From sequence record AB897757.1: 64,000 bases of DNA; one strand, written 5' to 3'. Below, piece by piece: positions 1 to 64,000 of the stretch. Position 1 is the first letter of the stretch, and each line of letters begins with the position of its first letter. The DNA comes from Klebsiella phage K64-1. Both the position numbers and the translations under genes were made by a program. The notes beneath the pieces are model-generated. The model worked only from the letters and a program-made list of their open reading frames with translations. It ran no database searches and was not told the origin of the DNA.

Positions 1-195
1 AATCAATAAAGATAAAATCGTATCAATTAAAATTCTGGTATGTAATACAAATACAAATACATTTGAATACATAAAATCAGATTTTGTTATAAATGAATTT
101 ATTTGTTCTTTATTCAATGCTACCTGTCTTGTTGATAGTGTTGAGGGTTACAGCAGAATAACACGAGTACATTGTAAATTAATAGTAGGTATGTA

Positions 196-468
196 ATGCA
201 AAAATATGAATTTGACTCAGTACATATCATCATAAGTACTTTATGGGATATGGATCCTTCTTATACCACAGTGTATTATAAAATATTCTCTTCAATACAA
301 GATGATTTTAATAAAAAATACGCACAAAAAGAAGTACTCATAGAATCGAATAATAAAGTAATAAAAGAAAAAATATCGTACTACATTATTTCCTTTGGTG
401 TATTGAAATTTATTTGTACAAATACATTTAGTAGACAATACTTCAGCGACAGGTGTCAATTATTATGA
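196..468 (+). CDS. hypothetical small protein, member of a tandem paralog family with an (I/E)EYLxxKY / DDFxxKY motif
   Basis: ORF of 90 aa. It shares 'IQDDFNKKYAQK' with the 'LQDDFDSKYNG' of the next ORF. Confidence 0.35.
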   Translation: MQKYEFDSVHIIISTLWDMDPSYTTVYYKIFSSIQDDFNKKYAQKEVLIESNNKVIKEKISYYIISFGVLKFICTNTFSRQYFSDRCQLL

Positions 469-764
469 CTAAAGAAGAATATATGAAAGTTTTGTTCATT
501 AAAGAAATTTTTGTCCAAATGGTATTGGGTACTGATTATTTGTACAAAAATGCATTCATTAACATTCTTGAAGTACTACAAGATGATTTTGATTCAAAGT
601 ATAATGGAATGAAAATAAATTACAAAACATATAATCAGGATTATATTAAAATTATCAAAAAATATACAATTAATTTAAGTTCTGTAAATTTTGAAACTGC
701 ACTTGGAATGAGGTTTAAACATTTTGATTATTATTTGATTCCTATGGGATTTAAAGATGAATAA
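453..764 (+). CDS. hypothetical protein, EYLxxKY-family paralog
   Basis: ORF of 103 aa with motif 'LEVLQDDFDSKYNG'. It overlaps the upstream ORF by 16 nt. Confidence 0.4.
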   Translation: MSIIMTKEEYMKVLFIKEIFVQMVLGTDYLYKNAFINILEVLQDDFDSKYNGMKINYKTYNQDYIKIIKKYTINLSSVNFETALGMRFKHFDYYLIPMGFKDE

Positions 765-1054
765 ATTCGAATACCAATCAATACAATTAATTAAAGAGTA
801 TTCAAATTCTTTACACAGTTCTTTAATTTTTAAAAATAATAATTATTCCACTAAAATTTGTGATATAATTAATAATATAAATGTATATCTAAAGAATTTT
901 CTACAAAATATAAGAATAAAAATATAAAAACCGATGTAGATGTTTTTGTAATAGTTGGTTTCATTATACAACAAGATTTATGTGTTGTAAAATCACTAGC
1001 GAATAGTACTAATTATTTCTTTAATTGTAAATCCCTTATAGAAGGTGAACTTTT

Positions 1055-1393
1055 GTGAATAAACCAAACATTTATCTGGAATTTGATAACAACATAAAGC
1101 AAGTTAATATGTTGAGATCAATTTTAAGAGATTGTTATATAGAAGCATATTACTACAAGAACTGGAATACTAAAATGTATTCTAATACATTATATTACTC
1201 ATTCAATGAATATTTAGATTACATTTCAGAAGAATTCAATGAAAAATATAATTCAATTGTACTTACCTACAATTCAAAAGAACATGTACTGAATAATATA
1301 GAAATGAGTTTGAAATTTATCACATTACATTTATCCAGTTCAGAATCACCAACGACAATTATTATTCATCCTTCATATCTGGATAAAATATAA
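1055..1393 (+). CDS. hypothetical protein, EYLxxKY-family paralog
   Basis: ORF of 112 aa with a GTG start and motif 'NEYLDYISEEFNEKYNS'. Confidence 0.4.
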   Translation: MNKPNIYLEFDNNIKQVNMLRSILRDCYIEAYYYKNWNTKMYSNTLYYSFNEYLDYISEEFNEKYNSIVLTYNSKEHVLNNIEMSLKFITLHLSSSESPTTIIIHPSYLDKI

Positions 1394-1596
1394 TGAATGA
1401 TTTGGATTCACTGTTGTGGTATACTTTATCTGTTCTTTCATTTGAACGTGATAAACACAAAGTACGAGCTTCTAAAAATCCAGACATATTACAGAAAAAG
1501 AAAGAATACGCATTAGTGTATTCTTTGGAAAAATCATTTATTTCTATGCATCTGGAATACAGAGAATACATAACATCAAATGGTATTAAAAAATGA
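1393..1596 (+). CDS. hypothetical small protein
   Basis: ORF of 67 aa, apparently translationally coupled to its neighbours through an ATGA overlap. Confidence 0.3.
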   Translation: MNDLDSLLWYTLSVLSFERDKHKVRASKNPDILQKKKEYALVYSLEKSFISMHLEYREYITSNGIKK

Positions 1597-1928
1597 AATA
1601 TAAATCCATAGTACACAAAAGATTTAAGTCAATATATTACACGGAAATTAATGTTCATAAAAAAGTAAAAGGTATTGATTTTTATATTGATAAAGTATAT
1701 CTGGATTATGATGTAGTTACTAATACATTCGAATGTACAGACCTCTTTGATTCAATACCAGTACCTAACTTGGCTGAATTGAGTGAAGAAGAAGAATTTC
1801 AGTACTCATTAGTATATGAAGATATATGGGGATTTAAATGGGATTATTATCGAATGGTGTCTTATCAAAAAGCACTAATATCCTCTATAAAAAAACAAAA
1901 TTACTTATTAATTAATCTGGAATATTAA
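1593..1928 (+). CDS. short member of the FQYST-motif paralog family
   Basis: ORF of 111 aa containing 'SEEEEFQYSLVYEDI'. Confidence 0.45.
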   Translation: MKYKSIVHKRFKSIYYTEINVHKKVKGIDFYIDKVYLDYDVVTNTFECTDLFDSIPVPNLAELSEEEEFQYSLVYEDIWGFKWDYYRMVSYQKALISSIKKQNYLLINLEY

Positions 1929-1929
1929 T

Positions 1930-2463
1930 ATGCAAAACAAGTACAATTATAATGACCCCGAATTTGCTACACTCGCATATGATATAGCAAAAATGGTAAA
2001 AGACTTAAAGGAATGTGCTATTGGTACTAAGGATATCAGCACTGTAATGAATACCGATGTAAATTTTAAGAAGGAATTACAGGTAACTGATTCGACAAAT
2101 CCATTGGCTGCATTCAAGAATTGTGTGGTAAATTACTATGGTGTAGTACAATGTAACATCGGATATAAATCCCACGAATGTAATATAGTAACTTTTGATG
2201 CATATGGAAATCTCCATGAAATTGATATTTATAAGGGTCAAAAATTAATCATTAAATTCATGGATAGATATCAATGTAGCATATCATATCATTTCGAATT
2301 ACCAAAAATTGATGGTGCATTCATTGATAATTATGATGCTTATATTTTTCAGTTAAGCACTACAAATGAATATTACAGTATCATTGATTTTGTACTTAGA
2401 ATGAAAATGAAATTCCAGAGTAATTTGTACTTAAAAGGAAGTATCCTTGATCTGGTGTTATAA
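1930..2463 (+). CDS. FQYST-motif family paralog
   Basis: ORF of 177 aa containing 'DAYIFQLSTTNEYYSIIDFV'. Confidence 0.45.
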   Translation: MQNKYNYNDPEFATLAYDIAKMVKDLKECAIGTKDISTVMNTDVNFKKELQVTDSTNPLAAFKNCVVNYYGVVQCNIGYKSHECNIVTFDAYGNLHEIDIYKGQKLIIKFMDRYQCSISYHFELPKIDGAFIDNYDAYIFQLSTTNEYYSIIDFVLRMKMKFQSNLYLKGSILDLVL

Positions 2464-2468
2464 AATAT

Positions 2469-2648
2469 ATGAAAATTTTAACAAAAGAAGAAGTACAAAA
2501 ACGATTAATTGTGCATGAAGATTATAAAACAATGCAAAGATTTTTTGAGATTCGTTTGTTGAATTTTATTGGTACTGATTATCAGAATAATTGTGTAAAT
2601 TTTTATATAAAAATGCTTCGATCTGAAATTAAACTAAAATTAAAATGA
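2469..2648 (+). CDS. small protein of the (L/F)xGT(N/D)(F/Y)Q family; not in the supplied ORF track (59 aa)
   Basis: My translation is MKILTKEEVQKRLIVHEDYKTMQRFFEIRLLNFIGTDYQNNCVNFYIKMLRSEIKLKLK. It shares the 'LNFIGTDYQ' motif with ORFs 4649, 4842, 5038 and 6582. Confidence 0.4.
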   Translation: MKILTKEEVQKRLIVHEDYKTMQRFFEIRLLNFIGTDYQNNCVNFYIKMLRSEIKLKLK

Positions 2649-2821
2649 AAAACATTAATAGTATTCAGTACCTTAAATTGTACAAAAAAGCACTGGATGA
2701 TTCCAATACAATGTTGGAGTTTAATGAAAACTTTTTCATATACGTATTGGGAACTAACTATCAAGAAAAGTTAATGCTTCCATATTTGGAAGCTCTCTGC
2801 TATTCAATGAAGAAAAAATGA
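2645..2821 (+). CDS. small protein of the GT(N/D)(F/Y)Q family (58 aa); not in the ORF track
   Basis: My translation is MKNINSIQYLKLYKKALDDSNTMLEFNENFFIYVLGTNYQEKLMLPYLEALCYSMKKK. It has an ATGA overlap with the upstream ORF. Confidence 0.4.
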   Translation: MKNINSIQYLKLYKKALDDSNTMLEFNENFFIYVLGTNYQEKLMLPYLEALCYSMKKK

Positions 2822-3009
2822 AAATGTTAACTCCAACCGAATATGACAATGTAATAAGTTTAGTATATGTTTCTTTACCACGAAAATGTAATTCTATCAG
2901 AAAATTTGAATTATATTTAAAAGCGGTTCTTGATACCAATTATCAGGCACAAATTGCAAATATATTCATTTCAAAACTTATTCTACATATGCAAGGAAAA
3001 ATTATATAA
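2818..3009 (+). CDS. hypothetical small protein
   Basis: ORF of 63 aa immediately followed by a terminator. Confidence 0.3.
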   Translation: MKMLTPTEYDNVISLVYVSLPRKCNSIRKFELYLKAVLDTNYQAQIANIFISKLILHMQGKII

Positions 3010-3022
3010 TTTATTTGAATCG

Positions 3023-3046
3023 AAAAACCCCTTAATTGGGGTTTTT
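3023..3046 (+). terminator. rho-independent terminator
   Basis: Sequence aaaaacccc-ttaatt-ggggttttt, a GC stem followed by a T-run. Confidence 0.55.
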
Positions 3047-3114
3047 GTAATTGACTTTCTCTATAATTTAATGTACAATGACAATAAATGTTACTAACAT
3101 AGGGGTATTATGTT

Positions 3115-3438
3115 TTGAAAATCATACTAGGCGAAGATAAGTATATCAAATTTTTAATCAATTTATATCAATCATTTAATTCAATGCCAGAAGATACTGA
3201 ATATGATAGGAATATGAAATTGATTTCTATAATTATGTCAGATACCATATGTGAACCACACATTGAGTATTTGAACAAAAAATACAAAAACAAAAGAGTA
3301 ACAGACCGACTTAATCATCCATATTATATTAGATATTTTAAAAGTACCCCACTGGCCCTCTTTGCTTATACATTTACTGTTAATTTTCATATGTTCAGTT
3401 TTAAAGATTTATATTTAACCGAGGAGTATTTCGTGTGA
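3115..3438 (+). CDS. hypothetical protein, EYLxxKY-family paralog
   Basis: ORF of 107 aa with a TTG start in the track and motif 'IEYLNKKYKNKRV'. Confidence 0.4.
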   Translation: MKIILGEDKYIKFLINLYQSFNSMPEDTEYDRNMKLISIIMSDTICEPHIEYLNKKYKNKRVTDRLNHPYYIRYFKSTPLALFAYTFTVNFHMFSFKDLYLTEEYFV

Positions 3439-3728
3439 GTACGTATGAACGAATAGATAAAACAATACTAAAAACTTTACAAATGATTTATCGATTGACT
3501 AATTCAAGACACAAATACACTGAAATGTTCACTTATACATTTATTGAGTATCTTAATTCCAGATACGAATATTGTACTATAAATGATGATACATTCAGGG
3601 TGGTTGAATTTAAGATTGGGTTATTTGGTATTTTGTGTGTGATTAATTGTGAAAGAACCTGTAGAAATGAATACATTTATACCCATGATTTAGGTGATGT
3701 AGATTTTGTTGTAAAAAAAACATCATAG
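3435..3728 (+). CDS. hypothetical protein, EYLxxKY-family paralog
   Basis: ORF of 97 aa with motif 'FIEYLNSRYEY'. Confidence 0.4.
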   Translation: MSTYERIDKTILKTLQMIYRLTNSRHKYTEMFTYTFIEYLNSRYEYCTINDDTFRVVEFKIGLFGILCVINCERTCRNEYIYTHDLGDVDFVVKKTS

Positions 3729-3738
3729 AGATGATATA

Positions 3739-4056
3739 ATGAAACTATCAGAAGACAAATATTATTGTACTTTAGATTTAATTGCTGAATTATTTCTTGA
3801 TAATAAAATACGAAAAACATATGCTTCTTATACATTGAGTAAATTGCGAGGCATTCATTATGAAGAATATATTCAGTACTTATCTATGAAATACAAAAAT
3901 TCAGTATGTGATGTTTATTCTCATGGAGAAAGTGTCATTCTTGAATTTTCATATGATCAATTTGGTATTTTAATTTATTGTACTAACAATTCATACGGGT
4001 TTTGTACTAGATTGGATTTTGTGGAAATATCTTCTTATGAAAAAACTGAAAAATAG
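3739..4056 (+). CDS. hypothetical protein, EYLxxKY-family paralog
   Basis: ORF of 105 aa with motif 'YIQYLSMKYKNSVC'. Confidence 0.4.
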   Translation: MKLSEDKYYCTLDLIAELFLDNKIRKTYASYTLSKLRGIHYEEYIQYLSMKYKNSVCDVYSHGESVILEFSYDQFGILIYCTNNSYGFCTRLDFVEISSYEKTEK

Positions 4057-4363
4057 TATAGTACACAAAACAATAAAAATGATTAATACTTCTATCATTT
4101 ATACAGATTTTGTATATTGCTCACAAACATATAAAAATTTATTTGATTTACTAATGGAACCGTATATTGAATATTTGAGAGAAAAATATATCAACAAACA
4201 AGGTTCAAGTTCTTACGGTGTTTCTATGAATTATTTTATAAACATAGTTGAAATAAATTCAGATCACGACTGGTTAGTTATTATTAAAGGACAAAATAGC
4301 ACTTTATGTTCTCAAAATTATGTATATTTCTCAATTGATGATTTTATTATAAAAGATGAATAA
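4019..4363 (+). CDS. hypothetical protein, EYLxxKY-family paralog (the true start is probably internal, about 4079)
   Basis: ORF of 114 aa with motif 'IEYLREKYINKQG'. Confidence 0.4.
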   Translation: MWKYLLMKKLKNSIVHKTIKMINTSIIYTDFVYCSQTYKNLFDLLMEPYIEYLREKYINKQGSSSYGVSMNYFINIVEINSDHDWLVIIKGQNSTLCSQNYVYFSIDDFIIKDE

Positions 4364-4652
4364 AGAAAAAACACAAAGAACGATAGATTATATAGAAGAA
4401 TTACTTTTTGATGATTTGTATATGGGTAATATTATTCCACACAATGGTTCGTTTTTACATGATATAACATATGAAATATTAAAACCATTTATGGATTATC
4501 TTTATGTAAAATATACAGGAAAATTATGTTTAATTAATTCACTTAATACCTGTTCTTATATTACTTCAGTTGAAATAAGAGTTGTTGTTGGTATTGTATT
4601 CCTCACCAATTCAGAAAATAGTTACAAAATGAAGGATATAACAATAATATGA
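4356..4652 (+). CDS. hypothetical protein, EYLxxKY-family paralog
   Basis: ORF of 98 aa with motif 'FMDYLYVKYTGKL'. Confidence 0.4.
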   Translation: MNKEKTQRTIDYIEELLFDDLYMGNIIPHNGSFLHDITYEILKPFMDYLYVKYTGKLCLINSLNTCSYITSVEIRVVVGIVFLTNSENSYKMKDITII

Positions 4653-4858
4653 AAAAGATATCAGATTTGGTATATTATGAAATTTTTTATAAGTACTTTG
4701 ACCGATTTACTAATACTATTCTGGATAAACCGTACAGAAAATATGAAATTGAATTATTGGCGTTCATCGGCACCGATCAACAACAACAGTGTCAGGATGA
4801 TTATATACTAGCGTTGATTCGATACATGAGATTTTACCAAAATGATGAAGAATATTAA
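4649..4858 (+). CDS. small protein of the GT(N/D)(F/Y)Q family
   Basis: ORF of 69 aa with motif 'LAFIGTDQQQQCQDDYILALIRYM'. Confidence 0.45.
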   Translation: MKKISDLVYYEIFYKYFDRFTNTILDKPYRKYEIELLAFIGTDQQQQCQDDYILALIRYMRFYQNDEEY

Positions 4859-5036
4859 TATATTCGAAGCAGAAAAACTTCTAAACAAATATGAAAATGA
4901 ATACAAATACAACCAATGTGATAAATTAAGAAAATCCGAAATTCATTTTTTTGCGTTACTTGGTACTAATTTTCAGGATAACGTTTATAATTTTTATTTC
5001 GGTAATTTACTTAACAAAGCGAGGAATATAAATTAA
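4842..5036 (+). CDS. small protein of the GT(N/D)(F/Y)Q family
   Basis: ORF of 64 aa with motif 'FALLGTNFQDNVYNFYFGNLL'. Confidence 0.45.
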   Translation: MMKNINIFEAEKLLNKYENEYKYNQCDKLRKSEIHFFALLGTNFQDNVYNFYFGNLLNKARNIN

Positions 5037-5037
5037 T

Positions 5038-5220
5038 ATGAAACAGATTACTTTATTGGATTTATCTACCAGAAGAATAGTTGCAAGAAGATCAATGACC
5101 GAATATAATGAAATTAGATATCATGAATTAAATTTGTTTGCATCACTTGGTACTAATTTTCAGGAAAATCACAATCAGATTTATATTACTGCTTTAAAAG
5201 ATTCATTAAAGGTAAAATAA
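5038..5220 (+). CDS. small protein of the GT(N/D)(F/Y)Q family
   Basis: ORF of 60 aa with motif 'FASLGTNFQENHNQIYITAL'. Confidence 0.45.
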   Translation: MKQITLLDLSTRRIVARRSMTEYNEIRYHELNLFASLGTNFQENHNQIYITALKDSLKVK

Positions 5221-5240
5221 AAATAATTTTTAATTTAAAC

Positions 5241-5268
5241 TTGACATTTGTTAATTTTGTGATATAGT
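5241..5268 (+). promoter_or_regulatory. sigma70-like promoter, TTGACA-N16-TGTGATATAGT
   Basis: TTGACA at 5241-5246 and TATAGT at 5263-5268 with a TGn extended -10. The same architecture recurs at 43160, 52118 and 55975. Confidence 0.5.
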
Positions 5269-5346
5269 ATTAAAATGAAATTCAAGTACTGGATTTTGTA
5301 CTGAAAATATTTTGTCAAATTAAATCGACTCATTGGGGTTAATAAA

Positions 5347-5556
5347 ATGAAATACACCGTTATTGGTATTTTGGGTTCAGATATTTGTAGTACTAACACC
5401 TCGCTGGAAGCAGTACAGGTTGTATTGAAACAGATCCCTTTGAGTGAAAAAAATGCGAAAAAGTTTGAAAATCGATTACAAAATGCAAAAGAAGGCTCCA
5501 CGATTTATATTGAATATGGTGGAGCTTCATGTGCTGTTAAAGTTCACAAGAATTAA
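5347..5556 (+). CDS. hypothetical small protein
   Basis: ORF of 69 aa downstream of the promoter, preceded by a GGGG RBS-like stretch. Confidence 0.4.
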   Translation: MKYTVIGILGSDICSTNTSLEAVQVVLKQIPLSEKNAKKFENRLQNAKEGSTIYIEYGGASCAVKVHKN

Positions 5557-5564
5557 GGGTTACT

Positions 5565-5837
5565 ATGAAATTAATTAAAAATATTTTATTCTTTTTTATT
5601 TTTAGTATATGTATTACAAATAATGTATATGCCATACAAATGAATTGTGTCAATGTACAGGACAATAAATTTTGCACAAGTACAGATGAAAATGGTAATA
5701 CAGTACGTACCAACATTTATCGTTTTGGCAATATAGAAACCATCGAATCATCCGGTACTGATTCCAATGGAAACACTTTTGTTAACAAGTGTACTGTAAT
5801 TAAAATGGATAATTATAGTACTATTAATTGTAATTAA
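5565..5837 (+). CDS. secreted Cys-rich small protein
   Basis: N-terminal signal peptide MKLIKNILFFFIFSICITNNVYA followed by several Cys residues. Confidence 0.45.
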   Translation: MKLIKNILFFFIFSICITNNVYAIQMNCVNVQDNKFCTSTDENGNTVRTNIYRFGNIETIESSGTDSNGNTFVNKCTVIKMDNYSTINCN

Positions 5838-5847
5838 GGTACACTAT

Positions 5848-6243
5848 ATGTCATTTATGAAAGATAAAGAATATGCTGACATAATAATTAAAATTATAAA
5901 ACATTTAAAACAACAAAATTCTGATCTAGGAACTTCAAATTTTAATGAATATGCAAGCTTTGGATATTTGTGTTATAATTATAATGAACCAACATTGACT
6001 TATTTTTATGATAAAAAAGACAAAGATTTCGACAAGTTTTTAACTAAGATGGAAGCACTTTCATTTGATATCAGTACAGAAGAAGGTTATTTCCAGGCGT
6101 CTTTGATGTATCCAGATTCACAAATGCGAGTAATATTTTTATTTTCAGAATTGAAAAAGAATTTTAAAAATGATTCATTTGTTATTCCAATGAAGTTACT
6201 AAATGATAATTTAATATATAAAGGTTATGACTGTTATGTCTGA
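5848..6243 (+). CDS. FQYST-motif family paralog
   Basis: ORF of 131 aa containing 'TEEGYFQASLMYPDSQMRVIFLFSELKKNFK'. Confidence 0.55.
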   Translation: MSFMKDKEYADIIIKIIKHLKQQNSDLGTSNFNEYASFGYLCYNYNEPTLTYFYDKKDKDFDKFLTKMEALSFDISTEEGYFQASLMYPDSQMRVIFLFSELKKNFKNDSFVIPMKLLNDNLIYKGYDCYV

Positions 6244-6625
6244 ATTTGAAAAAATTATTAAACGTTGTGAAATGTATTTTTCTTTTATTACCAAAAATAT
6301 AGAAAAAACAGAAAGAGAATATGTTTTAAAATGCGAATACAAAGATAATGGATTTATCTGTTATACACCAGAAAATGATGAATGTTATTTTTATTTTCCA
6401 GATCCAGAATTTGGTTCTTCTGGTATAAAAACAGAAATACCAAATGATGTTCTAACCGAAGAAGGATATTTTCAGTACTCAACTATTTTTGATAATGAAA
6501 AATTATTCAGTATGGTGTTAATGAAATATTTTAAAGATAATTGTGATTTTAGATTTTCTGTAGAGGCTACTGATTGTCTTTTTGATTTCCTACAAAGAAC
6601 AGTGTACAATGAAAATACTAACTGA
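6227..6625 (+). CDS. FQYST-motif family paralog
   Basis: ORF of 132 aa containing 'TEEGYFQYSTIFDNEKLFSMVLMKYFKDNCD'. Confidence 0.55.
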   Translation: MTVMSEFEKIIKRCEMYFSFITKNIEKTEREYVLKCEYKDNGFICYTPENDECYFYFPDPEFGSSGIKTEIPNDVLTEEGYFQYSTIFDNEKLFSMVLMKYFKDNCDFRFSVEATDCLFDFLQRTVYNENTN

Positions 6626-6803
6626 TAGTGATTGCTACAGAATATGTTCTGAAGTATCTTTAAACTCAATCAATAAAAATAAAGCACAACGTGCAGAACT
6701 AATATTAGTAAGATTTATGGGTACAAACTTTGAAGGAATTGCTTTGTATAATTATATGAATTGTTTAATGGAATATTGTAATGAGTTACATAACAGAAAG
6801 TAG
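6582..6803 (+). CDS. small protein of the GT(N/D)(F/Y)Q family, embedded in the FQYST array
   Basis: ORF of 73 aa with motif 'LVRFMGTNFEGIALYNYMNCLMEY'. Confidence 0.4.
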   Translation: MISYKEQCTMKILTDSDCYRICSEVSLNSINKNKAQRAELILVRFMGTNFEGIALYNYMNCLMEYCNELHNRK

Positions 6804-7203
6804 TTACGAAAGAGATATTTTTATGTGTTCAGAAATAATGAGAATTCATGAACGATTTATTGGTCTTGATTCTTCTGCGTGGAGTTTCAGGGAGGATGCA
6901 TATTTAATTTTCAGCCCAGGAACCAAAAATCAAATACAGTACCATCTTTCATCACAAGAACGAAAAGAGTTATTTTTTAATAATTCTGCTTTTCTGAGTT
7001 CAATTGATTTGGATTATCCACTCAAAGAAGACCTTGATTTGTGTACAGAAGAAGGTTATTTTCAGGGTTCATTAATTCTTGACAAAAAATATTTAACAGT
7101 ATATACTATTTTTCAGTTCCTTGATAAAAATTGTAATTCTGCGTTCTCTATTGATATGGTACCTTTTTTGAAGGGGTTTAGACGAAAATATGAAAATAGT
7201 TGA
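6781..7203 (+). CDS. FQYST-motif family paralog
   Basis: ORF of 140 aa containing 'CTEEGYFQGSLILDKKYLTVYTIFQFLDKNCN'. Confidence 0.55.
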   Translation: MSYITESSYERDIFMCSEIMRIHERFIGLDSSAWSFREDAYLIFSPGTKNQIQYHLSSQERKELFFNNSAFLSSIDLDYPLKEDLDLCTEEGYFQGSLILDKKYLTVYTIFQFLDKNCNSAFSIDMVPFLKGFRRKYENS

Positions 7204-7585
7204 TTATGATTACCAAAGGGATCTAGCTATATCTAATATCATTTTGGAACTCTGTGAAGATGATCCTTATTATACTGTAGTTCGAGGGTATAGTAATAAT
7301 GAATACAAAAGTGATGGGTTTTTGGTTTATTCCAATGGAACACCCGTAAATGAAATTCTTGTATTTCCAATGTTCAATGAAATACTACAAAAGAACATGG
7401 TACCAAATAAACTTGTTAAATTAGTCCAAACTGATTTGTTGTCAGAAGAATCATATTTTCAACATAGTACTTTATATGATGCGTTTGAATTACATGTTAT
7501 GTTTATTTTTCAGTACTTAATGAAATATAGTACACATTCAGTATCAATGCCAATGAGATCAATCTGGAATGAATATGAAAAATAG
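7190..7585 (+). CDS. FQYST-motif family paralog
   Basis: ORF of 131 aa containing 'SEESYFQHSTLYDAFELHVMFIFQYLMKYS'. Confidence 0.55.
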   Translation: MKIVDYDYQRDLAISNIILELCEDDPYYTVVRGYSNNEYKSDGFLVYSNGTPVNEILVFPMFNEILQKNMVPNKLVKLVQTDLLSEESYFQHSTLYDAFELHVMFIFQYLMKYSTHSVSMPMRSIWNEYEK

Positions 7586-8108
7586 TTATATCTATGACGA
7601 AAAAGAAAACAAAGATGAACTAATTCAACACATGACTATACAAGAATGTTTTGAATACGCTGATAAAGTAATTGATTTATATAATATCTTACATAATAAA
7701 CCAAAAATCAAAATACTCAATTTAGCTGAACTAGAGTCGGATAAATCAAGAAAACACAAATCTTTTGAATATACAAGTAATGATGATTTGGTTTATTCAG
7801 AAGATAATCATTATTTTGTTGGTACTTCATTTATTGAGATTTATACTGGAATACGATATATTCCAGAGAGTGTTCATAAAATATTAGGTATAACATCAGG
7901 TGGTGGAACATCAAACCTTATTGATATCGGTGATGTTATCATTGAGAACACTGAAGAGGATATTTTCCAGTACAGCACAGTTTACAATGATCACGAATTG
8001 AAGCATTTGATTATTTTAAGTGCAATTAAAAAGAATAAGTGTAGAGAGTTCTTTATGGATTTGAATTATTTGGAATTTTTATTAGATTATCATTATAACT
8101 TAAATTAA
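7569..8108 (+). CDS. FQYST-motif family paralog
   Basis: ORF of 179 aa containing 'TEEDIFQYSTVYNDHELKHLIILSAIKKNKC'. Confidence 0.55.
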   Translation: MNMKNSYIYDEKENKDELIQHMTIQECFEYADKVIDLYNILHNKPKIKILNLAELESDKSRKHKSFEYTSNDDLVYSEDNHYFVGTSFIEIYTGIRYIPESVHKILGITSGGGTSNLIDIGDVIIENTEEDIFQYSTVYNDHELKHLIILSAIKKNKCREFFMDLNYLEFLLDYHYNLN

Positions 8109-8117
8109 AAAAACATC

Positions 8118-8639
8118 ATGAAATCAATTTATACTGAAAGTATTAAAATCATTAATGACATTGATGATTTCTTTAAATATGTAAATTCAAATTCTTATTA
8201 TGCACTTCATAATTTGAATATACTAATTTTTGATCATCCAGGTTCTGTTATTTCTGCATTTGAACCTAAAAATTTTTATCAAATCTGTTTAATTAGAGAT
8301 AATGTCCAGGAATCAATTTTTAAGGTATCATTGAATACAAGATATGAATACTGGAACGAATCAAAAATGTTCTATTTCGACGCGAGCAGAAATGAATTTT
8401 CAATATGTGAAAAAACAAAAATACAAAACACTGTTGATATTTTGGAATATGATAACAATATAGAAGAGTTAGCATTCCAGTACAGTACTGAAGTACAACT
8501 GGAATTTGTTCCTGTTTGTGTATTGGCTTCATACTTAAAGAAAAATCACGACCCGAAATATCCATTATTTAAACTGATACTCAATGATGTTGATTTTTTA
8601 TTAAAACGATTCAAGGAAATAGAAGATTATGATTGGTAA
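8118..8639 (+). CDS. FQYST-motif family paralog
   Basis: ORF of 173 aa containing 'IEELAFQYSTEVQLEFVPVCVLASYLKKNHD'. Confidence 0.55.
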   Translation: MKSIYTESIKIINDIDDFFKYVNSNSYYALHNLNILIFDHPGSVISAFEPKNFYQICLIRDNVQESIFKVSLNTRYEYWNESKMFYFDASRNEFSICEKTKIQNTVDILEYDNNIEELAFQYSTEVQLEFVPVCVLASYLKKNHDPKYPLFKLILNDVDFLLKRFKEIEDYDW

Positions 8640-9120
8640 TTTAGTTGATTTTGCTTCAGTATCAAAATTCTCAGAAAATTTAATTAGAATTCATAAAGCA
8701 TTTACTGATGGTTTCTTTTTGAAAGTACCGAACTTTTGTACTAAACTGGAAGAAGTACAAGGTGAGTATGAATATTCGGTTATTCAACCAATAAAATGTT
8801 CACAAATGTATACCAGTTTAACTGAAGAATATATTATTGATATTAATGATATATATTTTATATCTTTCAATCCTGATTCAGTACTTGAGATATACATTAA
8901 TGCCGTTAGATCAAAAGTACTTAGTACAAAAGATGTAAATTCATTTGATATATCAGAAGAGGGTTACTTCCAGGGAAGCACGATTTATGAACCAGCAATG
9001 TTAAATTCTATTTTCATTGCATCTGTTCTAAATCGAAGTGATTGTGATAAATTTTATTTTGATTTAGATTATTATGATCTTTGTGTTGAGTATATGGAAA
9101 AATATAATTATGTTCAATGA
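8629..9120 (+). CDS. FQYST-motif family paralog
   Basis: ORF of 163 aa containing 'SEEGYFQGSTIYEPAMLNSIFIASVLNRSDC'. Confidence 0.55.
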   Translation: MIGNLVDFASVSKFSENLIRIHKAFTDGFFLKVPNFCTKLEEVQGEYEYSVIQPIKCSQMYTSLTEEYIIDINDIYFISFNPDSVLEIYINAVRSKVLSTKDVNSFDISEEGYFQGSTIYEPAMLNSIFIASVLNRSDCDKFYFDLDYYDLCVEYMEKYNYVQ

Positions 9121-9601
9121 ACGTATCAGAACTGCACAAGAAATTATTCAAATTATAGTAGCAATAGAATCTACTGATAAAAAGTATGATGATTTCAAAA
9201 GTAATTTTACAGAAAAATATGTTCAGGACTCGGATTTTATTCAGTACTATATTAAAGGTGAAGAAAATGTATTCTATGCAAATGAAACATATATTTGTGA
9301 TTATGACAATTCTTCTAGATTTAATTACATCTGTTTTATTCCAAAATCAAATATTATAGTATTTCGCCTTTGTGATGAATTCGAAACAATATATGAGTAT
9401 GAACTTTTTAAAGATTTTTCAGAAGAACAGGCATTTCAGTACAGTACATTGTACAATTATGATATAATTGAAATGATGATTATGTTCTGGTATTTTAACC
9501 AGATCTACAATGGCTCTTTTTATATTAATATGAATTTATTTGAAAAAGCCAAAAAAATATATGAGAGATATCATGACTTCGAATACAAATCCATTAATTG
9601 A
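9074..9601 (+). CDS. FQYST-motif family paralog (the true start is probably ATG at 9110)
   Basis: ORF containing 'SEEQAFQYSTLYNYDIIEMMIMFWYFNQ'. Confidence 0.55.
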   Translation: MIFVLSIWKNIIMFNERIRTAQEIIQIIVAIESTDKKYDDFKSNFTEKYVQDSDFIQYYIKGEENVFYANETYICDYDNSSRFNYICFIPKSNIIVFRLCDEFETIYEYELFKDFSEEQAFQYSTLYNYDIIEMMIMFWYFNQIYNGSFYINMNLFEKAKKIYERYHDFEYKSIN

Positions 9602-10163
9602 TCACGATAGTCAATTTTTTTACGAAAAAATAACTAATAGTATAGAATTATTAAAAAATATAGTCACTTATTTAAATCAAAATGATATGGAATATGTTGC
9701 TCATAAAACTGGCGATTTGTATTTTTATATTACAAATGAAAACCCTCGTATTATGTCATTCCATACTGGTGAATATTCTTTTATGGATTTTTATACCAGT
9801 ACAGAAAAGAAAGATGGTAGAAATTCAGTAGACATATTCAATAATAAAAAGAAAACGTGTATAGATTTTAATATACTACAAAATACTGATTCTTTTTTTC
9901 TCTCAGATTCCAGAAATGGTGCAGCGAATGTAATTGATGCGTCAAAAATAATCGAATTGCCTATAATTAAAGTTCAAACAGAAGAAGAAAGATTTCAGTA
10001 CAGTACTGTGTATAATGATATTGAATTGCGTAGTATTGAATTGTATTATAAATTTATGAAAGAACAATTGTATTTTTACGTTACATTAGATGGTGTTGAA
10101 GAAATTCAAACTGTACTTCAAACAATACATAATGATTTACCAAAATATATAAGGAAAAAATAA
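9540..10163 (+). CDS. FQYST-motif family paralog (the true start is probably ATG at 9572)
   Basis: ORF containing 'TEEERFQYSTVYNDIELRSIELYYKFMKEQ'. Confidence 0.55.
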   Translation: MKKPKKYMRDIMTSNTNPLIDHDSQFFYEKITNSIELLKNIVTYLNQNDMEYVAHKTGDLYFYITNENPRIMSFHTGEYSFMDFYTSTEKKDGRNSVDIFNNKKKTCIDFNILQNTDSFFLSDSRNGAANVIDASKIIELPIIKVQTEEERFQYSTVYNDIELRSIELYYKFMKEQLYFYVTLDGVEEIQTVLQTIHNDLPKYIRKK

Positions 10164-10660
10164 TGAATTGTGAATATAAAAAATCTAAACATATTACAGA
10201 TTCTTTGGTAAAGTTAATCAAATCAATACTGAACGGTGAAGTCGATGAACGACTAAACTATGATGACAGTGATGACATTATTAATGTTACATTAAAATCC
10301 AACAAAAAGAGTTATAGGAATTTATTTTCTACTGGGTGGTATTATAGTGAGTACTTACTTGAAGACAACTCTTCAATGGGATATCCAGAAACCCATTATT
10401 TTGCTTTTGACCCAAATGATAGTTCTCTTGTTGTTACTATTCGACAATGTAATGGTAAAAGAACAAGAGAGAAACTTAGTACAACTGGACTTAATATAGA
10501 TACAGAAGAAGAGTGGTTCCAGTATAGTACTTTATATAATGATAATGAATTATTTTCTATTATGTTATGGTGTGCATTTAAGAAAGAAAACTTCCCATCA
10601 TGTTTAGTCGAATTTTCAGAATTTTTCAAATATTTGGAAGAAACAAATGCTATTATCTGA
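10163..10660 (+). CDS. FQYST-motif family paralog
   Basis: ORF of 165 aa containing 'TEEEWFQYSTLYNDNELFSIMLWCAFKKENF'. Confidence 0.55.
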   Translation: MNCEYKKSKHITDSLVKLIKSILNGEVDERLNYDDSDDIINVTLKSNKKSYRNLFSTGWYYSEYLLEDNSSMGYPETHYFAFDPNDSSLVVTIRQCNGKRTREKLSTTGLNIDTEEEWFQYSTLYNDNELFSIMLWCAFKKENFPSCLVEFSEFFKYLEETNAII

Positions 10661-11228
10661 TATCAAATCTTTTAGTACTGAACTGGATGTAATTAAAAAT
10701 ATCATTATTAAGATGATTGAAATTCACAGAACTAAAAGACGATATACGTCTTTTAGCGAAGAAGGTTTTGAACTTGAGCGTGGATTGTTTCATATTGATT
10801 TGATGATTAGTGATTATGAATGTATTTTTAGTTTAAGAAACGATTCGTCTCAAATGAAAAATACTGGGATTGATTTATCCATTATTCCACATCATCAAAT
10901 TATACTTGGTGGTTCTGGAAACGTATACATTTCACCCTTCGAATCTGGATTTAGTAGAAGTATAGCTTTACCAAAAAATGAAGGTAGTGAACCTTACATT
11001 TTAATTAACGATGATGCAATTGATGAATGGAAATTCCAGTTAAGTACATTATACGATCCAATAATCGTTGATATAATCAACCTAGAAGAAGAACTAAGAG
11101 AGCACTTAGCCTCTTTGGAGCACAACAATAATGTATATGCACCTTTGTTATTGGTTGTTGATTTAAAATGTTTAGAAAAGAAAAAACACGATTTGAATTC
11201 TATGCTTGAATTTTTAGAGAACATATAA
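10647..11228 (+). CDS. FQYST-motif family paralog
   Basis: ORF of 193 aa containing 'IDEWKFQLSTLYDPIIVDIINLEEEL'. Confidence 0.5.
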   Translation: MLLSDIKSFSTELDVIKNIIIKMIEIHRTKRRYTSFSEEGFELERGLFHIDLMISDYECIFSLRNDSSQMKNTGIDLSIIPHHQIILGGSGNVYISPFESGFSRSIALPKNEGSEPYILINDDAIDEWKFQLSTLYDPIIVDIINLEEELREHLASLEHNNNVYAPLLLVVDLKCLEKKKHDLNSMLEFLENI

Positions 11229-11231
11229 AAC

Positions 11232-11840
11232 ATGAAATTAGAATATTTCCCAAATTTAGAATACAAACATTGTATTGCTTATTCAATGTTTGTGGAAGAT
11301 TTAATTAACGCATTACATGATCCAGAAATACGAAGAGAATGTGGAATTATAAGAATAGAAAATGATAGATTTTATATCAACACTGGAATTAGAAAAATAG
11401 ATCTGGATATATTAAGTGTAGATACAACCTCTACACCAACATTGATTTCTTCCAGAGTTGGTAATTTCGAATTTTACTGGACTCACTGTTATGAATTCAA
11501 TAAAGATTCTAAACATGATTTTATGATAGATGGTGATTTGTGCGAAAAAATTAAGTACAGTTATGACTATACAGAAGAAATGTTCTTTCAAAACAGCTTA
11601 TTATACAAAAACTGTGATTTGTTTTATATTATATTATTCAATTATTTAAAATGTAATTTAAATCATTCATTCTGTATGGCATCTGCACCCATCCCTGAAG
11701 ATTTTTTTAAATTAATTCCAAATTTACTTTACATTGCTACCGAAAAGGGGTATTATGGTGATCTGTTAGAGTTGATGAAAAACATTCATCCAAATAACAA
11801 CGATAAAAGTTCATATCTATCAGGATTTAGCAATCTATGA
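11232..11840 (+). CDS. FQYST-motif family paralog
   Basis: ORF of 202 aa containing 'TEEMFFQNSLLYKNCDLFYIILFNYLKCN'. Confidence 0.5.
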   Translation: MKLEYFPNLEYKHCIAYSMFVEDLINALHDPEIRRECGIIRIENDRFYINTGIRKIDLDILSVDTTSTPTLISSRVGNFEFYWTHCYEFNKDSKHDFMIDGDLCEKIKYSYDYTEEMFFQNSLLYKNCDLFYIILFNYLKCNLNHSFCMASAPIPEDFFKLIPNLLYIATEKGYYGDLLELMKNIHPNNNDKSSYLSGFSNL

Positions 11841-12400
11841 CATACGAAGAATACAAAAAGACAATACCAGTACTCGCTGAAATTGTTTCATTACTAAAAA
11901 ATCATCTAAGTAAAAGAACCATATACAACGATAGATTCTTCACCTTACCCAAATCCAATTTTTATATAAAACAAATCAATGATGCTGATATTGACATAAG
12001 AATTTCAAAAAATAGTGATTCTATTATTCGCGTTGCAAAAGAATCTCAGTGTTTTGATGGAGAGATTCCTATGTTACTTCGTCAGTTCGGTGATGTATAT
12101 TGTTCATCCAGAAAACACCCAGGGTATATTAAAATATATTCAAGTGAAAGTGACATAGATTTACTTGATGTTGACTGCCCAGAAGAGCAATTATTTCAAT
12201 ACAGTACAATTCTTTCTAATATTGATCTTATCGTGCTTGAACTTGAGTTAGAACTTCAAAAAGTACTAAACGAAAATATTTACTGTGTAATTACATTGTT
12301 CTATGATAATGATTACTATAGTGAATGTGCTTCATATAATGATTATGTAAATCTACGAGATGATTTAAAAGATGAAAAAAGAACATGGGAACATTATTAA
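11837..12400 (+). CDS. FQYST-motif family paralog
   Basis: ORF of 187 aa containing 'PEEQLFQYSTILSNIDLIVLELELEL'. Confidence 0.5.
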   Translation: MTYEEYKKTIPVLAEIVSLLKNHLSKRTIYNDRFFTLPKSNFYIKQINDADIDIRISKNSDSIIRVAKESQCFDGEIPMLLRQFGDVYCSSRKHPGYIKIYSSESDIDLLDVDCPEEQLFQYSTILSNIDLIVLELELELQKVLNENIYCVITLFYDNDYYSECASYNDYVNLRDDLKDEKRTWEHY

Positions 12401-12956
12401 TAACTTAAAAGTTATTAAAGAATTAAGCACTGCTATGATTTTGTTGTACAAAAATACAGACAAAATTAATGCTGATAATTATATTCTAAGTACTACCAGA
12501 TTAAATCCATACGAAAATGGAACATTGTACTTGAGAACAAAAGCATCTCAAAATATCATTGGAATTATGAATGAATCAGTTTGCCTGGAAGAATATGCAT
12601 ACAAAGATGAAGAGGTACCTGGTAATTACAGGGTTATTATACGAGATTCGGCATTCTTCTTATGTAGTCCGATGAATCCATTTTTCAATAAAATATATGC
12701 TGATTTTAATTATACAAATGGTGTTGAAACTTTTCCTATTCCCAGTGAAGATACATGGGAAGAAGAGATGTTTCAACTATCATTAGTAGTACCAAATATG
12801 GTATGTTCCGAAGTACTGGAATTATATAAAGAAATACACAATAATATTGAAAGTCATTTTTATATTTCATATGAATATGAAAATTATGATACCACATTAT
12901 TAAAAGATGCATTAAATGACGTTAAAAAATTTATCAAGCACTACATCAACAAATGA
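12372..12956 (+). CDS. FQYST-motif family paralog
   Basis: ORF of 194 aa containing 'WEEEMFQLSLVVPNMVCSEVLELYKEIHNN'. Confidence 0.5.
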   Translation: MKKEHGNIINNLKVIKELSTAMILLYKNTDKINADNYILSTTRLNPYENGTLYLRTKASQNIIGIMNESVCLEEYAYKDEEVPGNYRVIIRDSAFFLCSPMNPFFNKIYADFNYTNGVETFPIPSEDTWEEEMFQLSLVVPNMVCSEVLELYKEIHNNIESHFYISYEYENYDTTLLKDALNDVKKFIKHYINK

Positions 12957-13494
12957 TACTGAAATGTACTTATTGTACAAAAATATTTTACTTGAATTAA
13001 AAAGATTATTGCATACTGTTAATGTACGCGATAATTATCTACATCAAGATATAAATGGTGAAATTTATTGTATAATTTCTGATGGTAAAATCGCATTATA
13101 TGCTAATTCCGAAAATATAGCATTCACTTATGTTTTATTTGCTTATTCGTTTAATTCACCAAATTACGTATCAGAAAAATATAGAGTAGAATATGATTCA
13201 TATGTATACTTTGATCGTGATAATTCAACTAATGAATATATGATTAATCACGAAACAAATAATATCATCCAATTGATTAAAGAAAATGAGTTGAGTTCAG
13301 ATGAATTAGAAAGTTTATTATTCCAACACAATACATTGTATTCAGATGAAGATAAATTTTGTATTTGGATGGATTATTATATCAGAGATTACATTGAAGA
13401 TAAACATTATTTCTGTGTAAACTATAACAAATTAAATGAATTCAGTACTGATATATATGAAAATATTCTATTGGAATTAAAGAAATATGATTGA
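12916..13494 (+). CDS. FQYST-motif family paralog (alternative start about 12958)
   Basis: ORF containing 'ELESLLFQHNTLYSDEDKFCIWMDYY'. Confidence 0.5.
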   Translation: MTLKNLSSTTSTNDTEMYLLYKNILLELKRLLHTVNVRDNYLHQDINGEIYCIISDGKIALYANSENIAFTYVLFAYSFNSPNYVSEKYRVEYDSYVYFDRDNSTNEYMINHETNNIIQLIKENELSSDELESLLFQHNTLYSDEDKFCIWMDYYIRDYIEDKHYFCVNYNKLNEFSTDIYENILLELKKYD

Positions 13495-14098
13495 ATTAAA
13501 ATTTAAAATACAAGAACTAAAAGAACTGGTAATTCACTTAAAGAATGTAAATGATAAATTCCATCTCTCAGAAAATTTCATGATTTATATTCCAGGTACC
13601 GAATCAACACTCATTCACGAAATGTCAACAAAAGGGATATATTCCAATATTACATTGAAATCAAGAGATTACAAAACTAATATCTATTACAACACCATCT
13701 CTTTAATCAGGAGTTCAGATCCCTCTGAAGAACGTATCAGGAAATCTAAAACAGTAGGTTCAATTTATAGTAGTTCATGTAATATATATTCTTTATCCGA
13801 TAATACCAAAATGCAGATTGGTATATATGAAAACTATCATAGAAAGTGTGATACCAGTGAAAATGGAACTATTGAATTGCCTGATTATGTAAAAGATTCT
13901 GATGAATTTGAAGCATTATTATTTCAATACAGTACAGAGAGTGATATTAAGTACAATAGATTATTAAAAATGCGTATCATAAAAGAAATATATGATGTAC
14001 TTCAATATGAAGAAATATCAATCGATGATACTTTATTTGATTTGGATTCAAATGATTTGAAAACAATTATACAGGAATTGAAATTAAAATTATGCTAA
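13487..14098 (+). CDS. FQYST-motif family paralog
   Basis: ORF of 203 aa containing 'EFEALLFQYSTESDIKYNRLLKMRII'. Confidence 0.5.
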   Translation: MIELKFKIQELKELVIHLKNVNDKFHLSENFMIYIPGTESTLIHEMSTKGIYSNITLKSRDYKTNIYYNTISLIRSSDPSEERIRKSKTVGSIYSSSCNIYSLSDNTKMQIGIYENYHRKCDTSENGTIELPDYVKDSDEFEALLFQYSTESDIKYNRLLKMRIIKEIYDVLQYEEISIDDTLFDLDSNDLKTIIQELKLKLC

Positions 14099-14655
14099 CA
14101 TTGTCCGAAATTCTGGAATACGATAATAAAATTATCAATCTCTTGGGTGATATATCATTTGAATTCAACAAAAAAGAAGATAAAAACAACAATAAAGCCA
14201 CTATACTGAAAGTAAATGATAGTGAATTAGTTGTATTAGAAAATAATCTTCATTTTTATTCTGTTGTACTTAAAGTGTATAATGGTATGTCAGAAACTCC
14301 GTGGTATATGGTGAAAAACACAGATGATTATGATACATTTCGTGGTATTAAACCATTCATCAACGAGTATGGTATTTTTTGTACCGCAAATGATTACGAT
14401 GTATTATATGATGAATACGATCAATTCGGTACTGTTCATAACGTACTAACAGAAGAACAGTACGCTTGTATAGAAAGCACTGCGTTTCAGTTGAGTACAG
14501 AGTTTGATTTACAAGTAGTAAGGGCATTATCAATGCAAACCAATTTGTATTACAACAAAAGACACTATCAAATAATGTGTAATACAAAAATTCAGGATCA
14601 TTTATATAATCCAAAATTAATTTTAAATCTAGAAAAATATCTGGAAACACTATGA
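14092..14655 (+). CDS. FQYST-motif family paralog
   Basis: ORF of 187 aa containing 'IESTAFQLSTEFDLQVVRALSMQTN'. Confidence 0.5.
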   Translation: MLTLSEILEYDNKIINLLGDISFEFNKKEDKNNNKATILKVNDSELVVLENNLHFYSVVLKVYNGMSETPWYMVKNTDDYDTFRGIKPFINEYGIFCTANDYDVLYDEYDQFGTVHNVLTEEQYACIESTAFQLSTEFDLQVVRALSMQTNLYYNKRHYQIMCNTKIQDHLYNPKLILNLEKYLETL

Positions 14656-15143
14656 AAGAAATTATTGAATTAATAGAATTGATGCAGTCAAGTATAAGTT
14701 CATGTAAACTTGCAACCGGTGAACATAATTTGAATGCTGATTTTGATTTAGTAGTCAATAATCAAAAGAAATGTATTCACTTGATTAAAAAATCCAGTAC
14801 TAAAGCAATCAAACATACAGCACTCATGATAGCTTCTTCACATCCTGCTAAAAAATATAATTCAAATATTGCTAATATAAGTTCACTGTACAAACCAGAA
14901 AGTACATCTTCATATATCAGTTCAATTAAAAGTGAATTAGATTTTCATAAATGCACTTTGGATTCTTATGAAGAATTAGAATTTCAGTACAGTACGGTAA
15001 TTACACGAAGTGATATTTTTATAATTCAATGCTTGTTATATTCAATTGATTTTAAAGATAATGTGTACATGACAAATGATTTTATGAAATATAATTATAT
15101 TGAAATACTCAGATCATTAAAGGACAAATTATGCCAAAATTAG
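14652..15143 (+). CDS. FQYST-motif family paralog
   Basis: ORF of 163 aa containing 'YEELEFQYSTVITRSDIFIIQCLLYSIDFKDN'. Confidence 0.5.
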   Translation: MKEIIELIELMQSSISSCKLATGEHNLNADFDLVVNNQKKCIHLIKKSSTKAIKHTALMIASSHPAKKYNSNIANISSLYKPESTSSYISSIKSELDFHKCTLDSYEELEFQYSTVITRSDIFIIQCLLYSIDFKDNVYMTNDFMKYNYIEILRSLKDKLCQN

Positions 15144-15721
15144 ATGCACAGTACTGTGATAAATTACTGAATGCATTGATTACTATACAAAAGAATATAA
15201 AAAAAGAAAAGAGTATTCAAATTTACTATAATGATAGTTATATTCTTGTACAATGCAACCCAGATGGTAATTATGTAGAGTTCAGTTTAAAGAAAGAAGA
15301 TGTTCATGATTGTATTAGTATTGATTTGCATGAAGCAACACCGCATCAAAGTTTAAAAAATATTATTAAAGCATATAAAAGAACTACTTATGCATTTGAC
15401 ACGTTAGTTCACAGATATAAAACATTTTATTGTATGTTTGATACAGACGAATATGATTTCAATTTAGTAGGATTTGATGAAAACATCATTAGCATTCCTT
15501 ATGATTTTGATGATGAATTATATTTTCAGTACAGTACTTTATATAGTTTACCACCACAGAGTGATCTTGAGCTTCACAAAAGTATTCATAAAAAATGCAA
15601 AAATGAACTACCAAATAAAAGTGTAGTTAGAATTTCATATCTATCCATCGAATTAGATCAACAAGAAATGGATGAAATTCTGGAATCTTTGTATTCATTG
15701 GTTCCTGTGTTTAAGCATTAA
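15131..15721 (+). CDS. FQYST-motif family paralog
   Basis: ORF of 196 aa containing 'DDELYFQYSTLYSLPPQSDLELHKSIHKK'. Confidence 0.5.
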   Translation: MPKLDAQYCDKLLNALITIQKNIKKEKSIQIYYNDSYILVQCNPDGNYVEFSLKKEDVHDCISIDLHEATPHQSLKNIIKAYKRTTYAFDTLVHRYKTFYCMFDTDEYDFNLVGFDENIISIPYDFDDELYFQYSTLYSLPPQSDLELHKSIHKKCKNELPNKSVVRISYLSIELDQQEMDEILESLYSLVPVFKH

Positions 15722-15747
15722 AATCCCCCTTGACTGGGGTTTTTTTA
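15722..15747 (+). terminator. weak rho-independent terminator or attenuator inside the paralog array
   Basis: Sequence aatccccc-ttgact-ggggttttttt. Confidence 0.4.
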
Positions 15748-16404
15748 TTTGTTATAATAAAAAATAGAGAATATAAAATGAAAAAAGAATCATATAACAT
15801 ACTTCGTGTATGTGAAAATTTAATATTGTTGTTACTGGCTTATAAGAAAAATATAAATTTAAGCAAGAAAATTCTTGATTATCATATTAATATTAATATT
15901 ACTTGTAGTAATCATATTTCAATATATTTAAATATTAGTAATTTTGGTTCTATTACAACAACATCATCCAACATCATTTCATTTAATGCTGATAATATTC
16001 AACCAGTTGAATTAAATTTACCAATTGAAGATATTAAAGGTGAAATGATTTATTTTGATGACCGATATTGTGAATATGATGTTAATAGTCCAAATTTAGT
16101 AGGAGCGTATTTAAAAAAATATGATCCTGATATTGATGGATACAATGAAACAAATTGCCATGAAGTAATGGAAAAGACGTATGATGAATGGGCTTTTCAG
16201 TACAGTACATTATATGATTTTGTTCCAGATAAAGAAGATTATTTTTACTTGAAAAATTTCATGCATAATTTGGGTAACGAATTCGATTATACATATTCAA
16301 ATATTTTATTTGAATCAAAAGTGGATATTGTGAATCTAAAATCTGCAATTGATATATGTACCGAAACTGTTAAAAGGAAGATTGATGAAAACTCCGATAT
16401 TTGA
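15730..16404 (+). CDS. FQYST-motif family paralog (the true start is probably ATG at 15778)
   Basis: ORF containing 'TYDEWAFQYSTLYDFVPDKEDYFYLKNFMHN'. Confidence 0.5.
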   Translation: MTGVFLFVIIKNREYKMKKESYNILRVCENLILLLLAYKKNINLSKKILDYHININITCSNHISIYLNISNFGSITTTSSNIISFNADNIQPVELNLPIEDIKGEMIYFDDRYCEYDVNSPNLVGAYLKKYDPDIDGYNETNCHEVMEKTYDEWAFQYSTLYDFVPDKEDYFYLKNFMHNLGNEFDYTYSNILFESKVDIVNLKSAIDICTETVKRKIDENSDI

Positions 16405-16900
16405 AAAATCAAAGAAATATGCACAACGTATATCTGATTGTATTGAACTTATACAATTAATGAGAAAAACTTTTTACGTAAATCACAAAGGTTCTTTTCG
16501 ATATCAACATGAAAATAATGGACTTATTACCATGAGCAGAGGCAAATCGCCTTTTGGTGAGGTTATATTAACATATGTACCAGATAATATTCATATTCCG
16601 TTCAATGATAATTATCTAATAGAAATATCAAATTATATTCCAGTACTAGATTATACAGAAGAAACCGAATTTCAATATAGTACTTTGTATAATAATGAAG
16701 AATTGTTAATGCATTATATATATTCCATTCTATGGAATTTGAACATCAAAGGGAAAATTCATATAAACCCAAAAATAAATTTAAGAACATATACAATGGC
16801 ATTGAAAAATATGTATAGTTATTTTCAGGACACAAATTATAATTTATATAAAGAATTGTGTAATAAAAAATTCAAATCAATGGAAATAAACTACTTATGA
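16349..16900 (+). CDS. FQYST-motif family paralog (the true start is probably ATG at 16385)
   Basis: ORF containing 'TEETEFQYSTLYNNEELLMHYIYSILWNLN'. Confidence 0.5.
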   Translation: MIYVPKLLKGRLMKTPIFEKSKKYAQRISDCIELIQLMRKTFYVNHKGSFRYQHENNGLITMSRGKSPFGEVILTYVPDNIHIPFNDNYLIEISNYIPVLDYTEETEFQYSTLYNNEELLMHYIYSILWNLNIKGKIHINPKINLRTYTMALKNMYSYFQDTNYNLYKELCNKKFKSMEINYL

Positions 16901-17481
16901 TTGAAAGATATGAGTTTAGTACAAGAATATTAAATGAAGCACTCAAAAAAGTTCCATCAATTGTAGAAAAACATAGTAAATTATATTCTAAGTACAATAG
17001 TAATAGTACATTCAATGTTGGTATTAAAAATCAGAATTATGAAACTAACATTGATGATAGTTCCATTGAATATGGTTCAGCAAATGGTTCTTCATGGACA
17101 ATTGAATTTGACAATTCACTCCATGATTATTATAACTGGACACCAGAATATAATGAATTTAGCTTTAATACATCATCTGTTGCTTTTTTGGTTAGTAGTG
17201 AACATATGTTGTACGCTCTTTATGATTTTAATACTGAAATTTTTATAATTGAAGACACCGATTTATCTTTTGAAGTAAATTGTATAGATTCGCTACGTGA
17301 AATGATTTTTACATTACAACTGGAGTACTCAGATATTATTGAGACTGAATTACTATGGAGTATGCTATCACCGATGATTGAGTTTAAAAAGCTGTTGACA
17401 CCTGACAAAGATGTTGCTATTATATTTGAACCACATAGACAAGAGTTTTTAGAATTAAATCCAGAGATACCAAACGTATGA
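16897..17481 (+). CDS. degenerate FQYST-family paralog or hypothetical protein
   Basis: ORF of 194 aa with only a weak 'IFTLQLEYSDIIETELLWSML' match at the motif position. Confidence 0.4.
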   Translation: MIERYEFSTRILNEALKKVPSIVEKHSKLYSKYNSNSTFNVGIKNQNYETNIDDSSIEYGSANGSSWTIEFDNSLHDYYNWTPEYNEFSFNTSSVAFLVSSEHMLYALYDFNTEIFIIEDTDLSFEVNCIDSLREMIFTLQLEYSDIIETELLWSMLSPMIEFKKLLTPDKDVAIIFEPHRQEFLELNPEIPNV

Positions 17482-17888
17482 TTCTATATCACTGTAGTAC
17501 TGTAAAAATTGACAGCTTTTATATCCCCTTTGGTGGCTTACATTTTGGTGGTATTAATAGTGCTTTAGAAGCGGCGTTACGTAAGCTGAGAAGCCCACGA
17601 AACACGTTGGATCACAAGGAGATACATATCCATAAATGTTTCGTGGAACTCGGTAAAACACAGCACAGTGAGGATTTGGGTGGTGAGGATTCGTGGAGAG
17701 CGGTGATCGATGAATGCTCACGATTAGGATTTAATTCAGTACAATATAAGAATGTATATGAACCTGATTCAGTACCTAGCTATATGATTTGGGACGCCAG
17801 TAGAGTAAAAATCATAGAAGTGGATTGTATTCATATGGATGACGCCGAACAAATACTGGAAGAATTTTATGATTCACACTGTACTTAA
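17478..17888 (+). CDS. hypothetical protein of atypical, higher-GC composition inserted in the paralog array
   Basis: ORF of 136 aa. Its codon usage is visibly GC-richer than the flanks and it lacks the FQYST motif. Confidence 0.45.
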   Translation: MILYHCSTVKIDSFYIPFGGLHFGGINSALEAALRKLRSPRNTLDHKEIHIHKCFVELGKTQHSEDLGGEDSWRAVIDECSRLGFNSVQYKNVYEPDSVPSYMIWDASRVKIIEVDCIHMDDAEQILEEFYDSHCT

Positions 17889-17908
17889 ACTAATACAGGT
17901 AACGATTC

Positions 17909-18460
17909 ATGTCAGAACCAATAGAATATTTTAAAGCATGTTCTCGTTTGGTTAATTCAATTTCAAAGGATTTTTTATCAAGAAAACCAAAAGAGTATAT
18001 TGATGATGTACTTGGATATAATTTTATATTATATTATGGTTTTAGTTCATTAAGAATTTCAGTTGATGATGAAAACGAAACACCTGTACTTACAATGTTT
18101 AATGTTGATCACATCACATGTAACCCAGAAGTATTTCATGAACCACGTTGGTGCCTACCTAATATTGTTAACAGTGGTGTTCAATGTGGTTTTGTGAAAA
18201 AAATTGACCACCGTTTTGATTCAGACGATGAACTCAGAGAACACGAGAATGATTTTAGTGCTAAGTTATTCTCTGATACTTTAACTGAAGAAGAATATTT
18301 TCAGTACAGTACGGTGATGAAATTAAATACATTGGAATATTATCTGGAATGGAATAAAACTATAATGCAAGACAATACAAATGAAAAAGTTGTTTGGCAT
18401 TGGTATTATGGTGATTTCATTTCAAAAGAAGCTATTGATGAATTATCAAAAAGAATATAA
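17909..18460 (+). CDS. FQYST-motif family paralog
   Basis: ORF of 183 aa containing 'TEEEYFQYSTVMKLNTLEYYLEWNK'. Confidence 0.5.
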   Translation: MSEPIEYFKACSRLVNSISKDFLSRKPKEYIDDVLGYNFILYYGFSSLRISVDDENETPVLTMFNVDHITCNPEVFHEPRWCLPNIVNSGVQCGFVKKIDHRFDSDDELREHENDFSAKLFSDTLTEEEYFQYSTVMKLNTLEYYLEWNKTIMQDNTNEKVVWHWYYGDFISKEAIDELSKRI

Positions 18461-18472
18461 TAAGGATTAAAA

Positions 18473-18961
18473 ATGATGCTTGACATTATCGGAAATTTAG
18501 ATATAGTTAATCAAATCATTCAATCAGCAATTGATGATATTAAGAAGAAGGAGATTGAGGTACGATGGAATTTCTTATCGTCTGATATTGGATACCTTGT
18601 TGATATTAGTGAACCAACAAAGAAACAAATGGTTGTACAAATCAATGCACTAAGTAACAGGCAATCTCTCTGTAAATTTTATATTACAAAGAATGGGATA
18701 ATTCTCAGATATAATAATAAATTGTTGTTTGAATACAAAAACAGTACTAAAACATTCATTACAAATTTATTCGATGAACCATTTTATATTGATGATTTAG
18801 AAAGTACTTTTTTTACTCAAAGATGTTTAAATTCGTTTGGTTCATTGGATAATATAGTATTTGATTATGATATCATGACTGAAACATTAAAGAAAACACA
18901 GGATTTATATTATGCCTACTTGGTGTTTACCCAAAAACGAGAAAATGCTAACACAGCCTGA
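18473..18961 (+). CDS. degenerate FQYST-family paralog
   Basis: ORF of 162 aa containing 'DDLESTFFTQRCLNSFGSLDNIVF'. Confidence 0.4.
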   Translation: MMLDIIGNLDIVNQIIQSAIDDIKKKEIEVRWNFLSSDIGYLVDISEPTKKQMVVQINALSNRQSLCKFYITKNGIILRYNNKLLFEYKNSTKTFITNLFDEPFYIDDLESTFFTQRCLNSFGSLDNIVFDYDIMTETLKKTQDLYYAYLVFTQKRENANTA

Positions 18962-19391
18962 CGATAGCGTATATAAGTGTATTGAGCATTTTGATTATTT
19001 TATTAATTCAAAAAAAGAATTTATTGTGGTTGATTGTATACCATTGTATTTCATTAAATCCGATTCAAATACAATCAAAGAATTTAATATGTACTATGGT
19101 AGTGAATTTATATCAATTAAATTAATCAATAAATGTTTGAAAAATTCTTATTCAATTGAAAGTTATTACAATGGAATATTTTTGCTCGGTATTAGCAATG
19201 AGTACATCAATTCAGTACTATTAAAATCAAACACAAATGAACCAGTTTATGCTGATCGAGAAGCATTCAATGAAATCGATTTCTTCCAGTATACATGTGG
19301 TGATGCTTATATACCATTACACACCAATACGATGTGTTTAGTTAAAGATAAATTGTTGGAGATTGAAAATGATTTCAAAAAATACTATTAA
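18912..19391 (+). CDS. FQYST-family paralog (alternative start about 18945)
   Basis: ORF of 159 aa containing 'FNEIDFFQYTCGDAYIPLH'. Confidence 0.45.
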   Translation: MPTWCLPKNEKMLTQPDDSVYKCIEHFDYFINSKKEFIVVDCIPLYFIKSDSNTIKEFNMYYGSEFISIKLINKCLKNSYSIESYYNGIFLLGISNEYINSVLLKSNTNEPVYADREAFNEIDFFQYTCGDAYIPLHTNTMCLVKDKLLEIENDFKKYY

Positions 19392-19860
19392 AACTGGAAT
19401 GCAATGTTTGATTGATTATTTTGAAAATTCTAAATTATGCCCTGAAGTGCTGAGAGGCGATCACACATTTCATTACTACGGTGATGATATTCAGATTATA
19501 GTTGGATTTCATACATTAAAACTTTGTATTATTGATAATAAAAATTCAAATTGTTTTATTTTCTCTCCAGTAAAAATGCGAGAAGATGATATTTGCACCG
19601 AATTCGGGACTATTGTTGCTGTAATTGATGATGATGGTAGAAAAACACATGTATACGATACACTATTCATTGAAAGTTCTACATTGTTTCAATTGAGTTT
19701 AATTCATGATATCAATATTGATGGATTGGATATATTGATGTATAAGTATAGTGAATTACTTGAATTACTAGGGAAATCTAAAATTAATCACAATACTAAA
19801 TACATTAAAGAAGCATGTGATAATTTATCAAAAGCTCACGTGCAATACTCTAACGAATAA
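19363..19860 (+). CDS. FQYST-family paralog, last member of the array
   Basis: ORF of 165 aa containing 'IESSTLFQLSLIHDINIDGLDILMYKYSELL'. Confidence 0.45.
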   Translation: MKMISKNTIKTGMQCLIDYFENSKLCPEVLRGDHTFHYYGDDIQIIVGFHTLKLCIIDNKNSNCFIFSPVKMREDDICTEFGTIVAVIDDDGRKTHVYDTLFIESSTLFQLSLIHDINIDGLDILMYKYSELLELLGKSKINHNTKYIKEACDNLSKAHVQYSNE

Positions 19861-19901
19861 GACACTTCAGGAAGAAGTGCATTTTTTGGAAAGGATGCCC
19901 C

Positions 19902-20378
19902 ATGGAAAAGACCAGCATCATCGAAAATGGTGATATTAACGATATTTTATCTTTGAATGGATTTAAAATTCATGATATAATGTTTTCAGTGAGAGACATA
20001 ATTCAGTGCTTATTTTTATGTAGTAAAACAATGTACGATTATTATCATAGTGATTTATGTAATATGTTTGTCATTACTATCAGTACTGAAAACTCTTTTG
20101 TATTATCTTTTCCAATGAATACCAATGAAGAATTCATTCAAGCAGTACTAAGAAATGATAATGTAACTAATGCACAAACTGAAGTTCATAGAAAGAAGAA
20201 TACTTATACAATTAAAGATGATAAAATCATTATGTTTGTTAGTAAAGGTTTTATCATGGATAACTTCATTGTTAAAGAATCTTATCATGATTTTAAAATT
20301 GAACCTGATAGTTCTAAAGTTATGATTTATGCTAGTGATATTGAATCAATTACAGTATCTGATCCTGAACTGGAGTAA
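19902..20378 (+). CDS. hypothetical protein
   Basis: ORF of 158 aa with no family motif. Confidence 0.4.
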   Translation: MEKTSIIENGDINDILSLNGFKIHDIMFSVRDIIQCLFLCSKTMYDYYHSDLCNMFVITISTENSFVLSFPMNTNEEFIQAVLRNDNVTNAQTEVHRKKNTYTIKDDKIIMFVSKGFIMDNFIVKESYHDFKIEPDSSKVMIYASDIESITVSDPELE

Positions 20379-20382
20379 TATT

Positions 20383-20523
20383 ATGTCAAAGAAAAATAAA
20401 ATAAACAACTACGTTGCAAAGTACTGCAATGAGTTCAATAAAGCTCAAACTCACGTAGATCGTAAAAAAGAATTCAAAAAGGGTAAAATCAAACACAAAG
20501 GCGGGAGTGAATACTTCCGCTAA
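20383..20523 (+). CDS. small basic protein (47 aa, MSKKNKINNYVAKYC...)
   Basis: Internal ATG of track ORF 20329..20523. The product is Lys-rich. Confidence 0.3.
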   Translation: MSKKNKINNYVAKYCNEFNKAQTHVDRKKEFKKGKIKHKGGSEYFR

Positions 20524-20557
20524 TTTTTCGCCTAAATTTCGAGAAGAATAACATAAT

Positions 20558-21451
20558 ATGAAAGACTTTTTAAATTTCTCTGTACTATCTGTAAAAGAGC
20601 ACTTTGATATAATTAAAGGAAGCTCTTTAAGCAATCCACCATTTAATTCAATTCATAAAAAAACTTATAGAAATGCAATAATTTATGAACTAATGGACTA
20701 TGATATTTGTTTTTATAAACACGACGGTGATAGTACTGAATTTAGTATTCAGGATCATTCATTTAATCTACCGTGTTATTCATTAGTTGAATCAAGAAAT
20801 TATAGTTCTTATTGTTCACATGATTATTCGTACAGAAAAGATTTATACACAAATGAATTGTCTTACAAACAATTCACATTAAATGGTATTGATTATGCAA
20901 AAAACACATTTAATGCAAGTGTAAGATATCACAGTATATCTGATAAAATCAAATACAACCGAATTCTTACTGACTATAATTACTGCATTCGTTCATTATA
21001 TAGTGATATCAATAATATAAGTGCAACTGCAATTGAATCAGAATTCTTCAACAGAAATTTTCAAATTTTAGAAAAATCTAAAATTAGTACTGGATTTGTA
21101 TTCGAATCTAATTTTGATATTAGTATACCAAAAGAAAATAATAATAAATTATTAACAAGTGTTCACGTTAATCTAAAGAAAGAAACAAAAGATAGTAACA
21201 CATTATTTGAAATGAAATGGAATTATGATGATAGATTGGTATTTGAATTAGATACACCAGATGCAAGTATTATGCATTTATATAATACACTATACACATT
21301 TCAATCTGAATTGTTGTTTGGTAAAACCGATTATTATCATTTTAAAAATTCATTAATTTATCTGGAAAAAATATTAGAGTATTATAAATCAGAATTACCC
21401 ATAATCAGTATTGTGTTAGAAAATATTAAGAGGAACAAAGATGGAAACTAA
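20558..21451 (+). CDS. hypothetical protein
   Basis: ORF of 297 aa with the RBS-like aagaataacataat upstream. Confidence 0.5.
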   Translation: MKDFLNFSVLSVKEHFDIIKGSSLSNPPFNSIHKKTYRNAIIYELMDYDICFYKHDGDSTEFSIQDHSFNLPCYSLVESRNYSSYCSHDYSYRKDLYTNELSYKQFTLNGIDYAKNTFNASVRYHSISDKIKYNRILTDYNYCIRSLYSDINNISATAIESEFFNRNFQILEKSKISTGFVFESNFDISIPKENNNKLLTSVHVNLKKETKDSNTLFEMKWNYDDRLVFELDTPDASIMHLYNTLYTFQSELLFGKTDYYHFKNSLIYLEKILEYYKSELPIISIVLENIKRNKDGN

Positions 21452-21749
21452 TTTTAAAATTGTATTCAAGGAATTTTTAATTCCATACCTTGGAAAGAGA
21501 TTTATTCCTTATAATGCAAAGAAAGTACAACACCCAGATGGTACTGAACTGTATTTGGTTGAAAGTACAGAACAAGATGCACTTGATTTATTCCTAATGC
21601 ATATCAAGAATGCAAATTCAGACGTTTATAACAAATATTTTGAGTACTTGTATAATGAATATATTCTTGAATTCCAGGATGAAAATATGTTCAGATTAGC
21701 AATGAGTGATTATTCTGAATGGTCAAATATCGTAATTGGAACAAACTAA
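21441..21749 (+). CDS. hypothetical protein
   Basis: ORF of 102 aa whose start overlaps the upstream gene. Confidence 0.45.
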   Translation: METNFKIVFKEFLIPYLGKRFIPYNAKKVQHPDGTELYLVESTEQDALDLFLMHIKNANSDVYNKYFEYLYNEYILEFQDENMFRLAMSDYSEWSNIVIGTN

Positions 21750-21772
21750 ACTAAACAAGAAGGATTAAAATT

Positions 21773-22159
21773 ATGCGTGATGAAAAGACAAGTAAAATTC
21801 TAAAAGCAATCGGTGGTGTTCTTATTATTGATGTAAAAGGAGAACCAAAACTTTGTGCTATGGAAGATCTAAAAAAATCAAAATTCTTTGATATTGGATC
21901 ACTCTTCAATGCTATCCGAGTGCTGAATAATAAAGAAGTTGAAGATTATGGTCTTAAATGGCCTACATACCGTGATGCTTCAGGTGAAATCAGCAATTCA
22001 TGGAAAACAATTCAGGAAGTACACAGTCGTTCTGATAATGATTGGGACTTTATCGTTGCTGTCTGTGAACAACTAAATGAAGAAGTACCTGAAGTACTGG
22101 AGAAATATATTGTATTACAAAATCTGGATAGTTTTCGTAATGGAACTTTGCAGTACTAA
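21773..22159 (+). CDS. hypothetical protein
   Basis: ORF of 128 aa with RBS aaggattaaaattATG. Confidence 0.5.
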   Translation: MRDEKTSKILKAIGGVLIIDVKGEPKLCAMEDLKKSKFFDIGSLFNAIRVLNNKEVEDYGLKWPTYRDASGEISNSWKTIQEVHSRSDNDWDFIVAVCEQLNEEVPEVLEKYIVLQNLDSFRNGTLQY

Positions 22160-22189
22160 TTAACAAAAAAAACATAAAGGAATATAATA

Positions 22190-22477
22190 ATGAAAGAACA
22201 AGATATGGATATGGAATACGATTTTATTAAAATTGAAGAAGGTGAAGAGAGTGAACAAGTAAGTACACAACTTGTTGCTAATACAAAACGTTCAATGATT
22301 GCCCGCAAACCAACCAGAACGCAGGAGGAATATGAATCGTTTATTGAATCAAAATACACAGAAGTCCATTATATGCAAGATGGTACACCATATGACGTCA
22401 CCGTTACAGTACTGAAACCTGAAGTTAATGATCTTGAAGGCTTAAAACAGTGCTACGCATACCAAACACGTAGTTAA
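22190..22477 (+). CDS. hypothetical acidic protein
   Basis: ORF of 95 aa, rich in Glu and Asp, with RBS aaaggaat. Confidence 0.45.
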   Translation: MKEQDMDMEYDFIKIEEGEESEQVSTQLVANTKRSMIARKPTRTQEEYESFIESKYTEVHYMQDGTPYDVTVTVLKPEVNDLEGLKQCYAYQTRS

Positions 22478-22549
22478 TATATTAAAGGCAGAGATGTACT
22501 CTTCTCTGCCAATTTTTAATTTAAAACAAAAATAAGGTTTAGTAGATAT

Positions 22550-23410
22550 ATGAAATTATATTTTTTATTTTCTTTTGCTGAAGATATGTATGGATTTGCA
22601 GAAGATGCAGAAAGTGATGGAATCTCATCACATACCAGGCATCAAAAACACCCACATGAGTTTTATAATAATTTATTCATGTTTATGCAATATAAAATTT
22701 TCTCATCTGAATTTGATAATTTAGATCACCCATGGGAATTACCTTTAATTGATATTCCAGACGAATACGTATTTCAGTTCATGTTAATGGGTCTGGAAGA
22801 CTATGACTTAGTTGTTTATAACTACAGAACTAAACGCATTATGCTTGGAACTCACGATAGTTCCATTGTATATGTTTCAAGTACTAATGATGAGTTAGCG
22901 TCTGATGAAGGTAATTATAGAAAATCTTATGGTTATATAGAAAATGATAATGATTTTATTTTAGATTTTCGTGTATCAGAAGAAGAAAGAAGAAAAAGAG
23001 AAACTTATCAAGTGGAGTTAAAACCAGATAATGGTTATAATGAAATTTTGGAAGTACTTAAACCATACTACCTTGATATTGTTTATAAGAAATATAAACG
23101 CCTGCTAAATCATCTTAGCGAAAAAGAACCAATTGGTTTTGAAACCAATTCATTACGTAATAGCATCATATTTCCACCTAGAGTAATGAAATATGGTGAA
23201 GTTTCTAAACACAAGATGAAACTATATCCAGATGATATTGAAGTTCTATATCATTCGTGGTTGAATAATGATGAACTATATGTAGAAAATAAAAAGTTAA
23301 TGCGTATAAGTAATAATGATGATAGATTGCTACAAGCGTGGTATAATGATTCATATTCTGCATTTACTGACAGTAATTCTGAGTATTGGAAGAATACAGG
23401 ACAAAACTAA
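22550..23410 (+). CDS. hypothetical protein
   Basis: ORF of 286 aa followed by a strong terminator. Confidence 0.5.
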   Translation: MKLYFLFSFAEDMYGFAEDAESDGISSHTRHQKHPHEFYNNLFMFMQYKIFSSEFDNLDHPWELPLIDIPDEYVFQFMLMGLEDYDLVVYNYRTKRIMLGTHDSSIVYVSSTNDELASDEGNYRKSYGYIENDNDFILDFRVSEEERRKRETYQVELKPDNGYNEILEVLKPYYLDIVYKKYKRLLNHLSEKEPIGFETNSLRNSIIFPPRVMKYGEVSKHKMKLYPDDIEVLYHSWLNNDELYVENKKLMRISNNDDRLLQAWYNDSYSAFTDSNSEYWKNTGQN

Positions 23411-23414
23411 ACCA

Positions 23415-23442
23415 AGGACGGCGTAAAAACCGTCCTTTTTTA
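23415..23442 (+). terminator. rho-independent terminator
   Basis: Sequence aaggacgg-cgtaaaaa-ccgtcctttttt. Confidence 0.6.
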
Positions 23443-23445
23443 ATA

Positions 23446-23453
23446 TATAAATA
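23446..23453 (+). promoter_or_regulatory. T4-late-promoter-like TATAAATA box
   Basis: Exact TATAAATA immediately upstream of the ORF-free structured region. Confidence 0.3.
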
Positions 23454-23459
23454 TCTGAA

Positions 23460-24130
23460 CGAAAAATAGATTTAAGATATAATGTATGTAATTACAAGGA
23501 TGTTGGATGCACAGGATGTGCATACACTAAAAACCTGATCCACTCGAAACAAGTAGAGGGCAGATGAGTATACCAACAATACGCCGTGTAGAGGATACCC
23601 GTTTAGGCGAGTCGACACGTTAAAGGGCAAAGGTAGCACGATTGCCCCAATCTCTCAGGAGATTGATAGGACGCGAATCCAGTTAAGTCTGGACATTAAG
23701 TGTAAAAGGGAGATTATTTTCTTTTAGATATTTTGGAAATAATCACAGTATTGAATTGCTTGAATAGTTCGGTACTGAAGTGCAAGTATGTTTAAACTTG
23801 TGACCGTTGCATGTGACTGCGATAAGGGGAAACCGGGCAACCCGCCTCTGCCTAATAAATTAAATTTATTAGAATTCGCAATTCAAGGAATTTCGACAGC
23901 TACGAGCTTCAAGGCTTAGCTTTTTTATTTCTCTTCCCCTCCCTGTGGGGGGATGAAAATATCTCGTGCAAACGCCTTCAAGTATTGAAATTCACGAAGT
24001 GAATTGAAATTACTTGTTCTGTAGTCGAACGACAGTGAGACGTGAGAACAAGTAATTTCTGCATGTATCAACGAAGTGACAACGAGTTGATACATAGCAC
24101 TTTAAAACATTATTAAATTCAATAATTAAT
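23460..24130 (+). ncRNA. candidate large structured non-coding RNA or non-coding relic; ORF-free and higher GC
   Basis: About 700 bp with no ORF of 60 aa or more on either strand, in an otherwise gene-dense genome. Composition shifts locally towards GC. Perfect hairpins include aattacttgttct/agaacaagtaatt (13 bp), gtatcaac/gttgatac, gcaca-gga-tgtgc and cccc-tccctgt-gggg. Confidence 0.3.
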
Positions 24131-24150
24131 ATTATTATGGTTTTAAAGAA

Positions 24151-24762
24151 ATGAATTTAGAAGAACAGAAAAAAATCGCTTCAAGAAAACAAAAGAAAGG
24201 AATTGATATTAAGTACTTGAATAAGGAATTTCAAATAGTTCATAATCCAGATAGCTCTTTTTGTGGTTACAGAATACGAACAGAACAAAATACATTATCT
24301 AATATAAGCGAGTATGAAAATGGTACTGAAATAGGAATTATTCATTTCAGACCAACTCAAACTCCAACAATACTCGGAGCTAGATATAAACAATATTTTG
24401 AAGAGAGATATACCAATGGAAACATTTCTATTCATTATACATTTTATAAAAGTGTATTAATTGGTGAATACAAGAAATATGATTCAGATGGGAATTTAAC
24501 ACTAAGAGAATTCTATGATGGAAATGGTGATTGTACTAAAGAAATAAAAGAATTCATTGGTTTTAATGGAACCGATGAGGAATTTATGCATTACGAATTT
24601 AAAGAAGATGAAGAATTTAATATATTAATGAGATATGGTTCTCACTTCAAATTAATAAAAGAAATAAAGTTTAAAACAGAATATTTTAATTACGTATATG
24701 AAAATTGTCTTAAACGTGGTTATATACGTAACGATTTATTGAATAAGAAACACAAACACTGA
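24151..24762 (+). CDS. hypothetical protein, possibly MORN/YwqK-like repeats
   Basis: ORF of 203 aa with repeated Y-x-N-G/D-G-N segments. Confidence 0.45.
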   Translation: MNLEEQKKIASRKQKKGIDIKYLNKEFQIVHNPDSSFCGYRIRTEQNTLSNISEYENGTEIGIIHFRPTQTPTILGARYKQYFEERYTNGNISIHYTFYKSVLIGEYKKYDSDGNLTLREFYDGNGDCTKEIKEFIGFNGTDEEFMHYEFKEDEEFNILMRYGSHFKLIKEIKFKTEYFNYVYENCLKRGYIRNDLLNKKHKH

Positions 24763-24786
24763 ACTAAAATAAAGGAAAATAACTTC

Positions 24787-25305
24787 ATGGAAAAGAAGAA
24801 AAACAAACACGCGGTACACTTCAGTACAAGAAAAAATGATCTATGGACAACACCAAAACCATTGTTTGATAAACTTAATGCTTTGTGGAATTTTACAGTA
24901 GATGTTGCTTGTACTCATGAAACTGCTTTGTGTCTTAAACATTACACACCAGAAGATGATGGTTTATCACAGGACTGGAGCAATGAAACATTTTGGTTAA
25001 ATCCACCTTATAGTGATTTATCTCCGTGGTTATCAAAAAGTGTTGAAGACTATAACAGAGGTGCTACTGGTTTGATTTTGGTTCCAGCAAGAACTGATAC
25101 CAGAGCTTTTCAGAATTTTGCTTCTCCTTTTTGTGATGCTATGTGTTTTATAAAAGGAAGGCTTAAATTTGGTAATCCATTAAAACCAGATGATAAACTA
25201 TCATCAGCACCATTTCCTTCTTGTATTATAGTACTGGATAAGAATCTAACACAAGCGAAAATAGATTGCCTAAAATCATTAGGAAACACTATGGTTAACA
25301 TATGA
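24787..25305 (+). CDS. dam: phage-type DNA N6-adenine methyltransferase (Dam, PF05869-like)
   Basis: ORF of 172 aa containing 'WTTPKPLFDKLNALWNFTVDVACT...FWLNPPYSDLSPWL...LVPARTDT'. The NPPY catalytic motif and the order of conserved blocks match the small phage Dam family. Confidence 0.65.
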   Translation: MEKKKNKHAVHFSTRKNDLWTTPKPLFDKLNALWNFTVDVACTHETALCLKHYTPEDDGLSQDWSNETFWLNPPYSDLSPWLSKSVEDYNRGATGLILVPARTDTRAFQNFASPFCDAMCFIKGRLKFGNPLKPDDKLSSAPFPSCIIVLDKNLTQAKIDCLKSLGNTMVNI

Positions 25306-25838
25306 ATAAATGTATAATTACTTTTGGTAGAATAAATCCAATTCATTTAGGTCATGGGATTTTATTCAATAAAGTACAAGATATTAGTACTGAATTAAAT
25401 GCAGATTTTCGAATTTATCTCAGTACTACACAAGATCCAAAGAAAAATCCACTTCCACCTAATCTAAAACAATATTACACTTCAAATTTTTATCCAAACA
25501 TTAAAGATGTATTGAGTACTGAAAGTAATGTGATTAATATTATGCAAGATTTGGATTCTCAGTACAGTGATATTATTTTTGTTTGTGGATCAGATCGAAT
25601 AAATTCCTTTAAAAAAGCACTTGACAGTGCCAATGGAAAATTATATAATTTCGATTCAATAGAAGTAATTCAGGCTGGGATTGAAAGAGAATGTAGCAAA
25701 TATAGTAGTACTGTAATGCGTTCGTATGCACTTGATGGTGATTACAACTCATTTAGTACCTTTTTACCTGGAAAAGATGTTTATTTAAAAGAACAGCTAT
25801 TTGAAGATGTTCGACTGTATTTGGGAGTACAAAAATGA
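25302..25838 (+). CDS. HxGH-motif nucleotidyltransferase, NMN/NaMN adenylyltransferase-like (NadM/NadR-like)
   Basis: ORF of 178 aa with 'FGRINPIHLGHGIL' (the (H/T)xGH motif) and a C-terminal 'SSTVMRS' (ISSTxIR-like). The NatV N-terminus at 49259 is homologous to it. Confidence 0.55.
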   Translation: MNKCIITFGRINPIHLGHGILFNKVQDISTELNADFRIYLSTTQDPKKNPLPPNLKQYYTSNFYPNIKDVLSTESNVINIMQDLDSQYSDIIFVCGSDRINSFKKALDSANGKLYNFDSIEVIQAGIERECSKYSSTVMRSYALDGDYNSFSTFLPGKDVYLKEQLFEDVRLYLGVQK

Positions 25839-26125
25839 TTCTGTTTAACACCAATGCACTACATTGGGATGAAAATGAAAAAACTGGATTCAGAAAAATT
25901 TCAGTACTGTATAAATCAAACAATGTATTGAATATTATTGCAAATAAAACGAATAATCAATGGATGACACAAGTGGTACCTATGGGTTATTCATATACAA
26001 AAGATGAAGTTGAATTTCTTGTTGAATTGTACAAAATTATAGTACCTGTTATGGATTTTTTAGAACAAGATATCGTAATTACACATTCCGATGTTCTTGA
26101 TTTTCTGGAATCCATAAATGTCTAA
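25835..26125 (+). CDS. hypothetical protein
   Basis: ORF of 96 aa, translationally coupled to the upstream gene. Confidence 0.4.
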   Translation: MILFNTNALHWDENEKTGFRKISVLYKSNNVLNIIANKTNNQWMTQVVPMGYSYTKDEVEFLVELYKIIVPVMDFLEQDIVITHSDVLDFLESINV

Positions 26126-26378
26126 AATAGATATTTCATCTATATTCAATGAATCATGGCTTGAGCTTCGAGATGAACTAGCTATCATTAAATGTACTGA
26201 ATTGTGGTTAATCAAGAGCCAAAAAAAATTCTCAGTAGAATTAAAACATAAATTATATCACGCATATAGAAATTCTCTACCTTGCACCATTAAAACAAAA
26301 AACATTAATTACGATGGTAAAATAATATACTTAGACGATGGTTGTATATTTTATCTGGTAAAATTTGAATACATTTAA
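26118..26378 (+). CDS. hypothetical protein
   Basis: ORF of 86 aa. Confidence 0.4.
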   Translation: MSKIDISSIFNESWLELRDELAIIKCTELWLIKSQKKFSVELKHKLYHAYRNSLPCTIKTKNINYDGKIIYLDDGCIFYLVKFEYI

Positions 26379-26387
26379 GGAATAAAA

Positions 26388-26993
26388 ATGAATACTAATA
26401 GTAATACTTATTTTCGTTATCTACGTCTGGGTCTATCTCTTCGTCCAGTACGTGGTTATTGTGATGATCTGGAAGATTTTGAATACGCGTGGGCTGTTCA
26501 TTGTGAAAATGTACAATACGTACTTAATGATTTTGGTGAATTTGAAAAAGATAATGATGCAACTTCAATGATGAATGCAATTGATAATCTTGATTGTATT
26601 GCTAATTCAGATCGTCATGAAACAGTACTTGCAGTACAGAAATATATTGAAAGCAATCTTCACAAACCGGTTTGGTGTATGGTAAGCACTGAAGAACAAC
26701 TTGGAATTACTTTTGGTAGTGAAGATGGTTATGTTGCACAATTGATTATGGATTTTAGTACTGAAGAAAAATTCATTTCTTATCGTGATAAAATTTATCA
26801 AGCACTATTACGCAGTGGTATCAGTGAAGATCAAGTACCAGAAATTGCACCAATGAAAGATTTTTTCCTTATCCCAAGTGATGAAAAATATGATGCAATG
26901 TTTTATAAAATGAATGTGCCAGGTGTTATTGTTGAACATTTTGATGATGATAATACTGAGTGGTTGGACTTGGGTGATGACGAAGACTATTGA
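26388..26993 (+). CDS. hypothetical acidic protein
   Basis: ORF of 201 aa with RBS aaggaataaaaATG. Confidence 0.5.
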   Translation: MNTNSNTYFRYLRLGLSLRPVRGYCDDLEDFEYAWAVHCENVQYVLNDFGEFEKDNDATSMMNAIDNLDCIANSDRHETVLAVQKYIESNLHKPVWCMVSTEEQLGITFGSEDGYVAQLIMDFSTEEKFISYRDKIYQALLRSGISEDQVPEIAPMKDFFLIPSDEKYDAMFYKMNVPGVIVEHFDDDNTEWLDLGDDEDY

Positions 26994-27377
26994 TGATTTT
27001 TATTGCTTTATAGAAAATACAACTGCACTATTAGAGTATTTTGACAATACTCCTTATCATAAAATATTAGTGCAGGTTTATGATGATCTTTTTTATGAAT
27101 ATGGTAACTATTTTGATTGGTTCGCACATCTTAGTACATAACTTTTTATTACTTCTTAATAACAAAATACAAATTAACTATATTTTCAGAGATGATCCTT
27201 TATATAAAAATGAAATCTCTGATATATACAAGAATATGACAACTGAAATCTATCATTATTACATGAATAAAAAATTCAAGTGCTATTATATCAAAGGAAT
27301 TGTAAAACCAGCAAGGTTATATATATGCACTAAAAATGATATGGTGAGTAAAGTTATAGATATCAAAGATTTAAAAG

Positions 27378-27710
27378 ATGAGGTTCTTAGGGATGAGTGG
27401 TGTTGAATGTGTGAAAAAGAAAATCGAATTTATACAAATGACATGTAAGGTAATTTTCGATTTAGCACACAGTAACAACATGCCAACAGCATTTAAAGAA
27501 GTACTATTATTAAGTACTGAGATTATTTTTGAAGAATATTTCAGTACTAAATTGTATTTATATTATGGTAATTTTTGCAAAATTCACGGCTTTACTATAA
27601 GTAGTTCAAATGGAAGTGTTTATATTTTAACTTCATTTGGTCATTTCGAATTAACAGAAAGTGCTGTAAAAAATTTATATGAATATCCATCAAAAATGAG
27701 AGTAAATTAA
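27378..27710 (+). CDS. hypothetical protein
   Basis: ORF of 110 aa. Confidence 0.4.
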   Translation: MRFLGMSGVECVKKKIEFIQMTCKVIFDLAHSNNMPTAFKEVLLLSTEIIFEEYFSTKLYLYYGNFCKIHGFTISSSNGSVYILTSFGHFELTESAVKNLYEYPSKMRVN

Positions 27711-27910
27711 TGAAAAAATGTTCGTGTTGTGGATCTACTCAAATTGCACGTTTTCGATTAGATTCTGATTGGGCCGTTGGTTGTGGTGATTTCTACCCAG
27801 TTAATGATGATTCAGAATATACTGAAGAACAACTGAAAGATTTTGATAATAGTTGGAGACCAGATTTTGAGTTTCTATATTGTTTGAATTGTAATTCGGT
27901 ACAGGAATGA
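27710..27910 (+). CDS. small zinc-ribbon protein
   Basis: ORF of 66 aa with Cys pairs at both ends, 'CSCCGS...YCLNCNS' (C-x-CC ... C-x2-C). Confidence 0.45.
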   Translation: MKKCSCCGSTQIARFRLDSDWAVGCGDFYPVNDDSEYTEEQLKDFDNSWRPDFEFLYCLNCNSVQE

Positions 27911-28176
27911 TTAAACCACATTATCATTGTATTCACTACTTAGGAACGACTATTTGTAATGAATTTACGAAAAATAAACATCATCAATTCAGTACTGTAA
28001 TACGTGATATATTGTTATACATTGAAAAAGAATTAACATTATTTTATAAAAATACCGTATATACTTATTGTAATAAAAAGTACAAAATACTCAATTTATC
28101 ATTTGATGATAGAGGATTTTTATATGTAATGAGTACTGAATATTATACTCATTTGGTTCTGCATACGGATTTATAA
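27907..28176 (+). CDS. hypothetical protein; tandem paralog of 28176..28445
   Basis: Both are 89 aa with similar Cys/His-rich patterns: 'HCIHYLGTTICNEF...VIRDILLYIEKELTLFY' against 'YCKVVYYLTNSVLNMN...CIRSILDNIEDELNVLY'. Confidence 0.4.
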   Translation: MIKPHYHCIHYLGTTICNEFTKNKHHQFSTVIRDILLYIEKELTLFYKNTVYTYCNKKYKILNLSFDDRGFLYVMSTEYYTHLVLHTDL

Positions 28177-28445
28177 TGAACAAACAATTATTATACTGTA
28201 AAGTGGTTTATTACTTGACTAATTCAGTACTGAATATGAATAACACACATTTTAACTATTCACTATGTATTAGAAGTATTTTAGATAACATAGAAGATGA
28301 ACTAAATGTGTTATATACTGGAAAAACATTCACAAAAAACAATATCCGACACAAATGTAATGGTATTGTTATAACATATGGGCGTATATTTGCTTTATAC
28401 GGTATACGTTACACTTGCTATTTTCATAGGGCTAAATTTAAATGA
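28176..28445 (+). CDS. hypothetical protein; tandem paralog of 27907..28176
   Basis: See the previous feature. Confidence 0.4.
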   Translation: MNKQLLYCKVVYYLTNSVLNMNNTHFNYSLCIRSILDNIEDELNVLYTGKTFTKNNIRHKCNGIVITYGRIFALYGIRYTCYFHRAKFK

Positions 28446-29059
28446 AAACAGATTATTCAAAACTAAGAACAAAACTTTATGGAATTATAGAGGGGCTATC
28501 TCTAATCGATCCAAAGTACTATGAATTGCGTCGTTTACTTGCATTCGCCGAACAATATCATTGTAATACACGAAAAGATGGTTCTGAAGAATTCTCTCAT
28601 CAATTACAAATGCTTGGATTGGCTCTTACGCTTCATGAATCGATGTGTAAGCCGTTTGAAGTATACATGGCAATTGTATCTCATGATTTAATCGAAGACT
28701 ATCCAGAAGCTTCTGAAACGCTTGAGATGTTATTCCCTGATGTAATCCAATATAGTCGCAAACTGGCTAAATTTAAAGATTCAAATACTGATGAAGATTC
28801 GTACTATGGATACTTTAATCAGCTTTCTAATTGTCAAGTATGTTCAATTGTAAAACTCGTAGATAGAGTGCACAATTTGAGTACCGCACCTGGTGTATTC
28901 AGTACTGAAAAAATTATAAGTTATTGTGATGAAACTGATAAGTATTTCTTTGATATGATAAAAAAATCCAAAGTTATGTTCAATCAACGTTCAGCATATG
29001 AAGTTCTAAAATTCATGTTGAATACCGAAGTCAGTACTATCAGGAATTTATTAAAATGA
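28442..29059 (+). CDS. HD-domain phosphohydrolase, SpoT/Mesh1-like (candidate (p)ppGpp or signalling-nucleotide hydrolase)
   Basis: ORF of 205 aa with 'FSHQLQMLGLALTL' and 'AIVSHDLIEDY', giving the H...HD...D metal-binding pattern of the RelA/SpoT hydrolase HD domain. Confidence 0.6.
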   Translation: MKTDYSKLRTKLYGIIEGLSLIDPKYYELRRLLAFAEQYHCNTRKDGSEEFSHQLQMLGLALTLHESMCKPFEVYMAIVSHDLIEDYPEASETLEMLFPDVIQYSRKLAKFKDSNTDEDSYYGYFNQLSNCQVCSIVKLVDRVHNLSTAPGVFSTEKIISYCDETDKYFFDMIKKSKVMFNQRSAYEVLKFMLNTEVSTIRNLLK

Positions 29060-29262
29060 AAATAGTTTTAGAATTTGCATTTATTATTTTTGGTTTCATT
29101 TGGTTCACTGCTATTTCAATTTTTGCTGGATATCTCATTATTAAACCGGATATGTTGATTTTCTACTGGATTTTGACTTTAATTGCATTCATCAGTGTTG
29201 TCTATTTGTCTTATAAACTGGTATATCTATATGCAGATGAAATCAAAAAATATAACACTTAG
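29056..29262 (+). CDS. small membrane protein with 2 predicted TM helices
   Basis: ORF of 68 aa that is highly hydrophobic, 'IVLEFAFIIFGFIWFTAISIFAGYLII ... ILTLIAFISVVYL'. Confidence 0.45.
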   Translation: MKIVLEFAFIIFGFIWFTAISIFAGYLIIKPDMLIFYWILTLIAFISVVYLSYKLVYLYADEIKKYNT

Positions 29263-29295
29263 TTGGTTTTATGTTGAAAAGATTTAAAATCGATA

Positions 29296-29325
29296 TTGAA
29301 TAAACATTTCTCCTTGTGATATAAT
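29296..29325 (+). promoter_or_regulatory. sigma70-like promoter with extended -10 (TGTGATATAAT)
   Basis: -35-like TTGAAT at 29296-29301, an 18-nt spacer, TGn plus TATAAT at 29317-29325. Confidence 0.45.
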
Positions 29326-29330
29326 ACTAT

Positions 29331-29349
29331 ATGTAAAAGGATTTTACAT
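29331..29349 (+). promoter_or_regulatory. perfect palindrome ATGTAAAA-GGA-TTTTACAT at the predicted transcript start (operator or 5' hairpin)
   Basis: 8-bp arms lying between the -10 and the RBS (aaggagag) of gene 29370. Confidence 0.4.
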
Positions 29350-29369
29350 AAGCACAAGGAGAGTCAAAG

Positions 29370-30098
29370 ATGATAGATAATTTAGCATTTGCATCCGAAA
29401 TGGCTAATCAGTTGAACATGAGTAATTTTCAGAGTCTTACACCAGTGATGGCGGAATATGCTGTTGCTCATGCCACCTGTGGTGAACAAGTTGGATCAGC
29501 AAATTTATTAGCTGATGTATTCAGTACTGTACAAAGTACCCAATACAGTGTTAAAATGTATAGGGATAAGTTTGTACAGTTGTATATGCTTGATGTAATA
29601 AAAGAAGAACCAGAATGGACTGATTTTATTATTGAACGTAGGATTAGTGGTGTTTCTAATCCAGATAAAGATGCAGTACAAGTATTTGATGAAATACTTC
29701 AAGATGTATATAGTAATGAACAAAAAAGTCTAAATCAATACAATGTACGTTCTACCAAGACAGTGCTCGTGGGATTTGATGAAGATGAAGAATATTACTA
29801 TTTTCGTTGTACTGAAGTAGATTTTAAATACGAAACTCCCAGTACAGTTAAAGTTAAAGAATTTACTGAAAAGAGTAAAAACTTCAAAAAACATTCTTCT
29901 AATATTAGTAATATAGTTGGTTATAATAAAGATGGTATTGACATATATCAATGGGTACACCCAAATAACTCAACTTATACCAGATGTTTAAAGAAACGTT
30001 ATAATTTAAAACAAGAAGAATCATTTTATTTTAAGATAAAGAAGCATTCCTATCAACGACCTGATGAATCAGTGTTACTTGGTATGATTTACTTCTGA
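29370..30098 (+). CDS. hypothetical protein
   Basis: ORF of 242 aa with a strong RBS (aaggagag) and a downstream terminator. Confidence 0.55.
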   Translation: MIDNLAFASEMANQLNMSNFQSLTPVMAEYAVAHATCGEQVGSANLLADVFSTVQSTQYSVKMYRDKFVQLYMLDVIKEEPEWTDFIIERRISGVSNPDKDAVQVFDEILQDVYSNEQKSLNQYNVRSTKTVLVGFDEDEEYYYFRCTEVDFKYETPSTVKVKEFTEKSKNFKKHSSNISNIVGYNKDGIDIYQWVHPNNSTYTRCLKKRYNLKQEESFYFKIKKHSYQRPDESVLLGMIYF

Positions 30099-30106
30099 TT
30101 TTAGTC

Positions 30107-30139
30107 GTCCAGTACAATATAAGTACTGGACATTTTTTT
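30107..30139 (+). terminator. rho-independent terminator built from the CAGTAC/GTACTG motif
   Basis: Sequence gtccagtac-aatataa-gtactggac followed by attttttt. Confidence 0.6.
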
Positions 30140-30149
30140 AAGGTAAAAA

Positions 30150-30428
30150 ATGAATATATTACAAAAAGTTAATCTATTTGGAAAAGCGTATACAAATGCT
30201 TTTTATGGTATTGATAAACGTTATGAATATGCTAATTTTTTAAATAGAGAAATTGAATTTAGTGGAATGAATAGGTTATTGTCTGGTAAACGTGTAACTA
30301 TTGTTTTTAATGGTTATCAGGGATATATTAATCAAATTCGTCATCTAGATGAGAAAATTTTTGCATACGTTTATACTAATAATGGAAATTTATTGATTAA
30401 TTTATCTTTTTTGGAATTGATTGAATGA
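30150..30428 (+). CDS. hypothetical protein (first of four ~95-aa ORFs with similar N-termini)
   Basis: ORF of 92 aa with 'LQKVNLFGKAYTNAFY'. Confidence 0.4.
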   Translation: MNILQKVNLFGKAYTNAFYGIDKRYEYANFLNREIEFSGMNRLLSGKRVTIVFNGYQGYINQIRHLDEKIFAYVYTNNGNLLINLSFLELIE

Positions 30429-30709
30429 AATTAATAGACCAAGTTATTCTTTATAAGAAAGTATTTGATTATATGGAAGATTTTCTTGATGGTACACATT
30501 ATGAATGTTGCATTTATGTTACATGGAAAAAGAATGTAATGGAAATAGAAAAAGCTACCATTTCTAAAATAGTGCGTATAAAAAGCCTTGATACTATTGG
30601 TACTATTATTGAACTTAATATAGGAAGATATTTTGCATTTTTTGGTGTAAAAGTACCTGAAAACGATTTTGCTCTTATAATTTCATTAGATGATATTGAG
30701 TTTCTTTGA
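30425..30709 (+). CDS. hypothetical protein
   Basis: ORF of 94 aa with 'IDQVILYKKVFDYMEDF'. Confidence 0.4.
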   Translation: MKLIDQVILYKKVFDYMEDFLDGTHYECCIYVTWKKNVMEIEKATISKIVRIKSLDTIGTIIELNIGRYFAFFGVKVPENDFALIISLDDIEFL

Positions 30710-30738
30710 GTTTTATCTATTTGGTAATATAAAATATT

Positions 30739-31050
30739 ATGGATAAATTACACAAAGCAGTATTATTTTTAAAAGCATATAGCTATGAGTACTTACAAAG
30801 TCATGGAAAATGGAATGGTAGTTATAAGGATTTATATTCATCTGTTTTTCTTAATGAAGTAAATCTTGTGATATCAGAAGTACAAAAATTATATGAAAGA
30901 AAACTTGTGCATACGAGATTTGGTATTGGAATTATTATTAGTATATTTTGCTTCACATACGGTTCCTTTTTAGTCGCAATAGAAACAATAGTAGAAGGCA
31001 AACCACAAACAATAGTATTAGAATTAAGTGAGATATATCTGGATGAATGA
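30739..31050 (+). CDS. hypothetical protein with a possible TM helix
   Basis: ORF of 103 aa with 'LHKAVLFLKAYSYEYL' and the hydrophobic 'GIGIIISIFCFTYGSFLVAI'. Confidence 0.4.
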   Translation: MDKLHKAVLFLKAYSYEYLQSHGKWNGSYKDLYSSVFLNEVNLVISEVQKLYERKLVHTRFGIGIIISIFCFTYGSFLVAIETIVEGKPQTIVLELSEIYLDE

Positions 31051-31315
31051 ACATTTTAATAGAATACAATTAATCACCCAACTTCTACAAATGGTTGATG
31101 ACACATTTGATGAATTAAAAAATAATCTTATGAATAAGAAAATCAAATGTAAGGTATATATGAATGATGGTGATTATTTCGATATGCGAGAAGTTGAAGT
31201 AACTGGAATTGTTACTAATATTACTTTATATGAATATGATCTAACTATTACAGTGAAAATCGACGAAGGTCGTGAATATTACGTTTGTAATCAACATATT
31301 GAGGTGGTTGAATGA
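31028..31315 (+). CDS. hypothetical protein
   Basis: ORF of 95 aa. Confidence 0.4.
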   Translation: MRYIWMNEHFNRIQLITQLLQMVDDTFDELKNNLMNKKIKCKVYMNDGDYFDMREVEVTGIVTNITLYEYDLTITVKIDEGREYYVCNQHIEVVE

Positions 31316-32457
31316 GTTTAGTAGAAATCTATAATGATTTAATGAATTTAGTACAAAATAATGAAGCATTTGAATATAAAGATCAGCGTTCAATTGGTGG
31401 TGGTTTGTATAGAATCTTTTCTTATCGAATGGCCTCATATACTGATTTCTGTGAACCTAATGCCAAAGAAACACGAGGTTCAATGTGGGAAATCAATGAA
31501 GATGGTACTATGATTCGTTGTGCAGCCCGTACTATGAATAAATTTTTTAACGCATATGAAAACCCATTCACAATGTTTGATAAAAATATGCTTAGTACTG
31601 AAATTGAAGTGGCGATGGATAAACGAGACGGTTCTATTATCAGTACTTTCAAGGATAATGACGGAATTATTCGTTGTAAATCTCACACTTCTCTATCTTC
31701 AGAACACGCAATTAATAGTAATGCTATCATGCGTCCTGGTTCTAGTTTATATCAATACGTAGAAGAAGCTGAACTTCAACAATATACCGTGAACCTCGAA
31801 TATACTTCACCTGAATATCGTATTGTATTGCCATATCAGAGCGAGAAACTGACTGTATTGAACGTTCGTCATCGAATCACTGGTGAACTACTGTGTGGTG
31901 AAAAACTGCGTCAGAAGTTTCCTATGCTCGCTATGCGTAGCACTAATATGATAAATGGTCAGAACATTGCAAGTAATTTTCCAATGCGTACTACAGTACT
32001 TGAAACGGTGGAAGCAGTAAAAGGAATGCGAGACATTGAAGGATTTGTGGCAGTACTGAAAGATGGCACAATGTTTAAAATTAAAACAGATTGGTACTGT
32101 GCTTTGCATTTCAATAAGGATAGTATTAATGTTGATTCTAGACTTTACGAATCAGTGCTACAAGGTGCAAGTGATGATTTAAGGCAAATGTTCTCTAATG
32201 ATCAGTATTGTCTTGATAAGATTAAAAGGATGGAAGATTTAGTATTCAGTACTTATAATTCTTTTGAAAAATTTGTTAATGATTTTTACAATGAATTTAA
32301 ACATTTAGAACGCAAAGAATATGCACTAAAAGTACAGAAACTTCTACCAAAAGAATTAAATCATCAGGGTTATGCTTTCTCTTTGTATAACAATAAACCG
32401 TTTGATTTAAAGGAAAACATGATCAAATACAGCAAAGAAGTATTAAAAGATTTCTAA
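31312..32457 (+). CDS. rnlA: RNA ligase 1 (T4 RnlA-type)
   Basis: ORF of 381 aa containing 'YRIFSYRMASYTDFCEPNAKETRGSMWE', 'NPFTMF', 'GFVAVLKDGTMFKIKTDWY' and 'GASDDLRQMF'. These line up with T4 Rnl1 blocks (YRIFSYNYASYSDW / ECRGIMFE / GYVAVMKDGSHFKIKSDWY / GASDDLKAMY). Confidence 0.9.
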   Translation: MSLVEIYNDLMNLVQNNEAFEYKDQRSIGGGLYRIFSYRMASYTDFCEPNAKETRGSMWEINEDGTMIRCAARTMNKFFNAYENPFTMFDKNMLSTEIEVAMDKRDGSIISTFKDNDGIIRCKSHTSLSSEHAINSNAIMRPGSSLYQYVEEAELQQYTVNLEYTSPEYRIVLPYQSEKLTVLNVRHRITGELLCGEKLRQKFPMLAMRSTNMINGQNIASNFPMRTTVLETVEAVKGMRDIEGFVAVLKDGTMFKIKTDWYCALHFNKDSINVDSRLYESVLQGASDDLRQMFSNDQYCLDKIKRMEDLVFSTYNSFEKFVNDFYNEFKHLERKEYALKVQKLLPKELNHQGYAFSLYNNKPFDLKENMIKYSKEVLKDF

Positions 32458-32656
32458 TAAGGACACCAAATGAAGAAAAGGAATTCGTGGAGTACTCCTG
32501 AAGAATATAGGAAGATTCAGTGTTATTTTGATACAATACACAAAGAAAAATCCAGTTCAGGAGTACGAAAAAACAGAAATAAAATTAATACTAAAAAGAA
32601 AGAACGTATATATTCTTTAGAACGTCATACAAGAGAAGCTTAAACGGGAGATTATT

Positions 32657-32869
32657 ATGAAAGTACAAATTCAGCACAGTATTGTTCAAGACATGTCAGT
32701 GATTAAATTTAACAATCTTCATGATTTTTTTAGATGCATTGACTTTCTCGATAATTCATGTTTAGAATATGATATGATAAAATACAGTTCAGTTCTTGAT
32801 ACTGCCAGTATCAGAGTGAATGAATTGGTACTACATAAATTTAGCAAACGTTTCGGGATTGGGAAATGA
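32657..32869 (+). CDS. hypothetical protein
   Basis: ORF of 70 aa with RBS gggagattattATG. Confidence 0.4.
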   Translation: MKVQIQHSIVQDMSVIKFNNLHDFFRCIDFLDNSCLEYDMIKYSSVLDTASIRVNELVLHKFSKRFGIGK

Positions 32870-33132
32870 TTATGTATGAAAAATTTATATCAACTAAAGA
32901 AATGCTTCATAGGTTGATTGACGACACTGACAAAGAAATTATAAGGTATTACACTGGAAAAAAAGTACAAATTTCTGCTGAACTCCTTGAGGAACTCGAA
33001 TTGGAATCAGAGGATGATATTGTATGGACTATATATGCAGTCACTGTATTCGATGATTGCCTATTTTTTGATGTAGAGCACGGTGATGATGACTTACAAG
33101 ATTTAGAAATAGATGATCTTATATTTCTTTGA
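32866..33132 (+). CDS. hypothetical acidic protein
   Basis: ORF of 88 aa. Confidence 0.4.
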   Translation: MIMYEKFISTKEMLHRLIDDTDKEIIRYYTGKKVQISAELLEELELESEDDIVWTIYAVTVFDDCLFFDVEHGDDDLQDLEIDDLIFL

Positions 33133-33407
33133 GAATAAAAATGAATACAGAACAAGCTATTAGTACTATTGAAAATTTAAATAACACTTTAGTAATTCTT
33201 GAAAAAATTAAGTTAGATGTTGAATATCAAGTACAAAGTTTATTTTTGAATAAGAAAGCATTATTTAAGGATGGCACAGAAGGATATATTGTCGAGTTGT
33301 TTTCTGAAAATGTAAATCTACCTTATGATTTTCAATTTCTTGTTCGTTCAGAAGGTGGATACCTAGATTATATATATGAGGTAAAAGATTTTGTGCAATT
33401 CATCTAA
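33129..33407 (+). CDS. hypothetical protein
   Basis: ORF of 92 aa. Confidence 0.4.
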   Translation: MRIKMNTEQAISTIENLNNTLVILEKIKLDVEYQVQSLFLNKKALFKDGTEGYIVELFSENVNLPYDFQFLVRSEGGYLDYIYEVKDFVQFI

Positions 33408-33633
33408 AATAATTAAGCAGTACGAACAATACGTAACTATGCTTGAAACCATGAATGCGGAATTAGAAGTTTCTGCATTTAATTCTGTACATAGATACTT
33501 TATAAATCGTCCAGTGTTATATAAAAACAATGAATATAAAATTCAAAATGTATTCAGAGATGAAGAAAGTACCATAATTTTCCTACTGTATAATAATATA
33601 TATGTGGATTATACTGAAGTAACGTTTATTTAA
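33391..33633 (+). CDS. hypothetical protein
   Basis: ORF of 80 aa. Confidence 0.35.
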   Translation: MCNSSKIIKQYEQYVTMLETMNAELEVSAFNSVHRYFINRPVLYKNNEYKIQNVFRDEESTIIFLLYNNIYVDYTEVTFI

Positions 33634-33644
33634 AGGACATAATA

Positions 33645-34589
33645 ATGCCAACAATCACATTAACAGTTGGACTTCCCGGATGTGGCAAGACTACATGGGC
33701 TGTTGAAGAAGTTCGAAGATCTAAAAGTAAAACAGTAAACATCAACCGTGATGATATGCGAGAAAGCATGGCTGGTTCTCATGAGAATTATAAGTTCAAA
33801 GATGATAATGAGAAGTACATAGACGCTATGCAAATTGCAGCAGCAGATACAGCAGCAAAGAATAAGTGGAATATTATTATTTCAGATACCAACCTAAAGT
33901 TATCTATCCGAAAGAAATGGAAAGATTGGGCTAAAGCCAATGGCTATGATTACAAAGAAAAGAATTTCTTTGATGACTTTGTAGCAAAAAGTACTTCAGG
34001 TGCAGATGTTCATCAGTACTTTAAAATTAAAGAATTTGTTAAACAATGCAAATACTATAATTTACTTCGATATAAATCAGTACCGGAATCGGTAATTGAT
34101 ACAATGGCAGATTCTTATTTGTATAGTACTATGCCAGTTCCTTCTATTCAGAAAGATTCGATGTACGATTTTAGTACTGAATATATCATTGTTGATATTG
34201 ATGGTACTTTAGCACATAGGGGAAATCGCAACCCATATGATGAAAGTACTGTACTGGAAGATACACCAGATCTTGAAGTTATTCGTTCAGTACTTGCTGA
34301 AGTGAACCATCATAAACGAAAGGTTATTATCATGAGTGGTCGTCATGAAACTTGTGCAAAAGACACTCGTTTGTGGCTTCATGAAAATGGAGTTCCATTT
34401 GAATATCTTTTTATGCGTTCAGAAAATGATAATCGCCCTGATGATGTGGTAAAATATGAATTGTACATGAAACATGTTGCACCATATTATAATGTTGTTA
34501 AAGTTTATGATGACCGACAACAAGTGTGTACGATGTGGCGTAAATTACTGAAATTGAAAGTTTTTCAAGTTGATTTTGGTAATTTTTGA
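33645..34589 (+). CDS. pseT: polynucleotide 5'-kinase/3'-phosphatase (T4 PseT/Pnk-type)
   Basis: ORF of 314 aa with the N-terminal P-loop 'LTVGLPGCGKTTWA' and 'NINRDDMRE', and the C-terminal HAD phosphatase block 'IVDIDGTLA ... DDRQQVCTMWRKL'. It is colinear with T4 Pnk (ILTIGCPGSGKSTWA ... NINRDDYRQ ... VIFDVDGTLA ... DDRTQVVEMWRRI). Confidence 0.9.
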   Translation: MPTITLTVGLPGCGKTTWAVEEVRRSKSKTVNINRDDMRESMAGSHENYKFKDDNEKYIDAMQIAAADTAAKNKWNIIISDTNLKLSIRKKWKDWAKANGYDYKEKNFFDDFVAKSTSGADVHQYFKIKEFVKQCKYYNLLRYKSVPESVIDTMADSYLYSTMPVPSIQKDSMYDFSTEYIIVDIDGTLAHRGNRNPYDESTVLEDTPDLEVIRSVLAEVNHHKRKVIIMSGRHETCAKDTRLWLHENGVPFEYLFMRSENDNRPDDVVKYELYMKHVAPYYNVVKVYDDRQQVCTMWRKLLKLKVFQVDFGNF

Positions 34590-34597
34590 TAATTATT

Positions 34598-34630
34598 GAA
34601 GGGGAACACTTGATCCCCTTCTTTTCTTTT
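34598..34630 (+). terminator. rho-independent terminator
   Basis: Sequence gaagggg-aacacttga-tccccttc followed by ttttctttt. Confidence 0.6.
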
Positions 34631-34700
34631 GTTAAAATAGAAATACAAATAGAAAAATAACATTCATCTAGATTCAGTAGTTGGGCTTGGGGATAAGAAA

Positions 34701-34967
34701 ATGAGACAATTTTATGAACACTGGAAAATGTTGTTTAATAGTACAGAGTCGTTGTACTGGAATAGATATTATTCCGTTTGTATCAATGAATTGTATAATC
34801 ATTTTTTATATGAAGCTACTTCATCATTAAAAGGACAAACAGTTCAACACAACGTACTCGGCGAATGTAGAATTACAAGAGTTTATTCTTTTTATGATGA
34901 TGAATTATTTTGTACAATATATTCGAATTTATACAGAATGGATGTAAAATTGCGAGATTTAATTTAA
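34701..34967 (+). CDS. hypothetical protein (possible paralog of the next gene)
   Basis: ORF of 88 aa. Confidence 0.4.
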   Translation: MRQFYEHWKMLFNSTESLYWNRYYSVCINELYNHFLYEATSSLKGQTVQHNVLGECRITRVYSFYDDELFCTIYSNLYRMDVKLRDLI

Positions 34968-35269
34968 TGAATTTATCAGAATGTGTAAAATTGACTAAAT
35001 TTTTAGATTCAGTGAATGATCGTATGTTTGAGGAATTTTGTGATAATTCTGAATATTTAAATATAGTAATGGGTATTTTTCATAAACATCTAAATTTGTA
35101 TATTGATGAACTGAATAAAAAACTAAAAAACAGAGAACTTTTCGTGTATGGTTTAGGTTACTGTGTAATTTATGATGTTTATCGTTCGATACGCGGTGAA
35201 TTAAAATGTACAGTAACATTTGAAAATGATTATCATAATGTCTATATGAAATACTCAAAACTCGTATGA
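34967..35269 (+). CDS. hypothetical protein (start chosen at ATG 34967 inside track ORF 34910..35269)
   Basis: ATGA overlap with the upstream stop. The C-terminal 'YGLGYCVIYDVYRSIRGELKCTVTF' resembles 'LGECRITRVYSFYDDELFCTIY' upstream. Confidence 0.4.
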   Translation: MNLSECVKLTKFLDSVNDRMFEEFCDNSEYLNIVMGIFHKHLNLYIDELNKKLKNRELFVYGLGYCVIYDVYRSIRGELKCTVTFENDYHNVYMKYSKLV

Positions 35270-35559
35270 ATAAAATAAAGTCACTTGATATTGTTTATAC
35301 CCTATTTTATATCAAAGATCATACAGATGACTCTTTTTATAAAGTTATAGTCGATTATACAGAGAATTTAATACAAGAACTTAATACAATACTTATTGGT
35401 AGTGACTGTATTGTTAAACCATCTGGTGTTGAATTCAAAGCTACAATTGATTCAATATTGTTTAGTTCTATTTCTGGTTTAGTATATAAAGTGACTGAAA
35501 ATACTAAATCATTTTATAGTTATCGTTATGTTAATCCATTAAAAATTGAGTTCTTATGA
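35266..35559 (+). CDS. hypothetical protein
   Basis: ORF of 97 aa. Confidence 0.4.
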   Translation: MNKIKSLDIVYTLFYIKDHTDDSFYKVIVDYTENLIQELNTILIGSDCIVKPSGVEFKATIDSILFSSISGLVYKVTENTKSFYSYRYVNPLKIEFL

Positions 35560-35831
35560 AATCACTCAAAGAAGATATTAATTTCAAATTATTATCAGTA
35601 CTGAAAGAACATACTATTTATAACCAAATATGTCAAGATTTACTTAATTCAATATATTATAATAAAATTACCAAATATGTTGATAGTAAATGTTATTTTA
35701 TCCATGACAAAGAAAAAGTATGCTCAACCATAAATGGGTTTTATGTATCAAAAAACGGTGATGTTTTATGTTATTTGTATCATAATAAAACATACAATTT
35801 TATAGAATTAAAGGATGTATATATTGAATAG
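35556..35831 (+). CDS. hypothetical protein
   Basis: ORF of 91 aa. Confidence 0.4.
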   Translation: MKSLKEDINFKLLSVLKEHTIYNQICQDLLNSIYYNKITKYVDSKCYFIHDKEKVCSTINGFYVSKNGDVLCYLYHNKTYNFIELKDVYIE

Positions 35832-36109
35832 TATTCAGGATGATATAGAAAGGAGAATATACTTCATTGTAGTGTGTTATAAAAGAAAATACACTACGCA
35901 GTACTATAATTTCTGGAATGCAAGATTAAATTTAGAAATTAAAAACATATTATACTATCAGAGGATATTGTGATGGATTCTTATTTAGATGAATTGATTG
36001 CTGATTTACTAGTTTCTTCAGTACTATCACGTCGCGGCGAACAAAAAGAACGCAAATATAATAAAGAAAAATTTGATGATTATTTGCGTGGTTTTCTGGG
36101 AAGATTCAG

Positions 36110-36295
36110 ATGAATCAACATCAAGATTACAAATATCATAAGCTGCTTGATGAATTCACAGAAAACACAAAAATGTATGGGGTGCTAAAACAGATAGCAA
36201 CAAAACATAAAAAAGGAGACTATTTCAATAAAAGATATAATTCAATTATAAATCGATTTGTTACAGAAAGTAATTTTATTATTAAAGGAAAATAA
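36110..36295 (+). CDS. hypothetical small basic protein
   Basis: ORF of 61 aa. Confidence 0.3.
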   Translation: MNQHQDYKYHKLLDEFTENTKMYGVLKQIATKHKKGDYFNKRYNSIINRFVTESNFIIKGK

Positions 36296-36499
36296 TTTAT
36301 GGATATTGATGATACGTATTTATATAATCTTGAATTAGTGAGAGTTGGTGTATTATTAGTAACTTATTATACTAACTACAAATGTATTAATTCTGTTATA
36401 AATTCTATACTTGATTCATGGGTACATTATAGTTCCAGATTACTATAATGATTAATTTAAATTTAAGTTACAAAACACATAACTTCGAAAGTATAAAAT

Positions 36500-36802
36500 T
36501 TGATGAATAAAATAAATGTTGCATACCATACTTGGGAAATGCTTTTTGACTTAACTGATGATTTTTATCCAAGTAACTATTCAAATGTTTATTATGAAGT
36601 ATATAAAAATTATTATTCAGAACTTAATAATTATGTCAAAGGAACTAAAGTTGAACTTATATTATTATATTCAGTGAGTCCTTCAAAACTAGGAACTGTT
36701 AATTCAATAAATGTGACACCATTTGGATTACACTTTGAAATAGAACTGTGCCATAATTCAGTAATCGTTTTCCGTGAATATTGTGAAATAAAAGAATATT
36801 AA
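36500..36802 (+). CDS. hypothetical protein
   Basis: ORF of 100 aa. Confidence 0.4.
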   Translation: MMNKINVAYHTWEMLFDLTDDFYPSNYSNVYYEVYKNYYSELNNYVKGTKVELILLYSVSPSKLGTVNSINVTPFGLHFEIELCHNSVIVFREYCEIKEY

Positions 36803-36816
36803 TATGTGGGGTTATC

Positions 36817-37077
36817 ATGAATTTAAAAACTGATATAGAATATTTCAATTTACTTATGTCATTAGTAAATGAACAATTGGAGCACATGAATAATACTTAT
36901 AAAAACACCAATGTATTAATAGATTCACATAAACAGAATTTATATGATGAAGAGGGAAATATTTTATTATTTGATATTTCGGATAAAGACGCTACATTAA
37001 TGATAAGTGTTCAGTACAGTAACGGTTGGTTTGGTCATTTAAACTCAGAATATCATGATTTTGTGATCAAAAAATAA
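36817..37077 (+). CDS. hypothetical protein
   Basis: ORF of 86 aa with RBS gggg. Confidence 0.4.
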   Translation: MNLKTDIEYFNLLMSLVNEQLEHMNNTYKNTNVLIDSHKQNLYDEEGNILLFDISDKDATLMISVQYSNGWFGHLNSEYHDFVIKK

Positions 37078-37210
37078 CAAAAAATATTGCAATGGCTTCT
37101 ATTGTGTTGTATAGTCTGTGTATCGGTCTCACCGGTGGATGTAAAATAAAAATTGAATATTTTTCGTATCAATGATATAGTGTTATAAACATATAAAAGA
37201 GGAAATAAAA

Positions 37211-37882
37211 ATGATCGCTATCTGGTTTATTATGGTTATTCTTGTCGGTGTTTGGGCTAATGCATGGGGTCGTAGTGGTATTTTATTCGGTCTGTTGTCA
37301 CTAATTTTATCACCACTGATTGGTGCAATCGTGCTTCTTTGTGCTGGTAAAAAAGTTGTTGCAACACAACCACAAAATATGCAACCAATTCAGAACATCG
37401 TAATTCATACTAACGGTACTGCTCCACCAGAAGTACAAGTAACAACTGATACTACTGTACTGGAAAAAGAAGACGAATCTGATAAAAAAAAAGATCAAAG
37501 TCTTGAACCCGTAGAAGCAACCGAAGTATCTGAAGTAGTAAATGAGGTTGTTGAATCTTCCCCAAAAGAAGATAATACGAAACCAGTACCAGTTACTAAA
37601 CAAAAGAGAGCACAACAAGCGAAAAAAGCACGTACTGTTAAAAAGAAATCAAGTACTGTTGGTGCAACTAAACAAACAAAAACAACTAAAACTGTTGTTG
37701 ATGATTTCAGTAATAAAAATACATCAAACAACAATGATATTATTGATAGTACTTCAATCGTACCTGGTGTGGCCGCCGCTGTTATTACAACCCAAATCCT
37801 AACGGAGAGTAGTTCAGTGGATAGTATCTCTTCATACGATTCTGGAAGTTGTGACAGTTCTTCAAGTTCTTCATGTGATTAA
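37211..37882 (+). CDS. membrane-anchored low-complexity protein (N-terminal TM hairpin, then a Lys/Thr/Val/Ser-rich disordered tail)
   Basis: ORF of 223 aa with strong RBS aagaggaaataaaaATG. Two hydrophobic helices lie in residues 1-45, followed by an 'AKKARTVKKKSSTVGATKQTKTTKTVV' type tail. Confidence 0.5.
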   Translation: MIAIWFIMVILVGVWANAWGRSGILFGLLSLILSPLIGAIVLLCAGKKVVATQPQNMQPIQNIVIHTNGTAPPEVQVTTDTTVLEKEDESDKKKDQSLEPVEATEVSEVVNEVVESSPKEDNTKPVPVTKQKRAQQAKKARTVKKKSSTVGATKQTKTTKTVVDDFSNKNTSNNNDIIDSTSIVPGVAAAVITTQILTESSSVDSISSYDSGSCDSSSSSSCD

Positions 37883-37889
37883 TAAACAA

Positions 37890-37918
37890 AAGAAGCCCAA
37901 ATAAGGGCTTCTTTTTAT
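37890..37918 (+). terminator. rho-independent terminator
   Basis: Sequence agaagccc-aaataa-gggcttct followed by ttttatt. Confidence 0.6.
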
Positions 37919-37944
37919 TTAAGTAAAATATATTAAGGATTAAT

Positions 37945-38691
37945 ATGAGACATTATTTACAAGTAACAGTACCGGATGAAAAGGAATTATATATTGTTGG
38001 TGATATTCATGGTAATGCAAGACTGTGGGATTTAACTAAAAAAGAATTTGGAATCACTGATAATGATGTAGTATTCAGCCTAGGTGATATTGTGGATCGT
38101 GGTAAAAATAATTCCAAATTACTATTTGAATTTCTTTTTCAAGACAATCGTTATATGATTAACGGTAATCACGAATCCATGCTCGTTGATGGATTGACTA
38201 ATCGTGAATGGTATCATTGTCATATGAGTAATGGTGGAGACAAACTATACGAAGAACTTGGTCATACTGGTGTAGAATTCTTTGCTCAGTACTTAAAAGA
38301 TTTACCCATGATCATAGAAATACATTATCGTGGTATGAAAATTGGATTAGTACACGGTTGCTGTCCTTTACGTTATACAGACTGGAACGAATTTTTAACT
38401 GATAGTTCAACGTTATCTCCAAAAATTGTTGAAGAATGCATTTGGTCCAGAAATGATTTTGACTATGCAAAACAAAACAACACTTATCATTCACCAAGAA
38501 TTTCCAATATTGATTATGTCATTTCAGGACATTCCCCTGTATTTGATCCACTAATTTATGGAAACCGATGGTGGATTGATTCACAATTTAGTACTGGAGA
38601 TTTGACTGTAGTACAACCAAACAGTGGAAAACTGAGATATTTTAGAAGAGAAAAGGATGCATATTCTTTTGATCGTAAACGTGGTTATTAA
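37945..38691 (+). CDS. Ser/Thr protein phosphatase, metallophosphoesterase (lambda-PPase/ApaH-like)
   Basis: ORF of 248 aa with the canonical calcineurin-fold motifs 'VGDIHGN', 'LGDIVDRG' and 'NGNHE'. Confidence 0.8.
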   Translation: MRHYLQVTVPDEKELYIVGDIHGNARLWDLTKKEFGITDNDVVFSLGDIVDRGKNNSKLLFEFLFQDNRYMINGNHESMLVDGLTNREWYHCHMSNGGDKLYEELGHTGVEFFAQYLKDLPMIIEIHYRGMKIGLVHGCCPLRYTDWNEFLTDSSTLSPKIVEECIWSRNDFDYAKQNNTYHSPRISNIDYVISGHSPVFDPLIYGNRWWIDSQFSTGDLTVVQPNSGKLRYFRREKDAYSFDRKRGY

Positions 38692-38703
38692 TAAGGATAA
38701 AAT

Positions 38704-39141
38704 ATGAAACTATATCTATTAGTTAACAGTTATTGTACTGGTAAACAAGCATATATTCAGGCAATGCACGCTGGTTTTGATCTACTCATGAAATACCATG
38801 ATGATTCAACCTATGGTACCAAATGTGTTGATATGATCACCGATTGGTACAATAATCATAAAACAGTAGTAGTACTGAATGCTGGTAATTCAGATATGCT
38901 TCATTATTATGAGACCATTCTTGACGCACAACAAACAGTTCCATACGATGTTTTCTGTGAACCCGGACTGGATGGTGCCATGACTGCAATTGCAGTACTC
39001 GCCAGTACTGAAATGGTGGAAGATATGAAACACATGCGTGATGGTTTATATGATGATGTTCCTGGATTTTTTGGTGTAAAATATGGTTGTGAATTAGAAG
39101 AAATCCTAACTGACATGAGTACCATGAGAACTGCGGATTAA
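38704..39141 (+). CDS. hypothetical protein
   Basis: ORF of 145 aa with RBS aaggataaaATATG. Confidence 0.45.
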   Translation: MKLYLLVNSYCTGKQAYIQAMHAGFDLLMKYHDDSTYGTKCVDMITDWYNNHKTVVVLNAGNSDMLHYYETILDAQQTVPYDVFCEPGLDGAMTAIAVLASTEMVEDMKHMRDGLYDDVPGFFGVKYGCELEEILTDMSTMRTAD

Positions 39142-39812
39142 TGAAAATTTATAATAAAGAAACTAAACTTTATAATAATGTTATAAAATTGTATAATTCT
39201 GAAATTAATTACTTAAAAAGCAAAGTTAAGAAACTCAAAAACAATCCAGTACTTAGAAATGAAATAAAACGAACCAACGAATTATACATCAAAAAGGCAA
39301 AAACTGAATTATCAAAAGAACATTACACCGCTTACAGTAACTGGATGGAAGCATCCTTAAATGTAAACAAAATAAAGCACAATTTGGGAATAAAAAGTTA
39401 TTTACAACTAATAACCGATTTAGAAACACAAAAGGAATTTGTATTAAAAGAAATAGAAAACCAGTTAGGTTCAGTTTTATTTCATTTGTGTGAATTAGAT
39501 GGTAATTCCTCAACGCATTATTCTTTCTTTAGTATGAATGGTGTATACATTTGGATTACCAACATCGCAACATCATATATTTTATATGATAATTTTGATT
39601 ATTACAGTACTGAATTATTTGAGGAACTTATAAAGTACCTTCCCAAGAAAAATTCTGAACTGAAATTCATTTTGCATGGTAAAAATAAGCATATAATTGT
39701 AAAAGATGATATTTTTATTCTTTTTGATGAAGTAAATTTTAACCATTTTAGTACAGGATCACTACAGGAACTATTTGAAGAAATTATAAGGATTAATAAT
39801 GAGTATACCTAG
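39141..39812 (+). CDS. hypothetical protein with an N-terminal coiled-coil-like region
   Basis: ORF of 223 aa. Confidence 0.45.
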   Translation: MKIYNKETKLYNNVIKLYNSEINYLKSKVKKLKNNPVLRNEIKRTNELYIKKAKTELSKEHYTAYSNWMEASLNVNKIKHNLGIKSYLQLITDLETQKEFVLKEIENQLGSVLFHLCELDGNSSTHYSFFSMNGVYIWITNIATSYILYDNFDYYSTELFEELIKYLPKKNSELKFILHGKNKHIIVKDDIFILFDEVNFNHFSTGSLQELFEEIIRINNEYT

Positions 39813-41013
39813 TAAATTATACGTAGCACGTTCATATGCTGGAACAGATAAAATAAATGGAAGTATAATCGATGCAACAAAAGATCATACTAAAGCATAT
39901 CAGGATAAAAAATCCAGAGTAGATCAACGCCACCGACATAATACACTGGCTTCACTTGAACTGGATAATGTCCCAACAAAGGGGTTCAGCGTAGTCAAAC
40001 AATATAGTTATGTCAGCCGTGAATGTTTTTTTTCTATTCATCACCCAAGAGGTTTTGAATTTAATATTTCAGTACAAAATATGATCGATTTGATTGCTAA
40101 TAATAATATAATCAATGGTTCATTTGTTGATGAAATGTACTTCGATGATAAATTACAGCTAATCAACAGTAATACTGAAGCGTTTGAAAAAATGAAAAAA
40201 CGCGAAGAAATCAAAGAAAAGAACAAAAATACAAAAGAAAATCTTAAATGTGGTAGTGGTTTTGTTTATCTGAAAAATGAATTCTATTACTGCGGTAAAG
40301 TTCATGCAATTAGTGTTCATGCAAACAAAGATTATGCATTAACTGATAAAAGTCGTTCATATGATTTAGTATATGATATTGGCAAGAAACTCTATTCTTT
40401 GTGTAATGATTTGAGTAAGTACCAAATTGAACAAAGAGCACTTCTTAATACAAAAACTGATTTAGAAACAGAAGTACAGAAAGCAAATACATATTTTCAA
40501 AGTACAGTCAAAAAAGAATATGCACCTCTTTCCGACCAAAGAGAACCAGTACTAATTCATACCAAATCATTCAAGAAATCCGACTTACGTATTCAGTACA
40601 ATGATATTTCTTATTCAGAAATGTCAAACGGTGTAAATTATTTTTGTTCTAATTTATTATACTTAGCAGAATATAATAATAACACATATAGAGTGTTCTT
40701 TGGTCTTAATAAAAACTATAAGCCAGGTGTATACCGACATTATAGTAATGATTATGATATAATCAATTCTGGTAATTTTGAGATTTACTGTGCATACCCA
40801 TGTACTGTGTCAGAAAATACATTAGAAATGGATGTTGACATTAATAGTCATTATTCTTTTGCTATGTGGGGTGCATATAAATCACCATTCTATCCACCAT
40901 CCAAGCGTTATGACGCATATAGTACCAGTTATAAAAACAAAAAGGAACTAATTCATCTTGATCCATCTAATACAGTACTAAAAGTTGGTCGTTATTATCT
41001 ACAAGGAAAGTAA
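39799..41013 (+). CDS. hypothetical protein
   Basis: ORF of 404 aa immediately upstream of DNA ligase. Confidence 0.5.
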   Translation: MSIPSKLYVARSYAGTDKINGSIIDATKDHTKAYQDKKSRVDQRHRHNTLASLELDNVPTKGFSVVKQYSYVSRECFFSIHHPRGFEFNISVQNMIDLIANNNIINGSFVDEMYFDDKLQLINSNTEAFEKMKKREEIKEKNKNTKENLKCGSGFVYLKNEFYYCGKVHAISVHANKDYALTDKSRSYDLVYDIGKKLYSLCNDLSKYQIEQRALLNTKTDLETEVQKANTYFQSTVKKEYAPLSDQREPVLIHTKSFKKSDLRIQYNDISYSEMSNGVNYFCSNLLYLAEYNNNTYRVFFGLNKNYKPGVYRHYSNDYDIINSGNFEIYCAYPCTVSENTLEMDVDINSHYSFAMWGAYKSPFYPPSKRYDAYSTSYKNKKELIHLDPSNTVLKVGRYYLQGK

Positions 41014-41015
41014 AA

Positions 41016-42419
41016 ATGAGCATTCTGTCCATTCTAAATGAAATTAAAAATACCAGCAGTACTAATGCAAAAAAAGATATCCTAAGAGAAAATAAAAATA
41101 ATATTTTACTACAAAAGGTAATCAAATACGCATTGGATCCTCTTAAAGTTTATGGATATAAAAAGCTTCCAGAACCAGTCTCAGACGGTTTCAAAATGAG
41201 CCTTAATGATGCACTGGACGCACTTGACCGTATTGCTAGTCGTGAATTTACTGGTCATACTGGCCGTGATTTTATTGCATCAGTCCTTGGTTCAGTTAAT
41301 GAAGATGATGCTGAAGTACTACGTAAAGTATTGGTTAAAAATCTAGATAATGGTATTCAAGCAAAAATGGCAAATGCTGTTTTTGGTAATATCGTTCTCG
41401 ATGAAAGTTATATGCGTTGTGATCTACTTACTGCAAAAACGGCAAAAAAAATTAATTTTAAAAAGTTTGGTTATGCAGTTAGTGAATTAAAACATGATGG
41501 TCAATATCTTTCGCATATTATCAAAGATGGAAAAGTCACGAGTACCAGTCGCAACTCCAAAATATATGACTTTTATGGAACTAAAGATGATGATATGCTA
41601 AAACTTGCTGAACTTATTCAAAGTTCCGACTCTCGTTTTAGTTCCGGTGTTGTTGTGATGGGTGAAGCATTAGTATACAGTACTGACATGATTAACCCAG
41701 AACCACGAACTACTGGTAATGGTATTATTCAGAAATTTGGTAAAAATGGTGGTACTATTGACGAAGCCCACAGGGTATTCTTTAAACTATGGGATGTTGT
41801 TCCATATGATGCGTTCATTGAAGGTGAGTGGGATGTTATTAGAAAGGAACGCCGAGAACTATTAGAAAATACATTAAATGAATTAAATTCTAACTTTGTT
41901 AAAATGACTGAGTACAGAATCGTTCATTCATTTAAAGAAGCATTTGATTATAATACAGAAGTGATGACACAAGGTTCCGAAGGTACTATCATCAAGTCTG
42001 AAGACAATATTTTCAAATCACATACATCACCAACACAACTTAAAGTCAAACTCAAGATGGAAGTTGATTTGAAAATTGTTGGATTTGAAAAAGGTGTAGG
42101 AAAACGTAAAGGAACACTTGGTTCTATTATTCTACAAAGTGATGATGGTCAATTAGTGACCAACTGTGGGACTGGTTTCACTGATAAAATGCTTGACGAA
42201 ATCTGGAAAAACAGAGATAATCTTCTTTACAAAATCGTAGCAGTTGAAGCAAATGATATAGTACTTGATAAGCGTACAAAAGTTCCAAGTTTATTCTTAC
42301 CAGTATTTGTGGAAATTCGTGAAGATAAGGATACTGCTGATACTTATAGTAGAATTCAAGAAATCAAAGAAAGTAGTATTGAAGTATTCAGTACTAAACT
42401 ATTAGAATCAATCAAATAA
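41016..42419 (+). CDS. ATP-dependent DNA ligase (T4 gp30-type)
   Basis: ORF of 467 aa. 'MSILSILNEIKNTSSTNAKKDILRENKNN' matches T4 'MILKILNEIASIGSTKQKQAILEKNKDN'. It also carries the adenylation motif 'ELKHDGQ', 'VVMGEALVY', 'EGTIIKS' and 'VKLKMEVDLKIVG', which line up with T4 'QLKADGA', 'IDGELVY', 'EGIILKN' and 'FKEVIDVDLKIVG'. Confidence 0.9.
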   Translation: MSILSILNEIKNTSSTNAKKDILRENKNNILLQKVIKYALDPLKVYGYKKLPEPVSDGFKMSLNDALDALDRIASREFTGHTGRDFIASVLGSVNEDDAEVLRKVLVKNLDNGIQAKMANAVFGNIVLDESYMRCDLLTAKTAKKINFKKFGYAVSELKHDGQYLSHIIKDGKVTSTSRNSKIYDFYGTKDDDMLKLAELIQSSDSRFSSGVVVMGEALVYSTDMINPEPRTTGNGIIQKFGKNGGTIDEAHRVFFKLWDVVPYDAFIEGEWDVIRKERRELLENTLNELNSNFVKMTEYRIVHSFKEAFDYNTEVMTQGSEGTIIKSEDNIFKSHTSPTQLKVKLKMEVDLKIVGFEKGVGKRKGTLGSIILQSDDGQLVTNCGTGFTDKMLDEIWKNRDNLLYKIVAVEANDIVLDKRTKVPSLFLPVFVEIREDKDTADTYSRIQEIKESSIEVFSTKLLESIK

Positions 42420-42427
42420 GGTATATT

Positions 42428-42721
42428 ATGAAAATTAAATCACTAATTGCAGGTTTTTCATTGGCATCTATTATTTTCATTACTGGTTGTACTGACGCAA
42501 CTCAATCACAAATCATGTCACTTGGTAATATTCATCAAGTTAAATGTTATAGTGGTGGAGTAGAAATCTTTAATGATTACAGTACTGGTAAAGTGAATGA
42601 TGAAAGTGGTAATGGTATTGGATATGAATCTTACTATACTAAACAATATGTAAACACATATGCAGATTGTATTGTACATACTATGCCAAATAATTTTGTG
42701 CCTCCTTCTAAATCAGAATAA
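42428..42721 (+). CDS. small lipoprotein
   Basis: ORF of 97 aa with signal peptide plus lipobox 'ASIIFITGC'. Confidence 0.5.
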   Translation: MKIKSLIAGFSLASIIFITGCTDATQSQIMSLGNIHQVKCYSGGVEIFNDYSTGKVNDESGNGIGYESYYTKQYVNTYADCIVHTMPNNFVPPSKSE

Positions 42722-42742
42722 GGAATATTAAAATAGAGCACT

Positions 42743-43156
42743 TTGTGCTCTCTAATTTTTATGTACATAAAAATGCTAAATTTTAGGAATAATGATTTTA
42801 TATTTACATCAACTGCATCACCACAGTCGTATTTGAATATGAATAATCTACCTTATGGTATTATGTACCATTGTGATGTATCTACAATTTTTGATTCCAA
42901 TAATCCTGAATTTCATTTCGTTGAAAAATCAAGATATAATAACAATGTTGGTATTATCAATGGTGGATTATATGAGTATGCATTTGATTACGATAAAAAT
43001 TATTATGTAGCAATACCAAATAGTAGTTTAGTGTATTCATATATGCTGACTGATATAATTGGATTACCATTCAGTACTAAATTATTGAAATTTGATTTGA
43101 GGGTGATTGAACCAGTACTATTATGGGATTTTATTTTTGCAATGAAATCGCTTTAA
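42743..43156 (+). CDS. hypothetical protein (alternative start ATG 42770)
   Basis: ORF of 137 aa. Confidence 0.4.
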   Translation: MCSLIFMYIKMLNFRNNDFIFTSTASPQSYLNMNNLPYGIMYHCDVSTIFDSNNPEFHFVEKSRYNNNVGIINGGLYEYAFDYDKNYYVAIPNSSLVYSYMLTDIIGLPFSTKLLKFDLRVIEPVLLWDFIFAMKSL

Positions 43157-43159
43157 TTC

Positions 43160-43188
43160 TTGACAAATGTAAAAATTTGTGATATAGT
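43160..43188 (+). promoter_or_regulatory. sigma70-like promoter TTGACA-N17-TGTGATATAGT
   Basis: TTGACA at 43160-43165 and TATAGT at 43183-43188, with a TG extended -10. Confidence 0.5.
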
Positions 43189-43194
43189 GATTGT

Positions 43195-43321
43195 AATGAT
43201 TGCAGTATTAAAATACGTATATGTAAAATGGAGAATATACTATGATTAATTTGACATAAGAAGAAACTGCTGTTATTATAAAAAAAATAATCAATAAGCT
43301 CACCATAAGGTGAGCATTTTT
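43195..43321 (+). ncRNA. candidate small RNA (about 125 nt) bounded by a promoter and an intrinsic terminator
   Basis: A consensus promoter at 43160-43188 and the terminator gctcacc-ataa-ggtgagc+attttt at 43298-43321 enclose only a trivial 5-codon ORF (MENIL). Confidence 0.35.
43298..43321 (+). terminator. rho-independent terminator
   Basis: Sequence gctcacc-ataa-ggtgagc followed by atttttg. Confidence 0.6.
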
Positions 43322-43370
43322 GTCTCAAAATACTTACAATTTAATAGATTAAAATATACAAAGGATTTGT

Positions 43371-44195
43371 ATGAAAGTAACAGGAAAGGGAAATCAGAAG
43401 GATGACCTATTTCATATAGATAAGTTTTTAAATACTGGTAAATTTTTACCAGGAACAATATTTTCTCGTTCAACTACTAGACAAAAGAACAATAAAGGTG
43501 TAATATCATATCCATATTGGAATTATAAATGCCCCAAATGTTCACATGATGAATTCGTTGAACATGGTTTATGTTCTGGTGTATTCGAAGGTGAATGTCA
43601 AAAACTAAAATTAGGAAAACGTAATTGTAGATGTGCTCCGACATATAGGTGGACACAAGAACAACGAGAATATCAAATACAAAAAGAAATCGATGAACGT
43701 GGTCTAGAAAATTATTTTATTGGATGGGTTGATCCTGAAGGATATAAAAATAATGGAAGTAAAATTATAATTGGATGTATAAATTCAGATGATGATGGTA
43801 CCCAACATAAAAGTTATACTATAGCAATAAATGATTTTCTCCATGGACATAAAGGTTGTGCTAAATGTGCCGGTCAAACACAAAAACATGCATATATAAA
43901 TGTTGTATATAATGAAAATAAACCAGTAGCTATAAAATTTGGAATTGCAAATGCACCACACATAAGGATTGAATTTCAAAATAGTAAAAATTTATATAAG
44001 ATGGTTCAAACGCACATTTACAAATTTTTCAGTACTGAACAATGTAAAGATGCTGAACGATATTGTAAATCAATTTATAAAAATGTTTTAACAAAAGAAC
44101 AACTATTTGATGGTTATACTGAAACCACACTATTGGAAAATATAGAAAATATTATTCAAATCTATGAAAAATATGGTGGAATCAGAACAAAATAA
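43371..44195 (+). CDS. Cys/His-rich (zinc-finger-like) protein of unknown function
   Basis: ORF of 274 aa with two similar modules, 'YKCPKCSHDEFVEHGLCSGVFEGECQ' and 'IGCINSDDDGTQHKS...HGHKGCAKCAG'. The RBS is aaggatttgtATG. Confidence 0.5.
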   Translation: MKVTGKGNQKDDLFHIDKFLNTGKFLPGTIFSRSTTRQKNNKGVISYPYWNYKCPKCSHDEFVEHGLCSGVFEGECQKLKLGKRNCRCAPTYRWTQEQREYQIQKEIDERGLENYFIGWVDPEGYKNNGSKIIIGCINSDDDGTQHKSYTIAINDFLHGHKGCAKCAGQTQKHAYINVVYNENKPVAIKFGIANAPHIRIEFQNSKNLYKMVQTHIYKFFSTEQCKDAERYCKSIYKNVLTKEQLFDGYTETTLLENIENIIQIYEKYGGIRTK

Positions 44196-44198
44196 TGA

Positions 44199-44226
44199 TT
44201 GACATTTTATTTGTTTATGTTACAAT
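44199..44226 (+). promoter_or_regulatory. sigma70-like promoter TTGACA-N16-TACAAT
   Basis: TTGACA at 44199-44204 and TACAAT at 44221-44226, upstream of the ClpP-like gene. Confidence 0.45.
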
Positions 44227-44264
44227 GTCTCTATAAATTGATTAATAAACACGAGGAAATACAA

Positions 44265-44966
44265 ATGCTAGATCAATTCACATTCGGTGGTTACTCATCC
44301 GGTACACAAATTACTAACTACAGTGTTCCAATTGTGGTAGAAAAAGAAAATGGGCAAGAGCGTTCTTATGACTTGTCTTCTCGTATGATGAAAGAACGTA
44401 TTATTTTCATCGATTCTGATTTCAATCCACAAATGGCACACATTCTAAAAATGCAACTACTTTGGCTTGACTCACAGGATGATGCACCAATTGTATTGTA
44501 TGTATCATCACCTGGTGGTTCTGTTCATGATGGTCTAGGTATTGCTGACGTTGCGAAATACTGTCGCTCTCCAATTCGTACTATTGTAATGGGATACGCC
44601 GCCAGTATGGGTGCGTTTACACAAAGTACAGTAGGTACTCCAGGTCATCGTTTTGCTGGTGAATCTGCTATGATTATGTGTCACCAAGTATCTTCAGGCA
44701 CTAAAGGTCTAATTACTGATCAGAAGATTGCTCTAAAGCATACTGAACGCCTTAATGAACTACTGATGAAACGCATTGCTGAAAGTGTTGGTGTTTCATA
44801 TGAACAACTACTTGAAGATGCTGACCGTGACTTGTGGCTAAATGCTGAAGAGTCACTAAATTATGGTACTAAAGGTTTCATTGATGGTATTATTCTTAGT
44901 GCTAAAAATGAAAAAGGTGAATTCCTAGTTCGTCGTCGCGGTGGCGTAGAAGAGTGGGTCAAATAA
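44265..44966 (+). CDS. ClpP-family serine protease (ATP-dependent Clp protease proteolytic subunit-like)
   Basis: Start chosen at the ATG 'MLDQFTFGG' with RBS gagga. 'GYAASMGAF' aligns to ClpP G(Q)AASMGA with the catalytic Ser, and 'MCHQ' to the catalytic His. The whole protein is colinear with ClpP. Confidence 0.8.
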   Translation: MLDQFTFGGYSSGTQITNYSVPIVVEKENGQERSYDLSSRMMKERIIFIDSDFNPQMAHILKMQLLWLDSQDDAPIVLYVSSPGGSVHDGLGIADVAKYCRSPIRTIVMGYAASMGAFTQSTVGTPGHRFAGESAMIMCHQVSSGTKGLITDQKIALKHTERLNELLMKRIAESVGVSYEQLLEDADRDLWLNAEESLNYGTKGFIDGIILSAKNEKGEFLVRRRGGVEEWVK

Positions 44967-44983
44967 TTTAGTACTGAATAATT

Positions 44984-45009
44984 AAAACCCTCCAATTGGA
45001 GGGTATTTT
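44984..45009 (+). terminator. rho-independent terminator
   Basis: Sequence aaaaccctcc-aatt-ggagggtatttt. Confidence 0.6.
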
Positions 45010-45023
45010 GTATAGAGAGTAAT

Positions 45024-45305
45024 ATGAAACAATTAATTCGAAACAATACAAATGAAGAATCCGAAATTCTAGATGATACTGAATTTCTCAGTACTGCATT
45101 AGAACAGATCAGTACTACTGCATTAAATCTCAAAGAAGTTGATGCAACTGATAAATTGCTTGATGGTTTTTCAGATATTCTTGAACTTCTTAGTGAAGTA
45201 CTTCTTAAAAATAATATCAATCCAAAAAATGCTTTTATTCATGCAGAAAATCTACGTCAAGAAAAGGGGACTTTTCATGACAAGAAAGCAATTAATAAAG
45301 ACTAA
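45024..45305 (+). CDS. hypothetical acidic protein
   Basis: ORF of 93 aa. Confidence 0.45.
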   Translation: MKQLIRNNTNEESEILDDTEFLSTALEQISTTALNLKEVDATDKLLDGFSDILELLSEVLLKNNINPKNAFIHAENLRQEKGTFHDKKAINKD

Positions 45306-45328
45306 CATCAATTAAAAGGAATTAGAAT

Positions 45329-45793
45329 ATGTCACAACAAGAACAATATGAACTAGGTAAAGTATCTTTCAACAACGGTATTGTATATACTCAGGAAGAA
45401 CTTAAACAATGTAATCCACTATTTCGTACTGGATATAAGGCTGCACAACAAGCAGCGATGCTACGAAATAACAACATTTTCCCCACTGTACTCTTCGATG
45501 TTCCAAAACGTCCAGAAATTTTCAAACCAACATGGGTTGATATCATGAGTGCAATGAAACGCCCACGATACCATCGCTTACATAGTAATGAAGGCCGTTG
45601 GTTGATGTTTGGTATTGCTAAGCATATTGAAACACGTACAAGTGAAATCAAGCGTTATAAAGACGTGCTCACTATGGTGGATGAAGCATTTGACTATGTT
45701 CTCCAATATGGTTATGATGAAGGTGTATTAACGGCACAGGATTGTGAGCAATATAATTACACACCAAAGCCAGTAATTGCAAATAAAGAATAA
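45329..45793 (+). CDS. hypothetical protein
   Basis: ORF of 154 aa with RBS aaaggaattagaatATG. Confidence 0.5.
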   Translation: MSQQEQYELGKVSFNNGIVYTQEELKQCNPLFRTGYKAAQQAAMLRNNNIFPTVLFDVPKRPEIFKPTWVDIMSAMKRPRYHRLHSNEGRWLMFGIAKHIETRTSEIKRYKDVLTMVDEAFDYVLQYGYDEGVLTAQDCEQYNYTPKPVIANKE

Positions 45794-45842
45794 AATAGAT
45801 CCAGTACTACACTCTATGTGGTATTTTTGAGGTAATTGTAAT

Positions 45843-46202
45843 ATGCGTAAAATTATTTGTGTTGATATGGATTATTCCGCTGACCCTCTGTGGTTAGGAA
45901 TTGAAGATGTAGATGAACCAGAAAGTATTTCATTCATCAATGAATGTTTGACTGATTACGAGGATGTTTTGAGTAATGAAGTACTACACAGTTTAACTCT
46001 ATTCCAATCCACATGGGAAAGTTTTCACAGTTCAAAATACAAATCTGTATTTTCTGCATATTCTTTTCCTGGATCATTCAGTACCAAAGAATACCTGAGT
46101 ACTTTAGCTTTTTTGTGTGCTTCACAAATTAAAAAAGAACACCCAGAATGGCGTGTATTTTATACCTCAATGTATGATTATGAAAGGACTGAATTAAAAT
46201 GA
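45843..46202 (+). CDS. hypothetical protein
   Basis: ORF of 119 aa. Confidence 0.45.
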   Translation: MRKIICVDMDYSADPLWLGIEDVDEPESISFINECLTDYEDVLSNEVLHSLTLFQSTWESFHSSKYKSVFSAYSFPGSFSTKEYLSTLAFLCASQIKKEHPEWRVFYTSMYDYERTELK

Positions 46203-46747
46203 AATTAAAAAATGCAGATGTAAAAAACATTAGTACTAAAATTGAATACTTGCATAAGCGTAGAATTGAACTTGCATATGAAATTAGTACTAAAGCATAT
46301 AATTTAGTTAAAGGGTTATATGCCGAATATGAAAAAAATTTCAAATATAGTATTTTAAATACACTTCAATTCAAACCACAATCTTTTGATAGTTTTGAGA
46401 AAGATTTGTTTGGTGGTGGAGGATTCTATAGTACCAAAAAGAAAATTGTACTTGATGTAGTTAATCAGACCAATCCAGGTGTTACTAGGGTGATATTTGT
46501 TGATGCTTTGTGGTTTAAAGTCAAATATACTATAACCAACGAAAAGGATGATGATTTTATTCATCGTGCTGATACAGTAGGTCAAATTTTTGTAGATCAC
46601 AATAAAGACTTTGATTTTTATAAAAAATTCCGTATTATTTCTGAATTGGGTGATATCGTATATGAAGATTCAGATTTATCCCGAATTACACGTTGGGAAA
46701 GAGAGATTGATAATATGGAATCAATTTTAGCGGATTACAATAAATGA
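46199..46747 (+). CDS. hypothetical protein
   Basis: ORF of 182 aa, translationally coupled to the upstream gene. Confidence 0.45.
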   Translation: MKLKNADVKNISTKIEYLHKRRIELAYEISTKAYNLVKGLYAEYEKNFKYSILNTLQFKPQSFDSFEKDLFGGGGFYSTKKKIVLDVVNQTNPGVTRVIFVDALWFKVKYTITNEKDDDFIHRADTVGQIFVDHNKDFDFYKKFRIISELGDIVYEDSDLSRITRWEREIDNMESILADYNK

Positions 46748-47271
46748 TATATCATTTAACTGAAGAACAAAGTACTGAATACTTTAACAATTTAGAAGCG
46801 GTTCTGGACTATCATAAAAAAATTCATACAGATGCATGTAATATTTTAAATTCTTGGTATACTTTTTATAAATTGAATTTTAATAACCTACCGTGGTATA
46901 TGAAATTTGGTGTTTTATCATATAAAAAGTTTTTAGCATCTATTGCTAACGATACTGGGTTAGAAATAAGAAATAAAATGTATCAATATGTAACACCACG
47001 CAATATGTCTGGATGGGTTTATAAATTAAAAATTAATAAAATCCAAAAATTAACTGGTATTGATTTAAGTACCGAAAGTATAAATTTGGTAATTCATGCA
47101 ATGCATTTTGGTTTACAATATGATAGTATGTATGATTTGTATAGAACATTAGAAAAAATAAAAAAATATGGTTCAATTCCATATACTATTGATGAATATG
47201 ATTTGAAAATTTTTGAACATGTATCATTTTTAGTACAACATTATAATATAGAGAAATATAATGAAGCATAA
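46744..47271 (+). CDS. hypothetical protein
   Basis: ORF of 175 aa. Confidence 0.45.
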   Translation: MIYHLTEEQSTEYFNNLEAVLDYHKKIHTDACNILNSWYTFYKLNFNNLPWYMKFGVLSYKKFLASIANDTGLEIRNKMYQYVTPRNMSGWVYKLKINKIQKLTGIDLSTESINLVIHAMHFGLQYDSMYDLYRTLEKIKKYGSIPYTIDEYDLKIFEHVSFLVQHYNIEKYNEA

Positions 47272-47731
47272 AACATGGTTAAATATTGCTAAAGCGGTTG
47301 CCGAGGAAAGTAAATGTATTTCACACAAAGTTGGTGCAGTAATTGTAAAGAATAACAGGATTCTCAGTACTGGGTATAATGGTACAAGTTCTGGAGCAGT
47401 TAATTGTTGTGATGCGAATAGTCATTTAATTCATAATAATGAATTTCAAAATTGGGTATCAGATGAAGCTAAACATGAACATCATGAGTGGAGTAATATT
47501 CATGAAATTCACGCAGAAATGAATGCTTTATTATATAGCTCTCCACAAGAACGACAGGGTGCAACTCTTTATAGTACAATGCAACCCTGCTATACCTGTT
47601 CTAAATTAATTGCAGGGAGTGGTATTACTAATGTAATTTATGAAAAAGAATACCCACGTACACCACCCGAAGCAATTGAAGTTTTAAAAGATGCTGGTAT
47701 TACAGTTAATAAATTATCAGATTTGGAATAA
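47261..47731 (+). CDS. cd: dCMP deaminase (cytidine/deoxycytidylate deaminase zinc-binding family)
   Basis: ORF of 156 aa with 'HEIHAEMNALLY' (the H-A-E zinc and catalytic motif) and 'PCYTCSKLIAGSGI' (PCxxC). In T-even phages cd sits in a similar neighbourhood. Confidence 0.85.
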   Translation: MKHKTWLNIAKAVAEESKCISHKVGAVIVKNNRILSTGYNGTSSGAVNCCDANSHLIHNNEFQNWVSDEAKHEHHEWSNIHEIHAEMNALLYSSPQERQGATLYSTMQPCYTCSKLIAGSGITNVIYEKEYPRTPPEAIEVLKDAGITVNKLSDLE

Positions 47732-47802
47732 TTATTTTAACATAATAAATGCACTTTTGGATTATATACAATTAGTATCTTTTGAGTTAAAATAATACAA
47801 AA

Positions 47803-47826
47803 AAGGAGAACTATAAAGTTCTCCTT
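47803..47826. terminator. bidirectional rho-independent terminator between convergent genes
   Basis: Perfect 10-bp stem aaggagaact-ataa-agttctcctt with an A-run upstream and a T-run downstream. Confidence 0.6.
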
Positions 47827-47836
47827 AATTTTTAAA

Positions 47837-48475
47837 TTATTCTACTGTGACTTCAACAGTATCAGTTTTGTTTCCATCATTGGTGGTTACAGTTATAGTT
47901 GCAGTACCAGCAGCTACATATGAAACTAGTCCAGTACTATCTACAGTACAAACACCCACTGCACTGGAAGACCATGTAACAGATTTATCGGTTGCATCCA
48001 ATGGTAGTACTGAAACGCTTAGTTGCTCGGTACCACCGACTGCACCAGTAAGAGTTTTTGGTGAAACAGTAACGCTTTCTACATGAACGACTGGTGGTTT
48101 TACGTTAGTGCGTCTAAAGATAAATCCACCATTATCCAACTTGACTTTGTTGAGTTGGTAGAGTATACTGAATCCCTCGACACCGGTTTTTGGGTCAGAT
48201 TCTTTGATACAAAAGGTATTTACTGCTAGTGAATCAGCAATATCTTCGTCAGCATCGGAATATTTTAGTGCTACCAGATTTGAATCGCGGTGAACTAGTC
48301 TAATAAATGTATAAACAGTTCCATCTGTGGAAATCAAATCATACACATCAAAAGTTCTTTGTTTGTATACAAATAGGTCGCCAACATGAACTGTACCATT
48401 AACATTTGCCGCAGTGACTTTCAATCCATCAACAACAAACGGATAATGGTTTTGTTTTGCGATAACACGTGCCAT
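47837..48475 (-). CDS. Ig-like (Big_2) domain protein, possibly a Hoc-like capsid decoration or adhesin protein
   Basis: The only convincing minus-strand gene, 212 aa. The C-terminal 80 aa, 'VSVLPLDATDKSVTWSSSAVGVCTVDSTGLVSYVAAGTATITVTTNDGNKTDTVEVTV', is a typical Big_2 Ig-like domain. Composition is GC-richer than the flanks. Confidence 0.55.
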   Translation of the reverse strand: MARVIAKQNHYPFVVDGLKVTAANVNGTVHVGDLFVYKQRTFDVYDLISTDGTVYTFIRLVHRDSNLVALKYSDADEDIADSLAVNTFCIKESDPKTGVEGFSILYQLNKVKLDNGGFIFRRTNVKPPVVHVESVTVSPKTLTGAVGGTEQLSVSVLPLDATDKSVTWSSSAVGVCTVDSTGLVSYVAAGTATITVTTNDGNKTDTVEVTVE

Positions 48476-48574
48476 TATTTTCTCCCTTTTATAAAAACTT
48501 GTAAACGTTATTAAATTTATGTTTATTATAAAATTTTATATAACCTTACTATTATTTACCAATTTAGAGGAAAT

Positions 48575-49171
48575 ATGTTTATTGTACTAAAAGAATTTTT
48601 ATATAATACATTAATTGCTTTTTCACTTATTTTCCCATCACATGATATTCAACAGAATGTAACTGTAAACGATAGTAACGTGTTAATTTTTAATACTAAA
48701 ATAAACGACGAATCAGTACAAAGAGCGGAAACATTATATAAGAAATATAAGTACAAAACCATTTCTATTACCTCACCTGGAGGTGATGTGAATTCTGGTT
48801 TTGAATTAGCAGTCTTTGCTTCTGACCATAATATTAAAGTTAATGTACCGAAGTACTGTGCAAGTGCATGTACAGTTATATTTTTTGCTGCTGATAAACA
48901 AAACAGAGTTATGGATAAAGATGCTATTATTGCTATTCATAATGTTTCGGTTGTGGCTAATAATGATATTTCTGGTAATGAAACCATATCTATCAATACT
49001 GCCATGGATTTAATGAAAGATACATCAGAAATTGTAGCAGCTATGTATAGTTTATATGCATATGTTGGTATTCCAGGTGAAATCCTGATGAGAACAAGCA
49101 CTATGCACGGAGCTGATTCTTATCAAATAACAAAAAAACAACTCCAAATGTGGGGCATTTTAGAAAAATAA
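48575..49171 (+). CDS. secreted or membrane ClpP/S49-like serine peptidase-like protein
   Basis: ORF of 198 aa with an N-terminal hydrophobic segment, 'ITSPGGDVNSGFELAVFA' (the ClpP/SppA SPGG motif) and 'YCASACTVIFFAADK', where Ser sits at the catalytic position. Confidence 0.5.
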   Translation: MFIVLKEFLYNTLIAFSLIFPSHDIQQNVTVNDSNVLIFNTKINDESVQRAETLYKKYKYKTISITSPGGDVNSGFELAVFASDHNIKVNVPKYCASACTVIFFAADKQNRVMDKDAIIAIHNVSVVANNDISGNETISINTAMDLMKDTSEIVAAMYSLYAYVGIPGEILMRTSTMHGADSYQITKKQLQMWGILEK

Positions 49172-49174
49172 ATC

Positions 49175-49202
49175 TGTACAAGAATATCATTTGTGATATA
49201 AT
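49175..49202 (+). promoter_or_regulatory. promoter with extended -10 (TTGTGATATAAT)
   Basis: TG at 49194-49195 and TATAAT at 49197-49202, with a weak -35. It lies upstream of natV. Confidence 0.4.
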
Positions 49203-49258
49203 AATTAAACAGAGAGTGATGTAGCTCTCTTTTATATAGCTTAGGGAGTACTAAGACA

Positions 49259-50323
49259 ATGAAAGAAAAAGTTTATGTATATATTGGACGTTTCCAAATT
49301 CCACATATTGGTCATGAAGAAGTCCTCAAACATGCGATCAAAATTGCAGATCGTGTTATCATTCAGGTCGGTTCAAGTGAACTGGCTCGTGATCCAAAAA
49401 ATCCATTCACGTTTGAAGAACGTAAGTCAGTACTAGAAGAAATTACAAAACGTGTAGCTCAAGATGAATGGAATAAAGGTCGAACTGTTAAAATCGATAT
49501 TATGCCATTACATGATTATGTATATGATAATAATGCATGGCTAAAAGAAGTACAGGATAATGTTAAAACATGTACTTCAAGTAATGATATTACTATTACC
49601 GGTTGTCGTAAAAATGGTGATACTAGTACTGAATATCTTAACTATTTTCCTCAATGGAAAAATGACTTCATTAACGAAGTACAAAGTAATGCAAAGGGTA
49701 CTATTAGTAGTACTGAACTACGCGAAGCTTTCTTTGTCTCTGGTAAAGTTCCAACTGAATTTGTTTCAAAAGAAACAACAGAATTTCTAGAAAATTTTGT
49801 CAGTACTAAACCGGATGTATTCGATAATCTTATTAAAGAATATGAATTCATTAATCGTTATATTGAACAAATGAAAGAAGCACTACCTTATGATATTCCA
49901 TTTTTAACAGCAGATAACATCGTCGTCAGTTGTGGTCACGTTCTTCTTATTCGTAGAAGAACATATCCAGGAAAAGGATTATTAGCTATGCCGGGTGGAT
50001 ATTTTCAATGTTGGGATGATAAAGACCAGATTGATACTGCAATTCGTGAATTAAAAGAAGAAACTAAAATCGATGTACCTGAAAAAGTGCTTCGTGGTAA
50101 TATTGTTAGTGCAACAGACTTTACTGACATGAATAGAAGTCTTCGCTGGCGAATTCTAACTAAAGCTGTTCATATTCAATTACCTGACGTCACTCTACCT
50201 AAAGTTAAAGGAAGTGATGATGCAGAAAAAGCTCAGTGGATTCCACTAAGCGATGTAGAAAAATATCGTGATCAGTTCTTTGAGGACCATTATTCTATTT
50301 TGGCTTCAGTACTGAAACTATAA
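49259..50323 (+). CDS. natV: bifunctional NMN adenylyltransferase / Nudix ADP-ribose pyrophosphatase (NatV/NadM-like)
   Basis: ORF of 354 aa. The N-terminus 'IGRFQIPHIGHEEVL' carries the HxGH nucleotidyltransferase motif. The C-terminus 'GGYFQCWDDKDQIDTAIRELKEETKI' is the Nudix box Gx5Ex7REUxEExGU. Confidence 0.85.
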   Translation: MKEKVYVYIGRFQIPHIGHEEVLKHAIKIADRVIIQVGSSELARDPKNPFTFEERKSVLEEITKRVAQDEWNKGRTVKIDIMPLHDYVYDNNAWLKEVQDNVKTCTSSNDITITGCRKNGDTSTEYLNYFPQWKNDFINEVQSNAKGTISSTELREAFFVSGKVPTEFVSKETTEFLENFVSTKPDVFDNLIKEYEFINRYIEQMKEALPYDIPFLTADNIVVSCGHVLLIRRRTYPGKGLLAMPGGYFQCWDDKDQIDTAIRELKEETKIDVPEKVLRGNIVSATDFTDMNRSLRWRILTKAVHIQLPDVTLPKVKGSDDAEKAQWIPLSDVEKYRDQFFEDHYSILASVLKL

Positions 50324-50398
50324 AGAATTATTACACAGAGTAATAATAAATCAGAGAACGTAGTAGTTCTCTAACTTAAACTAAGGGAGTCTTAGAAA

Positions 50399-51871
50399 AT
50401 GAAAAACGTAAATCCAAATGTAAACTTTATTTTAAACTGCGACAGCTATAAGATTCAACACAGAAAAATGCTCAAAAAGCATGTTGATGGTTATTACAGT
50501 ACTATTGTACCTCGTAAAAGCTCTCCACATAGCAACCATGTAGTTGTGGCTGGTTTGCAATACACAATTAATACCTATATCAATATTCAGATTACCAAAG
50601 AAGATGTTGATGAAGCTGAAATTGAAATTCGTGAACAAGGTTCACGTTTTGATAGAACTATTTGGGATAAAATCGTCAATGAGTTTGGTGGTAAAGTTCC
50701 AGTAAAAATTAGTGCTATTAAAGAAGGTACAGTTGTTCCAGTTCAATCAGTAGTTTGTGTTGTTGAAGCTAAAGATGAGTTTGCATTTTTGGCTAGTTAT
50801 ATTGAAACTTGTATTCAACGTGGTGTATGGTATAGCAGTACTGTAGCATCTGAATGTCGTGCAATGAAAAAAATTCTTGCTGATGTAATGCAACGTCATG
50901 CTGGTCATAAGAATGTAGATTATCATTTCCACAACTTTGGAGATCGTAGTGCAACTTGTTTTGAACATGCATATGTAGCTGGTATGGCACATGCAATTAT
51001 GTTCAATGGTTCGGATAGTTTAACTTCAAATCGTTATATTAAAGCTCACTATAATACTACCAAAGCGTATCTGAGTTCAGTTGACGCTACTGAACATAGC
51101 GTTATGTGCAGTAATAGTGATGCTGAACATCGCAATGATTATGGTGCAGCAGTAATGGCGGTAGATCATTGGGAAGAACAAGTTACAATGTGGGAAGAAG
51201 ATGGATTAGGTGTACCAGTAACTTCATGTGTTATTGATACTTATAATGATTATCGCTTTGTCCGTGACTTTATCGGTACTAAATTAAAAGACCGTATTGT
51301 TGAAATTGGCAAACGAGGTGGTCGCTTTGTTCTTCGTCCTGATTCACGAATTCCTAAAGAAATTTGTATTGATGTAATCGAAATTCTAATGGAAAAGTTT
51401 GGTTATACTATTAACGAACATGGTTACAAAGTACTACCACCATATATTGGAGTAATTCAAGGTGATGGTGTTAATTTCGATAGTATTCATGAAATTCTAG
51501 ATATTCTTGATGAAAAGAAATTATCCCTTGAAAACATTGTATTTGGTTGTGGTACCAAATTGGTTAACCCTGAACGTGGTCGTGATCTTTATAGTTGGTC
51601 AATGAAAGGTACTGCACAACATGTCGAAGATGAACGTGAATGGCAAGACCTATTCAAAGATCCAGCAGGTGAACCAGGCAAACGTTCACATAAAGGGCGT
51701 GTAGTAACCTGGAAATGTAAAGTATCTGGTAAGATTTTTGTTGATCGTGATGATCTTGATAAAATTAATCATTTCATTGAAAATCTACTTGTACCAATGT
51801 ATGACTGCGGTAAAATTATGAATTTCAGTACTTTTGATGAAGTTCGTGAGCGTGCTAACGCAGGTATCTAA
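50399..51871 (+). CDS. nadV: nicotinamide phosphoribosyltransferase (NAMPT/NadV)
   Basis: ORF of 490 aa with the N-terminal 'NFILNCDSYKIQH' (NAMPT 'ATDSYKVTH' block). Its length and downstream blocks such as 'GVIQGDGVN' (NAMPT 'IRPDSGD/IQGDG') also fit. Confidence 0.85.
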   Translation: MKNVNPNVNFILNCDSYKIQHRKMLKKHVDGYYSTIVPRKSSPHSNHVVVAGLQYTINTYINIQITKEDVDEAEIEIREQGSRFDRTIWDKIVNEFGGKVPVKISAIKEGTVVPVQSVVCVVEAKDEFAFLASYIETCIQRGVWYSSTVASECRAMKKILADVMQRHAGHKNVDYHFHNFGDRSATCFEHAYVAGMAHAIMFNGSDSLTSNRYIKAHYNTTKAYLSSVDATEHSVMCSNSDAEHRNDYGAAVMAVDHWEEQVTMWEEDGLGVPVTSCVIDTYNDYRFVRDFIGTKLKDRIVEIGKRGGRFVLRPDSRIPKEICIDVIEILMEKFGYTINEHGYKVLPPYIGVIQGDGVNFDSIHEILDILDEKKLSLENIVFGCGTKLVNPERGRDLYSWSMKGTAQHVEDEREWQDLFKDPAGEPGKRSHKGRVVTWKCKVSGKIFVDRDDLDKINHFIENLLVPMYDCGKIMNFSTFDEVRERANAGI

Positions 51872-51879
51872 TATATTTT

Positions 51880-51910
51880 GGAGAGTCATTATGGCTCTCC
51901 ATTCTTTTTA
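51880..51910 (+). terminator. rho-independent terminator after nadV
   Basis: Sequence ggagagtc-atta-tggctctcc followed by attcttttt. Confidence 0.5.
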
Positions 51911-52117
51911 ATTAAAGTAATAAAGGTATATAATGTGCTTATTGGTTTTAAAATAGTTATTATCTTCTTTATATGGTTTATTACATATCAAATAATTGAA
52001 GAAATCAGTACTAAATTCTCTTCAAATAATTTCTTAGTAGACGTTTGTTTATTATCCATTGCGGTACTGGGATTTTTGATCATACCGGTTATATTTTCAT
52101 ATTTTATATGAAAAATG

Positions 52118-52146
52118 TTGACATTTTTTTCTTCATAAGATATAGT
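52118..52146 (+). promoter_or_regulatory. sigma70-like promoter TTGACA-N17-TATAGT
   Basis: TTGACA at 52118-52123 and TATAGT at 52141-52146. Confidence 0.5.
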
Positions 52147-52179
52147 ATAGATATTAACAATTAATAACGGATATCAAAA

Positions 52180-52446
52180 ATGTTCCAACATCTTTTGGAT
52201 TTTTTCTGTACTGTAAACATTGAAAAACAAGCTAAGTTCATTATTGTAGAACTGGTCTGGTTTTACTTAGGTGGCCTGGTAATTACACTGTGTGCATTTT
52301 TACATAGTGATATTAATCTTGGTATTTCCTATGCAAAAAGTGAGAATAAACCATCATTACTACTCAAGTTTATTAGATGTTTATTGTACTTAGCGTATAT
52401 CTTATATATTGTTGGATTTTTTGGTGTATATTATGTAATTCATTAG
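52180..52446 (+). CDS. small membrane protein with 2-3 TM helices
   Basis: ORF of 88 aa that is hydrophobic, 'FIIVELVWFYLGGLVITLCAFL ... LLYLAYILYIVGFFGVYYVI'. Confidence 0.45.
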   Translation: MFQHLLDFFCTVNIEKQAKFIIVELVWFYLGGLVITLCAFLHSDINLGISYAKSENKPSLLLKFIRCLLYLAYILYIVGFFGVYYVIH

Positions 52447-52456
52447 GAATTAATCG

Positions 52457-53194
52457 ATGATTAGTACTAAATTCATTAAAAAAGCTGGTGATAAAAGATT
52501 ACTAATCATTTCTGGAAATGGATTGTCAATGGATAGTGGTTTTGACTTATATGACATTCCTGATAATTTTCAGATAAATGATGTATGTAATATTGCCAGT
52601 TTAGGTACAAAATATCACGTAGTTCATTCTTATTATAATACTCTTAGAGTTAAATTAAAAGATATTGAACCAAACGAAATGCATTACTATATTAAATCAT
52701 TACAAGATGAGTATGGTGATAACTTTTTACACATGACCAGTAATGTAGATGATTTATATACAAGAATTGGTGGCACTGAATTAAAATTACATGGTAATAT
52801 TAAAGAGGTTATAGAAAACTACACCGCTGATGGTTCTGAAATAGAAATAAAAGAATTAGGTTATGAACCATATATTCCATGTAGTGGTATTTTTTCTAAA
52901 CCAGGTGTTACATTAATTGGTGAGTTCCATAGTTATTTTTATGGATATAAAATCCCAATTTATGAAGAACGAAATGAAATACTAAAATCATTAAATGAAA
53001 ATGATACTGTAGTAGTAATTGGAAGTTCTGATTCAGTACTGAAATGGAGCCATTTAATAAATGAGAAATGTTACACAGTACTAATCAATATAAGAAAAAA
53101 TGAAAACGATCATCGTTTCAATGAACGAATTTATAAATCTTGTTCCAAATCTGTATTAGATTTATCTGGAATAATTTCAAAAAGGATGGTATAG
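52457..53194 (+). CDS. Sir2 (sirtuin/CobB)-family protein, divergent
   Basis: ORF of 245 aa. 'LLIISGNGLSMDSGFDLYD' aligns to the sirtuin 'VLTGAGISAESGIPTFR' block. 'PNEMHYYIKSLQDEYGDNFLHMTSNVDDLYTRIGGTELKLHGNI' aligns to CobB '[45 protein letters not shown]', which contains the catalytic His. 'VVVIGSSDSV' aligns to 'IAIGTSGHV'. The zinc ribbon is absent. Confidence 0.65.
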   Translation: MISTKFIKKAGDKRLLIISGNGLSMDSGFDLYDIPDNFQINDVCNIASLGTKYHVVHSYYNTLRVKLKDIEPNEMHYYIKSLQDEYGDNFLHMTSNVDDLYTRIGGTELKLHGNIKEVIENYTADGSEIEIKELGYEPYIPCSGIFSKPGVTLIGEFHSYFYGYKIPIYEERNEILKSLNENDTVVVIGSSDSVLKWSHLINEKCYTVLINIRKNENDHRFNERIYKSCSKSVLDLSGIISKRMV

Positions 53195-53748
53195 TGGAAA
53201 AAATTGATTTCGGTACAAGAAGTACCAGAGCCGATTTTGCTTTTTGTTGGATTTTTGCCCGAGATTGTACTCCATACTCTGGATATGATGATCAACTTGG
53301 AATTGATAAAGTAAATTTAGTACTAGCACAATTACGTTTTGATGGTTGCATTGGGGCGTGTGGTGGTATGGTGGAAAGTGATGATAATTCATTAGAAGAA
53401 GCTGTACAGCGTGAAGTACTGGAAGAAATTGGTTATACTGTTGATTTAACACATTTAAAACCACTTCTAAGCTTGCGTTTACCATCAGGCAGCCATTGCC
53501 ATAGCTATAGTTATGAAGTTGATTACAATGAATTACAAAGCATTAGAGATGGTGCTTATAGAGGAATACATTTCAATCCAGAATGTGCTGGTGTGAATCT
53601 TTTACATATTTCAAGATACACAAAAGGTTATGGAAACGAATGTGGATATAATGTATTATTAGAACAACACTGGAGTGGTACATCAAAAGAAGAATTTATG
53701 TACCTTGTAGAGACAGAAAATCTATTAATTAGTTATTTGAAGGAATGA
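53195..53748 (+). CDS. Nudix hydrolase (NudE-like)
   Basis: Start taken as GTG immediately after the Sir2 stop, with RBS aaaggatgg. The Nudix box is 'GGMVESDDNSLEEAVQREVLEEIGY'. Confidence 0.7.
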
Positions 53749-54080
53749 TAATGGGATACCAGTTATTTTTAGATGATATTCGTTACCCATCAAAATATTA
53801 TAGTACTGAAATGGTACTATGTAGATCTTATGATGAAGCTGTCAAATATGTAGAAGAACATGGAATTCCAGAATTTATCAGTTTTGACCATGACCTTGGA
53901 GATACTTCTGATAATGAAAAAACTGGTTATTCATTTGCTAAATTTTTGATTGATTATATGATTGATAATGGCATCAGTAATGAATTCAAATATAATATTC
54001 ATAGCTCAAATCCAGTAGGTGCAGATAATATCGATTCTTATCTAAAAGCTGGTTTTAAATATCTAAGAGAAAATATGTAA
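53745..54080 (+). CDS. cyclic-phosphate-processing receiver (CPR)-like domain protein
   Basis: ORF of 111 aa. 'QLFLDDIRYP', 'ISFDHDLGD', 'KTGYSFAKFL' and 'IHSSNPVGADNI' follow the order of the CPR domain consensus (xLDDeR.P ... slDHDLG ... tGyd ... HSaNpvg) as I recall it. Confidence 0.4.
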   Translation: MIMGYQLFLDDIRYPSKYYSTEMVLCRSYDEAVKYVEEHGIPEFISFDHDLGDTSDNEKTGYSFAKFLIDYMIDNGISNEFKYNIHSSNPVGADNIDSYLKAGFKYLRENM

Positions 54081-54397
54081 TGAAGATTGGTAATCATATT
54101 TTTGCATGTTTTATTAGTATATGTATCTGTTCGGTTGTTGCTGGATTGTGGTATAATTCAATGAGGTACGAAAAACACAATATTAGATATAATTCAGTTA
54201 AAGTTGTTGGTATTGGTCAATGTTCTAATAAAAGTTCGAGTACCGAGTGTTCTTTTTGGTACGAAGATGGAAATTCTACCCAATTTGCAATTTCAGATAA
54301 TCCAGTTTCAATTGGTCAAATTGTTTATCAAATGTGCTGGACAGAAAAGGCTCGTGGTGATAGATGTTATGTAAATTACCAAACGAGTAAGCAGTAA
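54080..54397 (+). CDS. small membrane or secreted Cys-containing protein
   Basis: ORF of 105 aa with the N-terminal hydrophobic segment 'IFACFISICICSVVAGLW'. Confidence 0.4.
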   Translation: MKIGNHIFACFISICICSVVAGLWYNSMRYEKHNIRYNSVKVVGIGQCSNKSSSTECSFWYEDGNSTQFAISDNPVSIGQIVYQMCWTEKARGDRCYVNYQTSKQ

Positions 54398-54474
54398 AAA
54401 AGTTGTATTTTAGCAGTTCTAAATACATATGAGAACAACATAATATTCTCCCCAACTAAGATAAGGAATATCTT

Positions 54475-55914
54475 ATGAAAAAATATACTATTGACACTAA
54501 CGTAGTACTTTCTGATCCAAATGCAATCACTGCGTTTGATGGTACATCTGTTATTCTTCCATTTAAAGTACTAGAAGAACTAGATTCTATTAAAAGTCGC
54601 AATGTTGACGTATCTCGTGATGCACGTTTTGCAATCCGAAATATTGATGCAATTCTAGCTGATGCAACTTATGAAGAGATTAGAAATACTGGTGTTGATA
54701 TTTCAAAAGTACATACGAATATGAGTGCTTCCAGTAAATTATTTGTAATTACCGATGAAGAAGCAGAAGCTTTAATTCGTACACAAGATAAAGAAGAAAA
54801 ATTAGTCACTCTTCTAAAAAGTACAGTTCCTGATGATAAAATCATTTTAGTAGCACTAGCAACTGATTCAGTACTAGTTACAAAAGATATCAATATGCGT
54901 CTAAAAGCACTATCTTATGGTGTTGAGGTTCAAGATTATCGTCATGATGTAGTACTAGAAGATAGTGATCTTATTCATGTCGGTCAACATCATCTTGACA
55001 TTGATTTTTGGGAAATGTTTAAAGATATTCCTGATGCAGAAATTAAATCCAATCAAATTGGTAGAAAATTGTATCACTATATCAGTACTGAACTATTAAA
55101 AGATTCGTTACCAACAAATATGTATATTGGTGATTATTTGTATGATAATTCTGATGTATTGTTTGTATATGATGGTATTGTTGAGCTTGATGATTCAGAA
55201 GGTAATGCAATTGAAGGTGAGTTTTTTGTATTTCAAGATGTAGGACAATCGGTTGCTTTACGTGCTAAAGTTTGGGATATTAAATCAAAAAATATCCAAC
55301 AATCATTAGCAATTAATAGTATTCTCGATCCTGACGTACATCTTACTGTACTTCTTGGTTCTGCTGGTACTGGTAAAACACTAATTACAATTGCAAGTGC
55401 ACTTGAATTAGTACTAGAGAAGAAAAAATATTCTCGTATTATTTTCTCAAAAACTCAAGATTCACAGTTTGAAGATATTGGTTTCCTACCAGGATCAGAA
55501 AGTGAAAAAGTAATTCCTTTCTGTGGTGCAGCAATTGATGCATTAGAGTTTTTACATCGTGATGACCGCGATCCACAAGGTAGTATTGAAGAAATTATGA
55601 AACGTAATGTTATTCAATTTAAAGCATTGAACTTCGTTCGTGGTCGTAGTTTCACTGATACAATTCTTGTTATCGACGAATTCCAAAATATTTCACCCGC
55701 ACAAGCGAAGACAATCTTGACACGTGCTGGACAAAACTGTAAAGTAATCATTATGGGAAACCTATCACAAATTGATAATAAATTTATTAGTGCAGTGAAT
55801 AGTGGTTTAACATATGTTACTGAAAAATTTAAAGATTGGTCCGGTTGTCGTATCATCGAGTTAGAAGGTGTTGTGCGTTCACCATTAGCCGAATTTGCTG
55901 AGAAAAATATGTAA
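54475..55914 (+). CDS. phoH: PhoH-family ATPase with an N-terminal PIN domain (PhoL/YlaK-type)
   Basis: ORF of 479 aa. The N-terminus 'KKYTIDTNVVLSDP' is a PIN-like D-rich start. The Walker A is 'LLGSAGTGKTLITIA' and the Walker B is 'ILVIDEFQN'. RBS is aaggaatatcttATG. Confidence 0.85.
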   Translation: MKKYTIDTNVVLSDPNAITAFDGTSVILPFKVLEELDSIKSRNVDVSRDARFAIRNIDAILADATYEEIRNTGVDISKVHTNMSASSKLFVITDEEAEALIRTQDKEEKLVTLLKSTVPDDKIILVALATDSVLVTKDINMRLKALSYGVEVQDYRHDVVLEDSDLIHVGQHHLDIDFWEMFKDIPDAEIKSNQIGRKLYHYISTELLKDSLPTNMYIGDYLYDNSDVLFVYDGIVELDDSEGNAIEGEFFVFQDVGQSVALRAKVWDIKSKNIQQSLAINSILDPDVHLTVLLGSAGTGKTLITIASALELVLEKKKYSRIIFSKTQDSQFEDIGFLPGSESEKVIPFCGAAIDALEFLHRDDRDPQGSIEEIMKRNVIQFKALNFVRGRSFTDTILVIDEFQNISPAQAKTILTRAGQNCKVIIMGNLSQIDNKFISAVNSGLTYVTEKFKDWSGCRIIELEGVVRSPLAEFAEKNM

Positions 55915-55921
55915 TAATATT

Positions 55922-55950
55922 TTCGGTACTGAACAACACTCAGTACCGAA
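55922..55950 (+). terminator. terminator hairpin built from the GTACTG motif
   Basis: Sequence ttcggtactg-aacaacact-cagtaccgaa followed by atttaaaat. Confidence 0.5.
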
Positions 55951-55974
55951 ATTTAAAATAATTAAAAAAAACAT

Positions 55975-56003
55975 TTGACATATCAATCGTTGTATCCTAT
56001 AAT
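55975..56003 (+). promoter_or_regulatory. sigma70-like promoter TTGACA-N17-TATAAT
   Basis: TTGACA at 55975-55980 and TATAAT at 55998-56003. Confidence 0.55.
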
Positions 56004-56050
56004 AATCTCATCAACACGAAACACAGAAACAATAAAAGAGGAAATAAAAA

Positions 56051-56347
56051 ATGGCTAAACAAGCAAAGAAAAAAGTTCAAGAAGCTCCAGTTAAAGTTAA
56101 AAAAGCAAAAACCGAAAAACTGTCCAAAGAAGAACGCGTAAGTGCACTGTACAAAGCCGAAGCACAAACAACTCTCCAAACCCTACGTAAGAAAGGTGTG
56201 TTGACCCGCCGCCAACAACGCATGATTGCGTACACAAAAGGTCTTGGTGGTGTCAAAGGTGTACCACTGGTAAATACCTATGAAGTGGAGAAAAAAGGCG
56301 ACAAAAAAGTTGTAGTTCACAAACTCCAACAATGGCATCGTATCTAA
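56051..56347 (+). CDS. highly basic small protein (Lys/Ala/Val-rich; candidate DNA-binding or internal-type protein)
   Basis: ORF of 98 aa with strong RBS aaagaggaaataaaaaATG. It has its own promoter and terminator and a codon usage distinct from its neighbours. Confidence 0.55.
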   Translation: MAKQAKKKVQEAPVKVKKAKTEKLSKEERVSALYKAEAQTTLQTLRKKGVLTRRQQRMIAYTKGLGGVKGVPLVNTYEVEKKGDKKVVVHKLQQWHRI

Positions 56348-56390
56348 TATAATTTTATAGTACTGTAATTATATTACAATACTTCACATT

Positions 56391-56416
56391 AAATCCCCAC
56401 TTTGTGGGGATTTTCC
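56391..56416 (+). terminator. rho-independent terminator
   Basis: Sequence aaatccccac-ttt-gtggggatttt. Confidence 0.6.
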
Positions 56417-56435
56417 TTATATAAGGACAATGAGT

Positions 56436-56561
56436 ATGCACCATTTATTTGAAGCTTTTTTGGATATTGTTACCTGTGTTATTCCATCTACTAAGAAAGG
56501 TACTATCATTTTTCTTGGTATTATCCTATTATTGACAATTGGCTATTTCCTCACTGCATAA
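56436..56561 (+). CDS. small hydrophobic peptide (41 aa); not in the track
   Basis: RBS aaggacaatgagtATG. The product MHHLFEAFLDIVTCVIPSTKKGTIIFLGIILLLTIGYFLTA has one TM helix. Confidence 0.3.
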   Translation: MHHLFEAFLDIVTCVIPSTKKGTIIFLGIILLLTIGYFLTA

Positions 56562-56623
56562 GGAGTTATAATGAAAAAATTAATCAGAGGTAGAATGACA
56601 TTTCATTAAGTTAAACTAACTTA

Positions 56624-57187
56624 ATGGAGATCATATACATGTTTTTCAACCAAACTTTCGTTTTGTATCATGACAACGGTAATGTAGAAATTACTGATGA
56701 TTTATTAAAAACAGTACAGAAATATGGTGGCTCAGAAAAATTTCATAGTCTAATGAAATTTAATCTAGGTTCTTTTGAAGAACGAAAAAGAAAGTATTAT
56801 CGTCCTAACGGATATTTTGATTATGAATTCACAAATCATATAGGCTTTTTTCTTTGTAATGAAAAAGGATTACTTATTTCTCCTGATTTATTTTATGGTG
56901 AATATGAAGTAATCTGGAATAAGTACTGGGAACAGAGAAATCATACTCGTACTATGCATTTCAAACATAATAGATCATGGGTTCATAAACACAATAACAC
57001 TCGTTATAAACACCCGCAAACAATGAATGCTCGTAGAGCATCATGTGCAGTATTAAAAGAAGAAGGTGAACCTGAATTTCGAGGTAAACGTAAGGTACGT
57101 TCTATTCCAACGTTGTGGGATGATAAAAAAACTCGTCACGGTACTGGATGGAAGTATAGTACAAAACGCAAACATCAATACAAATAA
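56624..57187 (+). CDS. hypothetical protein with a basic C-terminus
   Basis: ORF of 187 aa. Confidence 0.5.
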   Translation: MEIIYMFFNQTFVLYHDNGNVEITDDLLKTVQKYGGSEKFHSLMKFNLGSFEERKRKYYRPNGYFDYEFTNHIGFFLCNEKGLLISPDLFYGEYEVIWNKYWEQRNHTRTMHFKHNRSWVHKHNNTRYKHPQTMNARRASCAVLKEEGEPEFRGKRKVRSIPTLWDDKKTRHGTGWKYSTKRKHQYK

Positions 57188-57222
57188 TCCAAAAGGAGAA
57201 CATTTACGTTCTCCTTTTTCTA

Positions 57223-57588
57223 TTGGACAATTCAATGTCAAAATATAAAAAGAAAATTTTATCAAAAATAATTCATACTGAATCACTTGAAGATGATAAT
57301 TTGGATGATATTATTTCAGTACTACTACACTGGAAAGAACAATACCCAAATGAAGAATTACGTGTTGAATATGGTTCTTGTGGTTTAGACCCTTATGGTG
57401 GATATGATGAATATTATATTATCCGTGATTGTTTAGAAACTGATGAAGAATTTAATACAAGAGTTCAGTACGAAGAAGATAAATTAAGAACTAAAGAACA
57501 AAAAGAAATGGAACGTTTATTAAGATGTAAAACTTTAAACGAATCAAACAAAGAAAAGTTAATCAAATATATCGAGAAATATAAATGA
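57223..57588 (+). CDS. hypothetical protein
   Basis: ORF of 121 aa. Confidence 0.45.
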   Translation: MDNSMSKYKKKILSKIIHTESLEDDNLDDIISVLLHWKEQYPNEELRVEYGSCGLDPYGGYDEYYIIRDCLETDEEFNTRVQYEEDKLRTKEQKEMERLLRCKTLNESNKEKLIKYIEKYK

Positions 57589-58445
57589 ATCATATTACTG
57601 AAGAAAAAATTCTATATCACGCATTACATAATGGATCATTTACTTTACAAAGTTGTGATTATATTGGTCATACTCAGACATGTATTGATAATCTTTTGAA
57701 GTGTAAATTTCTTACATGGGAAACTAATAGTTTATGGAGTGATTATAAACATAATGATAGTTCTGAATATTATGACATAGCATTTCATCAGTATAAAATC
57801 ACCGAAACAGGTGAAGTTCGTTTAGCCATTTATCGTTTAGCTTATGCACATAAGAATCACAGAGATACTTCTAAACATGTGAAAAGGATGGAACAATTAA
57901 CAAAAGTATTGAAACAGTATTCTCTGGATATTGATAACTTCAAAAAGAATTGTACTAAAAATGAAGTGAAAGCAATTAATTATTATAAAGAAAACTATAA
58001 TAAAACGGTTGATATTGAAGAAGCGAAAGCTGTCGGTGATGCATTAAAACAAGCTATTCATCCAGTATTCAGTACTGAAAAAATTCAATACAAAAATTCT
58101 CATCTAAATGATATTGATTTCGGTGATGCAGTACTTAATAATATGTTCCAAATGAGTTCTATGCTTGGTGAAAAAGGTTATGATAAATCCAGAACATGGG
58201 ATTATGTTCTTCGTAAAATTAATGAAGAATTAGGTGAAATGACACTTGAAATGAATGTAGCAGATGGGTTATCATATAAAGAAGCAGGGAAAGATGGCGT
58301 AAAAGGTGAAGCCGTTGATTTAGCAATTTGTGCTATGGATATGTTTGCGTTAGAATGTCCAGGTATGAGTGCTGAAGAAATTGAGCGTGAATTTTTAACA
58401 TACATGAACATCAAACTAGCTAAATGGAGAAAATCAATACAATGA
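57585..58445 (+). CDS. hypothetical protein
   Basis: ORF of 286 aa. Confidence 0.5.
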   Translation: MNHITEEKILYHALHNGSFTLQSCDYIGHTQTCIDNLLKCKFLTWETNSLWSDYKHNDSSEYYDIAFHQYKITETGEVRLAIYRLAYAHKNHRDTSKHVKRMEQLTKVLKQYSLDIDNFKKNCTKNEVKAINYYKENYNKTVDIEEAKAVGDALKQAIHPVFSTEKIQYKNSHLNDIDFGDAVLNNMFQMSSMLGEKGYDKSRTWDYVLRKINEELGEMTLEMNVADGLSYKEAGKDGVKGEAVDLAICAMDMFALECPGMSAEEIEREFLTYMNIKLAKWRKSIQ

Positions 58446-58744
58446 ATAAATTTATTTTTGGCATGGTCTTGATTGGTACAGTACTGTTAAGTGGTTGTGT
58501 TAGTTATTTTGAATGTGATACTTATACACAATACTTACCATTTACTGCTAATGTTCCAGAAAATTGTTATCTTGTGAATAGCGAGATTACTGTTATTAAT
58601 GGTATTCCTTCGTTTGAATATATTTGCAATAAAGGAGAAGAATTACAAGAAGGTTCATCTCGTTCTCAATATTTAACTGGTTCTACCCCATATAAATGGC
58701 CTGTAAGTACTAAAGATATTATATTCATAGGTGGTGAAGAATAA
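58442..58744 (+). CDS. small lipoprotein
   Basis: Start at MNKFIF inside track ORF 58424..58744, with lipobox 'VLLSGC'. Confidence 0.45.
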   Translation: MNKFIFGMVLIGTVLLSGCVSYFECDTYTQYLPFTANVPENCYLVNSEITVINGIPSFEYICNKGEELQEGSSRSQYLTGSTPYKWPVSTKDIIFIGGEE

Positions 58745-59118
58745 TGCGTAAAATTGATTATGTAGCATTTTTATTAAAGGATGGTACTGTAATTGAAAAG
58801 CACATTATTCGTATGCCAGCGTATAATGAGAAGGGATGGTATAATAGTGTAGTTAGTATTGATGCATTCAACAATCGTGAGTCCGAACGATTTTATCAAA
58901 TTAGATGCGTTAAAAAGAAACCACTTCTTGGTTTATTATGCCATTTATATAGATTAACTGAATGGGAACGTGATACACAGTTATCAACTAATCGTATGAA
59001 AAAGTATGATCCTTCATATGAACACCCTTACAATTTAGTACCATGCATTGAGCATCAAAATGTGTTTGACTTTTATAAACACATCGGGTATGATTATAAA
59101 AAGAAGCGATACATTTAA
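58744..59118 (+). CDS. hypothetical protein
   Basis: ORF of 124 aa. Confidence 0.45.
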   Translation: MRKIDYVAFLLKDGTVIEKHIIRMPAYNEKGWYNSVVSIDAFNNRESERFYQIRCVKKKPLLGLLCHLYRLTEWERDTQLSTNRMKKYDPSYEHPYNLVPCIEHQNVFDFYKHIGYDYKKKRYI

Positions 59119-59129
59119 AGGTAAATTTA

Positions 59130-60332
59130 ATGAAACTTTGTAAGCATTGCCAGAAACCAAAATTCAAACATCAACGTGAAACACTGAATTGTCCAAGTCC
59201 AACTCGTTCATTGGCTGCGAATTTTAATAGTACAACTGTATATGATGAATATGAATCCGATCCAGTACATTATGCTATTGCACAAGTACAATTGAAAGCT
59301 GATATTGCTGAAATTACTGCTGGTCTTGATGAACTTCTTGCTAAAGGTGATATTAACGAACAATCATATAAAATGAATTTAGCAAATGCAACTGCCAATC
59401 TTACTCGTATTGCTGAAAATAGTAAGCGACCAGAAATTACAGAATCTAATTCAGTACTGTATGTTTCTTTTAACGATGTGGTGTATTTTTATGATGCACA
59501 ATGGGAAGGAAATGCAGTACTAGAAGGTGAAAAAGCAGTAGAAGATTTATATTTTTCTAATAAATTCAAAGAATATTATGATGCTGGTATTGTACCAGTA
59601 TTAGAAGTGCTAGATAATGAAAGCACTGAAATGATTAAAGTAATTTATAATGAAGAACGTGCTGAATTTATTTCTGATATTAGTCGTGATGAACATTTGA
59701 AAGAAAGAGATACAAAACAAGAAGAAGTATCTTTATCTGATTTGAATAATGATGATTTTGTACTTCCATTGCATGATAAACAATGGGTACTAAATACTAT
59801 TCGAAAAAATTCTGACGATGATTGTGATGTTGAAGAACTTGAATGTGCATTGAAAAGCTGTGATGGATCTGTTGTTCTTGGTAAACCAGATACAGAAAAC
59901 GATGGAACTTATCTAATGCTTGGTATGAAAACCAACGATGGTTTCCTTGAAAATGATTACTGTCTTCTTGATAGCATTTTGCTTAAAGAATGGAGTGTAC
60001 TTGAAAATTCAGGGTTGATTGAAATTGGTACTTTTGAAAGCCACATTGACATTGATGAAAGCAAAAATAAAGGCATTACTACTTTTATGTCTGAAGTAAT
60101 TGCACGTTCATTATTCAGTACTGAAGCATTGGATATCAAAAGTACTTCTGATTGTAAAGAATTCTTGAAATCAGAATACAATGTACAAAAAGCAAAACGC
60201 ATCAAGAAAGAAAAATGGGGTAAAATTGAGTACCGAATCTTTGAAGATGATAATGGTGAACAGTATACTATTGTCACTTACTGTGATAAGTTGATTTCAC
60301 ATTATCCATTTGCTTACAATGAGGATTATTAA
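59130..60332 (+). CDS. hypothetical protein
   Basis: ORF of 400 aa with an N-terminal 'CKHCQKP...NCPSP' Cys cluster. Confidence 0.5.
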   Translation: MKLCKHCQKPKFKHQRETLNCPSPTRSLAANFNSTTVYDEYESDPVHYAIAQVQLKADIAEITAGLDELLAKGDINEQSYKMNLANATANLTRIAENSKRPEITESNSVLYVSFNDVVYFYDAQWEGNAVLEGEKAVEDLYFSNKFKEYYDAGIVPVLEVLDNESTEMIKVIYNEERAEFISDISRDEHLKERDTKQEEVSLSDLNNDDFVLPLHDKQWVLNTIRKNSDDDCDVEELECALKSCDGSVVLGKPDTENDGTYLMLGMKTNDGFLENDYCLLDSILLKEWSVLENSGLIEIGTFESHIDIDESKNKGITTFMSEVIARSLFSTEALDIKSTSDCKEFLKSEYNVQKAKRIKKEKWGKIEYRIFEDDNGEQYTIVTYCDKLISHYPFAYNEDY

Positions 60333-60550
60333 TGATCATCTATGCTGTTCAGGAAATTGATTTTTATACTGAAGAATACGACAATCAAAAAATTCGTAAA
60401 TTATTTTTAAATTTAGACGATGCACTTAATTATGTAAAAACTACATATGATATTAAAATTACTAACGTTAATACATGTAAAACATATATAGAAAATGATG
60501 AAGAACGTGGAGAAGTTTCCGTTGGTATTTATGAAATGAGTGTGTTATAA
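60332..60550 (+). CDS. hypothetical protein
   Basis: ORF of 72 aa. Confidence 0.4.
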   Translation: MIIYAVQEIDFYTEEYDNQKIRKLFLNLDDALNYVKTTYDIKITNVNTCKTYIENDEERGEVSVGIYEMSVL

Positions 60551-60569
60551 TTAAATAATTTTTAACAAA

Positions 60570-60700
60570 CAAGAAAGTACTGTCGCCGTGCATCTGGGTA
60601 AAATCAGTATAAGTCCGTAAAGCACAATGCCAATACTCAACCATCTCCCTACTCCTTGAGATCTACCAAAGTTGAGGGTGGTAGTACTTTCACCTTTTTA
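60570..60700 (+). ncRNA. candidate structured small RNA
   Basis: About 150 bp, ORF-free and GC-richer. A long-range inverted repeat gaaagtact (60574-60582) / agtactttc (60683-60691) closes the structure and is followed by acctttttt. Confidence 0.25.
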
Positions 60701-60701
60701 G

Positions 60702-60947
60702 ATGAGAAATATTATGATTTTATTAATTATTACAGTACTGTTAGGATTTTTTAATTGTTTGATTTATTTAAGAATTGAAAAGAAAGAAGGATATTGCTTT
60801 CATAGTACAAAAGATGGTAAATTAGTTTCAATGTTTAGTATAGAATCTCCATCAATTTGTAAATTCTTTATTCTTTTACAATTCATCCCGTTTGTTAATA
60901 TTGTTTTCGCACTTTTATATTTCGTAGATATTCTTAATGGACATTAA
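60702..60947 (+). CDS. small membrane protein
   Basis: ORF of 81 aa with two hydrophobic segments. Confidence 0.4.
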   Translation: MRNIMILLIITVLLGFFNCLIYLRIEKKEGYCFHSTKDGKLVSMFSIESPSICKFFILLQFIPFVNIVFALLYFVDILNGH

Positions 60948-60949
60948 TA

Positions 60950-61606
60950 ATGAATATTAAAACAACAGCAGATAAGTACTGGTTCATTATGAACCACCCA
61001 AAATTTGTAAATAAAAATTACATTGTACCAAAAATCGAAATTGAACCACATAACGTATGTCCACAAACCAACAGAATTGAATCGTATGAATATTTGAATA
61101 CAAAAGTCCAGTACTGGATTGAATTTTATATCCCAGTGCAAGAAGATGGGAAATGGGAAATTGCACATGATTACAAACTCGATTGTGGTGGCGACACCAT
61201 AGATGAAGCAATTGACTGCTTATATAATTCAGTACTAAATGAATATGGAAATTATACACAAGAAGAACTTGACAAAAAGGAGGATGAAGTATATAATTAC
61301 AACAAATCCAAGTTTGGTAGTGCAACAATGTCATATATTTTATCTAAAATTCATGAAGACATGTTTGAATACGTAAATGATAAAATTTTGCCAGATGAAG
61401 AAGCGGAATGCTATAATCATAACACGGTTGGTTATTATGAAAAAAAAATTAAAGAATTAAAAGGAACTTTAAATTCATTGATCGAATTCAAAAGAAATTC
61501 ACCAAAAGAAATGCACAAAGTAATTGACAAAGATATAAAAAACGTAGAACATGACATTTTTGCGAATGAAATGAGTATTAAATTTATGGTGGATTTGGAT
61601 CTATGA
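60950..61606 (+). CDS. hypothetical protein
   Basis: ORF of 218 aa. Confidence 0.5.
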   Translation: MNIKTTADKYWFIMNHPKFVNKNYIVPKIEIEPHNVCPQTNRIESYEYLNTKVQYWIEFYIPVQEDGKWEIAHDYKLDCGGDTIDEAIDCLYNSVLNEYGNYTQEELDKKEDEVYNYNKSKFGSATMSYILSKIHEDMFEYVNDKILPDEEAECYNHNTVGYYEKKIKELKGTLNSLIEFKRNSPKEMHKVIDKDIKNVEHDIFANEMSIKFMVDLDL

Positions 61607-61971
61607 ATAAAGATCTTTCAAAATTAGTTGAAGACCTACGGAATATGCCGAAAATTGAACAAGTTGGTTCGTTTAAACGTTTCTTAGTTATTGCACGTGC
61701 ATTAGATAAAAAGGGACGTGTACTCAGTACCAAAACCAATTCATACACACAAACACATCCAGTACAGAAGAAGTTTGCAGTTAGGGCTGGACGGTGTGAA
61801 GCTGTATGGCTCCATGCAGAAATTCGTTGTTTGTTAGCTGCAAGAAAAGATGTTCATACATTACTAATTGCCAGAATTAACAAAGAAGGTCTTCCTGTTC
61901 CCGCAAAGCCATGTTCTGTTTGTGAACTGGCTATAAAAGAATATGGTGTAAAAAGGGTGATTTATACATGA
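61603..61971 (+). CDS. cytidine/dCMP-deaminase-fold protein (second CDA-family gene)
   Basis: ORF of 122 aa with 'WLHAEIRCLLAAR' (the H-A-E motif) and 'PCSVCELAI' (PCxxC), the minimal zinc-deaminase signature. Confidence 0.45.
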   Translation: MNKDLSKLVEDLRNMPKIEQVGSFKRFLVIARALDKKGRVLSTKTNSYTQTHPVQKKFAVRAGRCEAVWLHAEIRCLLAARKDVHTLLIARINKEGLPVPAKPCSVCELAIKEYGVKRVIYT

Positions 61972-62141
61972 AAAATATTTTTAAAAAAGAATATGATGGT
62001 GAAAGCCTTTGTGATGTTCAACGAGATGTTGTTGAAGCATTCAGTACAGTATTCAATCCAGAAATGATTGATATCCCAGTCGATGAATACGGATTTCAGG
62101 AAGGTACATTTGTTGTAAGTATTAAATGGAAGCCAGAATAA
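61968..62141 (+). CDS. hypothetical small protein (57 aa); not in the track
   Basis: ATGA overlap with the upstream gene. The product begins MKNIFKKEYDGESLCDVQRD.... Confidence 0.3.
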   Translation: MKNIFKKEYDGESLCDVQRDVVEAFSTVFNPEMIDIPVDEYGFQEGTFVVSIKWKPE

Positions 62142-62267
62142 TGCGTGATCTTATTATGTTCTTTTCTGCAATCATAGGATTATGTACTTATTATTTTTCC
62201 AATCATTATATTATAGCTATGGTATTTGCTATTATATATATTGCACTTTACAGTACTGACGACGAAT

Positions 62268-62291
62268 AAAAGCACCCCAGCGGTGCTTTTT
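62268..62291 (+). terminator. rho-independent terminator
   Basis: Sequence aaagcacc-ccagc-ggtgcttttt. Confidence 0.55.
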
Positions 62292-62350
62292 GTATTTGTA
62301 CAAAATATAATCTAAGTGACTTTTTATTGATTTAAATCAAGAATAAAATC

Positions 62351-62368
62351 ACCTTTTAGTGATATAAT
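62351..62368 (+). promoter_or_regulatory. promoter with extended -10 (TAGTGATATAAT) upstream of nrdD
   Basis: TG at 62360-62361 and TATAAT at 62363-62368. Confidence 0.4.
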
Positions 62369-62424
62369 ATGTTACGTAGCATTTAAATAAATCTACCACA
62401 TAATAAAAAAATCAAGGAAGAAAA

Positions 62425-64000
62425 ATGAATTCAAATAAATTATATGAAGATATTGAAAATTTTATTAATAATACAAATAAAGATATTACTACTGAAAATG
62501 CTAATAAAGATGCCAAAGTAGTTAATACACATAGAGATTTATTTGCTGGTATCCTTTCTAAACATTACGCCCAAGATACTATCCCAGAAGAATTTATTAA
62601 ATGGCACAATGATGGTTATGGACACTGCCACGATTTAGATTACTGGATCTCACCACTAACAAATTGCTGCCTTATTAATTATCCAGATATGCTTAGAAAT
62701 GGTTTTAAAATTGGTAGTGCTAACATTGAAGAACCAAAAAGTTTTTCTGTGGCTTGTACGGTACTAACACAGATTGTGCAAGCGGTTGCAAGTTCACAAT
62801 ATGGTGGACAATCATTAGCTCACATTGACAAATATTTAGAACCATATGTTCAAATGTCATGGAATAAACTATTAGAAAAACAAAAGAAATATAATTTAAG
62901 TACCGAATTCATTGAAGACGAATTAAAAAAAGAAGTTTATGATGGGTGTCAAACATTTTTATATCAATTAAACAGTACTGTGTCCGTGTCAGGTCAAACC
63001 CCTTTCATATCTATTAGTTTAGGTTTAAGTACTACTAAATTTGGACGTTTAATTACTGAACAATATTTAAAAGTTCATGAAAAAGGTTTAGGTAAAGATG
63101 GCATTACTCCAGTATTTCCGAAAGTTATTTTCTTTTTAGAAGATGGTATTAATACTAATAGTACTGATCCAAATTATGATTTAAAACAACAAGCATTACA
63201 TTGTAGTTCTAAAAGAATTTATCCTGATTTCGTTAGTGTTACATTGAATAAAGAAACCACAGGTAGTACTTCTGAAGCTGTTACTCCAATGGGTTGTCGT
63301 TCATTCCTTTCCAAATGGATAAATGAAGATGGTGAAGAGCAATATAATGGCCGTTGTAATTTAGGGGTGGCATCAATCAACCTACCGTTAATTGCTCTTG
63401 AAAGTACGTCAGACGCCGTTTTCTTTGACAAGTTACACCATCACATGGACATGGCATACCGCTTCTTATCACTTCGTGTAGAGCGTTTAAAAGACACAAA
63501 AGCCCGACAGAATCCAGTACTGTACATGTACGGAGCCTTAGCTCGTTTAGATCCAGATGAGACTATTGAGCAACTATTTTACAATGGTAGAAGTTCCATT
63601 AGTATTGGGTATGTTGGTTTATCTGAATGTTCTGAAATTCTTAAAGGAAAAATAGACAAAGATTTTGGATTAAAAGTACTAAAATATATGCAAATGAAAT
63701 GCAATCAATATAAAGAAGAAACTAATATCGCATATAGTTTATATGGAACACCAGCCGAGAGTTTGTGTTATAAATTTGCAAAAGCTATAAATGAGAAATA
63801 CCCCTCTGTATTGAATAGAGATTACATTAGTAATTCATTCCATTATCCAGTTCATTATGATATTTCAATTTTTGATAAATTTCAATATGAAAGTTTATTT
63901 GGAAATATCAGTTCAGGTGGTAATATTAGTTATGTTGAAACTCCAAATCTTTCTAATAATTTAAAAGCATTAGAAACAATAGTTGATTATGCTAGTACGA
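62425..64000 (+). CDS. nrdD: anaerobic ribonucleoside-triphosphate reductase (class III, NrdD), N-terminal ~525 codons; continues beyond the window
   Basis: RBS aaggaag. 'NKDITTENANKDAKVVNTHRDLFAGILSKH', 'NCCLINYPDMLRNGFKIGSANIEEPKSF', 'VASSQYGGQS', 'GITPVFPKV', 'DPNYDLKQQALHCSSKRIYPDF' and 'PMGCRSFLS' are colinear with T4 NrdD (NKDLLNENANKDSRVFPTQRDLMAGIVSKH ... NCCLVDLKGMLENGFKLGNAQIETPKSI ... VASHQYGGTT ... GITPIFPKL ... DPNYDIKQLALECASKRMYPDI ... PMGCRSFLS). There is no stop before 64000. Confidence 0.9.
   Translation, partial: MNSNKLYEDIENFINNTNKDITTENANKDAKVVNTHRDLFAGILSKHYAQDTIPEEFIKWHNDGYGHCHDLDYWISPLTNCCLINYPDMLRNGFKIGSANIEEPKSFSVACTVLTQIVQAVASSQYGGQSLAHIDKYLEPYVQMSWNKLLEKQKKYNLSTEFIEDELKKEVYDGCQTFLYQLNSTVSVSGQTPFISISLGLSTTKFGRLITEQYLKVHEKGLGKDGITPVFPKVIFFLEDGINTNSTDPNYDLKQQALHCSSKRIYPDFVSVTLNKETTGSTSEAVTPMGCRSFLSKWINEDGEEQYNGRCNLGVASINLPLIALESTSDAVFFDKLHHHMDMAYRFLSLRVERLKDTKARQNPVLYMYGALARLDPDETIEQLFYNGRSSISIGYVGLSECSEILKGKIDKDFGLKVLKYMQMKCNQYKEETNIAYSLYGTPAESLCYKFAKAINEKYPSVLNRDYISNSFHYPVHYDISIFDKFQYESLFGNISSGGNISYVETPNLSNNLKALETIVDYAST

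Follow-up and report, generated by a model that had tools for sequence, protein, structure and literature searches.

Several known DNA sites offer points of comparison for a short, abundant motif in a phage genome. Chi (GCTGGTGG) and the DNA uptake sequences of Neisseria and Haemophilus are over-represented oligomers that mark 'self' DNA, and are read by RecBCD and by ComP and other uptake machinery. In Bacillus phage SPO1, TF1 binds preferred sites in early promoters; what it recognizes is DNA containing hydroxymethyluracil, not a strict palindrome. Cyanobacteria carry the highly iterated palindrome HIP1, GCGATCGC (PMC5861425, PMC4390886), which has been linked to two orphan methylases (PMC4390886). 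In E. coli, SlmA requires G1 and T2, followed by a purine at position 3, in its 12-bp site GTGAGTACTCAC (PMC3020112).

Here we analyze the palindrome AGTACT in the window, a 64,000-nucleotide stretch of Klebsiella phage K64-1, a RaK2-like Klebsiella jumbo phage (Alcyoneusvirus). We found no description of AGTACT enrichment in the published literature. Our leading explanation, which we hold tentatively, is that AGTACT (in full, TTCAGTACTGAA) is a double-stranded DNA recognition palindrome maintained by selection, a phage counterpart of HIP1 and a site for a symmetric (dimeric) DNA-binding factor. The most informative observations are that it holds a fixed position in early promoters, is conserved across four genera and recurs in a prophage family unrelated to the jumbo phages.

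AGTACT is enriched throughout the window

By exact count the window holds 165 copies of AGTACT, against 21.0 predicted by base composition. A sequence-only reading of this DNA had put the compositional expectation at ~20, in agreement with the computed value. The strong excess that it described is real, at about 8-fold rather than ~10-fold, and its estimate of ~200 sites was too high; likewise, the three stretches for which it gave 7, 8 and ~10 sites contain 8, 7 and 6, and the motif is dense throughout. Markov models of order 1 and order 3 predict 13.4 and 79.6 copies. The order-4 expectation of 157.8 is trivially near the observed count because its components AGTAC (299) and GTACT (256) are both in excess and occur together as often as independence predicts. 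All codon-aware nulls were exceeded: the codon-shuffled control proposed by that reading, run as a within-gene synonymous-codon shuffle, gave 61.1 +/- 5.7 copies (maximum 80 in 300 shuffles), and codon permutation gave 36.6 +/- 4.3. Among the 64 palindromic hexamers AGTACT shows by far the greatest excess, with GGTACC second at 2.5x, and many other palindromic hexamers are absent from the window. CAGTACTG was counted 33 times (0.5 expected) and TCAGTACTGA 11 times.

As the sequence-only reading had noted, the motif occupies every frame as well as intergenic DNA. In plus-strand genes the three frames hold 73, 21 and 50 copies, and 16 lie outside called genes, about 7 of them in nrdD, which is truncated by the end of the window; intergenic density equals the density within genes. 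Confinement to the paralog array, which would have undercut the claim, does not apply, since density is 2.08/kb in the array and 2.70/kb elsewhere. Inter-site distances are Poisson (CV 1.0) and placement along genes is uniform, so that there is no regular architecture such as HIP1 is reported to show; this leaves the suggested packaging, replication and pause roles without specific support.

Table 1. Features of the window related to AGTACT
Position	Strand	Feature	Remarks
1..64000	.	AGTACT copies, n=165, 2.6 per kb, even spread	Positions, per-2-kb histogram
8475..8489	+	TTCCAGTACAGTACT encoding FQYST, paralog array	Equivalents at 9993-10007, 10517-10531, 15524-15538
24787..25305	+	T1-Dam-type N6-adenine DNA methyltransferase	Pfam PF05869, E = 3e-27
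28222..28235	.	ATTCAGTACTGAAT, 14 bp, longest perfect motif-centered palindrome in window	Intragenic
28898..28909	.	Perfect 12-bp TTCAGTACTGAA encoding F-S-T-E	HD-domain phosphohydrolase gene
30107..30146	+	Intrinsic-terminator-like hairpin GTCCAGTAC-AATATAA-GTACTGGAC then T7; arms are motif halves	Split inverted repeat at 30110
44028-44039, 50305-50316, 53032-53043, 58068-58079, 60114-60125		Further TTCAGTACTGAA copies	
55922..55950	+	Inverted repeat TTCGGTACTG-N9-CAGTACCGAA, after gene ending 55914	
60576..60688	+	Two AGTACT copies (60576-60581, 60683-60688), closing helix of predicted intergenic RNA fold	

The signal lies in DNA and shapes codons and proteins

Ser-Thr is written as AGTACT in 74 of 159 compatible cases (23 expected), and X-Val-Leu as nnAGTACTn in 53 of 120 (11.7 expected). 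The dipeptides ST, VL and QY are over-used 1.6-2.1x and the reversed TS, LV and YQ are not; the ST versus TS asymmetry indicates that DNA drives protein and not the reverse. Selection per site is weak, since AGTACT fills only about 45% of the positions where synonymous codons would allow it. The recurring peptides VFSTEKII, DFSTEYII, MLSTEIEV and FFSTEQCK that had been pointed out are all encoded across ttcAGTACTgaa-type sites, and the FQYST motif of the paralog array is indeed entangled with AGTACT, being encoded by TTYCAGTAYAGTACT in four paralogs. Codon-aware nulls, occurrence in all frames, intergenic copies, symmetric flanks, dipeptide usage and site conservation together bear out a selected signal that lies at the DNA level and not at the codon or peptide level.

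The flanks are symmetric. G stands at +1 in 49-50% and C at -1 in 44-49% of sites; the short consensus is ttcAGTACTgaa and the full one the symmetric 12-mer. The joint -1/+1 frequency equals the product of the two, so that half-sites are independent, and the AGTACT count likewise equals AGTAC x GTACT / GTAC; symmetric flanks and independent half-sites are what additive recognition by a dimer predicts. One-off variants with G2 and C5 intact (AGTACA, AGTACC, GGTACT, TGTACT, AGCACT and AGTGCT) are 2-4x enriched, and the commonest decay products, AATACT and AGTATT, are only at 1.0-1.1x.

Sites are conserved among related jumbo phages

The near-identical full genome (347 kb) has 945 AGTACT against 117 expected (8x), and enrichment is common to four genera, Alcyoneus-, Asterius-, Eneladus- and Mimasvirus. 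XacN1 lacks it, with 0 copies versus 6.3 expected. This excess stands out against an extreme form of the purging of palindromes that the sequence-only reading had assumed, since the 347-kb genome lacks GCGC, CTTAAG, CAGCTG, CTGCAG and others. The comparison with relatives which that reading had called for also shows conservation above background: KP13-7 keeps 90% of AGTACT sites and 81% of all hexamers, and in Asteriusvirus 15 of 41 sites fall in the same codon-alignment column (all hexamers, 11.5%; 0.14 expected from random placement), a between-genus positional conservation about 3-fold over background. The hexamer core is constant across genera. The outer preference drifts, remaining symmetric where sampling is adequate, with A/T in Eneladusvirus and C/G elsewhere; the Mimasvirus sites (n = 53) mix A at -1 with G at +1.

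A functionless excess is very unlikely, whether it arose from codon and dipeptide preferences or was left behind by a bias in mutation or repair (very-short-patch-like conversion, or GCGC decaying via GTGC/GCAC to GTAC). It would fit the random spacing of sites, their turnover among close relatives (11 window-only and 21 KP13-7-only), and the finding that GTAC, GCAC and GTGC are all above expectation while GCGC is absent. But none of the single-substitution neighbors shows the depletion expected of a conversion source, and the genome-wide GTAC excess of about 1500 far exceeds the expected GCGC pool of 224. Nothing would drive the second step of the decay, because a GCGC-specific methylase no longer recognizes GTGC or GCAC. 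Enrichment that survives synonymous shuffling and is equally strong in intergenic DNA, the ST versus TS asymmetry, above-background site conservation and fixed promoter positions all count against a by-product.

Early promoters carry AGTACT at fixed positions

Just outside the window, the RaK2 early region contains 23 sigma70-like promoters (TTGACA-N15-18-TATAAT). In 18 of them AGTACT starts within 1 base of +15 from TTGACA, exactly at +15 in 16, and 10 also carry another copy at -5 or -7. Pairs exactly 20 bp apart number 23 genome-wide. Asteriusvirus shares this promoter architecture at about 67% nucleotide identity. The early region also holds perfect palindromes of 16-24 bp in which the AGTACT center is constant and the arms vary (GGGAATC, GGGTATC, AGAGATTCC), several of them between a promoter and the next gene's ribosome-binding site.

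That placement would suit a signal acting in RNA, with CAGUACUG as a hairpin apex (GUAC loop) or pairing with other copies, and serving long plus-strand transcripts as a site for processing, for stability or for small-RNA targeting. One strand carries nearly all genes, and the terminator-type stems at 30107-30139 and 55922-55950 match their earlier description, the latter being made of GTACTG/CAGTAC without a full AGTACT. We nevertheless consider an RNA signal highly improbable: flanks are symmetric despite one-sided transcription, copies precede transcription starts, both at -35 and within the spacer, and isolated intragenic copies are unable to form a stable hairpin. The window's one candidate RNA does show the proposed closing helix, with pairing of 60576 and 60683, in the predicted fold, but the fold is no better than those of shuffled sequences (z = -1.39), and Rfam and tRNA searches with this candidate gave no match.

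Methyltransferases as possible writers and host proteins as possible readers

A phage orphan DNA methyltransferase may target AGTACT or its GTAC core, in which case the methyl mark rather than the bare sequence would matter. The mark would guard against ScaI/RsaI/KpnI-type restriction, and the passage from fully methylated parental to new DNA would time early promoters, as at Dam-regulated ones, in parallel with the proposal for HIP1 and its two orphan methylases (PMC4390886). RaK2 reportedly resists methylation-sensitive enzymes (PMC3622015), and its C5-cytosine methyltransferase ORF194 is 63% conserved in related coliphages. The sequence-only reading was right that the window encodes a phage-type N6-adenine methyltransferase at 24787, a Dam-family enzyme with homologs in 37 phage records at 60-80% identity and in Eneladusvirus at 46%; it is a candidate writer whose link to AGTACT is circumstantial. 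AGTACT is purged by other enterobacterial phages (0 versus 14.7 expected in a T4-like Enterobacter phage), so a phage with 945 sites must be protected somehow. Protection, however, accounts for tolerance of sites and not for an 8-fold excess, and all-or-none enzyme recognition fails to predict the graded enrichment of one-off variants. To our knowledge, characterized PF05869 enzymes are GATC-specific; AGTACT has no CpG, whereas RaK2 cytosine methylation is reported at CpG. We consider a methyl mark an unlikely basis for the excess. Base hypermodification, also suggested earlier, is improbable as well, since ten ordinary restriction enzymes cut the DNA of a related Asteriusvirus in the predicted way (PMC13070987).

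A family of ~33-kb temperate phages and prophages of Enterobacteriaceae bears on both of these explanations. CAGTACTG is enriched in it as in the jumbo phages and the restriction-avoidance profile is the same, but BLASTP and 68 profile HMMs detected no protein common to the two groups, and in the parts recovered neither RaK2 methyltransferase has a detectable homolog. A phage-encoded reader would thus have arisen twice or diverged beyond detection. No promoter-type 20-bp AGTACT pairs were seen in this family either, which together with the lack of a shared protein favors a reader encoded by the host, or some other cause shared by the two groups.

Unrelated phages with hosts in common may have converged to recruit, titrate or activate a conserved Enterobacterales protein that reads AGTACT, for example the division inhibitor SlmA or one like it, a Chi-like nuclease attenuator or an undescribed nucleoid protein. 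AGTACT is under-represented in the host genome (3 versus 11.6 expected in 50 kb of E. coli, 0.26x, about 45-fold rarer than in the phage), and the SlmA site is centered on AGTACT (PMC3020112). Its required G1, T2 and purine 3, however, face T/A at 1 and C at 3 in the phage, where purines are depleted at -1. LexA and TrpR resemble the motif in half-sites, but their flanks do not match. We know of no other enterobacterial DNA-binding protein that fits. Flank preference also varies among phage genera, and an Atlantibacter prophage related to the ~33-kb family avoids GTAC. A host reader seems to us rather improbable.

A proposed model with a dimeric factor

Under the dimeric-factor reading, AGTACT would be read by a protein that either phage or host may encode. 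A symmetric, sequence-specific factor would bind each copy, strict on G2/C5 and reading the remaining positions additively, in a graded way. Because the same site occupies operator-like positions in strong early promoters, the factor would control early transcription through these copies: the spacer copy abuts the -10 element and supplies its adjoining TG, and a second copy often lies 20 bp upstream, overlapping -35. Hundreds of weakly selected intragenic copies may spread the factor over the full length of the phage chromosome, marking phage DNA about 45-fold more densely than host DNA. Poisson spacing, uniform placement along genes and weak selection per site weigh against this model, as do the findings in the ~33-kb family. 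A methyltransferase target with another reader would produce much the same sequence statistics.

Comparison with known systems

The SlmA site and the phage motif are both 12-bp palindromes with an identical central hexamer, and SlmA is a dimeric helix-turn-helix reader present in the hosts of these phages; the phage flanks differ from those SlmA requires, and full matches number two in 347 kb. Chi and the uptake sequences resemble AGTACT in being dense, genome-wide, selected at the DNA level and often paired in terminators, and in being far denser in own than in foreign DNA, but they are asymmetric, orientation-dependent and cellular. Like TF1 sites in SPO1, AGTACT lies over the -35 and spacer of strong early promoters, in pairs two helical turns apart; unlike them, it also has about 900 copies scattered through coding DNA, and its reader is a putative one.

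AGTACT also resembles HIP1. Each is a short, perfectly palindromic word present many-fold in excess, in every reading frame and between genes alike; the genomes concerned also carry orphan methyltransferase genes, and no function has been agreed for either motif. Between-genome conservation exceeds expectation in both cases, which points to selection rather than biased repair. AGTACT differs in sequence and length (6 bp, extending to 12 bp if flanks are counted), and for AGTACT the methylases are only candidate recognizers. Its spacing is Poisson at short range; the periodicity reported for HIP1 is one of 10-90 kb. HIP1 belongs to cellular chromosomes, and AGTACT to jumbo phages, which are virulent, and to a family of temperate phages. 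Unlike HIP1, it is built into sigma70-type early promoters of the jumbo phages at fixed positions.

Enrichment of AGTACT in the window

The window matches the RaK2-group Klebsiella jumbo phages (genus Alcyoneusvirus): over 7 kb, its identity is 99.2% with RaK2 and 98.8% with phage Muenster. Its G+C content is 29.5%, and it carries small early and middle genes, a large paralog array, genes for RNA ligase, polynucleotide kinase, DNA ligase, ClpP and dCMP deaminase, and the start of nrdD.

By exact count, the palindrome AGTACT occurs 165 times in the window, fewer than the approximately 200 estimated in the sequence-only reading, which had also overcounted locally (~10 sites at 25.4-26.8 kb, where there are 6). 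Base composition predicts 21.0 occurrences, and first-, third- and fourth-order Markov models predict 13.4, 79.6 and 157.8, respectively. The fourth-order prediction lies near the observed count because AGTAC (299) and GTACT (256) are themselves enriched about 4.6-fold; the two combine independently around a GTAC core (485 in the window versus 170 expected). The enrichment survives codon-aware nulls: shuffling synonymous codons within genes yielded 61.1 +/- 5.7 copies (maximum 80 in 300 trials), and permuting codons yielded 36.6 +/- 4.3. Both nulls are conservative because the motif itself shapes codon usage. Among extended forms in the window, CAGTAC occurs 131 times (8.2 expected) and CAGTACTG 33 times (0.5 expected). 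Density is even along the window, at 2.08/kb inside the paralog array and 2.70/kb elsewhere, which refutes an enrichment confined to the array. As had been proposed, sites in plus-strand genes occupy all three reading frames (73/21/50); non-coding DNA is equally dense, and within genes the sites are uniformly placed, with no position bias.

The excess is visible in the encoded proteins. In the window, Ser-Thr occurs 159 times (75 expected; reversed Thr-Ser, 59), Val-Leu 161 times (99 expected; reversed Leu-Val, 92) and Gln-Tyr 66 times (36 expected; reversed Tyr-Gln, 34). AGTACT encodes 74 of the 159 Ser-Thr dipeptides, where codon usage predicts 23; nnAGTACTn encodes 53 of 120 X-Val-Leu (11.7 expected), and nAGTACTnn 21 of 110 [QKE]-Tyr-[FLSYCW] (3.4 expected). 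This skew in dipeptides and codons therefore indicates a DNA signal that drives both codon choice and amino acid sequence, and its shaping of peptides is why FSTE, QYST, SVL and EVL fragments recur. The peptide examples of the sequence-only reading, like its coordinates for hairpins built from the motif, are correct; its candidate small RNA failed against shuffled sequence (table). In the tRNA cluster of RaK2, ARAGORN finds eight tRNA genes where five are annotated, including Ser(GCU), which reads AGU, and Thr(UGU). These two fit a raised demand for motif-made codons and are also typical of AT-rich phages. Scans of the window for tRNAs and Rfam families gave no matches.

Features with coordinates, and an example of an early promoter
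Feature	Sequence	Position	Observation
203-aa ORF	Window	24151-24762	Directly upstream of the Dam-type methyltransferase; no Pfam match; annotated in phage Muenster as a DNA-binding protein with AP2/I-HmuI-like similarity
Intergenic candidate RNA closed by two AGTACT copies	Window	60560-60705	Fold no better than shuffled (z = -1.4); no Rfam match
Stretch of lowest motif density	OU509535	130-150 kb	0.8-1.6/kb; higher GC, strand skew reversed
Stretch holding the largest gaps between sites	OU509535	130-142 kb	Lower density
Non-coding region at the start of the early block, upstream of the window	RaK2	224.6-226.1 kb	1.5 kb; ~20 AGTACT copies, some in 10/20/20-bp arrays; several Fur-box-like repeats (GATAATGATTCTCATT); could be a regulatory or origin-like region
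Early promoter example			aaaAGTACTTGACA-N9-cAGTACTGTATAAT

Anatomy and conservation of the sites

On the two sides of AGTACT the neighbouring bases mirror each other, giving the consensus TTC-AGTACT-GAA, yet each flank varies independently of the other in the statistics; G is disfavoured at -1, as is C at +1. Six one-off variants enriched 2-4x (AGTACA, AGTACC, GGTACT, TGTACT, AGCACT and AGTGCT) all keep G2 and C5, and the G2/C5 transition products AATACT and AGTATT stand at 1.0-1.1x. In an AT-rich genome, these transition products would be the commonest results of decay. Judged by these counts, the variant pattern looks like graded recognition and not mutational debris.

Several specific explanations of the motif were rejected. 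Very-short-patch (Vsr) repair would deplete a source neighbour, and none is depleted in that way: AGTATT occurs 56 times versus 53.9 expected and AATACT 52 versus 47.2. Of the sequences one substitution away, just AGGACT and AGTCCT are low, and these track a general shortage of GGAC/GTCC and are not a conversion source. Decay of GCGC to GTAC fails on mass balance. Neutral, repair-driven and RNA-level readings are each weak. The SlmA site (GT-R-AG-Y / R-CT-Y-AC, with G1, T2, A4 and G5 required; PMC3020112) matches the motif in its central hexamer and not in its flanks. At position 3, 44-49% of sites have C and ~30% have a purine, and the full SlmA pattern is matched twice over 347 kb and once in the window. 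A resemblance to LexA and TrpR half-sites was dismissed as well: CTAG is depleted, and A outnumbers T at +2. At short range, measured as the distance from one site to the next, spacing is Poisson-like (CV 0.99-1.08), which rejects regular spacing of the kind expected from priming sites or a maximum-gap constraint.

Individual sites are retained more often than hexamers in general. Over 39 kb aligned to the relative KP13-7 at 94% identity, 104 of 115 sites (90%) are retained, versus 81% for all hexamers, with 11 sites found only in the window and 21 only in KP13-7. In codon alignments of 25 window ORFs with Asteriusvirus matches (14.1 kb, 63% nucleotide identity), 15 of 41 sites (37%) occupy the same column, versus 11.5% of all hexamers and 0.14 sites expected by random placement. 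Shared columns could mean that purifying selection preserves the sites, or that an identical pressure has worked on shared peptide contexts; under either cause, the pressure maintaining the sites is old and continuing.

Distribution across the genome and related phages

In OU509535, a near-identical complete jumbo phage genome of 347 kb, AGTACT occurs 945 times (117 expected), CAGTACTG 246 times (3 expected) and TTCAGTACTGAA 31 times (0.04 expected). Density is mostly 2-3/kb; immediately upstream of the window, a run of small early genes spanning 20 kb reaches 7-8/kb. Comparison with related phage genomes, which the sequence-only reading had suggested, shows the excess to be common to four genera: the same 5-10-fold enrichment is found in Asteriusvirus (on E. 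coli, ~67% nucleotide identity), Eneladusvirus (Erwinia) and Mimasvirus (Cronobacter phage GAP32). The core hexamer is constant between genera; the outer preference in Eneladusvirus is A(-1)/T(+1), still symmetric, and the Mimasvirus flanks, from only 53 sites, show A(-1) mixed with G(+1).

Beyond this group, AGTACT is absent from 25 kb of the distant jumbo phage XacN1 (6.3 expected; GATC is also absent, with 97 expected) and from 50 kb of the T4-like Enterobacter phage EcL22g (14.7 expected), so other phages purge a site that the RaK2 group has accumulated. A 50-kb sample of E. coli K-12 contains 3 copies (11.6 expected), making the motif ~45-fold denser on phage DNA.

Other short palindromes are missing from the same genomes. 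GCGC is absent from the window (29 expected), from the 347-kb genome (224 expected) and from sampled stretches of 25-50 kb in each of the four related genera. The many hexamer palindromes absent from the 347 kb include CTTAAG (117 expected) and CAGCTG, CTGCAG, AGGCCT and GAGCTC (26 expected each). The pattern is one of two things: restriction avoidance carried to an extreme, or immunity to a GCGC nuclease encoded by the phage. We rejected a mechanistic link between the absence of GCGC and the excess of AGTACT: the AGTACT-rich metagenomic loci without GCGC (19/19) represent only two lineages, and GCGC-free loci without the motif are common (8/50). OU509535 contains 16 + 4 copies of the E. coli Chi octamer GCTGGTGG (~1.3 expected), and the window contains none. 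Chi enrichment was discarded as a correlate, being moderate in motif-positive and motif-negative phages alike.

Fixed positions in early promoters

A precise placement of the motif appears beyond the window, in the same genome's early region. In RaK2, 105 of the 168 early-region sites are intergenic. Among 23 promoters of the form TTGACA-N15-18-TATAAT, AGTACT starts within one base of +15 in 18 and exactly at +15 in 16, counting from the first T of TTGACA, and the final T of this spacer copy forms with the next G a TG directly upstream of the -10 element. Ten of the 23 have a second copy at -5 or -7, whose last T is or adjoins the first T of the -35 element. Pairs exactly 20 bp apart number 23 genome-wide. 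Asteriusvirus has the same architecture, aaaAGTACTTGCAA-N9-cAGTACTGTATAAT. The motif is also the constant centre of perfect palindromes of 16-24 bp with variable arms in the early region, several of which sit between a promoter and the next ribosome-binding site. The promoter sites and early-region palindromes are operator-like positions. The fixed position relative to -35 and -10 that marks a sigma70 element or operator is found in the early region and in Asteriusvirus; the 165 window sites do not hold such a position and include no 20-bp pairs.

The same signature in an unrelated temperate phage family

A scan of IMG/VR for ATTCAGTACTGAAT yielded a terminase, and a search of bacterial genomes with that terminase revealed a family of ~33-kb temperate phages, whose members are integrated in Leclercia, Phytobacter, Enterobacter and an Escherichia sp. 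Their genes run in the order small and large terminase, portal, protease-capsid fusion and tail fibre, and their G+C content is ~40%, versus 56-63% in the hosts where a junction was available. AGTACT occurs at 3-7/kb, with 276 copies in 79 kb (25.5 expected, ~10-fold) and 85 of CAGTACTG (1.0 expected), and there is almost no GCGC. The signature stops sharply at the host junction (~14 kb in one locus). A relative in Atlantibacter, with a terminase 45% identical, has the opposite pattern (GTAC 0.31x, GCGC 1.7x).

A gene common to the jumbo phages and this family was not found by BLASTP, which gave only short tail-fibre and other patchy local matches, or with 68 family profile HMMs, which gave no match. 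The parts recovered contain no homologue of either RaK2 methyltransferase, and there are no 20-bp promoter pairs. Under incomplete coverage (22-kb stretches), only core structural genes are common to all members, and no accessory gene in these stretches is present in all motif-positive small phages and absent from the motif-negative relative. Pfam searches of nine accessory proteins returned DUF2971 only.

What might read the motif

Tentatively, we regard AGTACT as a double-stranded DNA recognition site for a symmetric factor with additive half-sites, upheld by many weak selective effects and put to use in early promoters in the jumbo clade. The drift of flanks between genera and the promoter wiring favour a phage-encoded, co-evolving reader, and the reappearance of the motif in an unrelated family that has no genes in common with the jumbo phages favours a factor from the host, or else some outside pressure felt by both. 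On a rather unlikely reading, AGTACT/CAGTACTG would be a convergent "self" signature in at least two unrelated enterobacterial phage lineages, read by one so far unrecognised factor, most plausibly a conserved host protein or a host defence or maintenance system that is exploited or disarmed by site saturation.

That the motif is a methyltransferase target is, in our judgement, improbable. At 24787-25305 the window encodes a T1-Dam-type protein of family PF05869, one of two methyltransferases (the second being RaK2 ORF194), a phage with 945 ScaI sites must somehow be protected, and the resistance of RaK2 DNA to methylation-sensitive enzymes (PMC3622015) counts for methylation. However, protection leaves the 8x excess unexplained, and both the graded variant pattern and the small-phage family speak against a methylation target. 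The target of a restriction-modification system is expected at or below chance frequency, whereas AGTACT stands 8x above it while other palindromes are purged. Nor are the bases likely to be hypermodified wholesale: ten enzymes cut the DNA of a related Asteriusvirus in the way its sequence predicts (PMC13070987).

Significance and comparison with HIP1

There is a real chance that the hyper-abundance of AGTACT conceals a new mechanism. A phage genome without modified DNA is expected to lose its short palindromes. Here the purging is extreme, and the retention of one palindrome at 8-fold excess therefore points to some function that reads this sequence and is yet to be discovered. The surplus carries a measurable cost to proteins, has been held across four genera and recurs in an unrelated prophage family. 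It is also experimentally convenient, as the phages can be cultured on E. coli and Klebsiella, AGTACT is a ScaI site and the early promoters are defined, and could therefore show how early transcription is controlled in a giant phage, or how such a phage marks its DNA. In practical terms, the motif skews codon and dipeptide statistics and could serve as a k-mer signature for this phage group in metagenomes. A full-text search, with most subscription journals outside its reach, returned no description of AGTACT enrichment in these phages, and the only mention of AGTACT methylation in our literature search concerns a giant eukaryotic virus.

Chi and uptake sequences are asymmetric, have a strand or orientation bias and are read by known factors, whereas the phage motif is palindromic with symmetric flanks and shares with them only the contrast in density to host DNA. 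Of the phenomena described so far, HIP1 of cyanobacteria comes closest: this hyper-abundant palindrome of unknown function is conserved inside ORFs as well as between them, is linked to orphan methylases and has a reported periodicity of 10-90 kb (PMC5861425, PMC4390886). The phage motif resembles HIP1 in its defining statistical features: enrichment (165 versus 21 or 13 in the window, 945 versus 117 in the full genome); occurrence within and between ORFs, in all frames and intergenic DNA, surviving the synonymous shuffle and accompanied by dipeptide asymmetry; and conservation (90% versus 81% at 94% identity, 37% versus 11.5% at 63%). It differs in its sequence, its type of host, its integration into promoters and the lack of a demonstrated methylase. 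The phage system could open a first mechanistic route to HIP1 and other hyper-abundant palindromes, and a convergent self-signature, if true, would be a new class of phage-host interaction acting through a genome-wide iterated palindrome and a tractable model for the 30-year-old HIP1 problem.

Follow-up and report, generated by a model that had tools for sequence, protein, structure and literature searches.

Paralogues account for about 10% of the proteins of phage RaK2, as its describers already noted (PMC3622015), and a gene expansion of about 35 copies is found in phage G (PMC7824862). RaK2-like phages are only distant kin of T4 (PMC5259590). In CBB, the arm of short hypothetical ORFs (CBB_390-546) was proposed by its authors to carry early genes, and the terminal repeat downstream to be possibly early too, on the basis of RpoD-like promoter predictions (PMC5259590). 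Here we analysed a 64,000-nucleotide stretch of Klebsiella phage K64-1 (AB897757.1), hereafter the window. It is 96-98% identical to Alcyoneusvirus Klebsiella jumbo phages (RaK2, Muenster), and its genome is RaK2-like rather than T4-like as originally predicted. The window carries 22 intact and about four decayed copies of an old multigene family that is confined to RaK2-like jumbo phages (Table 1).

The presence of a tandem paralogue family is confirmed. Between 1593 and 19860, 26 plus-strand ORFs carry the motif (regex FQx[STN]). An iterative HMM recruited 21 ORFs against 20x shuffled decoys. An independent HMM, built from 104 database representatives with under 80% identity to any window protein and containing no window sequences, retrieved 22 at E<2e-4, the top shuffled decoy scoring 6e-4. 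Twenty of these fall within 5848-16900, and the other two are at 1593 (an outlying member) and 17909. The motif is degenerate in four further ORFs (1930, 13487, 18912 and 19363), which brings the family to the predicted size of about 26. The claim that nearly all of 1593-19860 belongs to one family holds for these 22-26 ORFs but not for 2469-5837. The main family is absent there, and other small genes are found, including seven copies of a second confirmed family (proteins of ~60-70 aa) and other ORFs of ~100 aa; one more second-family copy is interleaved in the main array. ORFs 16897 and 18473, first taken for degenerate members, are undetectable as such with either HMM. The gene at 17478 is indeed unrelated and GC-richer. 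In the Muenster deposition it carries the label putative ADP-ribosyltransferase; Pfam, NCBIfam and PDB sequences did not bear out this assignment. Counterparts occur at the same position in 121Q (60% identical) and CBB (43%), so that its place inside the array is kept in three genera.

Table 1. Features of the array. Rows labelled family member (including the outlying one) are the 22 ORFs supported by the independent HMM; RBH, reciprocal best hit; L002, 121Q; L007, metagenomic contig.
Coordinates	Strand	Feature	Length (aa)	Sequence	Evidence and remarks
1593..1928	+	outlying family member	111	LSEEEEFQYSLVYED	independent HMM E=2.8e-5; RBH L002_2903
1930..2463	+	divergent probable member	177	YIFQLSTTNEYY	motif only; HMM E about 1; RBH L002_15825, which matches A2 profile
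3023..3053	+	terminator-like hairpin CCCC-N5-GGGG, then T run			direct repeat D20; copy of element at 15721; in gap 3009-3115
5241..5268	+	sigma-70-like promoter: A-rich upstream tract, TTGACA, 16-nt spacer, TG-n-TATAGT			11/12 match, extended -10
5848..6243	+	family member	131	STEEGYFQASLMY	HMM E=5e-17; RBH L007_3245
6227..6625	+	family member	132	LTEEGYFQYSTIF	HMM E=3e-19; RBH L007_3615
6582..6803	+	second-family gene, interleaved, LGTNFQ/MGTNFE type	~60-70		family-A HMM; RBH L007_4361
6781..7203	+	family member	140	CTEEGYFQGSLIL	HMM E=2e-13; RBH L007_4531, 58% identity
7190..7585	+	family member	131	LSEESYFQHSTLY	HMM E=6e-13
7569..8108	+	family member	179	NTEEDIFQYSTVY	HMM E=4e-21
8118..8639	+	family member	173	NIEELAFQYSTEV	HMM E=1e-10; RBH L007_5794
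8629..9120	+	family member, modelled protein	163	ISEEGYFQGSTIY	HMM E=2e-23; AlphaFold2 pLDDT 83.6, pTM 0.80
9074..9601	+	family member, likely start 9110	163	FSEEQAFQYSTLY	HMM E=7e-21
9540..10163	+	family member, likely start 9573	196	QTEEERFQYSTVY	HMM E=2.5e-14; RBH L007_7300
10163..10660	+	family member	165	DTEEEWFQYSTLY	HMM E=1e-20; first AlphaFold2 model
10647..11228	+	family member	193	AIDEWKFQLSTLY	HMM E=5e-8; RBH L007_8359
11232..11840	+	family member	202	YTEEMFFQNSLLY	HMM E=7e-17; RBHs L007 (54%) and 121Q
11837..12400	+	family member	187	CPEEQLFQYSTIL	HMM E=2e-11
12372..12956	+	family member	194	TWEEEMFQLSLVV	HMM E=9e-11; P0007 / L007_10001 at 52% identity
12916..13494	+	family member, likely start 12964	176	ELESLLFQHNTLY	HMM E=2e-6
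13487..14098	+	probable member	203	EFEALLFQYSTES	motif (ALLFQYSTES), size, position; RBH L007_11122; under threshold in both HMMs
14092..14655	+	family member	187	CIESTAFQLSTEF	HMM E=1.4e-4
14652..15143	+	family member	163	SYEELEFQYSTVI	HMM E=5e-7; RBH L002_25533
15131..15721	+	family member	196	FDDELYFQYSTLY	HMM E=8e-11
15720..15758	+	intrinsic-terminator hairpin, CCCC-ttgac-tGGGG plus T7, overlapping promoter			
15720..15758	+	sigma-70-like promoter in same cassette: TTGACT, 17-nt spacer, TATAAT			
15730..16404	+	family member, real start ATG 15778	208	TYDEWAFQYSTLY	HMM E=1.7e-4; start codon read
16349..16900	+	family member, likely start 16385	171	YTEETEFQYSTLY	HMM E=2e-14; pI 8.7, sole basic member
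16897..17481	+	acidic gene within array, not detectable as member	194		HMM E=0.22, without motif; RBH L002_27217
17478..17888	+	unrelated GC-richer gene	136		GC 0.387 vs family mean 0.272
17909..18460	+	family member	183	LTEEEYFQYSTVM	HMM E=1.4e-5; RBH L002_28816
18473..18961	+	non-member gene			conserved: 121Q 41%, CBB 32%
18912..19391	+	possible degenerate member, IDFFQYTCGD	159		motif remnant only, without HMM support
19363..19860	+	probable degenerate member, STLFQLSLIHD			HMM E=0.008; 121Q orthologue L002_30171 matches A2 profile
19863..19879	+	terminator-like hairpin and T run, closing array			

The domain matches nothing in Pfam, NCBIfam or PADLOC, its PHROGs entry reads 'unknown function', and no known relative of the fold was found. 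The family profile retrieves 120 database clusters at E<=0.001, nearly all with the same motif, and HMM scores over full-length proteins run to 50-100 bits. Members have in common the element [ST]-E-E-x-[YF]-F-Q-x-S-[TL]-h-[YH]. Conservation is strongest over this 13-residue motif and weaker at hydrophobic positions downstream: the F and Q are present in every one of 127 sequences and the E, E and S in almost all, while the remaining protein is less than 25% identical. The 'LKKN' element, originally described together with it, occurs only in the array's 5' half. Nor are members related through a C-terminal module of ~50 residues alone, since the N-terminal helix and beta strands are likewise conserved and the whole protein is therefore homologous.

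In the AlphaFold2 model of the 8629 product, the motif forms helix 110-119 with pLDDT above 90; only at residues ~27-75 do confidence and alignment occupancy drop. Members are predicted to consist of a single alpha/beta domain composed of the conserved N-terminal helix, a variable insert, a small beta sheet, the motif helix, two helices and a strand. The motif would be an N-capped helix within this domain. Variation between paralogues is concentrated in the predicted insert, which differs in length and sequence. The proteins are small (111-210 aa), soluble and mostly acidic (pI 4.3-5.2 in 20 of 23 members), and none shows a transmembrane segment or signal peptide. The location of the invariant polar residues E, E, Q and S on one helix could reflect a common ligand or catalytic site, beyond fold upkeep.

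All family genes lie head to tail on the plus strand, and in most cases the end of one overlaps the start of the following one by 1-29 nt, an operon-like layout, as had been proposed. The array comprises two units, with sigma-70-like promoters at 5241 and 15730 and hairpin terminators at 15720 and 19863; the first promoter precedes the main array, within the gap 5220-5347. A bulk promoter scan was uninformative in this AT-rich DNA, yielding 182 sites versus 174 expected. The array sits in the non-structural arm of the genome, and both RaK2 structural gene clusters lie elsewhere (PMC3622015). Its neighbours match Muenster genes annotated as RNA ligase, PseT kinase, Dam methylase and NAD-salvage enzymes, which as annotated correspond to T4 early-type functions. 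The Muenster phage, the source of these annotations, is near-identical to the window phage. In CBB, 64 bp separates the end of the 22.5-kb terminal repeat from the start of the syntenic block. Promoters, neighbours, CBB synteny and the putative ADP-ribosyltransferase gene together point to an early accessory context.

The family was found in RaK2-like jumbo phages only. Arrays differ in size between related phages: about 26 copies in the window phage, about 35-38 in the Asteriusvirus phages 121Q and Sharanji (38 in Sharanji) and traces in CBB (about 2-6 weak copies). Accessory genes with host-directed roles would be expected to differ between genera in this way. With these copy numbers, the RaK2 paralogues and the phage G expansion, calling the array exceptional for a phage was an overstatement. 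Gene content is fixed across the genus Alcyoneusvirus and gene order is retained in a relative with just ~45% identity; the variation is therefore old divergence between paralogues. The metagenomic contig L007 gives collinear reciprocal best hits (34-58% identity) and 121Q has orthologues by position. Between genera, members are 22-38% identical versus 60-64% for neighbouring genes. Pairwise comparison of the window with four other Alcyoneusvirus genomes gave dN/dS values of 0.17-0.20 for the family versus 0.13-0.19 for other genes (N part 0.21-0.24, C part 0.10-0.16). Orthologues are under purifying selection and hence not hypervariable, including in the N-terminal part for which this was first claimed. 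DNA repeats between paralogues reach no further than ~30-100 nt around the motif, so neither duplication nor gene conversion has been recent. Together with the dN/dS values and the collinear orthologues, this suggests that each copy is kept for function. None of the array products (RaK2 gp397-398 and gp412-439) is among the 54 proteins of the RaK2 virion set obtained by MS/MS; the family proteins are not virion components.

The original guess of a host-takeover, anti-defence or exclusion set remains plausible in general terms. Quite possibly, the array encodes early intracellular effectors of host takeover or anti-defence. Both units would be transcribed by the host RNA polymerase early in infection and the products would remain cytoplasmic. 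Each paralogue would bind a different target through its own variable insert and surface, the targets being host takeover targets or anti-phage defence proteins, while the conserved core would maintain the fold and possibly one shared contact. However, purifying selection and genus-wide fixed gene content weigh against a front-line arms-race repertoire. The invariant polar residues on one helix, with the common ligand or catalytic site that they could mark, also count against this reading.

The paralogues might instead be adaptors, all docked on one partner by the invariant EE-FQ-S helix while the insert picks the substrate. We consider this unlikely, although the contrast between the motif and the rest of the protein speaks for it. 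Candidate partners would be one of two ClpP-like proteases (Muenster annotation; window 44199-44966 and 48575-49171) or the putative ADP-ribosyltransferase conserved inside the array. However, ClpP co-occurrence is uninformative inside one phage group, and the predicted motif helix lies within the domain beside conserved hydrophobics, as a purely structural element would. If true, the family would direct the degradation or modification of many host proteins. Purifying selection, strict positional orthology over long times and restriction to one phage group would also suit core-like, phage-internal roles, in which the paralogues would serve a very large virion and genome as chaperones, as scaffolds or by organising replication or assembly. 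This is likewise improbable in view of the spread in copy number, the low intergenus identity relative to neighbouring genes and the location outside both structural clusters.

Diverged small proteins in tandem arrays are typical of immunity-gene clusters. The array form and early accessory context would therefore fit a superinfection exclusion or immunity set, each paralogue neutralising an effector of a competing phage or blocking entry. This is quite improbable: unlike most exclusion proteins, members lack membrane segments and signal peptides, cognate toxin genes are absent nearby, and solved immunity proteins have no fold similarity to the family. Polymorphism is a feature of T4 internal-protein loci, and S/T-E-E loosely resembles prohead-protease sites of x-x-E type. 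Yet packaged internal head proteins, injected with the DNA as the T4 IP proteins are and matured by cleavage at the motif, are very improbable; this role is contradicted by the virion proteome and already largely refuted, and the gene location beyond the structural clusters and the confidently helical motif also oppose it. Just as improbably, the proteins would be cut by a Gln-specific protease or act as decoys for it: EEGYFQGS (6781, 8629) and E-x-LLFQ (12916, 13487) literally match the consensus sites (TEV ExxYxQ↓G/S, 3C LFQ↓G), but the residue after Q is mainly Y, L or N rather than G, S or A, the model confidently places the segment in a helix within the fold, and the syntenic Muenster region has no annotated 3C- or NIa-like protease. 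Finally, the chance that the motif merely reflects the genome-wide over-represented word (C)AGTACT(G) is negligible: although its usual encoding is TTT CAG TAC AGT ACx, with the rare codons CAG and TAC, and AGTACT is about fourfold above synonymous-shuffle expectation across the window, this is refuted by the HMM scores, some 30 further conserved columns, conserved flanking EE, T/L, h and Y, and invariance of F, Q and S even without the word, as in many 121Q copies (e.g. TTT CAA AAA TCA TTA), where the residue after Q varies (Y, Q, N, G, L, E, K, M).

If its products are early effectors, the array would be a counterpart of the early host-takeover clusters of SPO1 and T5, and would be to the phage what multigene families are to large eukaryotic DNA viruses.

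The first 20 kb of the window are covered over 100% of their length, at 96-98% nucleotide identity, by seven Klebsiella jumbo-phage records. These include RCIP0023, Muenster, RaK2 (two records) and KP13-7, with genomes of about 346-358 kb, and belong to the genus Alcyoneusvirus. In the Muenster annotation of the array region all genes are 'hypothetical' except two putative membrane proteins and one 'putative ADP-ribosyl transferase'. The array has a G+C content of 25-29%, against about 30-34% further along the window, and neighboring genes, named here by their start position, overlap by 1-29 nt nearly throughout. The pattern FQx[STN] occurs in 26 plus-strand ORFs between 1593 and 19860, only 11 of which are connected by all-against-all BLAST. 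An iterative HMM gathers 21 ORFs, and in no round did any shuffled decoy score better than E=0.015. To avoid circularity, a second HMM was built from 104 database representatives, all sharing less than 80% identity with the window proteins. At E<2e-4 this model retrieves 22 ORFs of the window; among about 2,000 shuffled decoys the top score is 6e-4. ORF 13487 lies under this threshold, although its motif is clear and it has an orthologue; 1930 and 19363 are borderline cases, and 18912 retains a motif remnant only. The array of the original prediction is thus real and well delimited, with 22 solid copies according to the independent HMM and about 26 when degenerate copies carrying the motif are counted. 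It is not the unbroken 18 kb first described, since 3.4 kb (2469-5837) are occupied by other small genes, and 16897 and 18473, taken for degenerate members, show no detectable membership with the HMM. The GC-richer gene 17478, in contrast, was rightly seen as inserted (its G+C is 38.7%, the family mean 27.2%).

The motif [ST]-E-E-x-[YF]-F-Q-x-S-[TL]-h-[YH] is usually encoded by TTT CAG TAC AGT ACx, a choice of CAG and TAC that goes against the genome's roughly threefold preference for CAA and TAT. Base composition predicts about 21 copies of the palindrome AGTACT in the window, which contains 165. Within ORFs, synonymous-codon shuffling yields 38.8 +/- 5.7 copies of AGTACT and 9.4 of CAGTACT, where the actual numbers are 147 and 75. 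In coliphage 121Q the enrichment of AGTACT is about ninefold. These counts and the codon usage indicate a genome-wide preference at the DNA level that shapes the codons of the motif without creating it. In the 121Q copies Q is followed by Y, Q, N, G, L, E, K, H or M, and many copies lack the AGTACT word while F, Q and S are still fixed. Moreover, about 40 conserved alignment columns are spread across the entire protein. The motif is therefore not a by-product of the AGTACT repeat alone, the outcome that would have undone the original prediction, and conservation over the whole protein essentially excludes a DNA-repeat artefact. As to the word itself, (C)AGTACT(G) is present in all codon frames (for example at 5285, 5389, 8484 and 10002), AGTACT being the fifth commonest hexamer of the window, and CAGTACTG occurs 31 times in 121Q (0.3 expected). 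This 6-8-bp palindrome is enriched rather than avoided in two phage genera, and (C)AGTACT(G) could be a modification or binding site.

The AlphaFold2 model of the 8629 protein, computed from a 127-sequence alignment, has a pLDDT of 83.6 and a pTM of 0.80 (see table for its elements). The N-terminal helix is conserved and amphipathic, with hydrophobic positions at 8, 12, 15, 18 and 21; other conserved hydrophobic positions lie in the strands (78, 80, 86, 88) and in the last helices. F114 and Q115 never vary, and E110, E111 and S117 hardly do. Conservation thus parallels the modeled elements: the family is a single domain that carries a variable insert, rather than, as first proposed, a free N-terminus joined to a conserved module at the C-terminus. 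None of the family proteins has a hydrophobic stretch of membrane-spanning length, and 20 of the 23 members have a pI of 4.3-5.2. The motif segment is predicted to be helical with a pLDDT above 90, and the commonest residues after Q among the 127 sequences are Y (54), L (26) and N (18). It does not conform to a TEV/3C-type site, which would call for G, S or A behind the Q and for an extended, accessible stretch; the predicted helix and the residue after Q essentially exclude a protease site.

Coordinates of the features described in the text (nucleotides of the window, or residues of the 8629 protein for model elements)
Feature	Position	Description
Promoter-like element	5241-5268	A-rich tract, TTGACA, 16-nt spacer, TG-n-TATAGT; upstream of array
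Hairpin and T run	3023-3053	CCCC-N5-GGGG hairpin then T run, copy of 15721-15751
Hairpin and T run	15720-15758	CCCC/GGGG hairpin and T7 run, overlapping TTGACT-17-TATAAT
Hairpin and T run	19863-19879	closes the array
N-terminal helix	8-26	8629 model
Gap-rich segment	~27 to 75	8629 model, poorly predicted
Strands	77-80, 86-90, 93-98	8629 model
Motif helix	110-119	8629 model, S109 cap then EEGYFQGSTI
Helix	122-136	8629 model
Strand	142-145	8629 model
Last helix	146-158	8629 model
Second family, copies 1-3	2469-2648, 2645-2821, 2818-3009	
Second family, copies 4-6	4649-4858, 4842-5036, 5038-5220	
Second family, copy 7	6582-6803	interleaved in main array
Third-family candidates	196-468, 453-764, 1055-1393, 3115-3438, 3435-3728, 3739-4056, 4019-4363, 4356-4652	

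The family proteins have no match in NCBIfam or, at the cut-off, in Pfam-A (best E=0.012, with a different family for each protein), and PADLOC returned one stray match (E=0.003, 1 of 23 proteins). Three PHROGs clusters, all of 'unknown function', match them: phrog_12674 (12 of the 23 window proteins, best E=4e-52), phrog_9317 (9 of 23, 9e-33) and phrog_22855 (5 of 23, 1.5e-96). The domain is therefore as unfamiliar to these collections as it was to the original prediction. The PHROGs entries correspond to the same RaK2-type phage proteins, already clustered. However, the family is divided there into many small clusters, without motif, structure, function, family unity or tandem layout. BFVD matches at E<=0.1 are uncharacterized proteins, the named ones from RaK2, 121Q and SP27; weaker matches (E 0.28-1.2) are mainly from Yersinia fHe-Yen9-04, GAP32 and Serratia BF, and unrelated viruses appear only at E>1. 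Two divergent database representatives, P0025 and P0124, gave no tblastn match in cultured phages, and their lineages were found only in metagenomes or bacterial assemblies. A literature search returned nothing on the family, motif or array, nor on expression in RaK2-like phages, and the family is absent from the phage G expansion survey (PMC7824862) and from the genome papers on RaK2, CBB, fEgEco12 and Sharanji. What is new is an undescribed protein family with an orphan fold; its organization is already familiar from large viruses.

An exhaustive profile search of 1.84 billion representatives gave 120 clusters at E<=0.001, and 121 of the 124 retrieved relatives carry the motif. The sampled clusters correspond to contigs of about 355-371 kb labeled E. 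coli or Salmonella and to metagenome assemblies. Array size differs between relatives, a point that the original prediction had asked to check. Counted with the family profile (E<=1e-3; the window count rests on the independent HMM at E<2e-4 and the motif), copies number 38 in Sharanji, 35 in a 40-kb region of 121Q, at least 17 in a partial (12 kb) metagenomic contig, L007, and about 2, weak and devoid of the motif, in the first 30 kb of CBB. Given these figures and a zinc-ribbon family of about 35 copies in Bacillus phage G (PMC7824862), the scale is not unique. The phage G expansion is of similar size and also belongs to one jumbo-phage lineage, but involves a zinc ribbon instead of an orphan alpha/beta domain.

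The genes from 5848 to 13487 are collinear reciprocal best matches on L007 (34-58% identity), and at the 3' end (14652 to 21773) the gene order matches that of 121Q. Family members are 22-38% identical to their 121Q counterparts, against 60-64% for the embedded 17478 gene and the neighboring 19902. The genes directly downstream (19902-20378, 20558-21451, 21441-21749 and 21773-22159) show 47-64% identity to 121Q and CBB, a cross-genus conservation much above that of the array members; neither Pfam nor NCBIfam has a match for any of them. Within Alcyoneusvirus the content of the region is fixed, with 100% coverage in all seven full-length records. Pooled dN/dS within the genus is 0.17-0.20 for the family and 0.13-0.19 for other genes. 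The part upstream of the motif reaches 0.21-0.24, higher than the remainder (0.10-0.16). With such values and no gene turnover among close strains, this is not the hypervariable, diversifying family originally envisaged. DNA similarity between paralogs is confined to 30-100 nt around the motif, and resemblance between copies falls off only slightly with their distance in the array (Spearman -0.18, permutation p=0.015). Given the conservation within the genus and this limited similarity, the expansion is ancient. It arose by tandem duplication, each copy having since been retained, with rapid divergence between genera. According to its describers, about 10% of RaK2 proteins are paralogs (PMC3622015).

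The inserted gene (17478-17888) encodes a 136-aa protein with counterparts at the equivalent position in 121Q (60% identity) and CBB (43%); H5, Y15, H22 and E95 are invariant. The Muenster depositors, relying on HHpred, named it an ADP-ribosyltransferase, an assignment for which Pfam, NCBIfam, phmmer and a profile of three sequences run against PDB sequences gave no support. The RecA matches are an artefact of scores summed over a concatemer chain. The interval 1593-19860 also contains a second tandem family of about 60-70 aa with the core LGTNFQ/LGTDxQ, whose seven copies were recognized by HMM against decoys. In Asteriusvirus it reaches 30 copies across two Sharanji loci, 28 of them packed in about 8 kb at one end of the Sharanji record, and at least 13 in the 121Q locus. 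A possible third family was noticed by eye among ORFs of about 100 aa with 'h-(E/D)-Y-L-x-x-K-Y' (EYLxxKY). An HMM built from four of them (3115, 3739, 4019 and 4356) recruited no other ORF above decoys, and this group is therefore a visual impression only.

Real intergenic gaps are scarce in the array, and those examined hold regulatory-looking elements (see table). Because the hairpin at 15730 overlaps consensus -35 and -10 boxes, the same 40 nt or so would be both terminator and promoter. A promoter scan of the whole region showed no enrichment (182 sites, 174 expected), and only sites within real intergenic gaps were retained. In CBB, predicted RpoD-type promoters are concentrated upstream of an arm of short hypothetical ORFs, CBB_390-546, which was proposed, possibly together with the terminal repeat downstream of it, to hold early genes (PMC5259590). 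The CBB block syntenic with the 3' end of the array starts 64 bp past the 22,456-bp terminal repeat. Both the start and the end of the Sharanji record (OR545507.1) fall inside its own array, and the Sharanji paper reports 20.7-kb terminal repeats, without coordinates. The array may lie at or within the physical ends of these genomes. We infer that it is expressed early. The rest of the window matches Muenster genes whose annotated functions are non-structural and of T4-early type, namely Dam methylase, RNA ligase, PseT kinase, DNA ligase, dCMP deaminase, enzymes of NAD salvage and a pair of ClpP-like proteases.

T4 internal proteins IPI-III, with which the family was compared, are small, polymorphic accessory proteins of a T4-related phage with an anti-defense role that are packaged and cleaved, the N-terminal capsid-targeting peptide of T4-type internal proteins being removed at an (L/I)xE site. 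Unlike these, the family proteins are absent from the virion: none of the 54 RaK2 virion proteins identified by mass spectrometry (RaK2 Table S3) is among the array products gp397-398 and gp412-439, which essentially excludes packaged internal proteins. The RaK2 structural genes were all mapped to two clusters outside the array (PMC3622015).

The family therefore consists of conserved, soluble, acidic, single-domain proteins that are not part of the virion and are encoded in tightly coupled, operon-like units where each copy is kept. Host polymerase might transcribe the array early, each paralog binding a different intracellular target through its own variable insert and surface, so that the array as a whole would constitute a host-takeover or anti-defense repertoire. 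Taken as one reading, this is our tentative preference, with a probability somewhat short of even. An adaptor system, in which the invariant helix would dock the paralogs on a shared partner, appears unlikely, and a phage-internal housekeeping role equally so. In a combinatorial form of the adaptor system, which we consider distinctly improbable, the EE-x-x-FQ-x-S helix would dock a single phage enzyme and the inserts would recruit different host proteins, including defense ones. Candidates for the shared enzyme would be a ClpP-like protease of the phage and the putative ADP-ribosyltransferase encoded within the array, and some 25-38 paralogs would send host proteins to destruction or modification. 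The ClpP-like subunits of the Muenster annotation map to window ORFs 44199-44966 and 48575-49171, and the syntenic part of Muenster has no annotated partner of ClpX/ClpA type. These two genes may be relevant to such an adaptor. If true, the combinatorial form would be a phage analog of the F-box/PRANC substrate receptors of eukaryotic viruses and would parallel the multi-depolymerase host-range strategy of these phages. An exclusion or immunity set, also put forward originally for these copies, is the least probable of these readings.

For a host-takeover or anti-defense repertoire, the closest parallels in behavior would be the early clusters of SPO1 and T5 and the multigene families of large DNA viruses of eukaryotes, neither of which is akin to it in sequence or fold. 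The ASFV MGF360/505/110 and poxvirus ankyrin/PRANC families comprise tens of diverged tandem paralogs in accessory genome arms, with copy numbers that vary between lineages; they are non-structural and presumed or shown to act on the host. Like the ASFV families, the array is composed of diverged tandem paralogs whose number differs between lineages. However, it shares no sequence or fold kinship with them, its copy number is fixed within the genus under purifying selection, and a terminal location is shown in this phage group only for CBB. The SPO1 host-takeover module and the T5 pre-early region each include about 15-25 small early genes with strong host-type promoters, at or beside long terminal repeats. 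Those genes are unrelated to one another, whereas the array is one expanded family whose early timing is presumed.

RaK2-like jumbo phages are under development against multidrug-resistant Klebsiella and E. coli, and more than half of their genes have no known function. With 22 of the 534 RaK2 ORFs, the family accounts for about 4% of the genes in RaK2-type phages; in 121Q and Sharanji its share is about 6% (35-38 of about 600 ORFs). Its orphan fold, invariant polar motif and long-preserved copies make it a good place to seek host-takeover or anti-defense activities. It is a good experimental target, with no surprising mechanism so far, and provides a natural set of variants on one scaffold for mapping the part that determines target specificity. 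Were the array dispensable, about 12 kb could be removed in genome engineering. If it is an anti-defense or adaptor repertoire, it would help to explain how these phages handle many hosts.

Follow-up and report, generated by a model that had tools for sequence, protein, structure and literature searches.

The window analyzed here is the whole 64-kb stretch of DNA (64,000 nucleotides of Klebsiella phage K64-1, a RaK2-like jumbo phage), and an ORF scan of it found no ORF of at least 60 aa on either strand between 23411 and 24150 (740 bp). This is the sole long ORF-free gap in the window, where the next real gap is at most 290 bp; the segment 61972-63218 holds two short ORFs and a long ORF from 62426 that continues past the window end, so it is not ORF-free. 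The GC content is 0.39-0.41 inside the gap versus ~0.24-0.30 on both flanks. An earlier reading made from the letters alone (the sequence-only reading) had described this gap as unique in the window and shifted toward G+C, and both observations are borne out. It had also assigned a terminator to the upstream gene (22550-23410). The terminator scan places an intrinsic terminator at 23414-23443 (+), with a hairpin at 23414-23437 (8-bp stem, 5 GC pairs) followed by a T-run (TTTTTAATATA). This terminator is outside the RNA proper and shields the RNA gene described below from transcription coming from upstream. The genes from 24151 onward encode a 203-aa protein, a Dam methylase, and a nucleotidyltransferase.

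The segment 23490-24100 folds at -191.3 kcal/mol, compared with -149.2 +/- 5.5 kcal/mol for dinucleotide shuffles (z = -7.7; 0 of 20 shuffles were as good). The perfect hairpins flagged earlier are real: gcac-aggat-gtgc at 23509-23521, a C-rich/G6 hairpin at 23938-23952, the 13-bp stem aattacttgttct/agaacaagtaatt at 24008-24020/24045-24057, and gtatcaac/gttgatac at 24065-24072/24086-24093. Those at 24008-24093 nevertheless represent only a 3' tail, and the covarying conserved core is 23535-23985.

The octamer TATAAATA, which resembles the T4 late promoter, is present at 23446-23453 (+) within an A/T-rich, UP-element-like stretch, as had been noted, but it is probably not a functional promoter. 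It matches five times on both strands of the window against 20.4 +/- 4.9 expected, and is thus under-represented; it is also missing at the corresponding position in every homologue outside the RaK2 group. Its occurrence is no more than expected by chance and is not conserved, so the T4-late reading was rejected. The promoter is instead predicted at 23455-23483 (+), with a -35-like CTGAACG (23455-23461), a spacer of ~16-17 nt, and the -10 TATAAT (23478-23483). TATAAT was aligned in 13 of 14 unanchored gap alignments, and 35 of 42 unique copies carry TGnTATAAT together with a G(G/A)(G/A)AC(A/G) element 16 nt upstream. In the window copy, the extended -10 is reduced to TATAAT, with the TG missing, and the distance down to the core is 324 nt (264-390 nt in other copies). 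The promoter is conserved among copies in both type and position. The RNA is predicted to be driven by a conserved RpoD-type extended -10 promoter, 25 nt downstream of TATAAATA, and transcription would start near 23490. The family promoter resembles the TGAAACG/-10 class described for CBB and GAP32 (PMC5259590).

Homologues of the element were found in 68-69 phage records, in gaps of 700-900 bp that hold no gene. Every record is a jumbo phage or a partial jumbo-phage contig, and each has two to five diverged copies in different gene neighbourhoods. The core pattern was detected at 25 viral, 33 metagenome, and 3 genome loci, and several times per genome in IMG/VR. The holders of the family are RaK2-, 121Q-, GAP32/CBB-, and BF/Yen9-04-type jumbo phages, with two to five old diverged copies each. 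The family blocks are, in order, AUGAG / GA.ACCCG / AAGGGAG / GACCGUU.C / GAUA..GAAAC.G.G.AACCCGC / AAUUC /.C.UCA / G5-6AU / CAAA....UCA, and the window copy has all of them in this order. It can also form the consensus helices and the pseudoknot involving the H10 loop, the exceptions being the middle domain and a reduced H5. Family members occur in cultured phages of E. coli, Klebsiella, Salmonella, and Serratia, with dozens of diverged copies, and the total is about 100 when metagenomes are counted. No match to the family was found in plasmids.

In RaK2, the window copy precedes the Dam methylase cluster at ~280 kb, and copy 2 follows a sigma-factor gene at ~191 kb; copy 2 is ~3 kb from two pseudo-tRNAs, and the other contexts contain none. 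Position A is between endonuclease VII and the baseplate hub, and position B is before an ADP-ribosylglycohydrolase gene. No neighbouring protein is conserved across the compared loci. A sigma-factor-plus-RNA module was considered and rejected: an RpoD-like sigma factor is encoded upstream of RaK2 copy 2, but the proteins encoded in front of the RNA in the window, the E. coli island, Munch, and XaC1 bear no relation to it. A link to the genome terminus was likewise rejected, since the "repeat_region" of UE-S1 is a 158-bp local feature and not a terminal repeat.

The architecture of the RNA can be followed along the + strand of the window. In the centroid fold, the 5' end forms the hairpin AUGCAC-AGGAU-GUGCAU (23507-23523), and nearly every copy has a stable hairpin of differing sequence at this position. 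Helix H1 (23535-23563) pairs CUGAUCCACUC with GAGGGCAG around a conserved GAAA-rich loop; seven of its eight pairs show compensatory double changes, and 94% of cells are paired. The next segment (23564-23619) consists of the junction AUGAG, H3 (23568-23582), the invariant GA.ACCCG block, and H4 (23585-23589 with 23615-23619), with double changes in three of four pairs of H3 and four of five pairs of H4, the latter being 100% paired. The middle domain (23620-23704) contains centroid-fold hairpins at 23625-23646, 23647-23664, and 23671-23702. In the RaK2 group, this domain differs from that of all other genera; alignment A3 shows a substituted segment in both the window and RaK2 copy 2. Its counterpart in other members, H6, covaries in the family (5/5 pairs), and H5 is reduced in the RaK2 group.

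The segment 23705-23809 begins with the invariant AAGGGAG block, whose predicted partner is CCGUUG of the GACCGUUGC block (H8). H8 has no covariation support because it never varies. H8 surrounds H9 (23712-23715 with 23741-23744; this helix is longer in the window), H10 (23750-23758 with 23765-23773), and H11 (23781-23783 with 23800-23802), and double changes occur in all four pairs of H9 and in eight of nine pairs of H10. The loop of H10, UUGAA (23759-23763), pairs with UUCAA (23883-23887) to form a 5-bp pseudoknot. All 130 of its 130 cells are paired and all five pairs show double changes, compared with 20-51% paired in the slid controls, and 0 of 500 shuffles reached its score. The most conserved core, GACCGUUGCA..GACUGCGAUA..GAAAC.G.GCAACCCGC, occupies 23802-23880 and contains H12 (23818-23822 with 23876-23880), H13 (23825-23829 with 23845-23849), and H14 (23852-23855 with 23869-23872). 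Each of the three covaries and is 98-100% paired, and H13 uses G-U in 22 of 26 copies.

Toward the 3' end, reading the window by eye showed a hairpin with a 2-nt bulge (23898-23921) and, after it, a U-run, together resembling a terminator (23898-23929); the terminator scan of the window did not flag this hairpin. The same hairpin, H16, covaries in the family (4/4 pairs) and is considered an optional element because it is missing in the three paralogues 121Q_c, U2029_b, and U12988_c. This position is possibly the 3' end of a short form of ~440 nt. The following segment (23938-23985) comprises the C-rich/G6 hairpin, the invariant GGGGGAU, and the 3' block CAAACGCCUUCAAG (23969-23982); H17 is 100% paired. 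A long-range pairing of UCA (23978-23980) with UGA (23565-23567) is a prediction only, as these nucleotides never vary.

The tail (23989-24098) consists of three hairpins at 23989-24005 (with a C-GAA-G triloop), 24008-24057 (the 13-bp stem), and 24061-24098, and most copies have a similar tail of two or three hairpins after the last block. The loops carry ACGAAGUGA-like motifs, and ACGA[AC] occurs 42 times against 7.7 expected. The second tail hairpin, read by eye, varies among members from CAUUC/GAAUG to CAAUC/GAUUG and CUAC/GUAG. In the UE-S1 record, a + strand terminator is annotated ~150 nt past the last block. Nothing terminator-like lies between the tail and gene 24151 in the window, and transcription may here continue into the downstream genes. 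The 3' end of the RNA would be at ~23929, or at 24098 or beyond.

Across 26 copies, 46 of the 77 consensus pairs show compensatory changes. The consensus pairs are 96.4% paired, compared with 37-44% when the partners are slid, and the covariation score is 0.465 versus 0.05-0.08 in the controls, with 0 of 500 shuffles as high. Many copies come from related phages, and fewer independent events therefore lie behind the data than the cells counted suggest; the slid-partner control preserves this relatedness. The helices contain 299 G-U against 66 A-C combinations, which fixes the + strand and indicates that selection acts on the RNA. In total, ~15 helices with covariation support and ~100 invariant, mostly unpaired nucleotides are distributed over ~0.5 kb. 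A mutual-information scan gave other long-range covarying column pairs, but these resemble two-state clade effects, and no pairing is claimed for them. A covariance model of the 3' domain (R1), built without any RaK2-group sequence, matched 23747-23981 (+) with 151.6 bits (E = 9.3e-44, model positions 1-255 of 255), and this was its only match in the 64-kb window. The sequence-only reading had proposed a large structured phage RNA and named covariation against homologous regions as the check, and this analysis strongly supports it.

Protein-coding alternatives were also considered. Small proteins are annotated inside the element in Muenster, RaK2, and Yen9-04, including a 43-aa ORF (23788-23919 in the window) that is annotated as CPT_Muenster_135. 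This ORF was rejected as a gene due to the lack of a counterpart elsewhere, and the aligned ATG in 121Q meets a stop after nine codons. A short ORF starting from the AUG after the G6 hairpin was rejected because its frame shifts between the close relatives A4 and 121Q.

Chromosomal islands of low GC content in E. coli, Serratia, Silvania, and one Enterobacteriaceae MAG also hold intact copies, which adjoin integrases, CI-like repressors, and candidate defence genes. The copy of E. coli LR-29-1 is at ~3478.8-3479.6 kb of NZ_AP027515.1. At the island borders, the GC content drops from 0.55-0.60 to 0.33; these steps mark chromosomal islands, so phage contamination was rejected as the source of the three bacterial genome matches. 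The island proteins showed no relation to the neighbour of the window copy. In E. coli genomes, the only matches are two island copies of the same family, and mimicry of a host RNA was rejected, as the RNA genes of E. coli showed no similarity to the element. It appears that chromosomal islands of Enterobacterales captured the RNA, and the island copies may exploit or interfere with the function of the phage RNA, for example, as a decoy or competitor.

Among the alternatives, the most durable is that the RNA primes replication, each copy marking one of several origins of the 350-kb genome. A persistent RNA-DNA hybrid near the 3' part (U-run, G6 run, and AT-rich tail) would prime leading-strand synthesis, as in ColE1 RNA II or T4 oriE/oriF/oriG, and the island copies would allow an island to use the phage replisome for its own replication or to compete for it. 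ColE1 RNA II is ~0.5 kb long, and the similar length of the element fits this explanation, as do the several copies per genome, each with its own promoter, and the plausibility of a parasitic island copying a cis-acting element. Position A, beside recombination genes and transcribed antisense to the baseplate-hub genes, recalls T4 oriE, reportedly described by Vaiskunaite et al. in 1999. The promoter also resembles a class found mainly upstream of DNA-synthesis genes in CBB (PMC5259590). However, ~100 invariant nucleotides, ~15 covarying helices, and a pseudoknot over 0.5 kb far exceed what known primer transcripts need. In addition, there is no GC-skew inflection at the locus, no linked replication-initiator gene, and no recognisable replicase in the islands. 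We consider a primer function improbable, and the cis-acting replication element suggested by the earlier reading survives only as this minority rival.

A cis-regulatory leader or riboswitch-like 5' UTR of the genes from 24151 onward would be consistent with the shared strand of the RNA and the downstream genes in the window and with the lack of a strong terminator at 24098-24151. The downstream genes, however, differ completely among copies and genera, and no fewer than four contexts are unrelated to one another. The gene following the RNA at position A is convergent, on the opposite strand, so the RNA cannot be its leader. Most copies also have the internal hairpin and U-run, and no riboswitch family matched. 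The missing conserved context already largely refutes this explanation, which is very unlikely.

Equally doubtful is descent from a known catalytic or mobile RNA (a group I/II intron or an RNase P-like or tmRNA-like RNA, for instance) as a relic or an ORF-less form. The size, the pseudoknot, the many invariant junction nucleotides, and the presence of several copies at different sites would suit such an origin, and T4-like phages carry several group I introns. Against this, Rfam 15 gave no match at the gathering score in the whole 64-kb window, nor a permissive match in 23300-24250 (E up to 10) or in 12 diverse homologous loci (E up to 5). These searches covered RNase P, 6S, SRP RNA, and riboswitch models, as well as ROOL, GOLLD, OLE, HEARO, and raiA, and ARAGORN found no tRNA or tmRNA gene in the 64-kb window. 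The kinship to GOLLD/ROOL, group I/II introns, tmRNA, or tRNA raised by the sequence-only reading thus found no support. The paralogues are old, with conserved synteny, rather than recently transposed. Because the element is preceded by a gene with a stop codon and a terminator and carries a promoter of its own, it interrupts no gene, and a group I/II intron was rejected. A hammerhead-like CAGAUGAG and cobalamin- or RNase-P-like strings noted by eye were rejected as well, due to their misfit to the cores and the lack of model support. Finally, the long perfect inverted repeats of the tail and the ORF-free DNA might speak for a decayed pseudogene region or an element acting as DNA, such as cruciforms, hairpins bound by protein, or a packaging site, but this is extremely improbable: the excess of G-U over A-C reflects selection on one strand as RNA, the promoter and terminator-like signals are consistently oriented, the locus is outside the terminal repeat, and neutral decay is excluded because the helices covary.

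The family was compared with known large RNAs. Like ROOL and GOLLD, it has a length of 0.5-0.8 kb, many covarying helices, and pseudoknots, and forms stand-alone genes of phages, prophages, or islands with no linked protein gene. It differs in matching neither covariance model and in having two to five old diverged paralogues per genome. Its hosts are Enterobacterales jumbo phages rather than Lactobacillales or rumen bacteria, and ROOL and GOLLD often adjoin tRNA genes, whereas the window has no tRNA. OLE RNA, an RNA of ~600 nt in extremophilic Firmicutes, forms an RNP with OapA/B/C. It is similar in size and in mixing invariant junction nucleotides with covarying stems, but OLE is a bacterial housekeeping locus with no model match here, and the present viral or island gene has no conserved adjacent protein genes. 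The resemblance to ColE1 RNA II and the T4 oriE/oriF/oriG primers, likened by features and not by homology, lies in a structured transcript of ~0.5 kb that a promoter in a gene-free gap drives (predicted here) and, for T4, in several loci per phage genome with one antisense to baseplate genes, as at oriE; conservation of sequence and structure is much stronger here.

Cryo-EM has shown that ROOL and GOLLD form RNA-only homo-oligomeric cages (PMC12286853). Large ORF-less transcripts have also been reported in other phages, including an abundant RNA of ~800 nt in the virulent phage ICP1 (PMC7567579) and ncRNA001-004 of PA5oct, a relative of the RaK2/121Q clade (PMC7318152). In the latter study, ncRNA1 and ncRNA2 were reported without similarity to other sequences except the near-identical isolate MIJ3 (PMC7318152). 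These RNAs likewise come from gene-free gaps of large lytic phages; they were defined by RNA-seq, without a structure or family, whereas structure and family are described here from the sequences. The literature searched, including genome papers on the clade, contained no description of this jumbo-phage RNA family. In the part available to us, a 2023 survey of viral structured RNAs lists motifs of 29-151 nt only, and short fragments of the family could be among its candidates.

The best explanation, with a probability of roughly 80%, is that ~23490 to ~23985-24098 (+) is an independent gene for a large folded noncoding RNA with its own promoter, belonging to an apparently undescribed multi-copy family. 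The core would be ~0.5 kb, or ~0.6 kb including the hairpin tail. The promoter at 23455-23483 would transcribe the RNA, and the terminator of the upstream gene would insulate it. The covarying helices, pseudoknot, and mostly unpaired invariant nucleotides together describe a compact tertiary fold, as in ribozymes, RNP RNAs, and self-assembling ornate RNAs. Such an RNA would act in trans as a folded particle, be it an RNP, a scaffold that binds protein, or an assembly of RNA only, and not as the leader of its neighbour. A trans-acting folded RNA of some kind is likely, with a minor share of that likelihood falling to a role in defence or counter-defence; explanations beyond this and the origin primer have a small chance. 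A more specific proposal, which we regard as tentative and rather unlikely, is a new RNA class (ribozyme, RNP core, or self-assembling particle) that is important to RaK2/121Q-type phages and was captured by integrase-borne islands as a decoy or dominant-negative competitor. Such importance to the phage would explain the retention of several old paralogues.

To our knowledge, few RNAs of >400 nt with a conserved complex fold exist, and almost all classes found so far are catalytic, RNP cores, or RNA-only assemblies such as ROOL and GOLLD. The RNA is well suited to experiments, with cultured phages, a clear promoter, and ~15 helices and a pseudoknot defined by existing copies. The annotation of several deposited genomes, which call small hypothetical proteins inside the RNA gene, would need correction. 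For the jumbo phages, the family would add a conserved multi-copy noncoding component that the searched genome papers on the clade do not mention. The natural island copies beside candidate defence genes raise the question of whether the island RNA is protective against these phages. If the decoy proposal is true, a structured noncoding RNA would be a contested molecule of the phage-host arms race.

No ORF of at least 60 aa was found on either strand between the terminator of the upstream gene 22550-23410 (a hairpin at 23414-23437 followed by a T-run) and the gene at 24151. The gap measures 740 bp and has no second like it in the window; its GC content is 0.39-0.41 compared with 0.24-0.30 for the background. 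The sequence-only reading had reported the single ORF-free gap, the upward GC shift, and several stem-loops; the first two were borne out by these values, and all the named stem-loops are there. Folding of 23490-24100 gave -191 kcal/mol, which exceeds the stability of dinucleotide-shuffled sequences by 7.7 standard deviations. RaK2 and Muenster, two Klebsiella jumbo phages of the genus Alcyoneusvirus, share 98-99% identity with the window. The downstream region (24151-25838) starts with a gene for a 203-aa protein without a Pfam match and contains a DNA adenine methyltransferase (24787-25305) and a nucleotidyl/cytidylyltransferase (25302-25838), both named from the Muenster/RaK2 annotations; in Muenster, an additional DNA-binding protein gene is inserted among these genes. 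At the far end of the window, a long + strand ORF starting at 62426 continues past position 64000 and, judged by eye, resembles anaerobic ribonucleotide reductase; upstream of it are ORFs of 57 and 42 aa and, at 62272-62293, a hairpin resembling a terminator.

BLASTN searches with the gap region matched 56-69 phage records, each of them from a jumbo phage (310-386 kb), in some cases as a partial contig. The RaK2, 121Q/PBECO4, Munch/7t3, GAP32/CBB, and BF/Yen9-04/SNUABM groups were matched, together with XbC2, XaC1, and Kaldavass; the match always falls within a stretch of 700-900 bp that carries no gene. Two places per genome were found in the RaK2 group and 4-5 elsewhere, and a strict pattern of the best-conserved block detected 2-4 loci per genome in IMG/VR. 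Copies that share a genome are old: the window copy, which corresponds to ~280 kb in RaK2, shares 80% identity with the second copy of that phage and only 56-62% with the rest. Synteny across genera holds for individual positions. Position A is flanked by the endonuclease VII and baseplate-hub genes (Asterius-, Mimas-, and Eneladusvirus, and Munch), and position B lies near 260 kb, before an ADP-ribosylglycohydrolase gene or other genes. The second RaK2 copy (NC_019526, ~191.3-191.9 kb) directly follows ORF244, which encodes an RpoD-like sigma factor, and precedes two pseudo-tRNAs by ~3 kb. Locus-tag numbering in phage A4 starts afresh exactly at the RNA gap (L009, ~1405-2312), giving the order A4_591 (endonuclease VII), RNA, A4_1; the equivalent locus in UE-S1 is outside the terminal repeat.

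The structure was evaluated on A3, an alignment of 26 unique copies extending from the shared -10 box to just beyond the last conserved block. RNAalifold gave 77 pairs, 46 of which stay paired through two-sided changes. The covariation among homologous regions that the sequence-only reading had named as a check was found by pair counting: 96.4% of 1,961 cells were standard pairs, compared with 37-44% when the 3' partners were slid by 1-3 columns, and the covariation score was 0.465 vs. 0.05-0.08 in the slid versions. None of 500 shuffles matched any observed measure. Compensatory pairs occur in 11 of the 17 consensus helices; H2 (UGA/UCA) and H8 (AAGG/CCGUU) are invariant, so their pairing is a prediction. 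A mutual-information scan revealed a pseudoknot between the loop of helix H10 (23759-23763, UUGAA) and 23883-23887 (UUCAA), whose partners co-switch in other members to UUGUA/UACAA or UCGAA/UUCGA. All 130 pseudoknot cells are paired, with double changes in all five pairs, whereas slid controls gave 20-51%. About 100 columns are invariant, mainly in junctions. In a 30-sequence set thinned to <95% identity, the helices contained 299 G-U pairs vs. 66 A-C mismatches, which indicates selection on the + strand transcript and not on duplex DNA or the other strand. The large structured phage RNA proposed earlier is therefore right in kind, given the compensatory pairs, pseudoknot, and + strand bias; the hairpins singled out as important are present, but the emphasis on them was misplaced. 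R1, a covariance model of the 3' domain built from 28 copies excluding the RaK2 group, matched the window at 23747-23981 over the full model length (151.6 bits, E = 9e-44), and this was its only hit in the 64 kb.

The T4-late-promoter-like octamer TATAAATA at 23446-23453, previously noted just upstream of the gap region, is real but was judged not meaningful. It was rejected because it is strongly under-represented in the 64-kb window (5 on both strands vs. 20.4 ± 4.9 expected) and because no homologue beyond the RaK2 group has it at the equivalent position. Only one lies on the + strand, which carries the genes examined around the RNA; if the phage uses a T4-like late promoter, the 64-kb window has hardly any. 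A conserved TATAAT promoter was found instead, present in all full-length copies 264-390 nt upstream of the GACCGUU block. The extended -10 form TGnTATAAT occurs in 35 of 42 unique copies, and most of the 42 also have a G(G/A)(G/A)AC(A/G) element 16 nt upstream. The corresponding window elements are CTGAACG (23455-23461) and TATAAT (23478-23483), and transcription would start near 23490. This promoter is similar to a CBB and GAP32 class with a -35 TGAAACG and a classic -10, which is concentrated before DNA-synthesis genes (PMC5259590).

The promoter is followed by a 5' hairpin, whose sequence varies among copies, and then by the core. Three GGA motifs lie at the 5' end of the window copy (23494-23521), where one lies within the loop of a GCAC-AGGAU-GUGC hairpin and where ACAAGGAUGU matches the CsrA SELEX consensus. 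Two of the motifs are kept in RaK2 copy 2 and none in other genera. They may represent CsrA binding specific to this lineage, or be coincidental. The middle domain of the RaK2 group (23620-23704) differs from that of all other members. A covarying hairpin with a U-run, resembling an intrinsic terminator (23898-23929), is found in most copies and is missing from three paralogues. Strong conservation extends past it, through the G6 hairpin (23938-23952) and the conserved block CAAACGCCUUCAAG (23969-23982). Two or three hairpins then form a 3' tail (23989-24098), and most copies share this arrangement. The second tail hairpin differs in sequence among members with its pairing kept. ACGA[AC] motifs are enriched in the tails (42 vs. 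7.7 expected in 30 tails), and a ACGAAGUGA / ACGACAGUGA-like motif recurs in tail hairpin loops of the window and other copies; it may be a repeated protein-binding site. Several tail hairpins have a GAA or GGA triloop closed by C-G. The UE-S1 record has an annotated + strand terminator ~150 nt past the last conserved block. Because a terminator-like hairpin is followed by further conservation, the tail, and the UE-S1 terminator, there may be two transcript forms, a short one of ~0.44 kb and a long one of ~0.6-0.7 kb.

Small CDSs are annotated within the RNA in deposited genomes: CPT_Muenster_135 (43 aa, window 23788-23919) and g347 and g348 of Yen9-04 (23 aa, L008 1757-1909). No frame conservation was found among homologues for these CDSs or for the AUG after the G6 hairpin. 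In the aligned 121Q sequence the frame ends after 9 codons, and A4 and 121Q differ by a 1-nt indel that shifts the frame with the nucleotides still conserved. These calls look like annotation artefacts. ORF245, a 68-aa hypothetical protein annotated inside the second RaK2 paralogue (L077, ~4130-4650), is probably a spurious call.

Rfam 15 gave no hit in the whole window at gathering thresholds and only scattered noise in the RNA region at E up to 10; scanning of 12 diverse homologous loci (E up to 5) brought up no recurrent family, and ARAGORN detected no tRNA or tmRNA. The GOLLD/ROOL, intron, tmRNA, and tRNA candidates of the sequence-only reading were thus left without a match. Membership in ROOL, GOLLD, OLE, HEARO, or raiA was rejected, as were group I/II introns, RNase P, 6S, SRP, and tmRNA, and the element therefore lies outside these named families. 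ROOL and GOLLD are the closest in kind, being large, ornate, phage-borne RNAs with no linked protein. No description of this RNA was found in full-text literature searches or in the RaK2, CBB, PA5oct, and UE-S1 genome papers. A 2023 survey of viral structured RNAs with >10,000 candidates, whose reported motifs span only 29-151 nt, likewise gave no description; its tables could list fragments of the RNA. The family is apparently undescribed so far.

The results show a family of highly structured + strand RNA genes that have a promoter of their own and a pseudoknotted core and are retained as several old paralogues. Many invariant nucleotides in this core are unpaired, and the RNA would act in trans as a folded particle, which might be a catalytic RNA, an assembly made of RNA alone, or an RNP or scaffold for bound proteins. 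The main rival, an RNA that primes replication at an origin, is unlikely. It is favoured by the several copies per genome and by a promoter similar to the class linked with DNA-synthesis genes; the length is comparable to that of ColE1 RNA II, and the position-A copy is antisense to baseplate genes, as is T4 oriE. However, the extent of structural constraint argues against a primer, there is no GC-skew inflection at the locus, and no linked initiator was found. A cis-regulatory leader is contradicted because the proteins neighbouring the copies are unrelated to one another and the next gene at position A runs in the other direction, so that the RNA cannot be regarded as the leader of a particular gene. 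A relic of a known intron or ribozyme class is contradicted by the Rfam 15 scans, a DNA-level element by the G-U excess, and a decayed pseudogene, the scenario that the sequence-only reading had set against its own proposal, by the conserved compensatory pairs. That reading was thus correct in its observation and in the kind of RNA it proposed, and mistaken about the promoter, the family, and which hairpins matter. We take the element to be a real large structured RNA family, akin to the large ornate phage RNAs.

The RNA is also present in bacterial chromosomes. An intact copy was found in 2 of 5,426 complete E. coli genomes, in LR-29-1 (NZ_AP027515.1, ~3478.8-3479.6 kb; L076 11913-12700) and in NZ_CM130020.1 (245243-245781). 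They share ~71% identity with the copy in 121Q and 80.6% with the Serratia phage BF paralogue at position A. The LR-29-1 copy has a TGTGATATAAT promoter and all conserved blocks; its site is an unannotated gap of 1.4 kb within a ~10-kb, low-GC island flanked by ffs and ybaA. This island encodes a tyrosine integrase disrupted by IS3, a serine recombinase, and candidate defence matches in PADLOC (PDC-M45A, E = 1e-58; PDC-M45C, E = 1e-69; PDC-S16, E = 4e-38; and a weak PDC-M01B-like C-terminus). Scanning species-representative genomes gave three further copies, in Serratia sp. (L042 5400-5950), Silvania hatchlandensis (L041 3540-4060, - strand), and an Enterobacteriaceae MAG (L040 6430-7030), all of which matched R1 (E = 1e-44 to 1e-48). 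GC content falls from 0.55-0.60 to 0.33 at the edges of the three islands; phage contamination was therefore rejected, and the three copies are in chromosomal islands. In Serratia and Silvania, the RNA immediately follows a large serine recombinase at the edge of the island, and in Silvania and the MAG it converges on a CI-like S24/HTH repressor gene, a setting that reads as the integrase-repressor corner of a temperate element. A plasmid search gave no match. The island and jumbo-phage copies together indicate past transfer of the RNA gene between jumbo phages and bacterial elements of a temperate or defence type. The islands are candidate satellites, prophage remnants, or defence islands, and their copies may exploit or antagonise the role of the RNA in the phage.
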